Shown here: positions 1-64,000 of the stretch, in pieces | Numbering within the stretch: position 1 is the first letter of the stretch | Layout: each line of letters begins with the position of its first letter | Assembly (NCBI RefSeq): GCF_003918875.1 | Contig: NW_025767537.1 | Location: forward strand, 248,001 to 312,000 | DNA length: 64,000 nt | DNA from: Haliotis rubra | Lineage: Eukaryota | Reading direction: 5' to 3' | Notes under the pieces: model-generated | What the model was told of the DNA's origin: nothing | The model's database searches: none | Seen by the model: the letters and a program-made list of their open reading frames with translations, nothing else | Translations under genes and position numbers: made by a program

Positions 1-232
1 GCGCAATGAAAATTGTGATTTCATTTAGGATAATTAATTTTGTAGCTATGAAAATATGTTGATTGAATATTTTATATCAATTTGCAATGTTGACGATTCT
101 TTCATGCTCAAGAATAGTATACCAGCTGTGTAGGGTTACGATCAGTTTATTCTTTTCGATCGGTAACTGTTTACTTGTAAAACATGTTTGTTTTGTTTTG
201 TTTTCGTAACGATAATAGTCTGATGAAAACCA

Positions 233-661
233 ATGTATATATTTTGAATTAAATCTATTCTTAAATGTTAATTAAATAGATTGTTAATAGATGATAATTC
301 TTACACCCTGAATTGATAGGGCTGAGCTCCATACCACAAAACACGTGTGTTATGATCCTTCTCAGTGTGTTAGATGTATATATTTTGAATTAAATCTATT
401 CTCAAATGTTAACTTTTAAATAAATTGTTAATAGATGATAATTCTTACACACTGAATTGATAGGGCTGAGCTCCATACCACAAAACACGTGTGTTATGAT
501 CCTTCTCATTGTGGTAGATGTATACATTTTGAATGAAATCTATTCTTAAATGTTAACTTTTAAATAGAGTGTTAATAGATGATAATTCTTACACACTGAA
601 TTGATAGCGCTGTGCTCCATACCACAAAACACGTGTGTTATGATCCTTCTCATTGTGTTAG
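233..661. repeat. Tandem repeat, 3 copies of ~143 bp
   Basis: Unit ATGTATATATTTTGAATTAAATCTATTC...GATCCTTCTCATTGTGTTAG starts at 233, 374 and 518. Confidence 0.95.
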
Positions 662-675
662 CTTTATTACTTCAG

Positions 676-821
676 CGAATGGCATATTACCAGTTAGTGC
701 GGGTCATTCCATGGGCTGGTTTGAGACATTGTCCTGGCTTTTTTCAGCAACGTGTGAATCATTGACATCTGAAGGGAGCTCTGATGTGAACCAGAAAGAG
801 TCAGACTCATCAAACGGAAAG
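676..821 (+). CDS. Candidate internal exon of an unidentified gene (ANGILPVSAGHSMGWFETLSWLFSATCESLTSEGSSDVNQKESDSSNGK)
   Basis: Acceptor-like ctttattacttcag|, donor-like AAG|gtaaca, open frame and higher GC than flanks; no partner exons or homology recognised. Confidence 0.3.
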
Positions 822-1045
822 GTAACAAAACGTTCCTTTAAGCCTCACAATTGAAGACAAGATCATTTAGAGTTTAATCCTTATAGTCGACATCTCGTTA
901 TTCCGGACTGGACAGCATAACTTGTACTTCTGGTAAATCTTCTGGGGAAAGTTGGCCGACCATTGATAATCGGATCGATAGAGTAGGGAGGATGGGTTTG
1001 TAAAAAAACCCATTTGTACCAGTAACACCTGGTTCCTTTGAATTT

Positions 1046-1123
1046 ACACATATACGCGCACGTACGCGAACGTACGCGCGCGCGCACGCACACACACACA
1101 CACACACACACACGCGCACACGC
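1046..1123. repeat. Alternating purine-pyrimidine (CG/CA)n microsatellite
   Basis: tacgcgcacgtacgcgaacgtacgcgcgcgcgcacgcacacaca... Confidence 0.95.
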
Positions 1124-2690
1124 ACTTCTCCAGACATGCCTGGTGGCATTAACACATTTCACAGCTCCTACTGCCACAGCAAACAAAAGCGTGTTTTGGA
1201 GCACTGACAGAATAATACGCTGTCTCTAACAAATATACACATGCATAATATTCCATGACCTATAATCCTAAATTAAGGTTACACGGACGATTTCACAAAG
1301 GCCGGACGGGTCGGATTAAAGGGAGTTCGATATGAAGGTGTCCATTACACTATTGGACCTCGATGCAGTTTATATTAAGGTTCCTCCGTATCTATGTTTC
1401 AATTAACGTTGTTGGCAGATGCTCAAAAATTCCTTTCTGATGCAAGAATAAGCACTTTCCACTTTAGCCTCTGCCAATCAACCTTCCACAGACAGATTTG
1501 TATTTGGTCTATTTGTGGATATTTTAGAGAAAACTTCAGTTTCGAGTGTTCAAATATTTATATCACCCTTTTAAATAGATCGATAGACGCTAAAATGAAA
1601 ACCACGGATCACATGTACAGGCAGAAAAAGGATTTAAACAGGTGAATCACAACGGTTCATTGTGCCCCAGTGAACACACAGCGGTCTACAGGAGCATGTC
1701 AAACACTTGCGTAAGAAGAGAGCTGTCAAGGTGACCTTGGATGCGAACTCATATGAGTTGTTAGCTGCTAAAAAAACATCCAAAGTAATTGAAACGCACG
1801 TTTATTATTGTTTCACAAATTAGTGCAAAGTCAATCGCAAACCAAATTATGACAGTTTGGTATGTGATTGGCAAAGATACTCAATCTCAGAATGTGTGCA
1901 TACTTCTTTGAAGGTGCAAGATAAAAAACATCATTTATTGACAGATTGCTTTCAAAGCGATTTATTGGCTGTTGGGAGACAAATTCCTAAATGACATAAA
2001 CCGACGGACAAAAGAAACCATACCTCTGCGATGATATAATCATAGGTTTAATTTTCAAATCTTAACTTAAAAGATTATGTATGTAAAATGTATGTACTGG
2101 TGTTTAGTCAGCTCTAAAAGGATACTTGTGCATGTTTGGGATTTGTTTAAATAGAATTTGATTTAAAACACTTAGAAGTTCAAACTTTCATAATACAGAA
2201 CTGCTGACGGAATTCGTAGACATCTTATTTGTGAAAACCAATAAAAATAGTTTTTTTCAGCACAAATTTACAACATCTCAAATACGGTGGGTGTCATGTG
2301 GTTGCAGATATACTTTCTCATCCCAGTTTTCAATGAAGGAAATTATGTTTACACACAGTTACATCGCCTCAGATTACTTTTACAAACTGTTGCGGGAATG
2401 AGTGATAGTAAAACAGAGGTAATCAAATTTAACAATAACTCGTTCAACCTTCCATTGCATGAAAAAAACATTTCGGTTAACTTTCTTTTGCCCCTATTAA
2501 TTACTTTTGTTTCACTAACGTAAACTCTAGAACGACGTCGGGATTGATAAAACGGAGACCCCTTCATGGTTAAAAGTGTTTACATAAAACACATTGAAAC
2601 ATTCATTCGTTGTGTATTTTAAAGTTAATGACGATGTAACACATTCTTCTCGTAAACATGGTGGACATGATATACATGTGCATATACACA

Positions 2691-3020
2691 TGTCGTGCTT
2701 GAGAATATTTCGCTCATATGACGACGTGCATGCGTGTGTATGTGTATGTGCGGCTGCTTGTACTAGCCCAGACTCAAGCTGGTTTTATAGTGCTAGCCCA
2801 CTGAGATACCATGCCGCAGAGAAGCATGAATACCCCACTCAGACACATTATACTGACTCCGAGCCGACCAGTCCTTGTTGTACCCATTAATGCCGAGCGC
2901 CAGGCCGGGACCAACAAGTACCACATTTTAACGTCTTTTGGTATGACGCGGTCGGGGATCGAACCCGCGACCTTCCGCTCTGCGGGCGGAAGCTCTAACC
3001 ACTACACCACGGAGGCAGTC
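2691..3020 (-). mobile_element. tRNA-derived SINE (family also at 52018-52331)
   Basis: Minus-strand head with A box TGGTGTAGTGG and B box GGTTCGATCCC; 11-bp TSD gcatatacaca at 2680-2690 and 3021-3031; body matches the 52 kb copy. Confidence 0.9.
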
Positions 3021-3559
3021 GCATATACACAGTGACATCATGGTAGATTAAGCTTGATGTTGCTGAATAGATTAACGATAATTGCAGTCTGTGGCCGAAT
3101 ACCAACTGTGACAAATAACTGTGTACTTACATATCCCTCATATTTTACTTTTAGTATTAATATTCTCAAATAGAATTATACGTCATAAGAACATATCACG
3201 TTAACTATTCTGTATTGGGGAAAGGGCACAAATAACAGCGTCTGGTACAGTCTGACAGAGGCCATTTCATGTTAATCGTGCAGGTATTTAACCCAACGTG
3301 CCTTAATTGAATAAAACAACTATTACACATCACACAGTTCTGCATGGTTGACCGTATCCATAATGCATGTGTTATTTTATGATAATTATCGACACAGCTG
3401 TTCAGCCAGAGTTGCGGGACACGATGCAAACACGGGCGATCGGAATTCACATAATGAAATATACTGTCGCTCTGTTATAGTATTTATGGGGCGCTTCTAA
3501 TACAGACTGCACTTGACGTGTCTCGACCAATACATGCATGTCCATGTTGAGACCAAATA

Positions 3560-4640
3560 CCGTTCACTATGCACGTAGATATACAGTTACAAACGTCCTA
3601 CTCAAGGCATGCATGTACGTAAGTAGTCTAATATGGTCCCGTTCAATGAATGCATGTACGTGTACAGACTGAAATCGTCCCTTTCAATGAATGGGTGACT
3701 GTACGGGCCTTATCATCTCGTTCGAAGTGTGGATTTAGAAATTTAGGTCACATAATCCCGTTCAAGGTATGCATTTATATATGTAGTCCACATCATCACG
3801 TTCAAGGTATGCATGTACAAATGTAGTCAACATCATCACGTTCAAGGTATGCATTTATATATGTATCCAACATCATCACGTTCAAGGTATGCATTTATAT
3901 ATGTAGCCAACATCATCACGTTCAAGGTATGCATTTATATATGTAGTCCACATCATCACGTTCAAGGTATGCATTTATATATGTAGCCAACATCATCAAT
4001 GCATGTAGTAGCCCACATCATCACGTTCAAGGTATGCATTTATATATGTAGTCCACATCATCACGTTCAAGGTATGCATTTATATATGTAGCCAAACATC
4101 ATCACGTTGCATTTATATATGTAGCCAACATCATATGCATTTATATATGTAGTCCACATCATCAGCAAGGTATGCATGTAGCCAACATCATCACGTTCAC
4201 GTTCAAGGCCAACATCATCACGTTCAAGGTATGCATTTATATATGTAGCCAACATCATCACGTTCAAGGTATGCATTTATATATGTAGTCCACATCATCA
4301 CGTTCAAGGTATGCATTTATATATGTAGTCAACATCATCACGTTCAAGGTAGCTAGTAACATATAAAGGTAGCTAGTAACATATAAAGGCCGCATCATCC
4401 TGTTCAAGGTATCCGTTTGCATATCAGCCAATTCATCTCGTTCAAGGTATACATTTACATAAATAGTGCACAGACCGAAATCTACACGTTCAACGAAGGC
4501 AAGACTGCACATGTAAAGGCCAATGGTATTTGTGTGTGTATTCACGCCACAAACTACATGTTCCTTGTATGCATCTGCATATATGTCATAAACTACACGT
4601 TCAATGTATGCATGAACATTTAAAGGCCATTAAATACATG
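3560..4640. repeat. 40-bp minisatellite, homogeneous core ~3761-4350 with degenerate flanks
   Basis: Unit TTCAAGGTATGCATTTATATATGTAGYCMACATCATCACG. Confidence 0.95.
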
Positions 4641-4878
4641 TTCAAATACTGCCTGGAATGGAACGAGTGATTTAGCTAAGTAATACTCTGTGAATCGAAC
4701 TACTAGGCTCTACTAAATCAGCTGAAGAGACGTATGACCATTGAGAAATATAAATTGACATCTCCGTATTACATTAAAAAGCGCTCACTACTTCAACATT
4801 ACGTTAAAAGTAATCTTTCGAACACTTTCAAATCTTTACATAACGTTACTTAACATATTTAAACATGTATAATTATGT

Positions 4879-4920
4879 ATGTGTGTGTGTGTGTGTGTGT
4901 AAGTGCGTGTGTGTGTGTGT
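4879..4920. repeat. (GT)n microsatellite
   Basis: Seen directly. Confidence 0.95.
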
Positions 4921-6720
4921 ATACACAGATTAAAGAATAATAGATATGTAAGTTTATAATAAATTCATTCTAATCGATGTGCAATTTTCAATTTCAGCTG
5001 AGTCTTAAAATGAATTCTGGGAAATCATTTAGCATTAAAATAAATGATTTCTCTGAGCCCTACAAATCAACATTGTGGATGGGTCGTAAAATAATACTCA
5101 CTAATGAGTCTCTAATACGACACCAGACTAAGTGTTCTGGGTCCGTGTTAGTTAACACATCAACACCGTACACATGAAATCAAATTGAGCCATCATCACT
5201 GCACGTAAGACTTTGTCGTCCTTATAAACAGAAAATGGGGTAATCATGGTCAATAATTTGGTCTGATCGTGCAGTCTGGTGAAAATGACATCAATTTTCC
5301 ATTCGGTTATCTCCGACCTGGATTCGGTTAAGATCGTTGAAAGCATCACCCATTAACACTCGGTTCATTTGCAAGAGGAGGTCCAATACCCCGGATTCTG
5401 CCGACAATTATTCAAAATATAAGGATTCAATCTCTGGATCGGCGGTCCTCGCAATACGGAAGCGCAAAAAGTCAATAGTAATGTCTAGACCAGCGCCATA
5501 GAAATCCAGAAGTCATAAAATTTGACCTCGGCATTTTAGCAAACTACACACACAGACCCTCATTCGCGAGTGTCACGTGATACATCACCTGCCTTTCCCT
5601 GCCTGAACAGAAGCTATATGTACTTTACCCTGGCATCGTTCTTTGACCATTTGTGGATTATTCTACAACTGGCTCGTTGATATATTTTAAGCACGCGGAC
5701 ATGCCATGTACCAAAGGGAGAGATCGTGACGGACCCAAGACCGTGATGCGTCCCATTGTCTTCTCATTCTACCATCAGCCTTCGGGACGTTGGGATTCTT
5801 TCATCGTGGGCGTATTTTCCCTTTACCCTTGAAACGACCTCAGTGCTTTTGACAAATTATCTACACGTTGATCTGAACGGAAACAGACTCCCAATGCATT
5901 TATACAACTGAACGTGAAGATAATTTTCACAACGTCATCCACAGCATTCGGTCTCAGCCATATATAGTGCAGTAACTGGATTGTGATCTCAATTGTGGCT
6001 TCTAAAAAACCACATATGTTTTCTGTTTGAAAGTCGGACCAGATTAGTGGCGCTGGCGCTTCCATGAATTGTACACTCACTTAAAGGTGCAATGTCATTT
6101 TTGAAAGATTTTTACCGTGTTGCTCTTGACGTGGAAATGCGATGTGATTACACTGCTCTGCGAAGGTAAACCACTCCCGTGGATCATACTGACGTATCTG
6201 ACACACTGTGTGCGCCCTTGGAAGGAAGCGGAATATTGCTGCGCGAATCTTGAGGAAAACGGTTACGTCAGGATCGGTGGCGTGCGTCAATGGATCTGGC
6301 AGGAGATGGCCCACTGGAAATAACTCACACTTTGGACGTAATAACTCTACCTCGCGGTGTCTGTCAAAGACCATTTACACATAGGAATATATATAATGAA
6401 TTATAAGTTCGGCCAGAGGTACATCCAATCTTATTGTCAGCCCTAATTAATTTTTTGGTTGGGATGTGTAATTGATAATGAAATGAACTCTTCCTAAATC
6501 TTATTATGTGTATTTACCCATCACTCATTCGGGCAACAGTTTGCAAAAGATAATCGTAGGCTGAGTAAATTTTGGTAACACAGTTGTTGTTTTTATTTCA
6601 TAACCTGTCTTTAAGGCATATATACCAAACGAGAAAGCTATTTTCATTGTCATTAAATATCTGGTAAATGAAGAGTCTACGAGTATTGTATGATTCTGGC
6701 TATACCATAGGCATACGTTC

Positions 6721-9540
6721 AGGATTCACTGTCAAATAGTGGTGTATATGGATCACTGTCAAATAGTGGTGTTTGGGGATCACTGTCAAATAGTGGTGTT
6801 TAGGGATCACTGTCAAATAGTGGTGTTTAGGGATCACTGTCAAAAAGTGGTGTTTAGGGATCACTGTCAAATAGTGGTGTTTAGGGATCATTGTCAAAAA
6901 GTGGTGATTAGGGATCACTGTCAAATAGTGGCGTATAGGGATCACTGTCAAATAGTGGTGTTTAGGGATCACTGTCAAATAGTGGTGTTTAGGGATCACT
7001 GTCAAATAGTGGTGTTTAGGGATCACTGTCAAATAGTGGTGTTTTGGGATCACTGTCAAATAGTGGTGTTTAGGGATCACAGTCCAATATTGGTGCTTAG
7101 GAATCATTGTTAAGTAGTGGCGTATAGGGATCACTGTGAAATAGTGGTGTTTAGGGATCACTGTCAAATAGTGGTGTTTAGGGATCACTGTCAAATAGTG
7201 GTGTTTAGGGATCACTGTCAAATAGTGGTGTTTAGGGATCACTGTCAAATAGTGGTGTTTAGGGATCACTGTCAAATAGTGGTGTTTAGGGATCACTGTC
7301 AAATAGTGGTGTTTAGGGATCACTGTCAAATAGTGGTGTTTTGGGATCACTGTCAAATAGTGGTGTTTTGGGATCACAGTCCAATATTGGTGCTTAGGAA
7401 TCATTGTTAAGTAGTGGCGTATAGGGATCATTGTCAAATAGTGGTGTTTAGGGATCATTGTCAAATAGTGGTGTTTAGGGATCATTGTCAAATAGTGGTG
7501 TTTAGGGATCACTCTCAAATAGTGGTGTTTAGGGATGACTGTAAAATAGTGGTGTTTAGGGATCACTGTCAAATAGTGGTGTTTTGGGATCATTATCAAA
7601 TAGTGGTGATTAGGGATGACTGTCAAATAGTGGTGTTTAGGGATCATTGTCAAATATTTGCGTTTTCGGATCACTGTCAAATAGTGGTGTTTAGGGATCA
7701 CTGTCAAATAGTGGTGTTTAGGGATCATTGTCAAATAGTGGTGTTTAGGGATCACTGTCAAATAGTGGTGTTTAGGGATCACTGTCAAATAGTGGTGTTT
7801 AGGGATCACTGTCAAATAGTGGTGTTTAGGGATCATTGTCAAATAGTGGTGTTTAGGGATCACTGTCAAATAGTGGTGTTTAGGGATCACTGTCAAATAG
7901 TGGTGTTTAGGGATCATTGTCAAATAGTGGTGTTTAGGGATCACTGTCAAATAGTGTTGCCTCGGGATCACTGTCAAATAGTGGTGTTTAGGGATCATTG
8001 TCTAATAGTGGTGTTTATGGATCATTGTCAAATAGTAGTGTTTAGGGACCACTGTCAAATAGTGTTGCCTCGGGATCACTGTCAAATAGTGGTGTTTAGG
8101 GATCATTGTCTAATAGTGGTGTTTATGGATCATTGTCAAATAGTGGTGTTTAGGGATCACTGTCAAATAGTGTTGCTTCGGGATCACTGTCAAATAGTGG
8201 TGTTTAGGGATCATTGTCTAATAGTGGTGTTTATGGATCATTGTCAAATAGTAGTGTTTAGGGACCACTGTCAAATAGTGGTGTTTAGGGATGACTGTCA
8301 AATAGTGGTGTTTAGGGATCATTATCAAATAGTGGTGATTTGGGATCACTGTCAAATAGTGGTGTTTAGGGATCACTGTCAAATAGTAGTGTTTAGGGAT
8401 CACTGTCAAATAGTGTTGCCTCGGGATCACTGTCAAATAGTGGTGTTTAGGGATCATTGTCTAATAGTGGTGTTTATGGATCATTGTCAAATAGTAGTGT
8501 TTAGGGACCACTGTCAAATAGTGTTGCCTCGGGATCACTGTCAAATAGTGGTGTTTAGGGATCATTGTCTAATAGTGGTGTTTATGGATCATTGTCAAAT
8601 AGTGGTGTTTAGGGATCACTGTCAAATAGTGTTGCCTCGGGATCACTGTCAAATAGTGGTGTTTAGGGATCATTGTCTAATAGTGGTGTTTATGGATCAT
8701 TGTCAAATAGTAGTGTTTAGGGACCACTGTCAAATAGTGGTGTTTAGGGATGACTGTCAAATAGTGGTGTTTAGGGATCATTATCAAATAGTGGTGATTT
8801 GGGATCACTGTCAAATAGTGGTGTTTTGGGATCACTGTCAAATAGTGGTGTTTAGGGATCATTGTCAAATAGTGGTGTTTAGGAATCACTGTCAAATAGT
8901 GTTGTTTAGGAATAATTGTCAAATAGTGGTGTTTAGGAATCACTGTCAAATAGTGGTGTTTAGGATTCACTGTCAAATAGTGGTGTTTAGGAGTCACTGT
9001 CAAATAGTGGCGTTTTGGGATCACTGTCAAATAGTGGTGTTTAGGAATCATTGTCAAATAGTGGTGTTTAGGAATCACTGTCAAATTGTGGTGTTTAGGA
9101 TTCACTTTCAAATAGTGGTGTATAGGAATCACTGTTAATAGTGGTGTTTTGGGAGTCATTGTCCAATAGTGGTGTTTCAGTGTCACTGTCAAATAGTAGT
9201 GTTTTGGGATCATTGTCAAATAGTGGTGTTTAGGATTCACTGTCAAATAGTGGTGTTTAGGGATCATTGTCAAATAGAGGTATTTTGGGATCACTGTCAA
9301 ATAGTGGTGTTTAGGAATAATTGTCAAATAGTTGTGTTTTCGGATCACAGTCAAATAGTGGTGTTTAGGAATCATTGTCAAATAGTGGTGTTTAGGAATC
9401 ACTGTGAAATAGTGGTGTTTTGGGGATCGCTGTCAAATGGTGTTTTGGGATCATTGTCAAATAATGGTGTTTAGGATTCACTGTCAAATAGTGGTGTTTA
9501 GAATTCTCTGTCAAATAGTGGTGTTTCGGGGTCGCTCTCA
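6721..9540. repeat. 27-bp minisatellite, ~104 copies
   Basis: Unit GGGATCACTGTCAAATAGTGGTGTTTA; explains the RDHCQIVVF / IPKHHYLTV repeat ORFs on both strands. Confidence 0.99.
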
Positions 9541-10053
9541 AATTATGATATTACTATTTGAGACATGATGTACATACATGTATGTATATCTTGAACCACT
9601 GACGAGAGTACGTTATGATGTACATATATGGTAGACTTGTGATACACACATGCTTTTGTACAATGCGTCAGTGTGTTTCTATACAGAGTAGATTGTTGTT
9701 TATTGATTTTTAATTATTCATTACTTTTATGGAGGGTGATACTGAGTAACCATTTTAACGTGTGGAGGCCACTTGATCTATTCAGTGTCGTTTTAGTATT
9801 TTCACTCAGATTTAATTACATACGCATGTAGAAGGGATTAGTTCCGTTGTCCAGTGGTTAGAGCGTCCATCCGGAATGTAGTCCTCGGCAGCTGCAGCCT
9901 GCCTATAAACCATCTTTGATGGTACTTTTTCTTACCTTTGTCAAGTAATGAAAGAGGATTAACATACACTGGTCACATCGGAGTCATTATACTATTTCAG
10001 AGTGGTGTGTCTATGTTCAACAGCGTAGAACCACTTGCAGTAACACTATGGAA

Positions 10054-10298
10054 CCGGGTTTTGTTCTGGAAGTGAAACCAACCTCACCTCACCGGTTTTG
10101 TTCTGGAAGTGAAACCAACCTCACCTCACGTCACCGGTTTTGTGCTGGAAGTGAAACCAACCTCATCTCGCCTCACCGGTTTTGTTCTGGAAGTGAAACC
10201 AACCTCACCTCAACTCACAGGTTTTGCTCTGGAAGTGAAACCGCTCTCATCTCACCTCACCGGTTTTGTTCTGGAAGTGAAACCGACCTCACCTCACC
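10054..10298. repeat. 42-bp minisatellite, 6 copies
   Basis: Unit CCGGTTTTGTTCTGGAAGTGAAACCAACCTCACCTCACCTCA. Confidence 0.95.
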
Positions 10299-10721
10299 TG
10301 CATTTATTATTGCTTAATATTACACAACATGCGTATGCCCACAATCAGGAACCCCTTGACAAGCATATTGTATCTATGAAAGATCTTCTCTCTAGAAGAC
10401 AAATATCGTATTCAACCATATGATTGTAATTTTGAAGACATCTCCCAAGAGCATTATCCACGTGGATGTAAGAGGTCAGCGTAACAGAATGATCAGTGTT
10501 GTCTATCCTCGGATACAGAAATTCGTTTGGAGTAAAGGGCAAAATAAATGTGAAACATATATGAAATGACCAGTAAAAGTCGCCGGTGACACCAGGTGTT
10601 CGCGAATAGGCCAACTAATCATTCTGGATACACAATATCAGTCCTCAAAAGTCGACGATTTCTTTTCTATATTACATATGTGTTAATTTTTTCATAACAA
10701 CAACTTATCGCACTGATCCGA

Positions 10722-10891
10722 CTGACTGACTGACTGAATTTGGTTTTACGCCGCTTTTAGCAATATTCCAGCAACATCACGGCGGGGGACACCAGAAATG
10801 GGCTTCACACATTGTGCCCATGTGGGGATTCGAACCCGGGTCTTCAGCGTGACGAGCCAACGCTTTGACCACTAGGCTACCCCACCGCCCC
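10722..10891 (-). mobile_element. Full-length short tRNA-derived SINE with tetranucleotide tail
   Basis: Head GGGGCGGTGGGGTAGCCTAGTGG...GGTTCGAATCCC; tail GCTGGAATATTGCTAAAAGCGGCGTAAAAC(AGTC)n; TSD gcactgatccga on both sides. Confidence 0.93.
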
Positions 10892-11552
10892 GCACTGATC
10901 CGAACATAACATAAAACGATCTGTTTCATCAATTAATATTCATTCTTTACATTTTCTCAAACATTTACATTTCTGATTGATTGACAAAAATCAATATCGT
11001 CGATGTCAGTATATCAATCCAATTGAGTAAAATATGTCATCCATGGCACACACGCTGTTGATGATAATGTCCCGATTGAAAAACTCCTTAAGCAACTACA
11101 TTTACGCCATTAAGCATTGACCCAGTGTTGGTGTCAATGAGCTCTTATGTTGATTTTATCACTTAGTAAACACTCCAACCAGTGGGTCCGTGAATCGATT
11201 AGGCAAACACATTTATCGAGTTGTAATGCCTTTTCCCGAGACCTCAAGCAATACGGTGAGATGGATTTGATAGCTTTGGCAATATAGTCCCGATTCAACA
11301 AGCAGTAGTAACACGGTCATCTGAACATTGCAACATGGGTAAGTATTCATAAGTGAGGTCACTGAAGAAACAAGAGAAAAGTACGTTGAACAAATTGACC
11401 GGTTAAATGAGACCCGTGTTACTTCGACCCCGATTTAAATAATCCAGCTGTGGTGATTAAAATGGTTCCATATTTTTTTGCAGATGCTTCTTTTGTCAAT
11501 ATTTGGTTGCCCTTTATTCTTTAATATTTTCAACAACTTGTTAGATGAAGTT

Positions 11553-12080
11553 GGGTTTGGTTTGGTAGTTATTCACCTCTGCACTCAGCAATATTCCAGC
11601 TGTATGACGGCGATCTGTAAGAAATCGAACCTGGACCAGACAATCCAGTGATCAAGGGTATGACCATCGATCTACACAACAGGGATGCGATGACATGTCT
11701 CAGCCAAGTCAGCGAGCCTGACCACCCGACCACCCGACCCTGCCACCGGACGAATTTCATATTATCTTATCATGCAGAGCTCTAGATGATTAAGAAAAAA
11801 TATACTCCCTAGTTATTTTTGTAAATTTATTTCCCTTATGAAATCTGACTATCATCCTTTGGTACAGAAACTGTCAAGTTTAACGAAAATTGTATTATCC
11901 CTGCTTTAGTTATACATTTATATTATATTCATATGCATATAAGCCATAATGGCACTTTGTATGTATCAAAATATGTGTATGTTCTCTTTATCCTTTTGTA
12001 TGATTTATGAGAATAAAAATCCTGAATCCTGAATCCTGCACGGGTTGCTGAAGACAATTGTAACCCGGATCTTCACGAGT
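11553..12080 (-). mobile_element. V-SINE-like element interrupted by a LINE 3' fragment
   Basis: 11553-11740 and 12039-12080 are reverse complements of parts of the element at 25894-26138. Confidence 0.8.
11746..12038 (+). mobile_element. LINE 3' end nested in the SINE
   Basis: Translates DEFHIILSCRALDD/LRKNILPSYF, the C-terminal zinc-finger-like motif of RTE-X/CR1-type ORF2; then AATAAA and an (AATCCTG)n tail. Confidence 0.7.
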
Positions 12081-13052
12081 TGATGTGTTTGGGTATGCAA
12101 TGTTGAAATGAAGCGCTTAATGGCCTACGTAGTCCTAAAAAATTCAATTGTATCACTTCCTTATTGCCTCTATGTCGTCAATTGCATGCGTGGCGACTAT
12201 TATCATTTTTTATCAGTAGTTGAACGATTTTCTTTCCTTACTACTTTAATTAATTGTTCAGATCATTCAATTTCACTCGGTCTTGCAATACTGCAGTAAG
12301 TAAAACCATTGAAGCATAGATTAATGTAAGTAATGAAGCTTAATGCTTCTGGCCAACTCATCAACAAAAATAACATAGCTGAATAATTAGGCACTTTGTC
12401 TTTTTCTTACCATTTCTAAGGGGTGCGTGGACATTCTTTGGTGATTGAAGAGATACTTCGAAATTCATCCAGGCTAACTGATAGTTCCTGGACGTTGGAA
12501 TTAAATTGCTCATTTTGTTTATCTGCTATTAAAATTTAGTGTGTTTAACAATAGAGAAGTTGGCGTAAATAAAAGGGTCGGTATATAATTAATGTTTTAG
12601 CACGTCCAGAAGAAGTCCCTTTTCTGACGCCCACTTGTGTACGGAGTATTGTTTACATGATGCATTGCACAAAACAGATGCATCACTAGTTTCAAAGTAC
12701 TTAAGTAAATCACATCATATGATTGAAACCGGCAAATGGCAGAACGTACTGAGAGAAGAAGATTATTAAAACTATTTAACTATAATTTAGTTGGTGACGA
12801 ATTCCATTATCTTTTTAAATGTACATAACTTAATTCTTTCAGAAAATCATTCATCCTACAAAAATATCACAATTGGGCCAATTTATCAAATCTAAACAAG
12901 GTCATGTCGCCTGTCAATTTTAAACTTAGCAAATGCTTATCACTATTTTTCTCTCACTTGTATAAATGTTACGCATCATCATAACTTATCATCTTGACAC
13001 ATGTTTATGTTTTTGTACATTTGTAAATATTGTATATTCATTGCTCTTGTAC

Positions 13053-13091
13053 TATTGTCGATGTGACGTTAAATTTTAACTCACTCACTCA
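13053..13091 (+). mobile_element. Extremely 5'-truncated retroposon tail with (CACT)n
   Basis: tattgtcgatgtgacgttaaa...ctcactcactca flanked by 9-bp TSD ctcttgtac. Confidence 0.8.
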
Positions 13092-13165
13092 CTCTTGTAC
13101 CACCGATAGTGGTTTTATGAAGAATGAAGAAGTTGAAACATTTGATAAAGTGATACAAAACTCAT

Positions 13166-13393
13166 TTAAATAAATCAATCCCGTTCTAATCACATCTTAC
13201 GATCACATTCAAGTAAAATACAGTTCTAATCACATCTTACGATCACATTCAATTAAATCAATCCCGGTCTAATCACATCTTACGATCACATTCAATTGAA
13301 TCAATAATGTTCTTATCACGTGTAACGATCACATTCAATTAAATCAATAATGTTCTAATCACATCTTACGATCACATTCAATTAAATCAATCC
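13166..13393. repeat. ~43-bp minisatellite, ~5 copies, expanded only in U1
   Basis: Unit AATTAAATCAATCCCGTTCTAATCACATCTTACGATCACATTC; single copy at ~22280 and ~30950 in sibling units. Confidence 0.9.
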
Positions 13394-13448
13394 CATAAGT
13401 ACTTCTATTTACTTAAAACACTGTCACGTTAGCAAAAATGACGCTTCC

Positions 13449-13854
13449 TTGGTGTTGACATATGGTCCTGTGCATAGAGCTCAGGTCACAATCAGTTGAA
13501 GTTAAGCAACGTTGGGCGCGGAGAGTCCTTAGCTGGGTGACCGTGTGTGACAGCTTACCTCCTGAGAGTTTCTAGGACTCCAGTCCTGCCCCACAGCGAA
13601 GCACACATATGATACATGTTGTTTCACCTTTGGCAAGTGAGTTTGTGAAAAAAATGCCTCTGTTCACCAAGCAGAAAAATGGGTACCTGGTGAAATAAGT
13701 CGTGAGACTATTAACATTCTTTCCCTGAACAGGCAGCGTGGGTTATCCGGGCTAATAATAATCAGATTAACCAATTTGTAGCGCTTTCAGAATGCACTAG
13801 TGCCTGGAGTCTAGCGCTGTACAAATAAACTGTATTATTATTATATTCATTATC
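13449..13854 (+). mobile_element. 5S rRNA-derived SINE (SINE3-like) with L2-type tail
   Basis: 13498-13543 GAAGTTAAGCAACGTTGGGCGCGGAGAGTCCTTAGCTGGGTGACCG resembles the 5S internal promoter region; central AAATGGGTACC domain; stem-loop plus (ATT)n tail; TSD agcaaaa(a)tgacgcttcc. Confidence 0.85.
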
Positions 13855-16800
13855 AGCAAAATGACGCTTCCATATCATGTTATGTAACACAAAATAACGG
13901 ACACACTTACCCTGTAATTGAATTAGCAATATTCCCATTACTGAAAATGAGTCTGCTTTGTATTATTGTAAAGCAGATGTGTTTCACAAGAAATAGAGCA
14001 CGTTGTCCAGTGTCAGTGATGGTCTAGTGCGATATCCAAGCAATAAAGAAACAAATGCTGTGTTCTTTTGGCACTATAGTACTGCACAATCGACGTGCGC
14101 CAATTGAGAGCTCCATGGTGTAAGAAACTCACAATAAATCAAAATTCCCAAATAATCAGAAAAATACGCCTGAGCAAAAATATCAAAACGTTGGGGAAGA
14201 CACCAGTATTGATTTGACCATGTCATCATTTCAGCGAGCTATTGTAAGCCAGCGTTCCCCTCAAGGGACCTATGAACACAGCCAGTTTCTGCTGGATTGC
14301 AATAATGTTTCCAGATCCAGCGATACAGTAATCTCATATCCAACATATTTCCTTACGGTTTTCAGATCAAAGTATGCCAAAGATGATGTAGAGTTTTAGT
14401 CAAGGGAGGTCACTCATAATATTGCTCGCATTTTCACTCCCGTTCATTGTGATAACACAACATTAAGTACGTACAAGTTCCTTGCATCAGTGTTGTAGAA
14501 TTACGTAATTGGATTGAAAGGTATTCTACTTCTTTTTTATCATACTTCTTCAACATTTCCACATAGTACAAAAAGAGTTTCGGGCAACGCTTTCGAACGT
14601 TGAAAAATGTTCCTACTTACAACGGTAAGATTTATGTCAACTCTCCTCCATTGACGTCAGGCATTGGCCAGATGATAATATTCGCGAGGTCGGTAAGGAG
14701 GTTGTCTAAAGTATACTCATGGTAAATATTTTGGACACATTTTCAACTCCTATGCATGCAGTAGAACCGAATCTTGACTGCTCTAGTTTATGCCCCCAGT
14801 GACTGTTTCTTGTCATGAAATGCACATACATTCAGCTTTTCCCATCACCTTTAATCTTACACGTTTTATTCTTTCCAATACGCGTTGACGAATTTTCATC
14901 GCTGTCAACATGCTCAGATCTATAGATGCTGCAGATGTTGTTTGCACATGTTTATGTTTAAAATCGGACATAGCAAAGTGATCTTTCAATAATTACACTG
15001 GATGTGTGTCCGCGTTCACAAATCTTATTGTGTATTTTTCATGTCATAACACTGTAAAATGCGTGGTGTAGTACAACATGATCTTTCCCCAAAAATGTAC
15101 TCAGTTCATTTAGTACCAGATGCACACACACGTGTTCTTAAGTGTGGAGTATTAATCGTTGATATTTATGACATTTTTGGACTATTTTCTACCGTCTAAA
15201 TGAGTTTCCACTCATTGTAAATTGGTGGTCACGAAGACCTGATATGTTGGATTCACTTTGTGAAGTCGTATCGCCTAATCACCATGTGAGCCGTGTCCTT
15301 GTTTAGAAATACCTTTTAATATAAGTAATATCGCATGGTGTGGTCGAATGCAGAAAGTTATACTAAAAATAAGTGGAAACGAATTCTTGGACATTGAGTG
15401 CCAAATTAGCTTTTAGTGATTTTAAGGTTGGTGAAGTGTATAATTACATCGAGGAGCGGGCATGTTTCAAAAGAACTAATCAGTGAATTGCTTCTCGGAA
15501 TGCGGAAATTGAATCAACGTGTCGGGAAATTAACACTTCTTCAAGATTACTTTATTCCAATGCCGCCATTGTAACACTTTAAGTAACGGTATTTTTTCCT
15601 GCGGAAACTCTCCAATGAAACTAAATTAGATTGTTCCCGGAGATCTGAAGGAGCTGGCTGGAAGAAGAACGATTCAGATGATGCACCCAACAGAGAAAGT
15701 CCTGGAATATATGCATTAGTGATAGGTAATGCCGTAATGTTTCTTGCATTATCAGTAATCAGCGTGGGCAAATTAGCGTAGTTTCACGTCAGTTTTGACA
15801 ACATTGTCGCACCAGCGATTGCAAACAGAGCCTGGATGTTCGAATTGATAATCATTCGTTTTAGTTATTTACTATACATTTTGACGACTGCCGTGTTCAG
15901 GGAATACATGACAACACGTGTTGACAGTTGCATCTGTACAGTTGCATCTGTAAGCATAGACGTGACCATCACCACAGGTATGTCATCATCAAAGTGGATA
16001 CTCTCACACATCGGTAGGCCATCCAGCTGTTTTCACAAACAGGGGCTCGGTGATCTCTTAGTTATGCGTTGGCAGAATTTCTGCGACTTGTGCTCCGTTA
16101 TTGTGAAACTCTCATGTACGACTTTGAAAACCCTCCGAGCTACATACAATGTATTTGTATAATAAAGATGTGCATTTTTGCACAATTCAGGTGCATACTG
16201 TTGTGTAACTCAGATGAACATTCGTGTGAAACTAGAGTGTATGAACAGAAAGTCTCAGAGTGAATCAAACTGTTTGATCGCTAGGGTGTTTCGCTAGAAG
16301 GCCCGGTTCCACTAATACGGATGAAATCTATCGACTTGTTATGATGTTCATTTGTGAGTTGCCCTCCAAATTCACCACTTTAATATCTTAATTTCAAACT
16401 ATATCCAACTAATATTTATGTCTAGTCTTGTCAGTACCCTCTCACCTAAAAGCAGCTATATCCGTTGTGTTCAATCATATGATTTGATTCATATCAGTAT
16501 ACTGTAGATGTATCAATGAGTGATCGATGAATGGTTGTGTGTTTGAAGTCTGCTGTTAAACAGAGTGACAACTTAATGTGTGAGAAATGTTTAGCTTAAA
16601 ATGATGATGTTTTTGGACGTGTGCTTGTTTGATAAATCAATCGAGTGGTATACTAAAATGACGTGATTATTAAGGGATATCTGCGACTCGAACCCGATTA
16701 GCGGATCCTATATGCACATCGATCATCAAAACCGGAGGGCTAAGGGGGTTGCTATTATCATTGCTTTTCTTTTTATCTACCTGTTGTTCTTTGTTTGTTT

Positions 16801-17517
16801 TACAATCGTCATTGATGTCACGACAATGTTTCAAGCCTTCAAGTAAACGAGCAATCTCTATTTCAAAACATCTTTTGGTTCATCAGATATTTTTCGTTTT
16901 TAGTTCTACTAGAATGTCAAATTGACCTAATGTCCGAGAACTTCAACCCTCACGGGTTAAAAAAATATGAATACACATTTCCTGTAATGTTTATTCGAAA
17001 GTTTCTTAAACGTATTGTAATCCAACTTTTTAATCAAATCACAAAAGACATCAGCATCATGACTGTACTAGTAGCTCCACGGCATGTTGAGATGAAAATG
17101 GATTTTGCTCTTGATCTAAACCTTGTGCCTCCGGTTTATTACCGTGTCATGTTTTTGTAATTTCCTTATGTCAAATGTCAGGCGTGGACGCCAGTGCGGG
17201 GTAAACGGGAAAATCTCACGAATTCCTCAATAATTAACGACACGACTGGAATCCTGGCCTTGACGTAAGCTTGCCCGTAAAGAACCAAACTGTTTGATCT
17301 CGCGGGTGGGCATTGTGTGATGGCCTGTATCCATTAATACTGATGAAATCTATCAAATTCGTTTGGTGGAGTGCCCTCCAAATTCACCACGTTAATATCT
17401 TAACCCTTCTCTGTATCAAATCAACATTTATATCTAGTCCTTTTTAGTACCATCTCAGCATGAATAACCTATTTCTTCAATCATGTGATTTGATATTTTG
17501 GGCGTAGGTGTATTTGT

Positions 17518-17777
17518 GAGTGTGTGAGTTAAAATAGATTTTAAGTCACATCGGCAATATTTGAGCCATATCGTGACTAAAAACAAGTTATGATTTCATA
17601 ATATATAAAGATAAATAAAAAAAAACTGTCAACGAAGGACAGTAACATAACTAGGGTATCATAGATTTCCATTTAAAACTGGTAATGAACTTTAAAATAT
17701 TTTAACAATATATGACAATACAATATAAAAACAGGCTATAAATTTCCAACAGTTGAAGGTAGATCACCATACTAAGG
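17518..17777 (-). mobile_element. LINE 3' UTR fragment with (CACT)n-type tail
   Basis: 12-bp TSD aggtgtatttgt; reverse complement of 33139-33421. Confidence 0.85.
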
Positions 17778-17854
17778 AGGTGTATTTGTATCAGTTTTAT
17801 AAGTAGGTTGTAGGATTGATCAGTACAGTGTCAATGAATAGGGATGTGTTTAAT

Positions 17855-18075
17855 GAATGGGGCTGTCATTGCCTTCTCAAAGACAGCCCCAGTTCTTTGG
17901 AATTCTATTCCCCTCAAACTCCGCTGCATCGGCAACGTCTCAACCGTTCGAACTGACTTGAAAACCTTCCTTTTCTCTGGAGTCTCTCTACCCTAGATGT
18001 GTTTGAGCGCCGCTGAACAGCTGTAAGCTGGAAAGCAGGCGCGTCATAAATGCATTATTATCATTATTATTATTA
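17855..18075 (+). mobile_element. L2/CR1-clade LINE 3' end
   Basis: AFSKTAPVLWNSIPLKLRCIGNVSTVRTDLKTFLF (typical L2 ORF2 end), GCGCC..GGCGC stem-loop, (ATT)n tail. Confidence 0.85.
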
Positions 18076-20784
18076 AGTCTGTTATTGGCAGTTGTAACAT
18101 CGAGTGACAACCTAATTTGTGAGGAAGGCGTTGCTTAAAAATACGCTGTTCATGGACGTTTACCAATTTGATGAAGCGTTCCAGCAGTGAGGACTGAAAG
18201 CTGAACGAATATTACCAAGAGATGTCTGGGACTCGATACCACGAGAAGCCGATGCTAAGCACATCGATTCTCTAGGCCTACACCACCCATACCACGAGGG
18301 CTAAGGGATTGCCATCAATAACACACAGCGTCTGTTGAATGAGTGTTATTGCGATTGCACATATCGTTTCATATTGTGAAAAGATGAGCGTATCCTACCC
18401 ACACTCAAGGCGCTCTTCATAAACACATAAGATGTTTTCAAAACTAATTTTCTTGAAGACATTATCTTTATTCTTAGCTTCCATTTGACAAATCTAAAAA
18501 CACGTTAAGGTCATTTACAGAATGCCATAGATTCCAGATAGATTGAAGTTGAGAGGCAGACATACTGAAATATCCTCAAGGGTATTTTAGAGGCTGATTT
18601 ATAAGGCTGATATACGATTTACGATCTTCGTCTTTTGGATCAAAAGTAAGGAAACATTTCTCGCATGGCCGACATCACACACTTCCGTCGACATTCTAAC
18701 TTCTGTGTACAGGGTATGAAATATTTAATGTGTAATAACTCATTCAAAGCAAGCTTCCTAATTTTTATATCCAATTAGAGTAAATTCGCCTGTAACTCTA
18801 TATGGTTCTACTTTTAGAGTAAAGGCACCACTGCAGAATCTTATTTGTAATTGTCTTTTACCTAGTTGTAAATAGCCATAAATATTGTATAGTGGCTCTT
18901 CGCTACAAATGATGTTGGATGCAAAATAAAAGTATCATTAACTATGGGTTGCTTCGCAAATGCCACACAATCCCACTAATAGTAGCAGTAAGACATTCTA
19001 GTGACAACAGGCATCACAGATACTTGTTCTTTTATTATTTTTTCACCGACATCGAACGTGAGCAAGTGTCAATTTCATGTCCATTCAGTACTATTTATTT
19101 TAGTCATTATCCTTTTATATATATTTGTCCAATCCTTTCCAATTCCGAAAGTTGTTGTGCCATGTCATAAATGCAAGAGAATGCAATGTCGAGAGCATGC
19201 ACACGTCGTTTTATTTGTCTTATTTTTTTTAAAAAAAATGAAAATATATCGAGAATAACCCTTTGAATTGTCCACACAAATTTACACCTTTTACTTGACA
19301 TCATTCTCATAAAAGGCTCCGTGTTGGTGATCTTCCAAGTACATATATTTCTGAAGCGCTTTTGCTGAACTGGGAGAGAAAACATCTACCTAAATACACC
19401 ATACAAATTATTGGCTGAAACGCGCTTCTATGTAGAGCAATGTTCTAATTCTTACAGATCAGTACAACCTGAACAATGGGGTCAGCAGTGATTTGTTCTT
19501 ATCAGGTTTGTATAGTAAATGGAAATAAAGGATGAGAAGTCAGACGATTTGAGAGATACAATCATGTTTGTAAGACCTGGTGATTAGGTTCTCAATGCAC
19601 AAACAGGTTCAAAATTATATAAATCTCCCACTGTCTTGGTGCGGGCAAATACTGACTGAATTTGTCCACCATTGTTCTTGGGAAAATTAGATTAATTTTA
19701 ATTACAACCCACATCTTATGCCTCGCGCTTAGCATACCGCCATAGTTCGAACAAAATACGTTGCCAAATCTATTACACACAATATTGGACGCGAATGGCC
19801 TTGCTAGCAGAATGTCTTCAGACAGATATTTATCAATGAGTTAAACTCTCCTAACCCGTGACGAGCTACAGCTTGGATCGCCTTGGTTACAGATTTATTT
19901 TCTGTGCTTGTTCGACTGCAATTGTCAGTATCAGTTCGGTGTACCACAAGGGAATTCTCTTTCGCTAGTTTCATTACCAGTGAATACCACGACAGGAGAT
20001 CCATTGCGACCAGATGATGTTAGTCTTTCTTATGCCATGTGTATGTTGTGTGTAAATGGTTTAGTTTCATAACATTAACACTCATGCGAGGAATTGGGAT
20101 TGATTTTGTAATCTGGTTTCGCGTGGCATAGTTTGTCCTTTGGTGCTGGAATGGAGACATTACTCCTGTATATGCCATCTCTGTGTCAGCTCGTCCACGT
20201 CGCAATGGCTTTGATTCTGTAATCCCCTTAATCCTTTGAGAGATCGTCAGTATTAGCATTACATAATTAATATGGAATCAAACATTCTGCGATACCATAA
20301 ACATGATTACCTTATTGTACTTTTGAGATAATGTGGATCACGAGCTATACCCGATTTCTTGATTATTTATTGCACTATGTGTTACATAACGACGACCTTT
20401 ATGCTTCGGTAATAATGATGAAAAATATTCCTGGAATCACACTTTCAAACTATTTTCAACATTATTTACTAACAACCATGGATGCGTTAACATAAGATTG
20501 ATTAACTAAAGAATGAATGAATCAGGTTTTCAATTTTGTTTTTTTGAAAATGTTTCAATCGGGCTTATATACTAGTAGTGTTTTATCCAAACCCACTATA
20601 GAAACCACAAGAAACATAATACAGCTTCATGCATATCCAATGCTACACCCATACTCATTTGTAAAGTAAACCTTGAACAGTGAATACATCTTGAATGAGT
20701 AACGAAGCAAGCATTTGAAGTGCAAGTTTACACGAAACCGTTTTGTCTTGCACTGTTTCAGGATAAAAAAGTGTTTGTCAAGTA

Positions 20785-21550
20785 CAGTACAACCAGAAAT
20801 TATTGAGAATTTAAAGATTGTAATGTTTTTAATTTTATTTCACTCATTACTCACGTATTAATGTGAATATTAGCAGAACATAACTCCAGATTCAACGACA
20901 GGTGAACAGTTAGTATTTTGTCAAGTCACCATGGGCAGCGATGCAGGCTTCAATGCGGCGGGGCATACTACTGATCAAAGAAGTTAGAAAGTCGTGGTCC
21001 ATGCTGTCCCAATATCGGACCACCTCTTCTTTCATTTCAGCAATATTTGTCAGATTTTTCTTATTGACACTTTCCTTCATAAGTCCCCAAACATTTTCTA
21101 TTGGATTTAGGTCAGGGCTATAGCTTGGCCAATCTAATAATGTCATACTTTGGGTCCGAAACCAGGCCTGTGAATGCTTTGAACGATGTTTTGGGTCGTT
21201 GTCCTGCTGGAAAATGAAACAATTTCCATGGAACACGTGAGCAGATGGAAGTAAATGTCCCTCGAGAATATCTGTGTACCGCTCACTGTTCATATTCCCT
21301 TCAAATACACAGAGGGGCGTTGCCCCTAACACAGCTATGCCACCCCACATGTTAAATTTCGGACTGTACTTTGGGCGCTGATACAGAGGTTTTTAGTTTG
21401 TTTGGTCCAGAAATTCAGTGTATTAGGAAACAGCCACATAGAACTTTCATCTGAGAAAATCACATTGTCCCAGTTAAAATTTATACGCTGTAAGCACCAG
21501 TTCAACCTTCGCTCCTTTTGTTCAGGTTTCATGATCGGTGATGGAATTCT
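20785..21550 (-). mobile_element. 5'-truncated Tc1 (DD34E) transposon
   Basis: One TIR-like end TA|CAGTACAACCAGAAATTATTGAGAAT at 20785; transposase fragments. Confidence 0.9.
20910..21532 (-). pseudogene. Tc1-like transposase catalytic domain, frameshifted, N-terminus missing
   Basis: VIFSDES, MWGGI, FQQDNDPKH, WPSYSPDLNPIENVW; 34 residues between D and E; frameshift near 21400. Confidence 0.95.
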
Positions 21551-21639
21551 TTAATTGATTTTGCAGTAAACGACATCTTATATATTCATAATAACATGTA
21601 TTCTATTAGCCATGTCATCTGTATCTATAGACCACCACA

Positions 21640-21760
21640 TGTATTGCGTCGTCATAGCATTGTGACGTCACGGCCAGAGTTAACAGTTACTGTTCAGTTT
21701 TACCTGATGATAGGGCCAGAACAAGCCATGAAACGTTGTACTCGAGAATAAAAAGAAGAT
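21640..21760 (+). mobile_element. Degenerate Penelope-like pseudo-LTR fragment with minimal hammerhead-like motif
   Basis: tac-CTGATGA-(ggc..gcc)-GAAACGTT-gta followed by AATAAA. Confidence 0.5.
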
Positions 21761-21891
21761 GTAACCCAGAAAAAATCTCTATGTTCATCAAATATCATCT
21801 TCTAAAATGCCAATCAAGCATCTAATAGAAAAGTTGTAGTAAATACCGTTGGCATGTAAATGGTTAATGCTTTAGCACGTCCCTTGATGGA

Positions 21892-21974
21892 CTCTCACTC
21901 ACTCACTCACTCACTCACTCACTCACTCACCCACTCACCCACTCACCCACTCATCCACCCAACCACTCACTCAT
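21892..21974. repeat. (CACT)n/(CACC)n microsatellite
   Basis: Seen directly. Confidence 0.95.
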
Positions 21975-22012
21975 CGTGTACAGCGATCATGGTAATAAGT
22001 TACACACGTATG

Positions 22013-22167
22013 GGGGCAGTGGGGTAGCCTAGTGTTCAATGCGTTCACTCGTCACGTTGAAGACCCGGGCTTCGATTCCCCACATGAGTATATTGTGAGA
22101 AGCCCATTTCTGGTGTCCCCCGCTGTGATATTGCTGGAATATTGCTAACTAAACTCACTCACTCACT
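22013..22167 (+). mobile_element. tRNA-derived SINE (same family as 10722-10891)
   Basis: A/B boxes, (CACT)n tail, TSD cacgtatg; empty site at ~30820 in U3. Confidence 0.92.
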
Positions 22168-25100
22168 TCGCACGTATGGTTACTGGAAGCCTTGCAGTAA
22201 GGGGATACACCATTAATTTCAACATCATAAGCAAAACACATCTTTATGGTTAAATCAATATGATACAAACCTCATTCAATTAAATTAATCCCATTCTAAT
22301 CACATTCACTATTACTTACTAACGACAGTATCACGTTTGTCCACTCAGCAACATGACACGTTCTTATCATGTTATGTAACACAAAATAAGTAAGAGGAGA
22401 GGCAGACCATGCAATTCAGTTAGGAATATCAATATTACTGAAAACAACTCTCTAAACCAGATATGTTTTACAAGGAATCAAGCACGTTGCTTAATGTCAC
22501 GGAATCCCAGCAATGTGGGAACATAATGTTATTCTATTTTGGTAACAAAGCGATGAATAATCGGCGTGCGCCAGTTGAGGGCTCCATCATGTAAGAAACT
22601 CACAATAAAGCAAATTCCCAAATAAACAGAAAACCACAACAGAGCATGACAAATACCAATGCTTGGGGAAGACACCAGTATTGATTTGAGTGTGTCATCA
22701 TTTCAGCGAGCTATTGTAAGCCAGCCTTTACCTCAAGGGACCTATGAACACAGCCAGTTTCTACTGGATTGCAATAACGTTTCCGGATCCAGCGATACAG
22801 AATCTCATATCCAACTTATTTCCTTACGGATTTCAGATCAAAGTGTGCCAAAGATGATGTAGAGCTTTAGTCAAGAGAGGTCACTCACAATACTACGTGA
22901 ATTTTTCACTCTCGTTCATTGTGATAACACATATCATTAAGTATGTACAAGTTCCATTCGTCAAAGTTCTAGAATAATGTTATTGTATCCTTAAGGTGTT
23001 TTACTTCTTTTGTATAATATTTCTTAAAGCGTTGCATGGTTTAAAAAAAACCGCGGTACAGAAATATGTTTGGTCCAATGCTTTGGAACTTTGAGAAATG
23101 TTCTGACAAGAAACGGAAAGATTTACGTCAACTATGCTCCATTTAACTATGCATCATTTAGTAAGATGGTTATATGCAAGAGGTCGGTAAGAAAGTGGTT
23201 TCAAGTATACTCATGGTCATTATTATTAGGTCGGAGAATTATTGCAAGATAAAATGTCGCATTTTCAACTCCTGTCAAAGCAGTTCAGTTGCATCTTGAC
23301 TGCTACAGTTTATACAAACATTGACTTTACTTGTTATGAAATGCATAATTATCCATTTATCTTTTTTCCACCTCCTTTATGTTACACTTGTTATTGTTTC
23401 TAATAATTGGTGACGAATGTGCGTCATAATCAACACACTCAGATGTGCAGATACTATAGATATCGTTTGCACATGTTCATGTTTGATACCTTAAATAGCA
23501 AAGTGATCCTCGAGTAAATTACACTGGGTGTATGTCCGCGTTCACAGTCCCATTGGTTCTTTTCAAGTCATTACGCTGTCGAAAATCGGGGATGCAGGAC
23601 AACATGGTCTTTCTCTGCACATCTACTGGGTTCATTATCAAATGCCAGTACCAGATGCACATATGTGTGTTTATGTTTGAAATATCAATAACTGCGATTG
23701 ATGACTTCTTTGGACTCTTTTCTCCTGTCTGAATGTGGTTCCACTCATCAACAGTTACTAATAGGACCTCATACGTTTGATACAGTTTGTGAGGTCGGTT
23801 TGTCTAATCACCATGTGAGCCGTGTCTTATTTTAGAAATTGTATATAATATAATTCTTATCACATGATGCTGTCGAATGCAGAAGATCATACTAAAAATA
23901 AGTGCAAAAACATTCTCTCACCTTTAGTGCCAAATTAGTTTTTGGTGAATTTACAAGGTTGGTGAAGTGTATAATTAGGTTGAACAGCGGGCCTGTTTCC
24001 AAAGAACTAATCAGTGAATTGCTTCTCGGAATTCGGAAATTGAATCAACGTGTCGGGAAATCAACACTTCTTCAAGATTACTTTATTCCAAGGCCGCCAT
24101 TGTAACACTTTAAGTGATGGTATTTTTTCCTGTGGTGACTCTCAAAAGAAGCTACATTAGATTGTTTCAGGAGACCTGAAGCAGCCGACTGTTAGAAGGA
24201 CGATTTAGTGCATATACTCAACAGAGAAAGTCATGGAATAAATGCATTAGTGATAGGCAATGCCTTGATGTTTCCCGCATGGATGGACACATTAACTTGC
24301 ATTGACGTGAATTGTAACACCACTGTCACAACTGAGGTGGCACACAGAGCCCGGATGTTCGGCTTTATAATCGTATGTATTATTGATCAGACTACTTAAC
24401 TTTACTTTTGACAAAATATGTTGAGGGCAATATCATTAGGTCATTCACACGTTCCAGTTTGCATCTGTAAGCATCTAACTGACCATCACGCAGGTATGTC
24501 ATCATGAAAGTGGACACCCACACGCATCCGGTCGGCCATCCAGACGTTTTCACAAACAGAAGCTCGGTGATCTCCCAGTTATGCGTTGGCAGAATTTCTG
24601 CGACTTGTCTTCCGCTTAATGTGGAACACCCATGTAAGCATTTGAAAACACTCAAAACTGTAATATTGTATATTCAGATGTGTAATTTTGCAAGACGCAG
24701 ATGCACATTGTGGTATAACTCAGATGTACATTCCTGCGAGCGTATGCACTGATTCTAGTTTCTTCATATATACCTGTCGTTCTGTGCCTTAAGTGTTGAC
24801 CATTATTGTCTATCTACATTGATGTCACAACAATGTTTCAAGTCGTAATCTCCGATATCAATCTCAAGCACAAAACGTCTTTTCGTTCATAAAATGTTTC
24901 GTTGTTGTTGTTTCTTTGGCTTTTTGTGTGTTTGTTTGTTTTCATATTCAGTCCGCCTCAAATGCCAATGTAAACTTCAAGGCGAACAGTTACATATGAG
25001 TTAAATAGTAAAAATTACACTTTTCACGTATTCTTCTGATTCGAAGTTTTTCAACGTCTTAGAATCGAATTGTTTAAACAAACCACAAAACGCCTCCCTC

Positions 25101-25893
25101 AGCAACATATTTGTACTGATACCTCCGCGGCATGTTGAGCAAGATCTTGATCTGAAACCCTAGGCCTCCGGTTTATTACCGTTTGATGTCTTTTGGTAAT
25201 TTCCTCATGTCAAATGTCAGCCGTCAGTAAGGAGTAAACGAGCAAAATACACGAATTTCTCAATAATCATCGCCACTACTGGAATCATGACCTTTACATT
25301 TGCAGAAAAACATCAAACTGTTTGATCTCGCGGGTGTTCCACTAGAAGGCCCGGGTCTACTATGAATGGATGAAATGGTCTATCAACTTCTTGTGGCGTT
25401 CATTTGAGAAATGCCCACCAAACTTACTGCTAAATTTATCTTAATTTACCGCTGTATCCAACCAATATTTATGCCCAGTCTTCCTACGTACCCCCTCACC
25501 TGACCTGTTTGTTCAATCAGTCATGTCAGGATGATCTTGGAATGATCAATGGTTGCTCGAATACAAGTGTGCAGTGTAAATGAATGGAGATGTGATTAAA
25601 TCTGCTATTAGAAGTTGTTTCACGGAATGAGAACTTAATGTGTGAGGAATGTGAAGCTTAAAATTATGCAGTTCATGGACGTTTGCAAATCTAATGAATC
25701 TCTCAAGTTTTGAGCTAACAATGACGTGATTATTAAGGGATATCTGTGTGTCGTATCAGCGGGGGCACATCCATTCTCGATGCCTAAACTACTCATACCC
25801 TAAGGGCTAAGGGGGTGCTATTATTGTATCTGTTATTATTCTCCACCTGTCACTTTTGTCCGTTTCCCATCGACATTGATGTCACAAGTCCAC

Positions 25894-26138
25894 GACCTGT
25901 GAAGGTCTGGGATAGAATGAACCTTCAGTAACCCATGCTTGTCGTAAGAGGCGACTAACGGGATCGGGTGGTCAGGCTCTCTGACTTGGTTGACACATGT
26001 CATAGGTTCCCAATTGAGCAGATCGATGCTCATGCTGTTGATCACTGGATTGTCTGGCCACAGACTCGATTATACACACTGCCGCCATATAGTTGGAATA
26101 TTGCTGAGTGCGACGTAAGACTAAACTCACTCACTCAC
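25894..26138 (+). mobile_element. V-SINE-like element
   Basis: Contains GCTTGTCGTAAGAGGCGACTAA (V-domain-like); tail GGAATATTGCTGAGTGCGACGTAA plus (CACT)n; absent from the paralogous sites. Confidence 0.85.
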
Positions 26139-29100
26139 GATCAGTCTCTATTTCAAAACATCTTGGGTTAATCAGATATGTTTTGTTTTCAGATCTACTT
26201 AATTAAATGTACTCAAATGTCAAAGCGATCTTTGACCACAGTTCGGTTTTAAGGTAAGTAAATACACTTTTCGCGTAATTTCTTATTCGAAAGTTTTTTT
26301 AATGTATTACAATCCAACTTTAAACAAATCACAAAACGCCTCAGTAGCATGTCTGTACCAGTAGCTCCGCGGCATGTTGAGAAGAAAATGGATTTCGCTC
26401 TTGATCCGAAACCTTCTGCCTCCGGTTTATTACCGTGTCATATTTTTGTAATTTCCTCATTCAAATGTCCGCTGTGGCCACCAGTGCGGGATACGTGAGG
26501 AAATCTCACGAATTCCTCAATAATTTAATGACACAACTTGAATCCAGGCCTTGACGTAGGATTGCCCATAATGAGCCCAACTGTTTGATCTCGCCGGTGG
26601 TCATTGTTTGATGGTCTACGTCCATCAATACCGATGAAATCTATAAAAGTATTCTTGTGATATTCCTGAAGTGTCTCCAATTCACCACGTTAACATCTTA
26701 ATCTCTATCTGTATCAAACCAATGCATATATCTAGTCCTTTTCAGTACCCTCTCAGCAGTTATAACATATTTCTTCAATCATGTGATTTGATTCGTTGGA
26801 CGACTGAAACATAAACGGACACAATCAAGAGATAAACTGGGACTCGAAACCACGAGAAGCAGATTTTATGCACTTTTTTCCGAGGCTCACACCACTCATA
26901 CCATGAGGGTTAGGGCGGTTGCCATTAATAGCACATAACATCTGCTCAATGAATGTAAGCGTAACCTGCGCCCGCTCATTGCGCCGATCATAAACACAAA
27001 GGGTGTTTTCTTTATATACTTGTATTCAAAACCAATTTGGATAAAAACATATTATCTTTATTCGCAGCTTTTGCTTGACGAATCCAAAAACTGTTTTGAC
27101 TCATTTACAGAATGTCATGATATAGTCCATTTCGTTAAGTCGATAGGCGGAGAAATTCAAATATCCTTAAGGGTATTTTAAGGTCCTCGTGTTTGGATCA
27201 AAAGACAGCTAACATTTTCCCGTATTGATAACATCACACACTTCCCTCAGTATTCCAAAATCTATAAACAGATATGAAATATGTAATGTGTAATAATTCA
27301 TTCAAAGCCAGCTTGCAAATGAAGAGATCCAATTACAGTAAATTCATTGGTATTTTCGTTTAATCCTATTTATAGAGGAGAGGCAACACTGTAGTACCTA
27401 GTGTAATTGTCTGATACATAGTTGTAAATATGCAAAAATATCTTATGATGACTCTTCGCTACAATTGATGTTGGCTGTAAACGTATCATTAACTGCTGGC
27501 GCATTCCAAATACCACTACATCTCAGTAATAGTAGCAATAGGACTGCACACATATTCCAGAGATAACAGGCATCACAGAACCCATTCTTATCTGGCATAA
27601 AACGTGAGCAAGCGCCAGTTTTATTTTCAATCTGATTTTCATTTTTTAAAAAGTTTTGCCATACATTTTTTAAAAATGAACATAATGACTTTTCAAATAG
27701 TCCAGACAAATCTATCTCTTTACTTGATATCATTCCCATTCAAGGCTCTGTGACATGAAACATGTATAACCTGGTATTCAACCAGATAATTATTCTAATA
27801 TTTTTCAAGCACTCTTGATGAGCCGGGATAAAACTCTCTCTCTACCTCAATACACATTGTATGAAATAGATTTCTGACGTACGGTCTAAATTTACAGCTA
27901 GCCAGCCCGATGGTCTGGTAAAAATTGTAGATAACATGTTCCCTATATCTGAGTAAATTCACCATATCTTAAAATCTATTTTTCAAATCGAGCGTTACAT
28001 TTAGACTTGACATTAACTGACAATTACTGCTTGAACATTGAACTATCGTATCGCAAGTTCAAAGCACTGCGTTGACATCTATTATCGCTAAAACAGCGAA
28101 ATCTATCGATGCGCGGAGTTCTGCAAACTCAGAATCGGATTTCATTGAAAATGACTGTTGTGAACACATTGTACAAGACAGCAAATACATGTCTCAGGTT
28201 TATTAAATTATTCATTGTAACTAAAAATTGAGATATTTTATTTGGATTATCTCGTCCGGTTCAATCCATTTTGGGCTGGTAACACTGAAATACAACACAC
28301 AAATCGCTGGCTGAAACTCGCTTCTATGTAGAGCTGTGTTCTAATTCTTACAGATGAGTAGAATCTGAACAATGGGGTCAGCAGGGATTTGTTCTTATCA
28401 GGTTTGTATAATAAATGGAAATAAAGCATGACGAATCAGATGATATGATAGATAGAATAGTTTTTGTAAGGCACGTTGTTTGCGTTCTCAATGTACATAT
28501 CAAGTTCAAAAGGAACTTCACGCAGTCTTGGTTCGCTTCACCTCTGAAGTATTATTTGTCCACCATTGTTCTTGGGAAGATTAGATTATTTCTTATTACA
28601 TTACCAAATAAACCTGATTTAATAGCTCGCACTTAACAGCACACATAGCTACCACTATTTGCCAAATCTGTTATACACAATATAGGACAAATAGCCTTGC
28701 AAGCAGAAAGTCGTCAGCCAGATATTTATCAATGAGTTAAAATCTCCTAACCCTTAGATCGCCTTGGTTACAGATCTTTTGGTCTTGTTGGACTGCAATT
28801 GTCAGCATCAGTGCTGGTGTACCACAAGGGAATTCTCTGTCGCTAGTTTTATTACCAGTGAATACCAAGACTGGAGATCCATTGCAACCAGATGATGTTA
28901 GTCTTTGTTAGGCCATGTGTATGTTGTTTGTAAATGGTTTAGTTTCACAACATTAACTCTCTTTATGAATTAGGATTGATTTTGTAATCTGGTTTCTCGT
29001 GGTATAGTTTGTCCTTTGGTGCTGGAATGGAGACATGAATCCGATGTATGTGATCTTTGGGTCAGCTCGGTTATGATGTAATAGCATTGATTCTATAATC

Positions 29101-32100
29101 CCCTAAATCCTTCGTCACCATTAGCATTACATAAATCGTCCGGAATTAAGTGTTCTATGGTTCTTGGTACATGATTTCTTAATGTCCTATTGCGAGAATG
29201 TGGATCATAGACTACGGTTAGCTGATTTCATGATTGTTCATCACAGCATGTGTTACATGCCACCTACATTTGTGTTTCAGTAATAATGTTGAAAAATATT
29301 GCCATCACCTGACAATCAAAGAATTTTCAAGATTGTTTAGTACAGCCAACGGCAAGTGTTCAACATAAACACATCCATTATGGACTTCATTACGTTAAAA
29401 GCATTCTTCATTTCTCTAAACGTGTTTAGCGTCACTAAAACAAGATCATGGCTTGATTGACTACAGAAGAGGCAATGAATAAGAGTTTCAATTTGCTATT
29501 TTTACAAAATCTGTAATCGAGTTTATATACTAGTTGTGTTGTATCCAAACACATTATACAAGCTGAAAGATAAAATAAATCAGCAATTATTTGTAATGCA
29601 TAATTCGAACTGGCACAAATATATATCTATATATCTGGCTGTATCTGTGTTTGTCTCTATCTGTGTTTTATATATATTTAGACGTAATCCCTTGAAGGAA
29701 ATTTCACGACAATGTTCAATTTGTCTTGCATTTATTCAACATAAAGCCTATTTATCCACTGGTTTCGAAGCCGCATCAGTACAGATATCACAAGTATCTA
29801 GCATTCTTTTTGTATTACCACAATAGACACACCATGGCTTTTACACACCATGTACACCTCAATATAATGTCACTGGTACCAAGTGATATTAGACCCTATT
29901 AGACCAATATAACGTACTGTAAGTACAGGTGTGTGGTTCGTGTGTCTCGAGTCGGAGCCTACTGGCAAAAACCGTCCTGGTGCCGTCAGCTGGCTTTGAG
30001 TACCGACTTGTGCCGCACGTTGATAACGTTGTGGCTTCCAAAAGCACGTAATTATGCATTGTACAAAAAGTCTTACAACGTTCTTATTCCGTCAAGCAGT
30101 GTATACAATCACTATCTGACGTTCAAATTTATTATGCTATATTTATCTATTGATTTATTTATATTGTGCATTTATTTCATATATTTATTTATTAATTTCA
30201 TTGACTGTTTTGTTGTAGTTTCAAAAAAATGTATGTATTGTACAAAAAGTCTTACAACGTTCTTATTTCTACAAGCAGTGTATAAAATTCACTATCTGAC
30301 ATTCCAATTAAACGTTTATAACAGTGAAGTTGGCGTAAATACCAAGGGTAGGTAAATGGTTAATGTTTTAGCACGTCCAAAGAAAGTCCTTGTTTGATGC
30401 CCACATGGGTACGTCGTGTAAGGAATATACCTAGTGAAACCCCACCCCGTATCTCTCTCCGTCTAAATACCCTAATATTGCTGAATGCAACTTAGTCACT
30501 CAGTCACTTAGTCACTCACTTATAATTAGTCACTCACCCACTCGCTTATCAACTCCACGCATGTATTTGGTGGATGGCGAGCATTCATAAGAAACAGCGT
30601 TTACTTCATCGTGTCAATCGTAAAACGTCTTTATGTATCAATTTGATATAGTACTCTATTAATATCAGGTTAAAGTGATACCAAACCCATTTACTGAGTC
30701 AGCCTCCTCCTTCTAATATCTGACATTGCCACATTCGTTCACAGTCACTCAGCAACATGAAACTTTCATATAATGTTACACATCAAATTGGTGCTGAAAT
30801 GTCACGTTGTGTACTGACTCCACACGTATGTTTACTGGATGCCTTGCAGTAAAGAGATACATCATTGATTTCAACGTATCATAAGCAAATCACGTCCTTA
30901 TGAGGGTCATATATGATACACTATTAATACTAAGTGATTCAAAACTCGTTTAATTATATCAGCACCATTCTAATCACATCATATGATAGTATCAACTAAC
31001 TTACGACCTGTCACATTAAAAGACAGCCTTTCTTATCATATTATGCAAGACAAAATAACTCGAAGGACACGCAGACCTCTCAATTCAATTAGGAATATTC
31101 ACATTACCGAAAAGGAGTCTGTAAAGCAGGCGTGTTTCATAAGGAATTGAGACCGATTCAAAAGTAATTGGATTGGAAGTTATGTTTACTTTTTGTGTAT
31201 AATAACTCCACGTGGTATAGAAAAAAGAACTTTGAGAAAGTTCTGACAAGAAACGACATGCTTTATGTCCACAATGTTCCATCAAGTCAGACGTGGATCA
31301 TTCAGTAAGAATCTAGCATGCACGAGGTCGGTGAGAAGGTTGTATAAGAATACTCATTGCTAACATTTTGCAAATAACTAGCTAAAAGGTCACATTTTCA
31401 TTTCTACGAATGCAATTCAGCAGGAGCTGAACTGCCTCGTTGACTGGTTTGTCATAAAGGGCACATACATACTGACAAGTACACAACACCTGCCAATAGC
31501 AGGCATGGGATCCACAAGATGCAGTGACATACTAAAACCTAGGATCCATGCTTACAATATGCTTAGATACTTAAACCAAATTAGAAACCACATCATAGTT
31601 TTCTGTTGAATCAATGATTTGATCCTTAGCAAAGTGGTGAATAGTATATATGTAGATGCTACTACTGTTGTTCCCTCATGCTCATGTTTGAAACCTTAAA
31701 TTGCACAGTGAACTTTGTGTGATTACACTAGATGTATACCCGCGTTCACAGATCCAATTGTTTCGTTTCAAGTCATGATATTGTTTAAAATCCATGGTGC
31801 ATGACAACATGGTATATCTCTACACATCTACTTGATTCATTACCAAATCCCTGTACTACATGCACATATCTTAAGTTTAAGATATTATATGTTGCCATAG
31901 ATGATATTTGTGGACGTTTTTCTCCCGTGTGAGTGAGTTTCCACTCATCATATATTGTGGTTACGAAAACCTCATATGCTGGATACAGATTGTGAGGTCA
32001 TTTCGACTAATGACCTCGTGAGCAGTCTCTTGTTTTAGAAATACTGCATAAGTAGTGTCACATGATCGTGTAACTAAAAATAAGTGGAAACGAATTCTGG

Positions 32101-33138
32101 GTATTAAGCGCCAAATGAGCTTTTAGAGAATTTCCAATGTTGGTGAAGTGTACAATTAGGTAGAGCAGCGGCCTTTTTCAAAGAACTAATCAGCAAACTG
32201 CTTCTCGGAATTCGGAAATTGAATCAACGTGTCGGGAAATTAACAATTCTGCAAGATTACTTTATTCCATGGACGCCATTGTAACACTTTAAGTGATGGT
32301 ATTTTTCCTGTGGTGACTCCCCAACAAAGCTACATTAGATTGTTTCAGGAGATCTGAAGCAGCCGGCTGTAAGAAGAACGATTTAGTTGATATGCTCAAA
32401 AGAGAAAGTCCTGGCATAAATGCATTACTGATACTCGAAGCCTTGATGTTTCCTGCATTGATAGTAATTAATGTGGACAAATTAACTTGGTTTGACGTCA
32501 GTTTTAACACCACTGTCACAACTGAGGTGGTAAACAGAGCTTGGATGTTTGACTTTATGATCGTGCGTCTTATTTATTAGATTACTTGAGTTTACTGCTC
32601 ATGTTCCGTATTTACCCTGCAAACACCTACCGACACATTTTGTGGACACATATCACTCGGTCATCCACACGTTCCAGTTGGCATCTTTAAGCATCAACTT
32701 GGTCATCACGCAGGTGTGTCATCATCAAAATGGGCAATCACACACATACCGTAGGTCATCCAGATGTTTTCCACCAACCGACTCTCGGTGATCTCTTAGT
32801 AATGAGTTGGTCAGAATTTCTGCGACTTGTTCACCGTAAATGTAAACCTACCATGTGCAAGGTAAATATTGAGGAACTCCGAAGTTCATAATAATACAAT
32901 TCCGATTACATTATTAGATCAGACGCACATTGCTGTATACCTCAGATTCTCGGGGTTTACAACACTTATACCATGAGGGCTAAGGGGGTTGCCATTAATA
33001 ACAAATGAATGTTATAACGACAGTGCCCCCATTCATTGCACCTGTCATAAACACATAAGATGTGTTCTTTGTATACTTGTAATCAAAACCAATTTGGATA
33101 AAAACATATTATTTTTATTCCTAGCTTTCGTTTGACGA

Positions 33139-33421
33139 TGTACTTTAAGTCCCCATGGTTTCTAGTATGGTGATCTACCTTCAGTTGTTGGCGATCTATA
33201 GCCCGTTTTTATAGTGTGTTGTCCTCTATAGTTAAAATGTTTTAGATTTGATTGCTAGTTTTACATTTATATCTGTGATATTCTAGTTGTTTTACTGTCC
33301 TTCGTTGGCAGACTTTTATAATTTACTTTAAATTGTTAATATATTTATAACTTGATTTAGTCATGATATGGCTGAAATACTGCCGATGTGACTTAAAATC
33401 TTAATTCACTCCCTCACTCAC
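33139..33421 (+). mobile_element. LINE 3' UTR fragment with (CACT)n tail
   Basis: 11-bp TSD tcgtttgacga; same family as 17518-17777. Confidence 0.85.
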
Positions 33422-33897
33422 TCGTTTGACGACAAAAACTGTTTCGAGTCATTTACAGAATGTAATAATATATATTTCATTTCTTTAAGTTAAGTCGGAG
33501 AAACTGAAACATCCTTAAACATAAGACTGATGTACGCTTTAAGGTCCTCGTGTTTTCTATCAAAAGTCAGCTAACATTTCCTGCATGGTTAACACCCCAC
33601 ACTTCCCTCAGCATTCCACCTAACGTGTACAGAGTATGAAATATTAAATGTGCAATAACTCATTCAAAGCAAGCTTACACATCTTGAGATCCAATTACTG
33701 TAAATTCGCCGATAACTTCATTTAATGCTATTTATAGAGTAAGGGCAGCACTGTGGTACCTTATGTGTAATTGTCTGATACATAGTTGTAAAAAATGCAT
33801 AAATATCTTATGATGGCTCTTCGCTACAAATGATGTTGGCTGTAAACGTACCGTCAACTGTGGGCCGCTTCGCAAATACCACTACATCCCAGTAATA

Positions 33898-34319
33898 TAC
33901 TACCCATCAAAAGTTTAGACTCACTTAAAGCACTCGAGCTCACTACATGTTATGTATGTGTGGTTACGTCGAAGATGAATTTGTCCACCTACTTGGGGGA
34001 ACCAACTGCAAACCTTATGCAGATGAATTGCACGAGGATCATGTATCAAATTGCTCAAATGCATGTGCAAATATCGTGCATGTGAACAGCTGCGTTTTGG
34101 TATGAAATTTTGTTTAGAAATCGCCACTTTTCACTGAGTTTCATCATTTATTGAACTCATGACAATTATCTATCAAAGTTACAAATTTGTTTTACGATAC
34201 ATCAGTTCAGGTGTAAACAGTACCCTTAAACTGTAACGAATATTTTGCAAAATCTAGTTTAGATCAGTTGACTGAAGTAAGTGGCTATATTTACACTAGT
34301 GAACTTTTGATGGAGAGTA
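33898..34319. mobile_element. Non-autonomous Tc1/mariner-type MITE (~420 bp)
   Basis: TIRs TACTACCCATCAAAAGTT / AACTTTTGATGGAGAGTA, TA duplication, empty site agtaaTAgtag in U2 (~27530). Confidence 0.88.
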
Positions 34320-34871
34320 TAGTAGTAATAAGACTGGACGGATGACAGGCATCACAGAACCCATTCTTATCGACTGACATAAACGACATAAATGTAAGCA
34401 AGTCCCAGTTTCAGGTATATTCTAAAAAACATTCATATCCTTTAATTTAATTTTTGTCCTATTTTATTGCAATTTGGAATGTTCTTGTGCTGTCATAAAT
34501 TCATGAGAATGCAATTTGGGGAGCACACACCTTATTTACATTTGTCTTAGTTTTAGCGAAAGATCAAAATGTAAAGATAATGACCCTTTAAATAATCCAC
34601 ACAGGTTTATCTCTTTTATTTGGTATCATTCCCATGAAAAGCTATCAGTTATGAAACATGTGTAACCTTGTATTCAACCGGTGACTTGTACTTACATTTT
34701 TCAAGCACTTTAGAAATCCGTTCCAAAATACAAACATACAAAATCTGGCTGAAACGCGCTTCTGTGTAGATCTATGTTCTAATTCTTACAGATGAGTAGA
34801 GTATGTACACTGACGTCAGTAGGGATTTGTTCTTATAAGGTTTGGATAATAAATGGAAATAAAACATGACA

Positions 34872-35294
34872 AATAATAATAATAATAATAATATGTCCAT
34901 TTATATAGCGTCAAACTCCACACTAGGTATGCTCATAGCGCTAACAATCAATAAGGCATTATTGAAGTCCATAGAACTTTTTGTAAAGAAAGGTTTTGAG
35001 ATGGCACTTAAAGTTTCCAAGGGTTGGAGACAGCTTAAGTTCATCAGGGAGGGAATTCCATTTGACTGATGCCATGTTCTGGTAAGACCTGCAGCCAAAT
35101 GATTTTAGGTTCCACTTTGGTACACAGAGCAGATTAGCCGAGGATGAACGCAGTGTTCTTGTTGGCATGTAAGGAGAGAAAGGTTCTTGAAGATACACTG
35201 GTGCAATACCATGAATGGACTGATAAGCAAGTGTAAGGGTCTAATAGTCAATGCAAGCCTCAATAGGCAACCAGTGAAGAGACAACAGGATGGG
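34872..35294 (-). mobile_element. L2-clade LINE 3' fragment
   Basis: SLHWLPI...HGIAPVYLQE...TRTLRSS...FGCRSY...WNSLPDELK...FKCHLKTFLY; (ATT)n tail at 34872-34892. Confidence 0.93.
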
Positions 35295-36387
35295 ATCAGA
35301 CGATCAGATTTCTTCGTAAAACCTGTTGTTTAAATTCTGAATGTACATATTACCATGTCCAAAAGAATGACTAATCCTACGAAGTGTCCTGATTCGCGAC
35401 ACCACTAACTGAAGTATTGTTTGTGGTTCCTGGGAAGTTTAGATTACGTTTAATTACATTACCAAATGCACTGGAGTTTATACCGCCTGCTCACCGTATC
35501 GACATAGTAAGAAGAACTCACAAAGCAGCTACTATTTGCCAAATCTATCAAACACGATATCGGACGAATGGTCTAGCAGAATGCCTTCAGCCAAATATTT
35601 ATCAATGTGTTAAACGACCTTAACCCTTGATGCACTACAGCTGGGATCGCCTTGGTTACAGATTTTCTGTGCTTGTTGGACTGCAGTTGTCAGCATCAGT
35701 TCGGGGTACCACAAGGGGATTCTCTATCACCAGTTTTATTACCAATGAATACCAAGAAAGGAGATCCATTGTGCCATTGTTAGTGTTTGTTGTGTCATGT
35801 ATATTTTGAGTGTAAACGGTGTAGTTTCTTAACAAGAACTCGCTTGCAAGGAATTAGGATTAATTTTGTAATCTGGTCTCTCGGGGTTTGTCCTTTGGTG
35901 CTGGAATGGAGACATTACTCCTGTATATTTCCACTCTGTGCCAACTTCTTCACGATGTAATAGCATTGACTCTGTAATGCTTTTAATTCTTTGAGAGGAG
36001 GTCGTCAGTATGAAATTTTCCATGATGCATGATTTCTTATTGTCCTATTGGGAAGATGTGGATCATGAGCTATAGTTAGCCGATTCCTTGATTATTCATA
36101 GCAACATGTGTTACATAATATCCACATTTGTGTTTCATTATTAAAGTTGAAACATATTACTTGCATCTGACTTTTAAACTTGTTTAGAGATTGTTTACTA
36201 CAACTGCGGGTGTTCTGCATTGTCACGGCCATTATGACCTTCATGTCTCTAAAGGCGCGGTTAAACGTGTTTTAGCTTCACTCATGGGCACATCTTGACT
36301 GACTAGAGAAGAAGAAATGAATCGAATTTTCAAGTTTACTTTTTCTTTTGAAATCCGTATTCGAGTTATTACACAAGTTGTGTTTAA

Positions 36388-37374
36388 TCGGGATACGGAG
36401 AAAACGGATCCTAGCGAAAACGGACCCCCAGAAAATCGAGAAAACGGCCACCGCGCTGGAGAAAACGGCCTCCGGACCTAGAGAAAACGGCCTCTGTGCC
36501 TAGAGAAAACGGCCAACATAGTTGTACCAAGATCAAAGGATATTATATGATTATATATCGCCTAAATGATAGAGATTTACTTCCGATGAACAAACCAGTT
36601 TGATTGATTGTGTATTTGACAAGTAAGACTAGTTGATAAGGTAGTGTTTATATTGATGAGCGGATTAGTAGTACTAGGTCAAGATATCCAATCACCCCGC
36701 TATTCCCTGTGTAGTGACTGACGTGAGACTGAGAAAACAGGTTAATAAAATAATTAATAGATCATCTTATCCAATACTTTCACCGCCAGTCACTGAGTAA
36801 TGACACCATTTTCTCGTGTTTATTCAATAATTAAATGTTGACGGGTGAAGGAAGGAAGACCGAAATAATCCTTTTCGGTCGACTGCCGCTACTGTTGAGG
36901 AGGTGATGACAGACACGCTCGGACCTGATCAGCCAGTCGGCACACATTTCTATCACTTTAAGAAAGAACTGATATCTGATAGACAGGGTTCTTATTTATT
37001 CTAGGTATCCCTTTAATACACGTATCACCATATGTGTTATCAATGACAAGAAACTTTGTAAAAAATATAGCATTATAATATATATTGCATTATTCAGAGA
37101 CAAACAAATGAAGGAGTTGTCAATATATAATACAGAAGTCAACTTGTAGATGTACTACCTAAACCTTTGCCATGACTGTTATCATTGTTGGTGCCTCCTT
37201 ATTATGGTATTGATTTAGAGATGAATATCAGTAAAATCAAATACATGTTGTTTCCTGTTATATATAATGGCCGTTTCTTCTAGGTATAGAGGCCGTTTTC
37301 TCTAGCAGCGGTGACCATTTTATCGAAATATTTTTTGGACGTTTTCGCTGGGGTCCGTTTCCACTATAACCCGG
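36388..37374. mobile_element. Non-autonomous DNA transposon with subterminal GAAAACGG repeats
   Basis: Imperfect TIRs (T/C)CGGG...GAAAACGG arrays in inverted orientation at the two ends; TTAA(T) duplicated; absent from U1/U2. Confidence 0.85.
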
Positions 37375-38190
37375 TTAATCCAAATTACAGACGCTGAAAT
37401 GAACATGATACAACTTTTTGCACTTTAAATAATGTATCAGTTGTAAAGAAACTCGTTAGCAAGCAATGCATATGCAATCGTGAATGAGCTATTGAAAAAG
37501 CAATCATTTAAAGGGCACGTACACGCGAAAACATATCAGAAGTAACTAATATATGTTTTGGTATTGTATTGATCCATATTTTGTGCATTGACTGAGAGTT
37601 CTATCTCTATATATAAACACACCATGGCATTTGTCCCTTAAAATATGACGTCATTGATGTCAATTGATATTATTAACCCATATACCGTGGTGTAGGTACG
37701 TGGTTCTTGTGTCTCGAAAAGCAGCCTATTCTTTTAACTGTCATTACTTTGTGTACCCCTCAGTGCTGCAGTGTGATGACATTGCGGTTTCAAAAACTGT
37801 ATACATTGCGCTCAAAATAGTCACTACTTACAGCACATTTCTGGATACAGTGCAACTATTGTAGAACATTCAGCTTGAGGCGATTGTCGTTCCAAACGTA
37901 TCTTGCTTTGGGCAAATCCAAAACGTGCCGGTATTGTCAGTATTCTACTTTTTTAGATAAAATGTAAAATATATATGTCAAACACCCTTTCAACCTCCAC
38001 GTTGATGACACGAAAAAATATAATTATATCACGAACATAAATGAACTTTGTAGTGTTGAATTTTTGGGGAATTTCTCTCTTCTCTGATATCCTCCACTCA
38101 TTGAGGGGAGCCAAATTCCAGAAAACTACATACATCGTAAATCTCGCCACTTAAGGCACATTCACGGTATTTTTGTTTGTGTGCATTTTT

Positions 38191-38194
<4 letters not shown>

Positions 38195-38227
<33 letters not shown>
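38195..38227. repeat. (GT)n microsatellite
   Basis: Seen directly. Confidence 0.95.
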
Positions 38228-38231
<4 letters not shown>

Positions 38232-39892
38232 GAAATCTAAATTTCGAATATTTCCTCAGATAATCATACCAAGTAAATGAGGGGTCAAAACGAACCCGCA
38301 CTCGGAAGAGGGCATTTGTTTTAATTGCAAAGTTCACATTTTACACTGTGTATCATTATCTCCTATTTTGAGAGATCCTTCGCATGGTTGCTGCCTACTT
38401 GCTCATTAGTTTTAGAATTGTCGTGAAGAGTATCATAGCGAGAATTACGGACAAAGAAAAGATGTATGTCAACAGTTTGATTCAACACAATCTATTTCCG
38501 ATAAGCCCGATGCCATGCATGTACTCTTACGTTGTTAAGATTTGTCAGTAATGTGTGTTGTTGATTTTTAACTCAGACAAACGCTTATTCGTATGGGGAA
38601 AAAATCGTCAATTTTTTAAAAGAGTTTAAGACATGCTGCCTGAACATGATATAGAATGTTTGACTTTCTCACGATATAAGGGAATGTTGTCAAGCCTTGG
38701 AATCTGTTTTTTGGTTTTTATTCAGAAAGAAACTGTTTTTTGTTTTTTTATTCAGAAAGAATGGAGCACGTTTCCAGCTTGTCAGTTATATTCTTTCATT
38801 AAATCCATGTAATATCGGGACAAAAGATAGATGTAGTGGTCGTCTGGCAATAGAGTCATAGAGAATCAGCGTCAGTCAGTTGAGAGCACCTACGTAACAC
38901 AATCACAATAAATCAAAATTTCCAAATAACTAGGAAATTAAATCCAAGCGTGAAAAATACATAGCCACGAGGGAAGACACCAGAATTGATGTTATAATTT
39001 CATTTGATGTTATTCTTTCAGCGAGCTGTTATAAGCTAACATTTCCCTCAGGGGATCTATGAACAAAGCCAGTTTCTGCTGGATTGCAATAGTGTGTCCG
39101 GATATATCGATACAGTAATCTCTTTAATCAAGTGAGGTCATTCACAATACAACTCGCAGTCATCTCCCGTTCATTGTGTAAACACAACGTTAAGTATGTC
39201 AAGGTTCCCTTTGTCATTGCACGGAATTTATCAGTTGGTTGAAAGGGATTCTACTTTTTATGTATTCTACTTGTAAACACGTCATCTATTGTAAACTCCA
39301 AATGATAAAAAAACATTTTAGTACAAAGCCTTGGAACATGGTCTTACATAGATTGACAAGATTCGTATAAGCTATGCTTATTTACACACCTTAGGGGTCA
39401 GTGAATAATATGATGATATGCACGTTTAGAAGGTGGTCCATGTATACACAGCGTCATTTGGGGTGGGTGGGGGTCAGATCACAGATAAGAGGTCGCAATT
39501 TCAACTTCTAAGAGTGCATCTTGAAGGCCCAATTTCATGCCCACATTGACTTTTATATGAAGTGAACGTGCATCCAGCTTTGCCCATCATCTTTACTCTT
39601 GTAGATGTTATAGTATCTAAAGCCCTTTCCTTTCCCACGTTTGTGTGGACTGCAATGAATGTGACACAGACATCAACAACCTGTTCCTCAACTTCTATTC
39701 ACATTGTCGGCATTCTCAGAGTTTTCGATGCTCGTTAGGATATGTTCATATTTGAAAATACCAACGTGGTCCTTCAGTAATGACGATGGGTATATGTCCC
39801 AGATACCAGATTCCATTGTTTCTTTTCCAGTCATAACCGTTTAAAAGAACGGTGGTACCGTGCAACGTTCCATTTCTCTAACAATGTTCCTG

Positions 39893-40000
39893 GGCCCCGT
39901 TTCACAAAGCTATCGTAGGGCTACGACTGTCGTAAGTCTATGTTACAGTATAGGAGGTACGACAGCCGTAGCGCTACGATAGCTTTGTGAAACTGGGGCC
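39893..40000. mobile_element. 108-bp palindromic MITE, PIF/Harbinger-like
   Basis: GGCCCCGTTTCACAAAGCTATCGTAG...CTACGATAGCTTTGTGAAACTGGGGCC with CTG duplication. Confidence 0.85.
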
Positions 40001-40648
40001 CTGGTTCTTTCTCAAACGCCAGTACAAGATGCACATGAGCGTTACGTTGGTACTGCATTTGAATCTGTACGAGGAATGACACTTTCTTGGACTCATTTCT
40101 TTCTTCCATCTCAATGAGTTCACACTCATCATAATCTGTTTTTCATGACCTCATGTGTGGGCCTGAGTTAGTGAAATCGTTTCCAAATATGGCCTCGTGA
40201 GCACCCCGTGTTTATGAAAACAATCGGTTACACTAAAATTGAGAGTGGAAATGAATGCTGGAACATTTAGCGCCAAATTAGCTTTTGGTGAATTTTAAAG
40301 GTTAGTCAAGTGTATAATTAGGAAAAGCAGCCCACCTGTTTCAAACAAAATAATCGGTGAATTGCTTCTCGGAATTCGGAAATTGAATCAAGATGTCGGG
40401 TAATTAACACTTCTTCAAGATTACTTTCTTCAAGTCCCGCCATTGTAACAATTTAAGTATTAGTCTTTTTGCCTGCGGAGGTTCTTCAATAAAGCTACGT
40501 TAGATTGTTTTAGAAGATGTGAAGCAGCCGATTGTAAAAAACGATTTAGTTGATATACTCAACAGAGAAAGTCCTGGAATAAATGCCATACTGATACTCA
40601 ATGCCTTGATGTTTCCTGCGTGGTCGGAGATCAACGTGGACAAATATA

Positions 40649-42178
40649 TACTGAGTCAAAAAATAAATTTCACAAAATGTAATTTGAAAAATAATGAATA
40701 ATTTTTCTCAGATGATACATATATGTATCTGAAATGGGAACCCTGTCTTTCGACTCTAGAAAAACGTTAGCAAAACCCATTCAAACCCATCCATTCGTCG
40801 TGCAAATGACGTTAGTTCCAAATCAGGTTTTGCACGTGCAGTCGATCACATGATCTTCGCATCGAAGTTTTCTTCATATGCACGTGTTTGAATTGGCCTC
40901 AAGAATTGAAAAAACACTTTTAAATCACAGTTCTAACTGTACTTGAAATGCCACGATTGTCAAATGTGCAACGTGAACGTGCCGTTGGCATGTTGCAAGC
41001 GGGAAGATCAGTTATTGACGTCGCAAGAGCAATGGGATGCAGCCGTCGTACTATGTATGACTTGCGGGGTCGTCTACAACAAACTGGCACCACTTCTGAT
41101 CGCCAAAGGTCGGGTCGTCCACGTGTGACGTCACGAGCAGAAGACCGTCAAATCGTCCTACGTCACCTACGTGACAGATTTCTGTCGGCTACACGAACCA
41201 GGGCTGAGATGTTTAGAGGTCGACTGTCCTCACAGACCATTCGAAATCGGTTGCGGGCTGCCAATCTCAATTCTCGACGTCCATATCGTGGGCCAATATT
41301 GACGCCGTTTCATCAACGTCAACGTCTGCTGTGGGCCCAACGTCACCTCCGATGGACCCAGAGAGACTGGAATCGAGTCGTCTTTAGCGATGAATCCAGG
41401 TTTACCCTCAGATTCGCGGACGGCAGGCATAGAGTCTGGAGACGACGTCGTGAACGGTATGCCCAATGTTGTGTACAGGAAGTCGACAGATTCGGGGGCG
41501 GAAGTTGCATGGTGGGGTGCTTTCTGTGGGAACAACCGTTCCCGACTTCTGGTCATCCGTGGAAACCTCATAGTTGCTGCTTACCGCGACCAGGTGCTCA
41601 CCCCTGACGTCGTTCCTTTCATGGCGGCTCATGGCCCAGGTCTACAGTTCCAGCATGATAATGCTCGGCCGCATACCGCGATGTTGACACGAAATTTCCT
41701 TCAAAACGCTGGAATCAACGTCATGGACTGGCCATCGAGGTCCCCTGACCTTAATCCAATAGAGCACGTTTGGGATGCACTTGGGAGAAGGCTTCGTGGT
41801 CTTAGGAACCAACCTCAGAATTTGCAGGAACTTGGCACTGCCTTGCAAGAGCAATGGCGCAGAATCCCCAACCACGTGTTCACAAGCATCAGGCAGTCGA
41901 TGAGGAGTCGGTATTTGGCAGTGGTGAATGCACGGGGCGGCCATACACGATATTGAACTGAGAAATTTCGCATTTTTATCCTTGTGACTTGACATTCTGT
42001 ATACCCATGTTTTGGAACGGCGGTGTAGCCTAATGGAACTGATTATGGCACTGTCAGTGTATCGAGTACATCACACAGATCTCAGCAATGAAATAATAAC
42101 AATTTAACCATCTTACCATATCTTGTTCTTTTATAGTGCCCTGCAGAAAGAATGTGAAGTTTCTTTTTTGACTCAGTA
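40649..42178 (+). mobile_element. Full-length Tc1 (DD34E) transposon, 1530 bp
   Basis: TIRs TACTGAGTCAAAAAA(T/G)AAA(T/C)TTCACA, TA TSD; empty site gtggacaaat.aacttggtttgac in U3 (~32475). Confidence 0.97.
40948..41956 (+). pseudogene. Tc1 transposase with a single frameshift
   Basis: Paired-like HTH, RSGRPRVT, VVFSDES, FQHDNARPH, WPSRSPDLNPIEHVW (D-34-E); apparent 1-nt loss in GGGSxMVWG near 41512. Confidence 0.96.
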
Positions 42179-44843
42179 TACTTGGTTTGACGTCACTTCT
42201 AAAAACGCTGTCATAGCTGAGGTGTAATAGCGCCCCGATGATCGACTGGATGATTGAACTACTCGATTCTACCGACGATGTATTTACTTTGTGTATCGAT
42301 GACACATGTTTCGGGTATGTATACACCAGTCTGGAACATGTAGCCTGTTGTTAAACTCGTCAAGTAAACAATCCATCTGTTGTTGGCCAGCTATCTGCGT
42401 TGGCACAATTTCTGCTCGATGTACATCGTTGTAACATTATGATGTACATTTTGTTGGGTGTACAATGTCATATTGTTCTAAAGGCCAGATCCACACTATT
42501 GTAATACTCTCATGGTGCATTCTTCTGATTTGAAAGATTTTAAACCTGTTTGAAATCCACTTTTTCTCAGCTACATGTCTGCACCGGTAGCTCCGCGGCA
42601 TGTTGAGGAGGAAATGACTTTCGCTCTTGATCTCAAACCTTGTGCCTCCGGTTTATTGCCGTGTCATGTTTTTGTAATTTCCTCATCTCAAATGTCAGCT
42701 ATGGCCACCAGTACGGGGTAAACGAGGAAAGATCACGAATTCCTTAATAATTAACGACACTATTGGAATCCTGACCTTGACTTATGATTGCCCGTAAAGA
42801 ACCAAACTGTTTGATCTCGTGGACGTTAAGTCAGATGGCCCACTTCCACTAATACGCATGAATCCTTTCAAATTGTCATGACATCCATTTACATTGTACA
42901 AGTGCGCTCCAAATTGACCAAGATAATATCTTAGTTTGTCTCCATATCCAATCCATATCTATGTCTCATCTTGTGAAGTACTATTTCTTTACTCATGTAA
43001 TTTGATTTGTTGTTACGTTTAGAAGCATCAACCACATCAGTATGCTTTAGGATTGATCAATGGGTGAGTAGAATTGGCAGTGTAAATGAAAAGGAAGGGA
43101 TTTTACAATGCTAACTGTAGTTATAACACAGGTTAATGTGTGTGAAATGCTTAGTTTATTCTGACACTTAAACACAAACGTGCTTCAGTATAATTTATAG
43201 TGTAAACGAATGAGGAATAGGTTTGACGTTTCTACTTGCAGGTATATCAGGCATTGACAGCTTAATGTGAAAGTAAGGCTTAGCTTGAAAGGACAATTGT
43301 CAGAACATGCCATTTTTAGACACTTCAAGCAGTGAACAAAATAATACGACAGTAACCAAGGAAATACCTTGGACTTCAAATCCTGATGATCAAATCCCAT
43401 CCACATCGATTCTCGGCGCCTAAGATTCTCTACCACGAGGGCTATGGTGATAGTACTTCTCTTATATCGCAAAAAGGTGAGGCTATCCTACTCTACATCA
43501 CTAGCATACAATGTATTCTCCATAATAAACATGAGTGGAACACCACAAAACAGTTTGTCTATAATGGTATCATATCAAAACTAAAACTAACCGCAAGGGG
43601 ATATTCAAGTAGACTAAGACTGATGGTGAGGGCGATACACCACGAATTGACTGCAGACATTACACTGATGTTATACTCAAAACCGGAGCTTTCATCTGCC
43701 CCCTAACCTCTGCACTCAAAATATGAACCTTACATGTTACTTGCCCATAATATAATAACTTCTGAAAATCCTTGTGCATTAAGGTCCTCATGTTTTGGAT
43801 CAACAGTAAGGTAACATTTCTCTCGTGGACACACTTCCCTCAGTATTTGAACTTCTGCCAACAGGGTATGAAATATTAAATGTGTAATTACTCATTCAAC
43901 TCAGCTTGTATATTGTGAGATCCAATCAGATTAAAATTACGGTTAACTTTATTTAGTCCTATATTTAGGCATCACTGTAGTACCTTTTGTGTAATTGTCT
44001 GCTACATACATGTAAAAATACATAAATATCTTATTGTGGCTCTTCGCTAGAACTGATGGTCACTGTAAACGTATCATTGACTGTGGGCTGCTACGCAAAT
44101 ACCATGTCGCAGATAACGCAATATGTGATGAATAACGTTGCTAACGGAATTTCTTCAGCCAGATATTTATCAATGATTTAAACATCTTTTATGACCAGTC
44201 AATACTAAATCTGCTGAATCTTATTCCTTATCACAGCTGTCAGTTTGATTTGACCGTAACGTATCACCATATTACCTAATGTTCTCATATTCACTTCCTT
44301 CAACAGACATGACCTATTCTCCACCTTACAGAAAGCTAAATACGATATTGCAAACCCGGGCCATTGTTTTCCCTGTGGGATACTTATTCTATCGTGACTG
44401 AGCAACTTGACACATTTTCAATTGAATTCCTTTTTAAAAAGTGGCGTAACAATTTGATTAAAGGACCGGCTCTTGCTCCAACCCCTGCTCATAACTCAGC
44501 GAGATGCCAAACGCACGTCAGTACTGTGTGTGGTTAATGTGGACGTGGGGCATTTATTCTTTGAGAATAGCAACTTTGTGTGGGAGAAATCTGAAGCGCA
44601 AACGGTGTCTTTTTGTCAGCTTTTAAGACGCTACGGATGAACACGACACACGATGTGTGACCTTTCAACGGTGGAAGGAATTACTCTCAAACGAGTGACA
44701 CTTGGTCTCATACGTTTCTATTGGTGATGAAAGTGGAGCTGTTCAATGGCAATGGGTTTTTTCTATGTGTATGATATGTTTAGCAATGGAGCTATGTATT
44801 TAAAACCAGTGTATTCCATGTGGCATTTTGAAACATGTTTCTT

Positions 44844-45328
44844 GTGGTGATGTGTGGTCTTGTGCATAGAGCCCAGGTCACAAAGCAACTGAAGTTAAGA
44901 AACTCTGGTCACGGAGAGTCTTTGGATGAGTGACCGTTTTGGGCAGCTTGACTCCTGAGAATTTCTACGACTTTTGTACGGCACCACAAAAAAACACGAA
45001 TGTGTTCTCATCTTAGGCAAGGGAATATGTTCAAAATTGTCTCAGTGGCAATATGGGTACCTGGGGCTCCTTTCACGAAGCAGCCTTTACTAAGTTAACC
45101 GTAACTCCCATTCTTTAACATTGCACTAAGGTAACCTTAGTGACTTACCTTAGTGCTTTGTGAAAGGAGGCCCTGGTTGGATGAGTCACTATAAACCGTC
45201 TAGTCCCTCAAGAGCAGCTTGAGTTATCCAGGATAATAATGCCCATTGTGTTGTAAGCGCTTAGAGCATGTTCCTACGGCGTGGACTTCAGTTCTGTATA
45301 AGTGGCTTTATCATTATGATATATTATT
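44844..45328 (+). mobile_element. 5S-derived SINE (older copy, contains a MITE)
   Basis: Aligns to 13449-13854; same position in the unit as the copy at 52362. Confidence 0.8.
45064..45172. mobile_element. 109-bp MITE, PIF/Harbinger-like, nested in the SINE
   Basis: GGGCTCCTTTCACGAAGCA...TGCTTTGTGAAAGGAGGCC with CTG duplication. Confidence 0.82.
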
Positions 45329-45555
45329 AGATTAAAGCTATTGTCAAGATAATTTACCCAACCCGTAATACTACAGTAGTGATTGAATAAGTAAATACAT
45401 TAGTAATGCATCCCGTCTCTCAAATATGATGAACTGAATTTAGCTTCAGCAAACTTCTTCGGCTCAAGCAGGATTATTTAAAGTCATAATGGACCAAAGC
45501 GTTTAATCTACCACATAAATACCTTAGAATAATGCATAACAAGGTTCATAAGTAT

Positions 45556-45694
45556 GGTTTAACGACACTTTCACTCCACTTATTCCAGCAATATCTCAAC
45601 AGAAATGGGACACACATTGCACGCATTTGAGGAATCGAACTCCTGTCTTTGCGGGACGAGGAACGCTTTAATAACTAAGCTACCGCACCATTCC
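45556..45694 (-). mobile_element. Degenerate tRNA-SINE relic shared with U5 (~52980-53118)
   Basis: Diverged match to the 10722-10891 family. Confidence 0.7.
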
Positions 45695-45888
45695 TTAGTG
45701 TAACGACATGTGAATACAACGATGATCATGTCACAGGCATCGACAGAAAATCTTTGAAGATAAATCAGGTTATTCCTCAATTAATTTCGTTGACAACAGC
45801 AGAAACAGTCAAATAAATACCCTGATGGTCGTACAGTCAAGGTGAATTACGATCATCAGGGTCAATATTGATTGTTAACGTTTAGCTA

Positions 45889-46412
45889 TAGTCTGTTTGC
45901 AGTGAAAACGTACCGATGAATTTCACTTTAAACAAAAACGTAAATCAAATAAAGTGAAATTAGAAGTACGAATCCTCATGATTTTAACTTGCCAATTGAA
46001 CATTTAAATCTCAGAATTGTATTCAACTTAGGATAAAAGTTGTTTAACAAACGATAATAGTTTCAAATCGCTATTGTTGGTTTGTATTACAAGGGGGGTA
46101 TGCACATTAAATGAAACACCGAGAAGAAGTAGGGTTGGTCTAAGTTAACGCTCATCACGTACTGCACGTGCATTTGTATCACTGTTCCGATTACTGCGTT
46201 TACTCCCTTGTAATACAAACCAATAATAGCGATTTGAATCTATGATCGTCTGTTAAACAACTTTTATCCTAAGTTATGTAAAAATTCTGAAATTGATATG
46301 TTTAATTGGCAAGGTAAAATTATGAGGATTCGCAATCTTAATTTCACTATATTTAATTTACTTTTTTATTTAAAGTGAAATTCATCGGTACGTTTTCACT
46401 GCAAACAGACTA
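45889..46412. mobile_element. Foldback-like MITE with ~210-bp inverted arms
   Basis: TAGTCTGTTTGCAGTGAAAACGTACCGATGAATTTCACTTTAAA... mirrored at the right end; TA TSD; empty site at ~59610 in U6. Confidence 0.93.
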
Positions 46413-49400
46413 TAATCCTATGTAAACTAACACCGATCTACACTTTTGCGAAACGATGATATACGATCGGGTTAATCGTCTGTTATAACAAGCCTGGGTT
46501 GCTGAAGACCATGCCTAACGTGAAACTTCAGGGGGCTTCGTATAACGTCATTAGGATAAAAAAGTATAAGATCGTGTCTTCAAAGCAAATATTGATATCA
46601 CCCATAGGCGGATCAACGTAAGTGTTGGCGTTATTAACTTCATATACAACAGACATCGTCGATCACGGTTCTCAACATATTTCTTATAGAGTCATTCCTC
46701 ATCCAACCAAATGGTAAAGTTCATTTCGTTCAAGGCAATTCTCAGATCTTTCATCTTAGGCCTAGATCCGATGATCCGATACACGCTAATAACTTTACTT
46801 GTGGTCATGGGGGATCTAGACCGTCTTTGATACGTTTAATAATGGTGTAGATATGCCTTCAGTGTGTCCCCCTACACATATTGAACTAACGTAACGTATG
46901 ACAGCCTTGGAAGCAGTTCACACAGATATACGGTCAAGGAACTGGCTAACATATCTATATGGATTTGAATTGAAATGGCAAGCTAATAATGGTCGTTGTC
47001 TTTGACAGTCTTGCTCAACATTACATTGTAAGTCTATGTGCCAATAAATTGAAGGTGTTAGGTAGTCTATATAGAATTTTCTTAAAGCCTTGGCTCATCA
47101 ATCAAAACTTCCGGGTTCGATTCCCCACATGGGTACAAGGTGTAAAGCACTTTGGAGTTCAGATGATATTGACTAATTACAAATAACACACAATCAGCCT
47201 GGTCACACGTAACGGGCAAAATGACACTGAACACTGGGCACTTTCGGTTACTTTCACACATACTGCACACATACTGACAGACATATCCCAATAAAACGTC
47301 ATCAATTTGCAGCACGCACTCCGACATTAATCTATTATAACGCAAGCCAAACCAGATCAGGTTGATGAAATCGGTGATACTCCTCACCAATACGCCTCCC
47401 AAAAATAAGGCAATGAAGTAGTCCAAACGTCAATACAATACTCTAGCGACCCGATCACTGGCAACCCAAAACATGCCAATTCCTTCCACACATTGGACCT
47501 GAAATAGAAAACCCTCTTTCTCGAGATGCACAATACACCTTAGTTACGTGATCTGTCTCATTTGTCCATCTTCTTGGCTTTTTGTCAAGATGTGAGAACT
47601 GATACCGGTTTCGTTTGACGCATGCTTCAACCCATGAAACTTCATCGAGACATCATTGTTTTATGCATTTCAGAAGGAATAGAGAACGTTTCAAAATTGT
47701 CGGTAATATTATTGGATAAAATCCAAGTAATATAGGGACAAAAGACAGATGTGTTCTTCTGGCAATATGGTCAAGATATTAATTTTTCAAAAACAAAGAA
47801 CAAATAAATCCAAGCATGAAAACTACCAAAACCACTAGGGAAGACATCAGTATTGATGTTTTCATGTCCTTTGATGTGATTGTTTCAGCGAGCTATTGTA
47901 AGCTAGCATTTCTCTTGAGGGATCCACGAACAGGACCAGGTTCTGCTGGAATACAATTATGTGATACACTGATATCAAATCCAAGATATTTCCTTATGGA
48001 ATTCAGATAATAGTATTCCAAAACATAGAGCAATGCTTTAATCAAGAGTCAATCACAATACCACTCGCAGTTTCTCAGCATCTCTTTATCGTTGTAACAC
48101 AACATTAAGCATGTTTCTTCATCAGTGACGTGGAACATCGCAGTTGGATTGAAAGGTACACGTTTTCTACTTCTATTATATTCTACCTCTTAAACTGTTA
48201 TAATTGGAATATGTTCTGACATAAAACGACATAAGTCTTACTATCTGTACTCTGTTATATTAGTTATGGGTCATTCAATAATATGATCGTGGTCGTTTAG
48301 AAGGCGGTGCATGTATATTCAAAGTCATTATTTTGGTATTACGTTGATATCAGATGAAACGTTGCATTTTCAACTTATGAGAGTGCATGTGGACTGCTTC
48401 AGTGTGTGCCAACATTGACTGTCACTTGCCTTGAAGTGCACGTGCATTCAGCTTTTTCCATTAACCTTTTCCGTGCAAATTTCATAGTATCTGAAAGTTG
48501 AAATATGGACTGCCATCAATGTCACATAGACAACAGCAACCTTTCACATTATCGGCGTTCTCGGAGCTATCGATGCTTGTAAGCATATATTCTGGTCAAA
48601 AATACCAACATGATCCGAAATCCGAAATGACACTGGGTATATGCCAACGCTCAAAGATTCCATTGTTTCAGAACAGAAGTCTATCTAGAAGAACGGTGGT
48701 ACGATGCCACGGGACCTTTCTACAACAATGTACAAGCCACACATGGAGGTGTACGTTTGCTTCTAAATACGAATCGTTATGAAGAATGACATTTTATGGA
48801 AAGCACTCGTTTCTTTCTCCCATCTGAAAGAGTTCACACTCATCGTAAGTTTCACGATTTGGGTTTTCATGACAAAGAAATGAATTCTGGAACATTTTCT
48901 GCCAAAATAGCTTTTGGTGAACTTCCAAGTTTAGCGAAGTGTATAATTAGAAAGAGCAGCGGGCCTGTTTCAAACGAACTAATCAGTGAATTGCTTCTCG
49001 GAATTCGGAAATTGAATCAATGTGTCGGGAAATTAACACTTGTTCAAGATTACATTATTCAAGAGTCGCCAATGTAACACTTTAAGCAATGGTAATTTTT
49101 CCTGTGGTGTCTCTTCAATGAAGCTACATTAGATTGCCTCAGAAGATCTAAAGTATCCCATTGTAAGAAGAACGATTTAGTTGATACAATTTCAACAGAG
49201 AAAGTCCTGGAATAAATGCATTGCTACTAATACTCGATGCCTTGATGTTTCCTGCATGATCAATAATCAACGTCACCAAATCGACATTTTAACAACACTG
49301 TCACACCAGAGGTGGTAACAGTGCCCGGATGTTCGACTGGATGATTGAACTACTTGACTCTTCTAACGATGGCTTTACCTTGCATATAGATGTCACAGCA

Positions 49401-51449
49401 AACTCGTCAAGCAAACAATCTATATGTCGTTGACCATCTATCGGCCCTGGCAGAATTTTTGCAGGATGTAAATCGTCGTAACATTATGATGTACATTTTG
49501 TCGGGTGCACAATGTCATAAGACTCGTATTGTTCTAAAGGCGAGATGCACATTGCTGTAATACTGATTTAGGCATATTAAAAATCTACTTTTAACGCAAA
49601 TCCAGGTGGAATTAACACGAATCCAGTCAGACCTCACATGAATATCTAGAAAGGCATTGCCACTCATCCAGTAGGCATCAACATACGTAAGTAGGCATGC
49701 GCACCCATCAATCGGCCTTTGGGCAGTTTGCACGACACTCAACACGTTCCTGAAAGTAATCAAACACCGTCCACAAGCGTTCTAGTGTGCATTCACAAGC
49801 ATGAACTATGCCTTCACGTATCATATACGTTGGGAAGTGGATCCAGAAAGCCTTCCAAAGTTCTGGTAAGCAAGCATACACATCAAGCTGACCATCGTTC
49901 ATATCAAACAGGTAGTCACACCCGTCAGGTAGACAATCTATATGGCCATCTATCTGCCCTGGCAGAATTTTGGGTGCACATCATTTGTTGTAATACTCAG
50001 ACTCTCATTGGTGTATTCTTCTGATTTGGAAGATTTTAAGCCTATTTGAAATCTACTTTTTCTCAGCTACATATCTGCACCCGTAGCTCCGCGGCACGTT
50101 GAGGAGGAAATGACTTTCGCTCTTGATCTCAAACCTTGTGCCCCGGTTGATTACCGTGTCATGTTTTTGTAATTTTTGTAATTTCCTTTGATTTGTTGGT
50201 GGTAGGTTTATTGACATCAACCATATCAGTATGTTTTAGGATTGATCAATGGATGCTTGAGTAGGATGAGCACTGTAAGTGAAAATGAAAAGCTTTTACA
50301 ATGCTAATTACAGTCATAATTCGGATTGACAGCTTAATGTGTGATAAATGATTAGCCCAAACTGACGCTTAAACACAGACGTTTGAATGGGTGCTTCAGT
50401 ATAATTTACAGTGTAAAAGAATGACGATAGGTTTAACGTTTCTATTTGCAGGTATATCACGCATTGACAGCTTAATGTGGAAGTAAGGTGTAGCTTGAAA
50501 GGACAATTGTCAGAACATGCCATTTTCAGATACTTCAAGCAGTGAACAAAAATAATACGACAGTAACCAAGGAAATACCTGGGACTTCAACTCCTGATGA
50601 CCAAATCCCATCCACATCGATTCTCGGCGCCTGAGATTCTGTACCATGAGGCCTTTTGTACTTCTCTTATATGGCAGAAAGGTGAGCCTATAGTGCCCCA
50701 CACATGGCACAAAATGTATTCTCGATGATAAACATGTATAAAACAGAACAAAACAGCTTGTTTATAATGTTGATCGGTGAAGTTGATGTATCGAAGAACT
50801 CATCCGGGATCATGTCAAAACAAAAATGTGATGCTTAATAACCTCAAGGGCTTTCAAGCAGACCGAGACTGATGTGAGTCAATTACGGTCCTCATGTATT
50901 GGATCAAAAGTAAGGCAACATTCTCTTATGGATAACACCACACACTTCCCTTAGTATTTCAAATTCAGCCAACAGGATATGAAATATTAACTGTGTAATT
51001 ACTTGTACAAAGCAGCTTGCAAATTGTGAGATTCAATTAGATTAAATTCGAAGGAAACTTCAATTAGGCTAATGTTTAGACTTGGGGAACCACTGTTGTA
51101 CCATTATGTGTAATTGTCTGCTACTTAGTTGTAAAATGCATAAAATGTTACAGTGGTTCTTCGCCACAATTGATGTTCACTGTAAACGTATCATTGACTG
51201 TGGGATGCTTCGCAAATACCACAGCATCGCAGCTAACACAATATAGGATGAATAACTTTGCTGGCAGAATGTCTTCAGATAGATATTTATCAATGAGTTA
51301 AACCTCTTTTATTACCAGTCAATACTAAATCTGCTGAATCTTATTCCTAATCACAGATGTTCGTTTCATTGGACCGCAGCATATCACCATTTTACCTTAT
51401 GTTTTCATATTCACTTCCTTCAACAGACAATTCCTATTCTGCACCTTAC

Positions 51450-51508
51450 GGCCACCATATAGGTGGAATATTGTTGAGTGCGGCGTAAAATTAAACTCAC
51501 TTGCTCGG
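51450..51508 (+). mobile_element. 5'-truncated SINE/LINE tail
   Basis: GGAATATTGTTGAGTGCGGCGTAAAA tail with 10-bp TSD tgcaccttac; absent in U4. Confidence 0.85.
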
Positions 51509-52017
51509 TGCACCTTACAGAAAGCTCAAAACGATATTGCAAACCCGGGTCATTGTTTCACCTGTGGGATACTTATTCTATTGTGGCTGAGCAACTTGAC
51601 ACATTTTCAATTGATTTCATTTTTTTAAAAAAGTGGCGTCACAATTTAATTAAACACCTTCTCTTGCTCCAACCCCTGCTCATAACTCAGCGAGATGCCA
51701 AACGCACGTCAGTACTGTGTGTGGTTAATGTGGACGTTGGGCATTTATTCTTTGAGAATAGCAACTTTGTGTTGGATAAATTTGAAAAGCAATCGATGTC
51801 TTCTTGTCAGCTTTTAAGACGCTACGGATGAACACGATACACAATGTGTGACCTTTCAACTGTTGAAGGAATTACTTTCAAACGAGTGACACTTGGTCTC
51901 ATACGTTTCTATTGGTGATGAAAGTGGAGCTGTTCAATGGCAATGTTTTTTCTATGTGTATGATATGTTTAGCAATGGTAGCTATGTATTTAAAACCAGT
52001 GTGTTCCAAGTGGCATT

Positions 52018-52331
52018 TTCCGGAGTGCGGAAGGTCGCGGGTTCGATGCCCGCCCGCGTCATACCAAAAGACGTTAAAATATGGTACTTGTTGGTCCCTG
52101 CCTGGCGCTCGGCATTAATGGGTACAACAAGGACTGGTAGGCTCAGAGTCAGTATAATGTGTCTGAGTGGGGTATTCATGCTTACTGCGGCATGGTATCT
52201 CAGTGGGCTAGCACTATAAAACCAGCCTCAGTCTGGGCTAATACAAGCAGCCGCATATACACATACACACGCAATGACGTCGTATGAGCGAAATATTTTC
52301 AAGCACGACGTTAAACCCAATTTCACCTCAC
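52018..52331 (+). mobile_element. tRNA-derived SINE, slightly 5'-truncated
   Basis: Matches 2691-3020; 14-bp TSD ttccaagtggcatt; empty site in U4 (~44820). Confidence 0.92.
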
Positions 52332-52361
52332 TTCCAAGTGGCATTGTGAAACATGTTTCTT

Positions 52362-52750
52362 GTGGTGATGTGTGGTCTTGTGCATAGAGCCCAGGTCACA
52401 AAGCAACTGAAGTTAAGCAACGCTGGTCACGGAGAGTCTTTGGATGAGTGACCGTTTTGGTCAGCTTGACTCCTGATAATTTCTATGACTTCTATATGGC
52501 CCCACAACGAATCACCTATGTGGTCACACCTTAGGCAAGTGAGTTTGTTCAAAATTGCCTCTGTTCACCAAGCTGAATATTGGTACCCGGTGGGATAAGT
52601 CAAATGACTATATTAACCTTCTAACCACTCACGGACTCACGGACAGTTTGGGCTATCCGGGATAATAACGTCCAGCATGTTGTATGCGCTTAGATCATGT
52701 CTTGCGGCGTGGAGTTCATGTCTGTATAAGTGGCCTTGTTATTATAACCC
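52362..52750 (+). mobile_element. 5S-derived SINE
   Basis: GAAGTTAAGCAAC...AGTCTTTGGATGAGTGACCG; aligns to the 13449 and 44844 copies. Confidence 0.8.
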
Positions 52751-53223
52751 ATTACCTAGATTTTAACTATTTTCAAGATGGTTTACCCAAACCGTATCAG
52801 TACAGTAGTAATTTAATCAGTATAAGCATTAGGAATACATTCCGTCCCTCAAAGAAAAATGCAATGGGTTTAGCTTTACCAAACATGTCCAACTGGTGTA
52901 GAAGCATGATTAGTTTATGTCAAATTCGTCCAATGCGTTTTATCTAAGGGATAACTATCTCAGTTAAAGAAGCAGGTTGATTTCACGCCACTTCCACTCC
53001 ACTTATGCCAGTAATATCGCGACAGAAATGGGGCACACAATGTACCCATGGCGGGAATCGAACTCCTGGCTAAGCGTGACGAGGAACGCTGTAATAATTA
53101 AGTTGCCGCACCACCCCTTAGTGTAACGAAATGTAGATACAACGATGATCAAGTCACAGACATCGACTGAAAATTTGAGATAATAAATCAGGTTATTTGT
53201 CAATAAATTTCATTGAAATAACT

Positions 53224-53422
53224 CATTCTTGTCATAAGAGGCAACTAACGGAATCGGGTAGTCAGGCTAGCTGACTTGGTTGACACATATCATCGTATCC
53301 CGAAAGCGTAGATCGATGCTCCTGCTCTGGATCTCTGGACCGTCTCGTCCAGACTCGATTATTTACAAACAGCCGCCATTGGAATATTGCTGAGTGTGGC
53401 GTTAGTCGACAACCAACCAACT
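53224..53422 (+). mobile_element. V-SINE-like fragment
   Basis: cttgtcataagaggcaactaacgg...ggaatattgctgagtgtggcgtt with (AACC)n tail. Confidence 0.8.
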
Positions 53423-55049
53423 AATGTCGTTGATAACAGCACAACAATCAAATCAGTACATTCAAGGTAAATGACGATCACCTGTTAAAGTCATTCCATA
53501 CTTAAACTAGCACCGATCTACACTATTACGAAACAAGAGAACACGATCCCGTTAATCGCCTGTTATAATAAGCATGGGTTGCTGATTACCATTTCTAACG
53601 CGGAACTTCAGGGGGCTAAACAGTCATAAGGCTCAACATTTATAAGAATGTTTCTTCATTCCACATCCAGCCAAATGGTAAAGTTCATTTCGTTCAAGGC
53701 AATCTTTCAGGTCGTTCATGTTACATCTTGATCCGATGTTCCGAAACACACTAATGACTTTACTTGAGGTCCTTGGGGATATCAACCGTCTTTGATACGT
53801 TTAATAATGGTGTATATCTGCCTTGAGCGTGTCCTCCTACACATACTGAACTAATGTGTAATCTTTGACAGCTTTGAAAGCAGTTCACGCAAATGTAGTG
53901 TCAAGAAATTGGCTAACAAATCTCTATGGATTTGAATCGAAATGGCAAGCAGATAATGTTCGTTTACTTTACCAGTCCTGCTTGATTGACAGTAATTGTA
54001 TTGCAAAACTATGTGCCATGGTACCAATACATTATAGGCATTAGAGTAGCCTATATTAAATTTGCTTAAAGCCTTGGCTCATCAATCTAAATTTCCGGGT
54101 TCAATCCCCACATGGGTAAAAAGTGTAATGCAGAGTGGAGTTAAGGTGACTTTGACTGTTTACTGTGCTCTCTCTATTTTTTGTACACATGACAGATGAT
54201 ACATGACAGAACGGACATACTAAACTAATATGTGGAGACCATTTCTAATGTCCGTCACTGTGATGGTGCTGGAATGCTACTAAGACTCTCTTTCCCCACT
54301 CTATTACAAAGTACAGAACATTTATAATGACCACAGAATAGTTTCTTACTTTAAATTGAAATCCAATGCGATAATCGCTTGTAATCGCGGCCACAGATAG
54401 ATAGATAAATGAGCACCATGCCACCGACTCTGACACAATGACACACAATAAGTCTTGTCACACTTATCTGGCAAACTGGCACTGAAAACTAAGAACCTAC
54501 GGTTACCCTCTAGGACCACGGCATGTAGTTCACACATACTGACAGACATATGACAATACAACGTCATCAATTTGCACTACTACATTAATCCGTTTTAACG
54601 CGAGCCAAACCAGATCCGGTTGATGAAATCGGTGATACTTCTCCCCAATAAATCATGTCTCGACAAAACAAGGCAATGAAATAGTCCAAGCGTCAATGCA
54701 TTTCTCTCGCGATCCAAACACTGGCAACCCAAAACGCGCCAATTTTTCCACAAATTGGAACAGGAATAGAAAACCCTCTTTCCCGAGATGCGCAATACAA
54801 CTTAGTCACATGATCTGTCTCACTTCTCCATCCACTTGGCTTTTTGTCAAGATGCTGCAAACTGATATCCCTTTCAATGGACATATGCGCAACCCCATGA
54901 GACACTTACAAGACAGTGTTGTTTTATGTACCGAAACTGGTTCCAGATCTTATAAAGAGGCCGCCCACATGTACGTAGGATGTCTAGCTAGTCTCAATGG
55001 AGATAAACATCTCCTGGATGCGTGTCCGTGTTATAAACATTTAATCAAT

Positions 55050-58000
55050 GTGCATCAGATGTGTTTCAGTAAGAAATGAGAATGTCATGATCATCATTCA
55101 AAAACACAAAGTAGTGCTTTAATGAAGTGAGTAAATCACAACCACCAATCCCAGTATCTCACCATGGCTTGTTATAACAATATGTTAACGTGTTCTTTGT
55201 CAGTGACGTGGAATGTCGAAGTTAGATTGAAAGGTATTCCACTTCTATATTCTATTCCCTAAAACTTTATAATTGGAATATGTTCCGACATAAAACAACT
55301 AAATTCGTATTGGTCACTCAATAATATGACAGTCTGAGAGATTGTTTAGAAGGTCGTGAATGCATACTCAGCGTCCTTATTTTGGCAGCACGGTCATATC
55401 CTATTTACAACTTCTAATATAAGAGTACATCTGGAAAGCTCCTTTTTCTGCCCACATTGACTGTCACTTGCCGTGAATTACATGTGCACTCAGCTTTTTA
55501 GATTAACCCTTTTCTTGCAAATGTCATGGTTTCTGAAAGTCGTTACCTTTCCAGCTTTATGTGGACTGCCATCAATGTGGCATAGACACCACAATCTGTT
55601 CCTCAACTTTTAATCACATTGCCTACATTATCGGAGCTGTCTCGACTAGCATATTTTCATGTTTGAAAATACCAACAAATTTCTTCCGAAATGGCATTGG
55701 GTATATCACCACGCTCAAAGATTTCATTATTTGTTTTCAAGTCATAACAGAAGTCTATCTAGAAGAACGGTGGCGCAATGCAAAGTGACCATTTTACAAC
55801 AATGGACAAGATATACATGAAGGTGTCTGTGTTTTTTTTATATATGAATCGTTACGAAGAATGTCATTTTCTGGGAAATACTCATCTCTTTCTCTCATCT
55901 GGCTTTTCATGACCACGACGTCAGTTTGTAAGATCATTTCGACAATGAATCATGTCCCTGTTATGAAAAGGTTGTATCATATGATTATGTCGAATGCAGA
56001 AGAGGGTCATACTACAATTGAGAATGAATGGAAATGAATTCTGGAACATACAGCGCCAAATTAACTTTTGGTAAATTCCAAGGTTAGTGAAGTGTATAAT
56101 CATGTAGAGCAGCGGGCCTGTTTCAAACGAACTAATCAGTGAATTGCTTCTCTAAATTCCGAAATTGAATCAACGTGTCGGAAAATTAACACTTCTTCAA
56201 GATTACTTTATTCAAGAGCCGCCATTGTCACACTTTAAGTAATGGTATTTTTTACTGTGTTTTCTCTTCAATGAAGCTATATTAGATTGTTTCAGGAGAT
56301 CTAAAGCAGCCGATTGTTAGAAGAACGATTTAGTTGATATACTCAACTGAGAAAGTTCTGGAGTAAATGCATTATGGACACACAATGCATGATGCTTCCT
56401 GCATGGTCGGTAATCAACATGAGCACATTACCTTGATTGATGTCATTTTGACAACACTGTCACAGCTGAGGTGGCTACAGCGCCAAGTGTTCGACTGGAT
56501 CATTAAACTACTTGATTCTGCTGACGATGTATTTATCCTGCACATAAACGACATGCGTTTCGGGCATATATCCATCAGTCTTGAACATGTTTGTTTATCG
56601 TTAACACACTTCTAGATGGCATGAATACATCTCTATTGGGCATAAACACAAAACCAGTAGGTATTAACACACATTAAGTAGTTATTCTCACACATCAATA
56701 GCCCTTCGAACAGTTCCAAGTTGTAATCGTGCATCCGACTTAACACGTTTTGGAGGTATTCAAGCACATCAAATACAACTGCAAGCGTTTTAGTGTGCAT
56801 TCACACTCACGAACTAGATCTTCACGTATGACATAGGTAGTGAACTGGATCCAGCATGCCTTCACACGTTCTCGTACTCATTCACACACATCAAAGTGAC
56901 CATCGCTCATAACAAGTAGGTTGTTTCACAAATAATTACACACATCCATGACATCCATTTATTGTCAACCAGTGGAATCGCAGTGTTGTTTTGGTTATGC
57001 TTTCGCAGAATTTGGCCACGGTGTACATCGTTGTAAAATTAAGATTTACATTGTTGTCCGATGTATATTATTATAAAAAACTAAGAGGCATGTTGTTTTA
57101 AAGGTCAGATGCACATTAATTAAATAGTCGGTAATACTATTTAGACACTCATTTTGGTATTTTTTTTCCATTTGAAAATTACAACATATTTCAAGTCAAC
57201 GCTTTGAGTATACCACAAACCGCCTCTCTCAGCTTCTGTTCTGGTAGCTCCTCGGTACCTTGAGCTGAAACTGGGCTTAAAGTAACGTGGCAGTTTAATA
57301 CACTTTTCATGTATTCTTCTCATTCGAAAAGATTTTCAACATACTAGAATGTACATTTTTTAGACAAACCGTAAATGGATTTTCACAGGAACATGTGTGT
57401 AGTAGCACCTCCGCGGCAGGAGTAGGAAATGGATTTCGCTCCATCAGTATGGGGTAAACGAGGAAATCTCACGAATTCCTTAATAATTAACGACACCACT
57501 GGAATCCTGGTCTTGACTTAAGGCTGCCCGCAAAAAGCCAAACTGTTTGATCTCGTGGGTGTTAAGTCAAATGGACAAATTGTCGTAGTATTCATATGCA
57601 TTTAACAAGTGCGCTCAAAATTCACCATGTTAAGATCTTACTTTGCCTCCATATGCAACCAATATTTATGCCTGGTCTTTGTAAAGTACCCAAGTGTTTC
57701 TTAAATAATGTGATTTAATTCGTTGTGGGTAGGTGTATTAGCACAATATCAGTATCCTGTAGCACTGACGGTGGTGCTTGAATGAATGATGACGGGTTTG
57801 GCATTGTTCCATGGAGAGAAAGCTTAATATGGACGTCATCGACGTTTGCCATTTTGGTAAAAACCTCAAACCGTCTACCTACAAATCTACGACAATAATC
57901 AAGGAAAGAGCTGGGACTTCAAACGCGTGATGGAAGGATCCAATCCTCGTGGGTTCTCGGTGCCTGAGATTCTCGCACCAAGAGGGCTATAGGAGATAGT

Positions 58001-61000
58001 ACTTCTTTTATATCGCAAAAAGGTGAGCCTATCTTGACCAATACACATGGTATAAAATGTATAAATCAACATTTATTAAACAACACACAGATTAACCATA
58101 TTGGTAGCTTATAATACAGTTTGTGCTGTGGTCAAGGAGCTGTTGTTAATTCAGAAATACTTTGATGTATTATATAATGCCGTTTTGCGATGTGTATCGA
58201 AGAACTGATAAAAACAAACATGTTGTGCTTGAATAACCTTACGGGGATTTCCAAGCAGCATACGACTTGTGTGAAGATTAGGATTCAGACTTTTGGGATT
58301 AAAAGTAAAGTAACATTTCTCTCATGGATAACATCACACACTTCCCTCTGTATGGAAACGTCTGTGTACAGGGTACGAAATATCAAATCTGTAATTAATC
58401 ATTCAAAGCAAGCTAGGAAATTTGGAGACCCAGTTAGAGTAAATTCGCTGGTAACTTCATTTAGACCTACTTTTAGAGTAAGGGCACCACTGTCTTACCC
58501 TATGTGTAATTGTCTGCTACATAATTGTAAAAGGCATAAATATCTCATGATGGTTCTTCGCTACAAATGATGTTGGCTGCAAATGTGTCATTAACTGTTG
58601 GATGCTTATACCACAACATTCCAGTTGATATAGGACGAACGATCTTCGGACAGATATTTACGAGCACTTGACGAGCTACAGTTGAGATCTCTTTGGCTAC
58701 ATTTCTCTGCGCTTGTTCGACTGCAGTTGTCAGCATCAGTTCGGGGTAACACAAGGGAATTCTGTTTTACCAATGTTATTCTTAGTGAATAGTACATCTG
58801 GTGAATCTTATTCCAAATTACAACTATCACAAATCACCGTATTACCTAACGTTCTCATATTCACTTCCTTGGACATAAATTACCTATTCTGCAACTTACA
58901 GAAAGCTGAATGATTGTAACTCTCCGGGTCATTGTTTACCCTGTGGGACACTTATTCTGTCGTGAATCCCTGCCCATAAGTTTGTCAGGTACCACACATA
59001 CGTCAGTATTGGTTAAAGTAGATCTGGGGGGTTTACTCAGAGAAATCTGAAAAACAGCCAATGTCATTTTGACAACGTTTAACGCGCTACAGATGAACAC
59101 GACAGACAGTGTTTGATCTTTCACTGGTGGAAGGAATTACTTTTAAGCGATGAATACTTTGTTCATACGTATCTCCTGTCGATGAAAGGGTAATTGTGGA
59201 GAGGTTCAATGTTTTATAGTTAGTCATTATTTTATTGGCCAATTGGAGTATAGCATTATAAATGTACATACAATGAATCTCAAACTACAATAGGGATGAA
59301 TTTAGTAAATACATTTGCGTATCCGTCTCTCAGAGAATGATGAAATGAGTAAAGCTTCATCAACTGGCTACGACGCAGTTAAAAGAATCAGGGCGACGGG
59401 GAACGATTTAATCAATGGGCTATCGCACCCACCCTTAGTGTAATTACATGTTAATACAATACCTTACACATGATTATGTGAAAGGCATCGACCGAAAATG
59501 TCCAATGATCATACATCAAGTTATTTCTCAATTAATTTCGTTCGGAACAGCACAAACAGTCAAATAAGTATACTCAAGGTAAATCACCAGGGTCAATTTT
59601 CAACGTTTAGTTAACCCATACTTAAACTACACTACTGGTGTACGATCCGTTTAATCGTGTGTTATAACAAGCCGAAGACCATTTCTAACGCAGAACTTTA
59701 GGAGTTTTGTATAGTCATAAGGATAAATATTTAATAAGAATGTGTCTTCAAAGCAGATATTGATATCAGCCACAGGCTAATCCACGTCCGCGTTGGCGTT
59801 ATTAACTTCATATACAACAGACATCGTCGACGACGATTAAAAACATTATTATATAGAGTCATTCCTCAACCAAGCAAATGGTAAAGTTCATTTCGTTCAA
59901 GGCAATTCCCATTTCTTTCATGTTATGTCTAGATCTGATGATCCGATGCTCGTTAATAACTTTACTTGAGTTCCTTGGAGATATCGACCGTCTTTGATAT
60001 GTGTAATAATGGTGTAGATATGCCTTGAGTGTGTCCTCCTATACATACTGACTAATGTGTAATCTCAGACAGCTTTGAAAGCAGTTCACGCAAATGTAGT
60101 GTCAAGAAATTGGCTAACATATCTGTATGGATTTGAATCGAAATGGCAAGCGAATCACGGTCATTGACTTCGGCAGTCTTCCTTGATTTACATAATCGTA
60201 ATGTACATTAAACTAAATGCGTCAGAGCAGCCTAGAAAGTTTGTGTATAAAGCCTTCACTCACCAGTCCCAGGTACCAGTTTCGACATGGGTACAAAGCG
60301 TAAAGCACTGTAGAGTTAAGGTAACCTCCACTATTTACTGTGCTCTGTTTATTGCTCTCTTGGTCGATGGTCTCTAAAAACATACATTCTAAACTATGAC
60401 AATATGTGCAGCCATTTTCGATGTCTTTTGTTGTGATAGTGCTGGAATACAACTAAACCTCCCTTCACCCATACTTACAAGTGAAGAACATGTATCATGA
60501 CCACGGTTTGGTTATTGTCTCGTTGGCATTTCTGTGTCCTTATCACAACACCTTGTCTTGGCATCCTACCAGGGCAGTTGTTGTAGGCGTAAGGAAGTAT
60601 ACCACTCCAACAATCGCTGTGACTTATATATTAAGTAAAGCAGGACCTTTGTTCCCGTTGATAGTGAAAATAAACGGATTGTTTGATGGTGTTCAGTAGA
60701 TATATGGTTTATTGCATACAGCTGGGTAAAGATTACTTTTCTGAATAAAAGTATGCTCCCTTTTGTATGTAAAACATCAACGCCAGAGATCACAGCCACC
60801 CTCGATCATCCGCCTGTACAGATTCCATTTGGCGTCAAAGCAAATTAAAATGGCTGTGAAAATAACATGAATGGATCACTGAGAATCATGATACACCGGA
60901 AGCACCCCTAAATCTAACAATGAGCATAAAATGTAGGTGTTTGTTCCTGAATGCTTGTTGTTGTCATATATCTAGACGATGTGTAAACCTTCCACACTGG

Positions 61001-61745
61001 ACCAGGAAAATCAGTTAGCGATAGAATGAGCAGCCTGGTCACACTTAACTGGCAAACTGTCACAGAAAAGTAAGAACCTTCGGTAACCCTCTGGGAACAC
61101 AGCTTGTACTGCAGATCTACTGACAATAGTGACATATCACAATACAGCGTCACAACATTGCTGCACGCACTACGACGTTAATCTGTTTCAACGTATGCCC
61201 AACCAGATCCGGTTGATGAAGTCAGTGATACTTCTGTCCAATAAATCACGCCTCGGCAAAGTTAGGCAATGAAATAGTCAAAACGTCAATACATTTCTCT
61301 CGCGACCCAAACATTGGCAACCCAAACTATACCAATTCCTAGCTCAAATTGGAGCAGGAATATAAAACTCTCTTTCCCGAGAAGCGCAATACATCTTAGT
61401 CACGTGACCTGTCTCACTTTTCCATTTCTCTTGGCTGTTTATCAAGATGCTGCAAACTGATATTCCGTTCAATGGACGTATGCGCAATCCCAGGAGACTT
61501 CTACGAGACAGTGCTGTACAGTACTGTTTTATGCATTGAAACTGGTTTCAGACCTTTTAAAGAACTGATACCGGTTTCAATGGACGTATGCTCAATCCCA
61601 TGACACACTTACGAGACAGTGTTGTTTTATGTACTGAAACGGGTTCCAGATCTTATAAAGAGGCCGCCCACATGTAGGTATGGGGTCTAGTCTCAAGGGA
61701 GGTAGACATCACCTGGGATGCATGGCCATTAACATTCAAAGTGCA
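55050..61745. repeat. Long tandem array unit U6 (subfamily B)
   Basis: Core at 56141; boundaries approximate. Confidence 0.9.
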
Positions 61746-64000
61746 TCAATCAGATGTGTTTCAGAAGGAATATTATTGTCAGTACTATTATTGTATGAAA
61801 TCCAAGTACTATAGGGACAAAAGACTGATCTGTACTTCCGGCAATATGGTCAACAAATAAAAAAAAATAAAAACAGACAAATAGGTAATTCATTAAAAGG
61901 CCATGGGTCCATGATACAAAAATAGGTTCCATTCATTGAAGTAATTATGTTTCTCTGTTGGACTTTATATAAATATAGACATGAGTTATAGGTATCCATG
62001 ATTTCCTGATGAAACACTTTCGATAAAATATGTTACCGTGAGGGACTTGATATATAATTCTTTAAGATACATATTTCAAATGATGAAGTAACGCTCACGT
62101 ACAATCAATATATGAAATTCATCTTCAACAAAAATCTCTCTTTCGATACACTATTTACATAGCCGTTCAATTATGTTCCAAAATCGACTGCTGGTTTAAA
62201 CCTACTTGGACATAGTCTCGGATGTACAGGGAAGGGAGTGTAAGATATACATGTAACATATATTTGAAATGCTTATAATAGAAGGACTCAGATGAACTGT
62301 TGACAGAAGTATCATGAGTGTTGAAGGTTGTCAAATAATCTTTGTTTAAAAAGGTGACTGAATATCTTCTTATTAACCACGTACATCCAATATATGAAGT
62401 TATGAAAAATGGGTTAGTCCACTGCTCAGCATTAATTACCTAAGAGGGCTGCAATAACTGGTTTACTGTTCTTCAAACAAAATTCAAAACAACTTTGGGT
62501 TCTCCTTGAGGCTAACGGCGTTTTTTTCTTTGTTCTTCAAAAATAATAACAAAACAAAAAACAAATATATCCGAGCATGAAAACTACCAAACCCACGAGG
62601 GAAGACACCAGTATTGACGTTTTCATTTTATTTGATGTTATTGTTTCAGGGAACTATTGCTAGCTGGCATTTCACTTAAGGGACCTATGATCAGGGCCAG
62701 TTTCTGCTGGATTGAAATTATATGATACACTGAACCCAAAATCCAAGGTATTCCTTATTCCTTACGGAATTCAGAATAAAGTAGTCAAAAACACAAAGAA
62801 GTGATTTAATCAACAGAGTCAATCACAATGCCACTCGCAGTTTCTTACCATCTCTTTGTGGTTGTAACTCAACATTAAGGACGTTAACGGTTTTTTTGTC
62901 AGTGACGTTGAGCGTCGCAGTTGGATTGAAAGGTATTCTGCTTTTATATTCAATTACATTCTGCTTCCTAAAACGTTATAATTGAACATGTTCTGACGTA
63001 AAACGACATAAGTCTTACTAACGGTGCATTCAATAATGTTATAGCCTGCAGAGGTTGCTTAGGAGGTGGCGCATGTATACTCAGCGTCATTATTCTAGCA
63101 TCACGTCGATATCAGATGATAGGTCGCATTTTGAACTTCTGAGAGTGCATCTGGAATGCTCCAGTTTATGCCCACATTGACTGTCCCGTGAATTACACGT
63201 CCAATTAGCTTTTTAAATATCACCCCTTTTCTTGCAAATTTTATAGTTTCTGAAAGTCGTTACTTTTCGTGCTTTATGTCATCAATGGGACATGGACATC
63301 AACAACCTGTTCCTCAACATCTAACCACATTGTCTGCATTCTCGGAGATGTCGATGCTTGTTAGCATATGTTCATGTTTAAAACATCAACATGATCATTC
63401 CGATATGACACCGAGTATATGCCCACTCTCAAAGATTCCATTCATTCTCATACCAGAAGTGTATGTAGAAGAACGGTGATACAATGCAACATGACCTTTC
63501 TACAGCAATGTACAAGATACACATCAAGATGTATGGGGTTTCTTTTAAATATGAAACGTTACGAAGTATTCTGGGAAGCGCTCATTTCTTTCTCCCATCT
63601 GAATGAGTTCACACTCATCGTAAGTTTCACGATTTGGGTTTTGATGACCACAAGTATGAATTCTAGAACATTTATCGTTAAATGAACCTTTCGTGAATTT
63701 CCAAGGTTATTGGAGTGTATAAATTGAAAAGAGCAGCGTGCCTGTTTCAAACGAACTAATCAGTGAATTGCTTCTCGGAATTCGGAAATTGAATTAACGT
63801 GTCGGGAAATTAACACTTGTTCAAGATTACTTTATTCCAAGGCCGCCATTGTAACACTTTAAGTGATGGTATTTTTACCTGTGGTACTTCTTCAATGAAG
63901 CTACATTAGATTGTTTCAGACGATCTAAAGCAGCCGACTTTTAGAAGAACGATTTACTTGATATACTCAACAGAGAAAGTCCTGGAATAAATGCATTACT
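61745..64000. repeat. Long tandem array unit U7 (partial, runs off the window)
   Basis: gggaagacacc block ~62598, core at 63765. Confidence 0.9.
61860..62520 (-). mobile_element. Degenerate LINE 3' fragment (RTE-X/CR1-type)
   Basis: IERLCK*CIEREIFVEDEFHILIV..RY C-terminal motif near 62090-62170; insertion absent from U4/U5. Confidence 0.7.

Follow-up and report, generated by a model that had tools for sequence, protein, structure and literature searches.

Tandem arrays of the size found at one locus of Haliotis rubra usually contain a gene, and the locus raises the question of what its units are and why parts of them have stayed alike. The window analysed here is a stretch of 64,000 nucleotides (G000:C2647:248,001–312,000). 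Self-comparison of the window showed collinear blocks, all on one strand, from approximately 12.5 kb to the window end. Such same-orientation blocks had been described in a sequence-only reading of this DNA, and the seven recurring anchors that it reported were all found where it placed them. Comparison with neighbouring DNA showed that the array runs on for approximately 7 kb beyond the window, to about window-equivalent 71,040 (G000:C2647:319,040), its last 7,040 nt being carried by the neighbouring piece L001. Since both array ends coincide with unit borders, the array consists of exactly seven complete head-to-tail units, with seven copies of island I1, seven copies of island I2 and a spacing of 7.2–8.6 kb (Table 1).

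Architecture and genomic setting of the array

The units formed two subfamilies, A (u1–u3) and B (u4–u7). Sister copies were alignable over 2.7–5.1 kb per pair and copies of different subfamilies over 1.1–1.8 kb, with an identity of 79–84% over aligned bases. In total, 76% of the array bases aligned to at least one other copy and 12% to at least five others. The GC content of the array was about 38%. The DNA between the islands had been called partly unalignable; much of it proved to be subfamily-specific and alignable between sister copies. Block B had a second, older copy 1.0–1.25 kb upstream in u1 and u2, and the first part of the A-type block was also present in subfamily B.

Table 1. Positions of the array, its units, slow blocks and inserted elements (window coordinates unless prefixed L001).
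Feature	Position	Strand	Remarks
Whole array in window	12520..64000	+	continues to about window-equivalent 71,040
Leading piece resembling spacer ends of u1/u2	12520-13850	+	self-comparison
Unit u1, subfamily A	13853..22344	+	borders approximate
Unit u2, subfamily A	22345..31149	+	
Unit u3, subfamily A	31150..38719	+	block B lost
Unit u4, subfamily B	38720..47789	+	
Unit u5, subfamily B	47790..55089	+	
Unit u6, subfamily B	55090..62549	+	
Unit u7 start, subfamily B	62550..64000	+	remainder in L001:1-7040
Island I1	15400..15720, 23928-24251, 32109-32429, 40272-40592, 48901-49224, 56055-56376, 63677-64000	.	slowest block common to all 7 copies
Island I2	18620..18975, 27178-27527, 33524-33893, 43779-44104, 50883-51232, 58292-58625, L001:2551-2904	.	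mean JC 0.24
Block B	17051..17494, 26340-26790, 42567-43056, 50063-50175, 57441-57768	.	in both subfamilies, partly deleted in several copies
Block D core	59859..60200; about 46692-47020, 53656-54000, L001:5147-5470	.	subfamily B only; pairwise difference 13%
Block E	61195..61510; about 47261-47665, 54600-54930, L001:6510-6930	.	subfamily B only; pairwise difference 14%
A-type slow block after I2	19780..20120; about 28675-29000, 35550-35900	.	subfamily A; 12-14% difference
Likely gene-conversion tract	44322..44829	.	93% identical to 51511-52019; one 200-nt window 99%
Tc1/mariner with terminal inverted repeats	40647..42180	+	directly behind I1 of u4; 94% identical to copy 144 kb away
Tc1/mariner fragment (DDE_3) in u1	20785..21549	-	95% identical to copy elsewhere on contig
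Palindromic MITE in u4	45887..46414	.	at least 39 other genome places at 93-97%

DNA searches of the assembly were performed with four queries chosen free of repeats (I1, a 2.4-kb piece with block B and I2, block D and the A-type block). No copy outside the array was found with these queries, and the matches (at least 7, 27, 5 and 14, respectively) all lay within it. When ten blocks were compared sensitively with 410 kb of the contig, one 47-base match beyond the array was obtained. In protein-level searches of the genome, 9 of 9, 9 of 11 and 11 of 16 matches were inside the array; the seven matches outside it (E 0.017–4.5) were repeats or low-complexity sequence and were rejected. Metagenome contigs and viral contigs lacked the one island pattern that was sought there as an exact string, phage genomes gave no match to the one unit compared with them, and no account of a comparable mollusc array was found in the literature searched. 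As stated earlier, the locus is not an ordinary gene cluster and not a satellite either, with both a coding signal and dispersed copies absent.

Single units carried Tc1/mariner elements, MITEs, SINE-like pieces and LINE fragments. The reported lack of transposon anatomy is therefore correct for the unit itself but not for individual units, which do carry inserted elements. Dispersed copies, terminal repeats and hallmark proteins, as expected of a transposon or virus, were not found for the units, with Pfam applied to parts of units. Because it is 94% identical to a distant copy, the Tc1/mariner element of u4 is younger than the array. Decayed reverse-transcriptase tail fragments were present in u3 (34855–35295) and u1 (17874–17975); they are alike to a frame in L175, and we take them to be LINE-like.

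A single 454-codon voltage-gated potassium channel (Kv) frame with BTB_2 and Ion_trans domains lies on the minus strand 1.0–2.4 kb before the window (L011:7608–8969). The array is located about 13.5 kb to the 5' side of this Shaker-type Kv gene, which has no homology to the units. A minisatellite with a 27-bp period occupies window positions 6726–9543; its approximately 104 copies have 88% matches and are strongly skewed in G and T, so that long but spurious open frames arise on either strand. Small tandem repeats (periods 144, about 40, 42 and 43) occur at 233–661, 3602–4472, 10057–10299 and 13163–13391. Elsewhere on the contig (G000:C2647:430,748–436,273; L156–L157), NTPase-like and ankyrin-like frames, named by eye, flank a Tc1 element that shares 94% identity with that of u4, and a 750-bp copy with an internal deletion comes next. 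At L003:6458–9618, a transposon-like gene is spread over three overlapping frames and ends in a Spin/Ssty match (E 1e-10).

Slow blocks and gene conversion

Pairwise identity of I1 was 81–89% (JC 0.12–0.22 across all 21 pairs, mean 0.17) with 0.7 indels per 100 nt, compared with a mean JC of 0.45 and 3.1 indels per 100 nt in the segment preceding it (7 copies). For I2, identity was about 75–87% (JC 0.14–0.30, mean 0.24) with 1.5 indels per 100 nt, and the segment preceding it had a mean JC of 0.59 and 4.4 indels per 100 nt (7 copies). The rate differences between island and preceding segment were significant (p 5e-35 for I1 and 1e-13 for I2), with spacer distances possibly inflated through poor alignment. 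The sequence-only reading had put the islands at 88–99% identity. The unevenness is real but smaller than this, and identity at the 91–99% level holds only for one u4/u5 tract. An identity profile no more variable than neutral expectation, which would have spoken against that reading, was not observed, as the rate differences exceed a uniform rate.

Shared dead repeat fragments, which are short (168 sites per pair), served as the neutral proxy. Among u4–u7, in pairs other than u4/u5, these fragments differed by 23.5% and the spacer by 24.7%, while the differences were 14.5% for I1, 17.9% for I2, 13.2% for D and 13.9% for E. The slow blocks evolve at 55–75% of the local neutral rate, and four separate blocks (I1, I2, D and E) were slow in all u4–u7 pairs. 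A common depth of 13–15% was shared by I1, D, E and the A-type block, which could also reflect simultaneous joint release from constraint. The best-kept 60–80 bases of I1 (93% mean identity) contain the word TTC-N3-GAA (15493–15501 and the other copies), intact in six of seven copies. This word has the form of a STAT-type site, but words of this kind are frequent by chance.

The branch separating the subfamilies was 0.17 in the spacer versus 0.02 in I1 and 0.01 in I2; the island trees were star-like, and the scaled spacer tree was rejected for the islands (p 4e-7 and 8e-20). An excess of agreement at polymorphic sites marked out tracts between u4 and u5, between u2 and u7 in I1 and between u3 and u7 in I2, each reached in 0 of 300 permutations, uncorrected for the number of pairs. 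Elsewhere, the u4/u5 pair was mostly 76–85% identical. The star-like island trees together with the pair-specific tracts indicate gene conversion, and the runs of agreement point to it because uniform selection does not create such runs. Both the dependence of tree shape on the segment and the pair-specific tracts are characteristic of concerted evolution. Gene conversion, which the earlier reading had overlooked, explains some of the island pattern with no need to invoke a function. Indels and insertions locally ending gene conversion between tandem paralogues are described in a part of PMC3449122, and that indel-free blocks of the array have remained alike fits such a local ending.

The distribution of change across sites differed among the blocks. 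In I1, the best fit was 12% invariant sites, and 40% or more was rejected. With its near-uniform rate across sites, I1 therefore appears younger rather than motif-constrained, and conversion alone could suffice. The best fit for I2 was 23% invariant sites. D and E together (4 sequences) had 50% invariant sites with the remainder at the spacer rate, 7.5 lnL above a model with zero invariant sites. This pattern looks like site-specific constraint, although patchy conversion can mimic invariant sites. Conversion and selection probably both acted on the islands.

Tests for proteins, RNAs and relics

Every frame of the 14 I1 and I2 copies contained 4–18 stops, several of them shared among copies, in agreement with the hand translations reported before; one plus-strand frame of I1 was comparatively open. 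Island substitutions showed no triplet pattern and no synonymous excess, and island indels were mostly 1–2 bases long. Over 6.8 kb of aligned blocks, codon-phase scoring returned z-values of −0.9 and 0.0, with moderate power (approximately 3 for a 1.8-kb TLR decayed by 20%, 1.7 for the Kv control and −0.4 for a transposon control). None of ten block-strand exon scans clearly exceeded shuffles, with one nominal exception in a gap-ridden end (TLR control, 27 vs 7). Splice-site pairs common to the copies enclosed no open exon except an 11-codon piece in block C. A 151-nt exon candidate on the I1 minus strand, with a shared acceptor–donor pair, was rejected: it was open in one of seven copies, and the best-conserved part of I1 would be intronic.

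The most open I1 plus-strand frame had 0 matches among 1.84 billion proteins with HMMER, and two word-based protein searches likewise returned 0 matches. For stop-read-through frames from parts of the array, Pfam gave no family in sets of 3, 9 and 6 frames and in none of 10 members; another 18 such frames gave four sub-threshold matches. Nothing was found in PHROGs and PDB with parts of the array. Strand composition of the array was flat in a weak test, and no polyA or TATA motif common to the copies was found. The array contained neither a shared open frame nor exons with synonymous bias, as would be expected of a protein-coding cluster.

Searches of the whole window for Rfam families and tRNAs recovered neither, and the single Rfam match (54.4–64 kb, E 3.5) was attributed to chance. 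Consensus folding of I1 yielded weak structures, and the covariation term was unfavourable for either strand. RNA-structure z-scores for windows in six blocks centred on zero, with 1 of about 100 windows at −2.4. Neither an Rfam or tRNA match nor a covarying fold, the marks of a structured-RNA array, was obtained.

LRR-, TIR- and GPCR-like words were visible by eye in the units, the TLR-like ones on both strands. Genome-wide, at least 150 matches to the TIR domain were obtained, many of which belong to clusters of Toll-like genes with a single frame. A long LRR gene at G000:C2093:960316–964060 had its best LRR matches every 1186–1188 bases, in a block repeated four times. With 30 + 40 TIR-bearing, 30 LRR, 30 GPCR and 9 neighbouring ORFs as tblastn queries, nothing significant was found in unit DNA. 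Frameshift-aware TM-TIR scores at seven candidate sites were −2 to 9 (ranks 141–552 of 576), while 12 held-out TLRs scored 17–89 at 25% decay, −2 to 46 at 35% and −2 to 20 at 45%. A TLR relic is rejected up to about 35% decay, and only a very old relic (over about 35–45%) escapes. The top hit of a TM-TIR profile search of 4260 tiles was an I2 copy (E 0.14). LRR-chain scores compared with 300 shuffles in 18 tests gave 5/300 for I1 plus, 4/300 for block C plus and 12/300 for I1 minus. Two of the 18 tests, at p about 0.015, are marginal; the single-motif LRR scan was not above the flanks, and the profile–profile comparison with TLR/LRR (hhalign) was at null. Tests for a GPCR (rhodopsin-like, 7TM) or GRL101 relic were negative, the power check having been made for TLR only, and a relic of the neighbouring Kv, STAND/ankyrin or transposon ORFs was rejected. 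The two origins suggested previously fared accordingly: an endogenised virus was unsupported in viral, metagenome, phage, PHROGs and protein searches made with one island or one unit, and an intronless gene is unproven, with TLR and GPCR tests negative and LRR marginal.

Competing explanations and known systems

We tentatively favour a single-locus tandem family of non-coding 7–9 kb units whose islands may have been kept alike by conversion together with weak selection. An early duplication would have produced units A and B, after which the spacers would have diverged and acquired repeats, with re-amplification within each subfamily; the seven copies were likely built by unequal crossing-over. 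Indels and insertions would have halted conversion in the spacers, while intact blocks would have gone on converting. Judged from sequence comparison, the slow blocks of 250–450 bases likely are, or once were, working parts, either exons belonging to a long RNA or regulatory modules. It is conceivable, if doubtful, that the locus is a living family of seven tandem non-coding genes, with blocks under nucleotide-level selection and swapped between copies. Just as doubtfully, each unit, with its five or six blocks, might then produce a long RNA that lacks structure, or else form a bank of regulatory modules upstream of the Shaker-type gene.

An unlikely origin is a cluster of long-dead protein genes, perhaps LRR- or Toll-like, in which ex-coding blocks were converted after death and hence share stops. 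In its shared core with subfamily-specific spacer, its 7–9 kb copy spacing and its LRR-like words seen by eye, the array is like the single-exon TLR clusters of the same genome. The I1 plus-strand frame low in stops, the marginal LRR-chain scores of I1 and block C, the I2 copy topping the TM-TIR tile search and the common depth of I1, D, E and the A-type block, as with joint release, are in line with this origin. However, TIR, transmembrane and LRR similarity did not rise clearly above null in the array, the tblastn queries found nothing significant in the units, its TM-TIR scores lie below those of TLRs at 25% decay, the I1 plus-strand frame has no protein match, and synonymous bias is absent. 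Functionless intergenic DNA amplified in tandem, with islands that are merely the parts spared large indels and still converting, seems to us quite unlikely. Conversion is evident, I1 changes at a near-uniform rate across sites, the units contain old shared repeat fragments as any intergenic DNA does, and the ending of conversion by indels and insertions has a described precedent (in part of PMC3449122). This would nevertheless require an array-wide sweep to make all 21 I1 pairs uniformly close, and it leaves the origin and retention of seven copies unexplained; it is also at odds with four blocks being slow in every u4–u7 pair and with the invariant-site excess in D, E and I2.

By analogy, a large non-coding locus in a single orientation might be a piRNA-producing locus amplified by ectopic recombination, which we regard as improbable. 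Rodent clusters arising through duplication are cited in a passage of PMC6461890, and mollusc piRNA clusters (sections of PMC11067994 and PMC6128900) are likewise non-coding and of similar unit size, the units falling within the 2.7–17 kb range given in PMC11067994. The word "tandem" is absent from the main text of both mollusc papers. The 14 clusters reported in Haliotis rufescens are, in that part of PMC11067994, richer in transposons than the genome, whereas the array is not repeat-enriched (6% repeats versus 5–19% in four flanks, with a small library), and no island target was found elsewhere in the assembly. An amplified relic of an endogenous virus or large transposon is the least credible origin and very improbable. 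It would suit unique, high-complexity DNA without a host homologue, but dispersed copies and coding phase are absent, and searches with one island or one unit gave no viral, metagenome, phage, PHROGs or protein-library match.

Macrosatellite units are near-identical, while those of the array share 79–84% identity over aligned bases, with 1.1–5.1 kb alignable per pair. The vertebrate macrosatellites DXZ4, NBL2, RS447, RNU2 and D4Z4, of which DXZ4 and NBL2 are listed without an encoded product in a table of PMC5687341, are like the array in occupying a single locus with head-to-tail units of several kb. In contrast to their GC content of 48–71%, that of the array is about 38%, and the array differs further in having only seven units, which are about 80% identical, fall into two subfamilies and contain slow blocks. 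Converting clusters of tandem paralogues, as far as described in part of PMC3449122, share with it neighbouring copies, mosaic trees, high-identity tracts and divergence at indels and mobile elements; the examples there are protein genes, whereas the converting blocks of the array have no coding signal. The array works like a paralogue cluster in concerted evolution, and its layout is macrosatellite-like but without near-identical units.

The locus combines the anatomy of a gene cluster and slowly evolving blocks, yet no gene was detectable. If the blocks are functional, the array would represent an amplified non-coding family that is invisible to protein and Rfam annotation. If they are functionless, it would be a clean case of gene conversion imitating constraint, and a caution against calling conserved non-coding elements from paralogues alone.

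What the first reader, a model, noticed from the sequence alone, without database searches (positions are those of the whole stretch)
15400..15750. Near-invariant, indel-free 74-nt core inside a ~330-nt conserved block in every unit
Seen: consensus GAATTGCTTCTCGGAATTCGGAAATTGAATCAACGTGTCGGGAAATTAACACTTCTTCAAGATTACTTTATTCC has only 1, 1, 4, 5, 4, 5 and 2 mismatches in U1-U7, with four CpGs mostly retained, even across subfamilies whose flanks are far more diverged. Substitutions show no consistent codon-position bias, and three copies gain stops in the open plus frame, so any constraint looks nucleotide-level. The plus-strand consensus can form a long-range stem (TTGG-T-GAAGTGT-A-TAATT with AATTA-ACACTTC-T-TCAA) and local hairpins (TTCTCGG/TCGGGAA, TGTTTCAG/CTGAAGCA, GTTGA/TCAAC). 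I saw no clear compensatory changes. Inference: structured RNA, small-RNA source, protein-binding site or gene-conversion hotspot.
Basis: partly seen in the sequence, partly recalled or inferred. Interest (0 to 1): 0.72.

Follow-up and report, generated by a model that had tools for sequence, protein, structure and literature searches.

The report
Conserved non-coding core in tandem repeats
Each unit of an old, roughly 8-kb tandem repeat in an unidentified animal-like genome keeps a non-coding stretch of about 84-135 bases nearly unchanged; it is not an exon or a known or folded RNA, it looks most like a protein-binding control element or a short unfolded RNA, and its function cannot be settled from this window alone.

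Summary
Seven direct copies of a ~350-nt block lie 7.2-8.6 kb apart.

The core is the slowest-evolving 74-nt window of the whole repeat unit: 17 changes against ~126 expected (permutation p<1/2000). A change-point fit places the low-rate segment at 15474-15557.

It is not coding. Every frame of every copy has at least 4 stops, substitutions show no period-3 pattern, pN/pS is similar in all frames, and there are no Pfam hits.

It is not a known or folded RNA. Rfam finds nothing, folding z-scores run from about -0.9 to +1.5, and there is no covariation.

Gene conversion is not supported; only one tract, U2-U7, is borderline.

What remains is sequence-level constraint on DNA or on an unfolded transcript. 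My best guess (0.38) is a protein-binding cis-regulatory or promoter module: three TCGG(G)AA(A)TT sites sit in the core and a TATA-like box lies upstream. The main rival (0.25) is a ~125-nt small RNA gene ending at a T5-6 run.

The organism and any orthologues could not be found, so interest is moderate.

The parts
15485..15558 (.). 74-nt core, unit U1
Evidence: It lies inside the maximum-likelihood low-rate segment 15474-15557.
24016..24089 (.). 74-nt core, unit U2
   Evidence: 1 mismatch.
32195..32268 (.). 74-nt core, unit U3
   Evidence: 4 mismatches.
40359..40432 (.). 74-nt core, unit U4
   Evidence: 5 mismatches; stop in the plus frame.
48988..49061 (.). 74-nt core, unit U5
   Evidence: 4 mismatches.
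56141..56214 (.). 74-nt core, unit U6
   Evidence: 5 mismatches; stop in the plus frame.
63765..63838 (.). 74-nt core, unit U7
   Evidence: 2 mismatches; stop in the plus frame.
15462..15596 (.). 135-nt indel-free stretch around the core in U1. Equivalents: 23993-24127, 32172-32306, 40336-40470, 48965-49099, 56118-56252, 63742-63876.
   Evidence: No gap in any of the seven copies. Mean K2P is 0.118, against 0.231 in the rest of the block.
15374..15718 (.). Conserved block B1 in U1. Equivalents: 23903-24249, 32085-32427, 40246-40590, 48875-49226, 56029-56374, 63651-63998 (cut by the window end).
   Evidence: Alignment A1 and its identity profile. The nhmmer profile hits exactly seven copies.
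15436..15446 (+). TATA-like box GTGTATAATTA, about 30 nt before the start of the indel-free stretch. Equivalents: 23967-23977, 32148-32158, 40310-40320, 48939-48949, 56092-56102, 63715-63726.
   Evidence: Nearly invariant in all seven copies; U3 reads TACAAT and U6 reads TATAATCA. Its role as a promoter element is inferred, not shown.
15592..15597 (+). T5-6 run at the 3' edge of the indel-free stretch, present in all seven copies
   Evidence: The 123 nt before it contain no TTTT in any copy, but 45% of random 123-nt stretches of the window also lack TTTT. Its role as a terminator is inferred.
18618..18967 (.). Second conserved non-coding block B3 of the same repeat unit, about 3.2 kb downstream of B1. 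Equivalents: 27177-27517, 33538-33883, 43778-44104, 50882-51223, 58277-58615.
   Evidence: It is the only other part of the unit with mean six-way identity above 0.6. No conserved open frame.

Best explanation
The core is a cis-acting DNA element under purifying selection on its primary sequence. It is a dense protein-binding module, of promoter-proximal or enhancer type, kept once in every unit of an old tandem array. The array has at least seven units of ~8 kb, with spacers 20-32% diverged.

Shown: the conservation, the absence of coding signal and the absence of RNA-fold signal.

Inferred: sequence-specific factors read the three closely spaced TCGG(G)AA(A)TT sites and the neighbouring ACGTG. 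The module also sits just downstream of a TATA-like box, so it may double as the start region or leader of a non-coding transcript made from each unit.
For: - It is the slowest 74-nt window of the whole unit, p<1/2000. The low-rate segment is 84 nt, with 0.037 against 0.115 changes per site per copy.
- No indel occurs over 135 nt in seven copies.
- It is not coding. There are at least 4 stops in each of six frames in every copy. Substitutions by phase are 13/11/22. pN/pS is 0.56-1.8 with no frame standing out. There is no Pfam hit.
- Neither strand folds better than shuffles, and no pair shows convincing covariation. Constraint on duplex DNA would give this pattern.
- The motif TCGG(G)AA(A)TT occurs 2-3 times per core. 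Fourteen of its 18 hits in the window lie in the cores, and shuffles give about 4 hits for the whole window.
- A TATA-like box in all copies lies about 30 nt before the constrained stretch.
- Several other non-coding blocks (B0, B2, B3, B4) are kept in each unit, as in a regulatory landscape.
Against: - No target gene is visible. No unit holds a recognisable coding exon, so it is unclear what seven regulatory copies would regulate.
- The motif assignments (ETS-, STAT- or Rel-like) rest on my memory of consensus sites and were not tested against a motif library.
- No binding, accessibility or expression data are available, and no orthologue was found.
- The TATA-like box and the T run fit an RNA-gene reading equally well.
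Confidence: 0.38

Rival explanations
1. Each unit carries a gene for a small RNA of about 125 nt with little secondary structure. It would be transcribed from an upstream, TATA-containing (Pol III type-3-like) promoter and terminated at the T5-6 run. The RNA would act through its primary sequence, by base pairing or protein binding.
For: - A TATA-like box about 30 nt upstream, an Inr-like TCA at the start of the constrained stretch, and about 65 nt of further conserved upstream sequence, where a proximal element would lie.
- 135 nt without indels, and 123 nt without an internal TTTT in all seven copies, ending in T5-6 in all seven.
- The conservation profile peaks between these two marks and dips just after the T run.
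- Small RNA genes are a common content of long-lived tandem arrays (own knowledge).
Against: - No Rfam family matches even at E<=10.
- There is no stable or conserved fold, which is unusual for Pol III small RNAs.
- There are no internal A or B boxes. By inspection, there are no C/D or H/ACA boxes and no good Sm site.
- Conservation resumes at 80-90% for about 120 nt beyond the T run.
- The T run and the lack of TTTT are weak evidence: there is one T5+ run per ~590 nt, and 45% of 123-nt stretches lack TTTT.
Confidence: 0.25
2. The core is an exon or part of a long non-coding or untranslated transcript (a lncRNA exon, or the UTR of a gene whose coding exons are tiny or lie outside the window). 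B0-B4 would be its other exons.
For: - Four or five conserved blocks within about 3.5 kb are followed by about 4 kb of poorly conserved spacer in each unit.
- One plus-strand acceptor-like site (TTGTTTCAG|G) is kept in 6 of 7 copies, and B3 has a minus-strand donor-like site in all six copies.
- B0 has short signal-peptide-like ORFs in two units.
Against: - B1 has no conserved strong donor on either strand (a heuristic matrix recalled from memory).
- The block edges do not coincide with splice-like sites.
- AATAAA near the right edge is intact in only 4 of 7 copies.
- lncRNA exons rarely show 96% identity over 84 nt while neighbouring sequence decays.
Confidence: 0.15
3. The core is kept alike by repeated short-tract gene conversion between units (a conversion hotspot), not by selection.
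For: - One borderline tract: U2-U7, A1 columns 280-344, 22 consecutive matching polymorphic sites, global p=0.05.
- A 98% identical patch of ~50 nt between U5 and U7 just left of the block shows that local homogenisation can happen here.
- Pairwise distances inside the block show no split between U1-3 and U4-7.
Against: - No other pair is significant.
- Nearly all core differences are private to one copy, and the low-rate segment sits at the same place in all 21 pairs.
- Spacer HSPs are 68-80% identical both within and between the two unit groups, so the whole array looks like one old burst and the missing subfamily structure needs no conversion.
Confidence: 0.08
4. The block is the relic of a protein-coding exon of a dead tandem gene family, or a structured RNA of an undescribed family.
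For: - One plus frame of the core is open in 4 of 7 copies.
- U3 has 87- and 94-aa open frames over the right half of the block.
- A weak 3' hairpin (GCCATTG...TAATGGT) has two one-sided consistent changes.
Against: - Stops occur in every frame of every copy, and there is no codon signature.
- By eye on alignment A1, most amino-acid positions that change in the open frame change non-synonymously.
- There is no Pfam hit and no word-search relative.
- A dead exon would not be conserved.
- There is no fold signal.
Confidence: 0.06

Closest known systems
Promoter 'conserved sequence element' repeated before each variable exon of the clustered protocadherin genes (10.1101/525543; PMC7811963)
   Same: A short, nearly invariant non-coding element recurs once per unit of a tandem array whose flanks have diverged. 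It works as a protein-binding site at DNA level.
   Different: There each element precedes a ~2.4-kb open variable exon, whereas here no unit has a credible exon. That element is about 20 bp and this one is 84-135 nt. CTCF binding was not tested.
Tandem arrays of small RNA genes: snRNA arrays and SNORD115/116-type snoRNA arrays (own knowledge), and the 7.3-kb tRNA tandem repeat (PMC4041453)
   Same: The unit size is in the kilobase range. Each unit has one short, indel-free, highly conserved segment flanked by moderately conserved sequence and fast-evolving spacer. An upstream TATA-like box and a downstream T run are present.
   Different: There is no match to any Rfam family, no box motifs and no fold. 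The units are 20-32% diverged, not homogenised.
Macrosatellites such as DXZ4 and D4Z4 (PMC5687341)
   Same: Kilobase-scale tandem units, each with a functional non-coding or protein-binding segment.
   Different: Macrosatellite units are kept nearly identical by concerted evolution. Here the units differ by 20-32% and only short blocks are conserved.
Paralogous conserved non-coding elements retained after duplication (own knowledge)
   Same: Sequence-level constraint with no coding or folding signal, and a core of ~100 nt at more than 90% identity among old paralogues.
   Different: Such elements usually accompany duplicated developmental genes over large distances, not seven or more copies in an 8-kb tandem array without visible genes.

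Membership tests
Any Rfam family (known structured or small RNA) | Covariance-model score at or near the family's gathering threshold | tested here: not met
   There are 0 hits at gathering score over the window. At E<=10 over 15200-16000 no hit overlaps the core. At E<=0.5 over the window, hits fall only in unrelated low-complexity regions.
Structured non-coding RNA (undescribed family) | Conserved base pairs with compensatory changes | tested here: not met
RNAalifold covariation terms are +1.37 and -0.54 kcal/mol. Power is low with seven near-identical copies.
Structured non-coding RNA (undescribed family) | Folding energy below that of shuffled sequence | tested here: not met
   z-scores are +0.25 to +1.49 on the plus strand and -0.87 to +1.19 on the minus strand, across all seven copies.
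Protein-coding exon | A reading frame open across the copies | tested here: not met
   Each of six frames has at least 4 stops in each ~360-nt copy. The longest stretch open in all copies is 93 nt.
Protein-coding exon | Codon-position bias of substitutions, with pN/pS well below 1 in one frame | tested here: not met
   Substitutions by phase are 13/11/22 over 135 gap-free columns, which is not significant, and the excess is not at the third position of the open frame. pN/pS is 0.56-1.8 in all six frames.
Protein-coding exon | Similarity to a known protein family or to any predicted protein | tested here: not met
   Pfam at E<=10 on eight block ORFs found no hit to any ORF within the block. Pfam on all 94 ORFs of at least 75 aa found only transposase domains. 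The word search with the U2 ORF found no candidate. The large HMMER search was not run.
Pol III type-3 (U6/7SK-like) small RNA gene | Upstream TATA box at about -30 and an oligo-T terminator | tested here: inconclusive
   A TATA-like box and a T5-6 run are present in all seven copies at compatible spacing. Both are common in 62% A+T DNA.
Pol III type-3 (U6/7SK-like) small RNA gene | A proximal sequence element, and a discrete transcript | not testable with these tools
   The proximal element is lineage-specific and the organism is unknown. No RNA data are available.
Pol III type-2 gene or tRNA-derived SINE | Internal A and B boxes | tested here: not met
   No B-box match with up to 2 mismatches on either strand of the block consensus, and only two poor A-box-like matches upstream of the core. 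A genuine tRNA-derived repeat elsewhere in the window does carry both boxes.
C/D or H/ACA snoRNA | Boxes C (RUGAUGA) and D (CUGA) with a terminal stem, or two hairpins with H and ACA boxes | tested here: not met
   No conserved UGAUGA on either strand of the block (inspection of alignment A1). No hairpins are supported.
Gene-conversion tract or hotspot | Pairwise runs of matching polymorphic sites longer than permutation allows | tested here: inconclusive
   One pair is borderline (U2-U7, global p=0.05) and the other 20 pairs are not significant. Old, fully fixed conversions cannot be detected.
Macrosatellite under concerted evolution | Near-identity of whole units | tested here: not met
   Inter-unit HSPs are 68-80% identical outside the blocks.
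Protocadherin-type variable-exon array | A long open variable exon downstream of each conserved element | tested here: not met
   Outside the minisatellite, only a few ORFs of at least 120 aa were found: transposase fragments and three with no Pfam match.

The most novel reading that the evidence does not exclude
The seven cores are genes of a previously undescribed family of ~125-nt RNA polymerase III-type small RNAs. They would be arrayed in tandem, made from an upstream TATA-type promoter, ended at an oligo-T run, and would act as unfolded sequence, for example as a guide or a protein sponge.
Probability: 0.17. Interest if true: 0.6.

Novelty: new member of a known kind. Interest (0 to 1): 0.38.

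Why it matters
If the core is a regulatory or RNA element, it marks a tandem array of non-coding units that has been kept functional for a long time, with spacers 20-32% diverged. Such arrays are usually either homogenised or decaying. The core is also a compact object of 84-135 nt, easy to test by reporter, pull-down or deletion. Without the organism, orthologues or expression data it remains an orphan conserved element. The practical gain of this stage is negative knowledge: it is not an exon, not a known RNA, not a folded RNA and not a conversion artefact.

Tried and rejected
1. Coding exon on either strand. I examined six-frame translations, a leucine-rich-repeat-like look of the minus frame, and a possible 69-nt mini-intron joining two plus-frame pieces. 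Stops, frameshifts, the lack of codon signature and the lack of Pfam hits rejected all of these. The joined (spliced) reading was only inspected by eye and was never sent to a tool.
2. Immunoglobulin or variable-lymphocyte-receptor-like segments. No Cys/Trp framework, recombination signal or LRR consensus is present (own knowledge).
3. LTR retrotransposon or SINE origin. The flanks of the copies are homologous, so the copies arose by unit duplication. Only Tc1 domains were found in ORFs of at least 75 aa. Shorter RT fragments were not searched.
4. A Dscam-like docking sequence complementary to the core. No complementary match in the window exceeds what shuffled queries give. A first attempt with duplex energies timed out.
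5. Signal-peptide exons. Only two 28-29-aa ORFs were found in block B0, decayed in the other units.
6. Splice-site scan with a matrix recalled from memory. B1 has no conserved donor.
7. Finding the genome or further copies all failed:
   - Three exact look-ups of window ORFs returned nothing.
   - Two degenerate DNA patterns against metagenome contigs and one against prokaryotic genome contigs returned nothing.
   - Word searches with the two transposase fragments gave no close named relative. The best named hit is Eptatretus burgeri at 71%, which does not fix the taxon because Tc1 elements move horizontally.
8. Polyadenylation signal at the right edge. It is intact in only 4 of 7 copies.
9. 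The large HMMER protein search and structure prediction were deliberately not used. The non-coding verdict rests on the sequence itself, not on an absence of relatives.
Full report
**What is there**

The window has no N runs and looks eukaryotic and non-human.
- It is 38% G+C, with a CpG observed/expected ratio of 0.77.
- It carries Tc1/mariner transposase fragments, a tRNA-derived SINE-like repeat and several minisatellites.

From about 13.8 kb to the end of the window runs a tandem array of at least seven direct units, 7.2-8.6 kb each. The ~350-nt block of the finding occurs once per unit, at 15400, 23929, 32110, 40272, 48901, 56055 and 63680. It occurs nowhere else in the window on either strand.

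**The observation**

- The 74-nt core has 1, 1, 4, 5, 4, 5 and 2 mismatches to the stated consensus.
- It has no indel.
- It has 4, 4, 4, 3, 3, 3 and 4 CpGs.
- The otherwise open plus frame has a stop in U4, U6 and U7.

The gap-free stretch is in fact 135 nt: U1 15462-15596, alignment A1 columns 201-335.

In a MAFFT alignment of six whole units, only two regions exceed 0.6 mean six-way identity.
- Block B1 (U1 15372-15773): mean 0.79, peak 0.93.
- Block B3 (18608-18996): mean 0.70, peak 0.82.

The best 74-column window of the entire unit is U1 15477-15550.
- It has 17 mismatches to the majority, against a mean of about 126.
- None of 2000 column permutations went below 71.
- Within B1 alone the permutation p is 0.001.

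A two-rate change-point fit puts the slow segment at U1 15474-15557 (84 nt). It shows 0.037 changes per site per copy, against 0.115 in the rest of the block.

Mean pairwise K2P distance falls in steps.
- 74-nt core: 0.084.
- 135-nt stretch: 0.118.
- Rest of the block: 0.231.
- Alignable spacer between units: only 68-80% identical.

So the core evolves at roughly a quarter to a third of the spacer rate. The rest of the block is only mildly slower than spacer.

CpG retention is unremarkable. Consensus CpGs are kept 24/28, slightly below the 95.8% per-base retention of the core, in a genome with little CpG depletion.

**Not coding**

- Every one of the six frames has at least 4 stops in every ~360-nt copy.
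- The longest stretch open in all copies is 93 nt.
- Substitutions in the 135 gap-free columns fall 13/11/22 by phase. This is not significant, and the excess is at the first position of the open plus frame, not the third.
- pN/pS is 0.56-1.8 in all frames of all four partitions, with none standing out.
- Read by eye on alignment A1, the open plus frame of the core has about four synonymous changes, about fifteen replacements and three nonsense changes.
- Pfam finds no hit to any ORF within the block, even at E<=10. Across all 94 ORFs of at least 75 aa in the window it finds only transposase domains.
- A word search with the U2 ORF found no candidate.
- B3 is likewise without a conserved frame.

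**Not a known or folded RNA**

- Rfam gives nothing at gathering score. Nothing overlaps the core at E<=10, and nothing relevant appears at E<=0.5 over the window. ARAGORN finds no tRNA.
- RNAalifold on 137-nt segments of the seven copies gives about -10 and -11 kcal/mol on the two strands, with negligible covariation.
- Single-sequence MFE z-scores are +0.25 to +1.49 on the plus strand, where all seven copies fold worse than shuffles. On the minus strand they are -0.87 to +1.19.
Seven break a pair, one gives a wobble and none is compensated.
- The smaller hairpins are also broken in several copies (alignment A1).
- No sequence complementary to the core exists elsewhere in the window beyond chance.
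- Seven near-identical copies give little power, so a fold is unsupported rather than excluded.

**Gene conversion**

A Sawyer-type test on 152 polymorphic gap-free sites gives one borderline tract: U2-U7, A1 columns 280-344, global p=0.05. The other 20 pairs show nothing.

Nearly all core differences are private to single copies. The slow segment is at the same place in all pairs.

Distances inside the block show no U1-3 versus U4-7 split. Spacer HSPs are equally diverged within and between those groups. The array therefore looks like one old burst of duplication, and the missing structure needs no conversion.

**Anatomy that hints at function** (inferred, not shown)

On the plus strand:
- A TATA-like GTGTATAATTA is kept in all seven copies (U1 15436-15446).
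- About 30 nt downstream, at a TCA, the indel-free stretch begins.
- That stretch contains no TTTT in any copy and ends in a T5-6 run in all seven (U1 15592-15597).
- Conservation dips after the T run and then resumes at 80-90% for about 120 nt.
- About 65 nt upstream of the TATA-like box are also moderately conserved.

Inside the core, the motif TCGG(G)AA(A)TT occurs two or three times per copy. Fourteen of its 18 matches in the window lie in the cores, and about 4 matches are expected by chance for the whole window. An ACGTG lies between the sites.

There are no internal A or B boxes. A heuristic scan found no conserved strong splice donor in B1.

**Interpretation**

What survives is constraint on the primary sequence of DNA or of an unfolded transcript.
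- Protein-binding cis-regulatory or promoter module, 0.38. An 84-nt, near-invariant, strand-neutral, unfolded element with a homotypic site cluster is what dense factor binding produces.
- Small unfolded RNA gene using the TATA-like box and the T run, 0.25.
- Exon of a longer non-coding or untranslated transcript, 0.15.
- Conversion hotspot, 0.08.
- Dead exon or undescribed structured RNA, 0.06.

The weak point of the leading reading is that no unit contains a visible gene for the element to regulate.

**Comparison with known systems**

- It works most like the conserved promoter element repeated before each clustered-protocadherin variable exon (10.1101/525543; PMC7811963). It is not a member of that system, because there are no variable exons.
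- It resembles tandem small-RNA gene arrays and the 7.3-kb tRNA repeat (PMC4041453) in layout, but has no RNA-family signature.
- It is not a macrosatellite in the DXZ4/D4Z4 sense (PMC5687341), because its units are not homogenised.

I file it as a new member of a known kind: a paralogous conserved non-coding element.

**Limits**

- The tools hold no eukaryotic genome collection.
- Two DNA-pattern scans of metagenome contigs and one of prokaryotic genome contigs found nothing.
- Three exact look-ups of window ORFs found nothing.
- Transposase relatives did not fix the taxon. The best named hit is a hagfish protein at 71%, and the top hits, at 86%, are in unnamed sequencing runs.
- All evolutionary inference therefore rests on seven paralogous copies in one window.
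- No sequence here was taken for human.
- The large protein search, structure prediction and fold search were not used.

Noticed in passing
18618-18967, 27177-27517, 33538-33883, 43778-44104, 50882-51223, 58277-58615: A second conserved non-coding block (B3) occurs once per unit, about 2.0-3.5 kb downstream of the finding (about 3.2 kb in U1). Mean six-way identity is 0.70. It has no conserved open frame, and a minus-strand donor-like GAA|GTGTGT is invariant in all six copies.
   Followed up: partly
14176-14554, 17051-17456, 19761-19986 and their equivalents in the other units: Weaker conserved blocks B0, B2 and B4 bring the conserved part of each unit to about 3.5 kb, followed by about 4 kb of fast-evolving spacer (about 5.8 kb in U1, which has extra inserted sequence). 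In U4-U6, B4 abuts B3. In U1-U3, about 0.8 kb has been inserted between them.
   Followed up: partly
47782-47865 (-) and 62540-62626 (-): Block B0 holds short ORFs of 28-29 aa that look like signal peptides, starting MKTSIL(V/M)SSLV, in units U5 and U7. The homologous sequence is decayed in U1, U2 and U4, and no donor site follows.
   Followed up: partly
40924-41953 (+): A Tc1/mariner element is inserted in unit U4. It is 45% G+C against a 38% background, and its helix-turn-helix and DDE parts are split by one frameshift. The best relatives are 86% identical proteins from Logan runs SRR29965092 and SRR29965117; the best named relative is Eptatretus burgeri at 71%.
   Followed up: yes
20913-21392 (-): An older Tc1-like DDE fragment (160 aa open). 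The closest relatives are only 62-63% identical and come from unnamed metagenome contigs.
   Followed up: yes
10757-10891 (antisense), 22013-22148 (sense), 47084-47148, 54068-54126: A tRNA-derived SINE-like interspersed repeat. Read in tRNA sense it has A-box-like TAGCCTAGTGG and B-box GGTTCGATTCC. There are two long and two partial copies.
   Followed up: partly
6726-9543: A 27-bp minisatellite of about 104 copies with 88% matches and strong G-over-C skew. It creates artificial ORFs of up to 574 aa on both strands.
   Followed up: no
48813-48860 versus the homologous stretch of U7 (about 63590-63640): A patch of about 50 nt just left of the block is 98% identical between U5 and U7, while the surroundings are 75-80% identical. 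This may be a short conversion tract or a subfamily-specific constrained site.
   Followed up: no
34962-35240 (-): A 93-aa open frame whose sequence recalls the C-terminal end of LINE ORF2 proteins. This rests on memory only, since Pfam gave no hit.
   Followed up: no
233-661, 3712-4351, 10057-10299, 13163-13391: Further tandem repeats with periods of 144, 40, 42 and 43 nt lie upstream of and at the start of the array.
   Followed up: no
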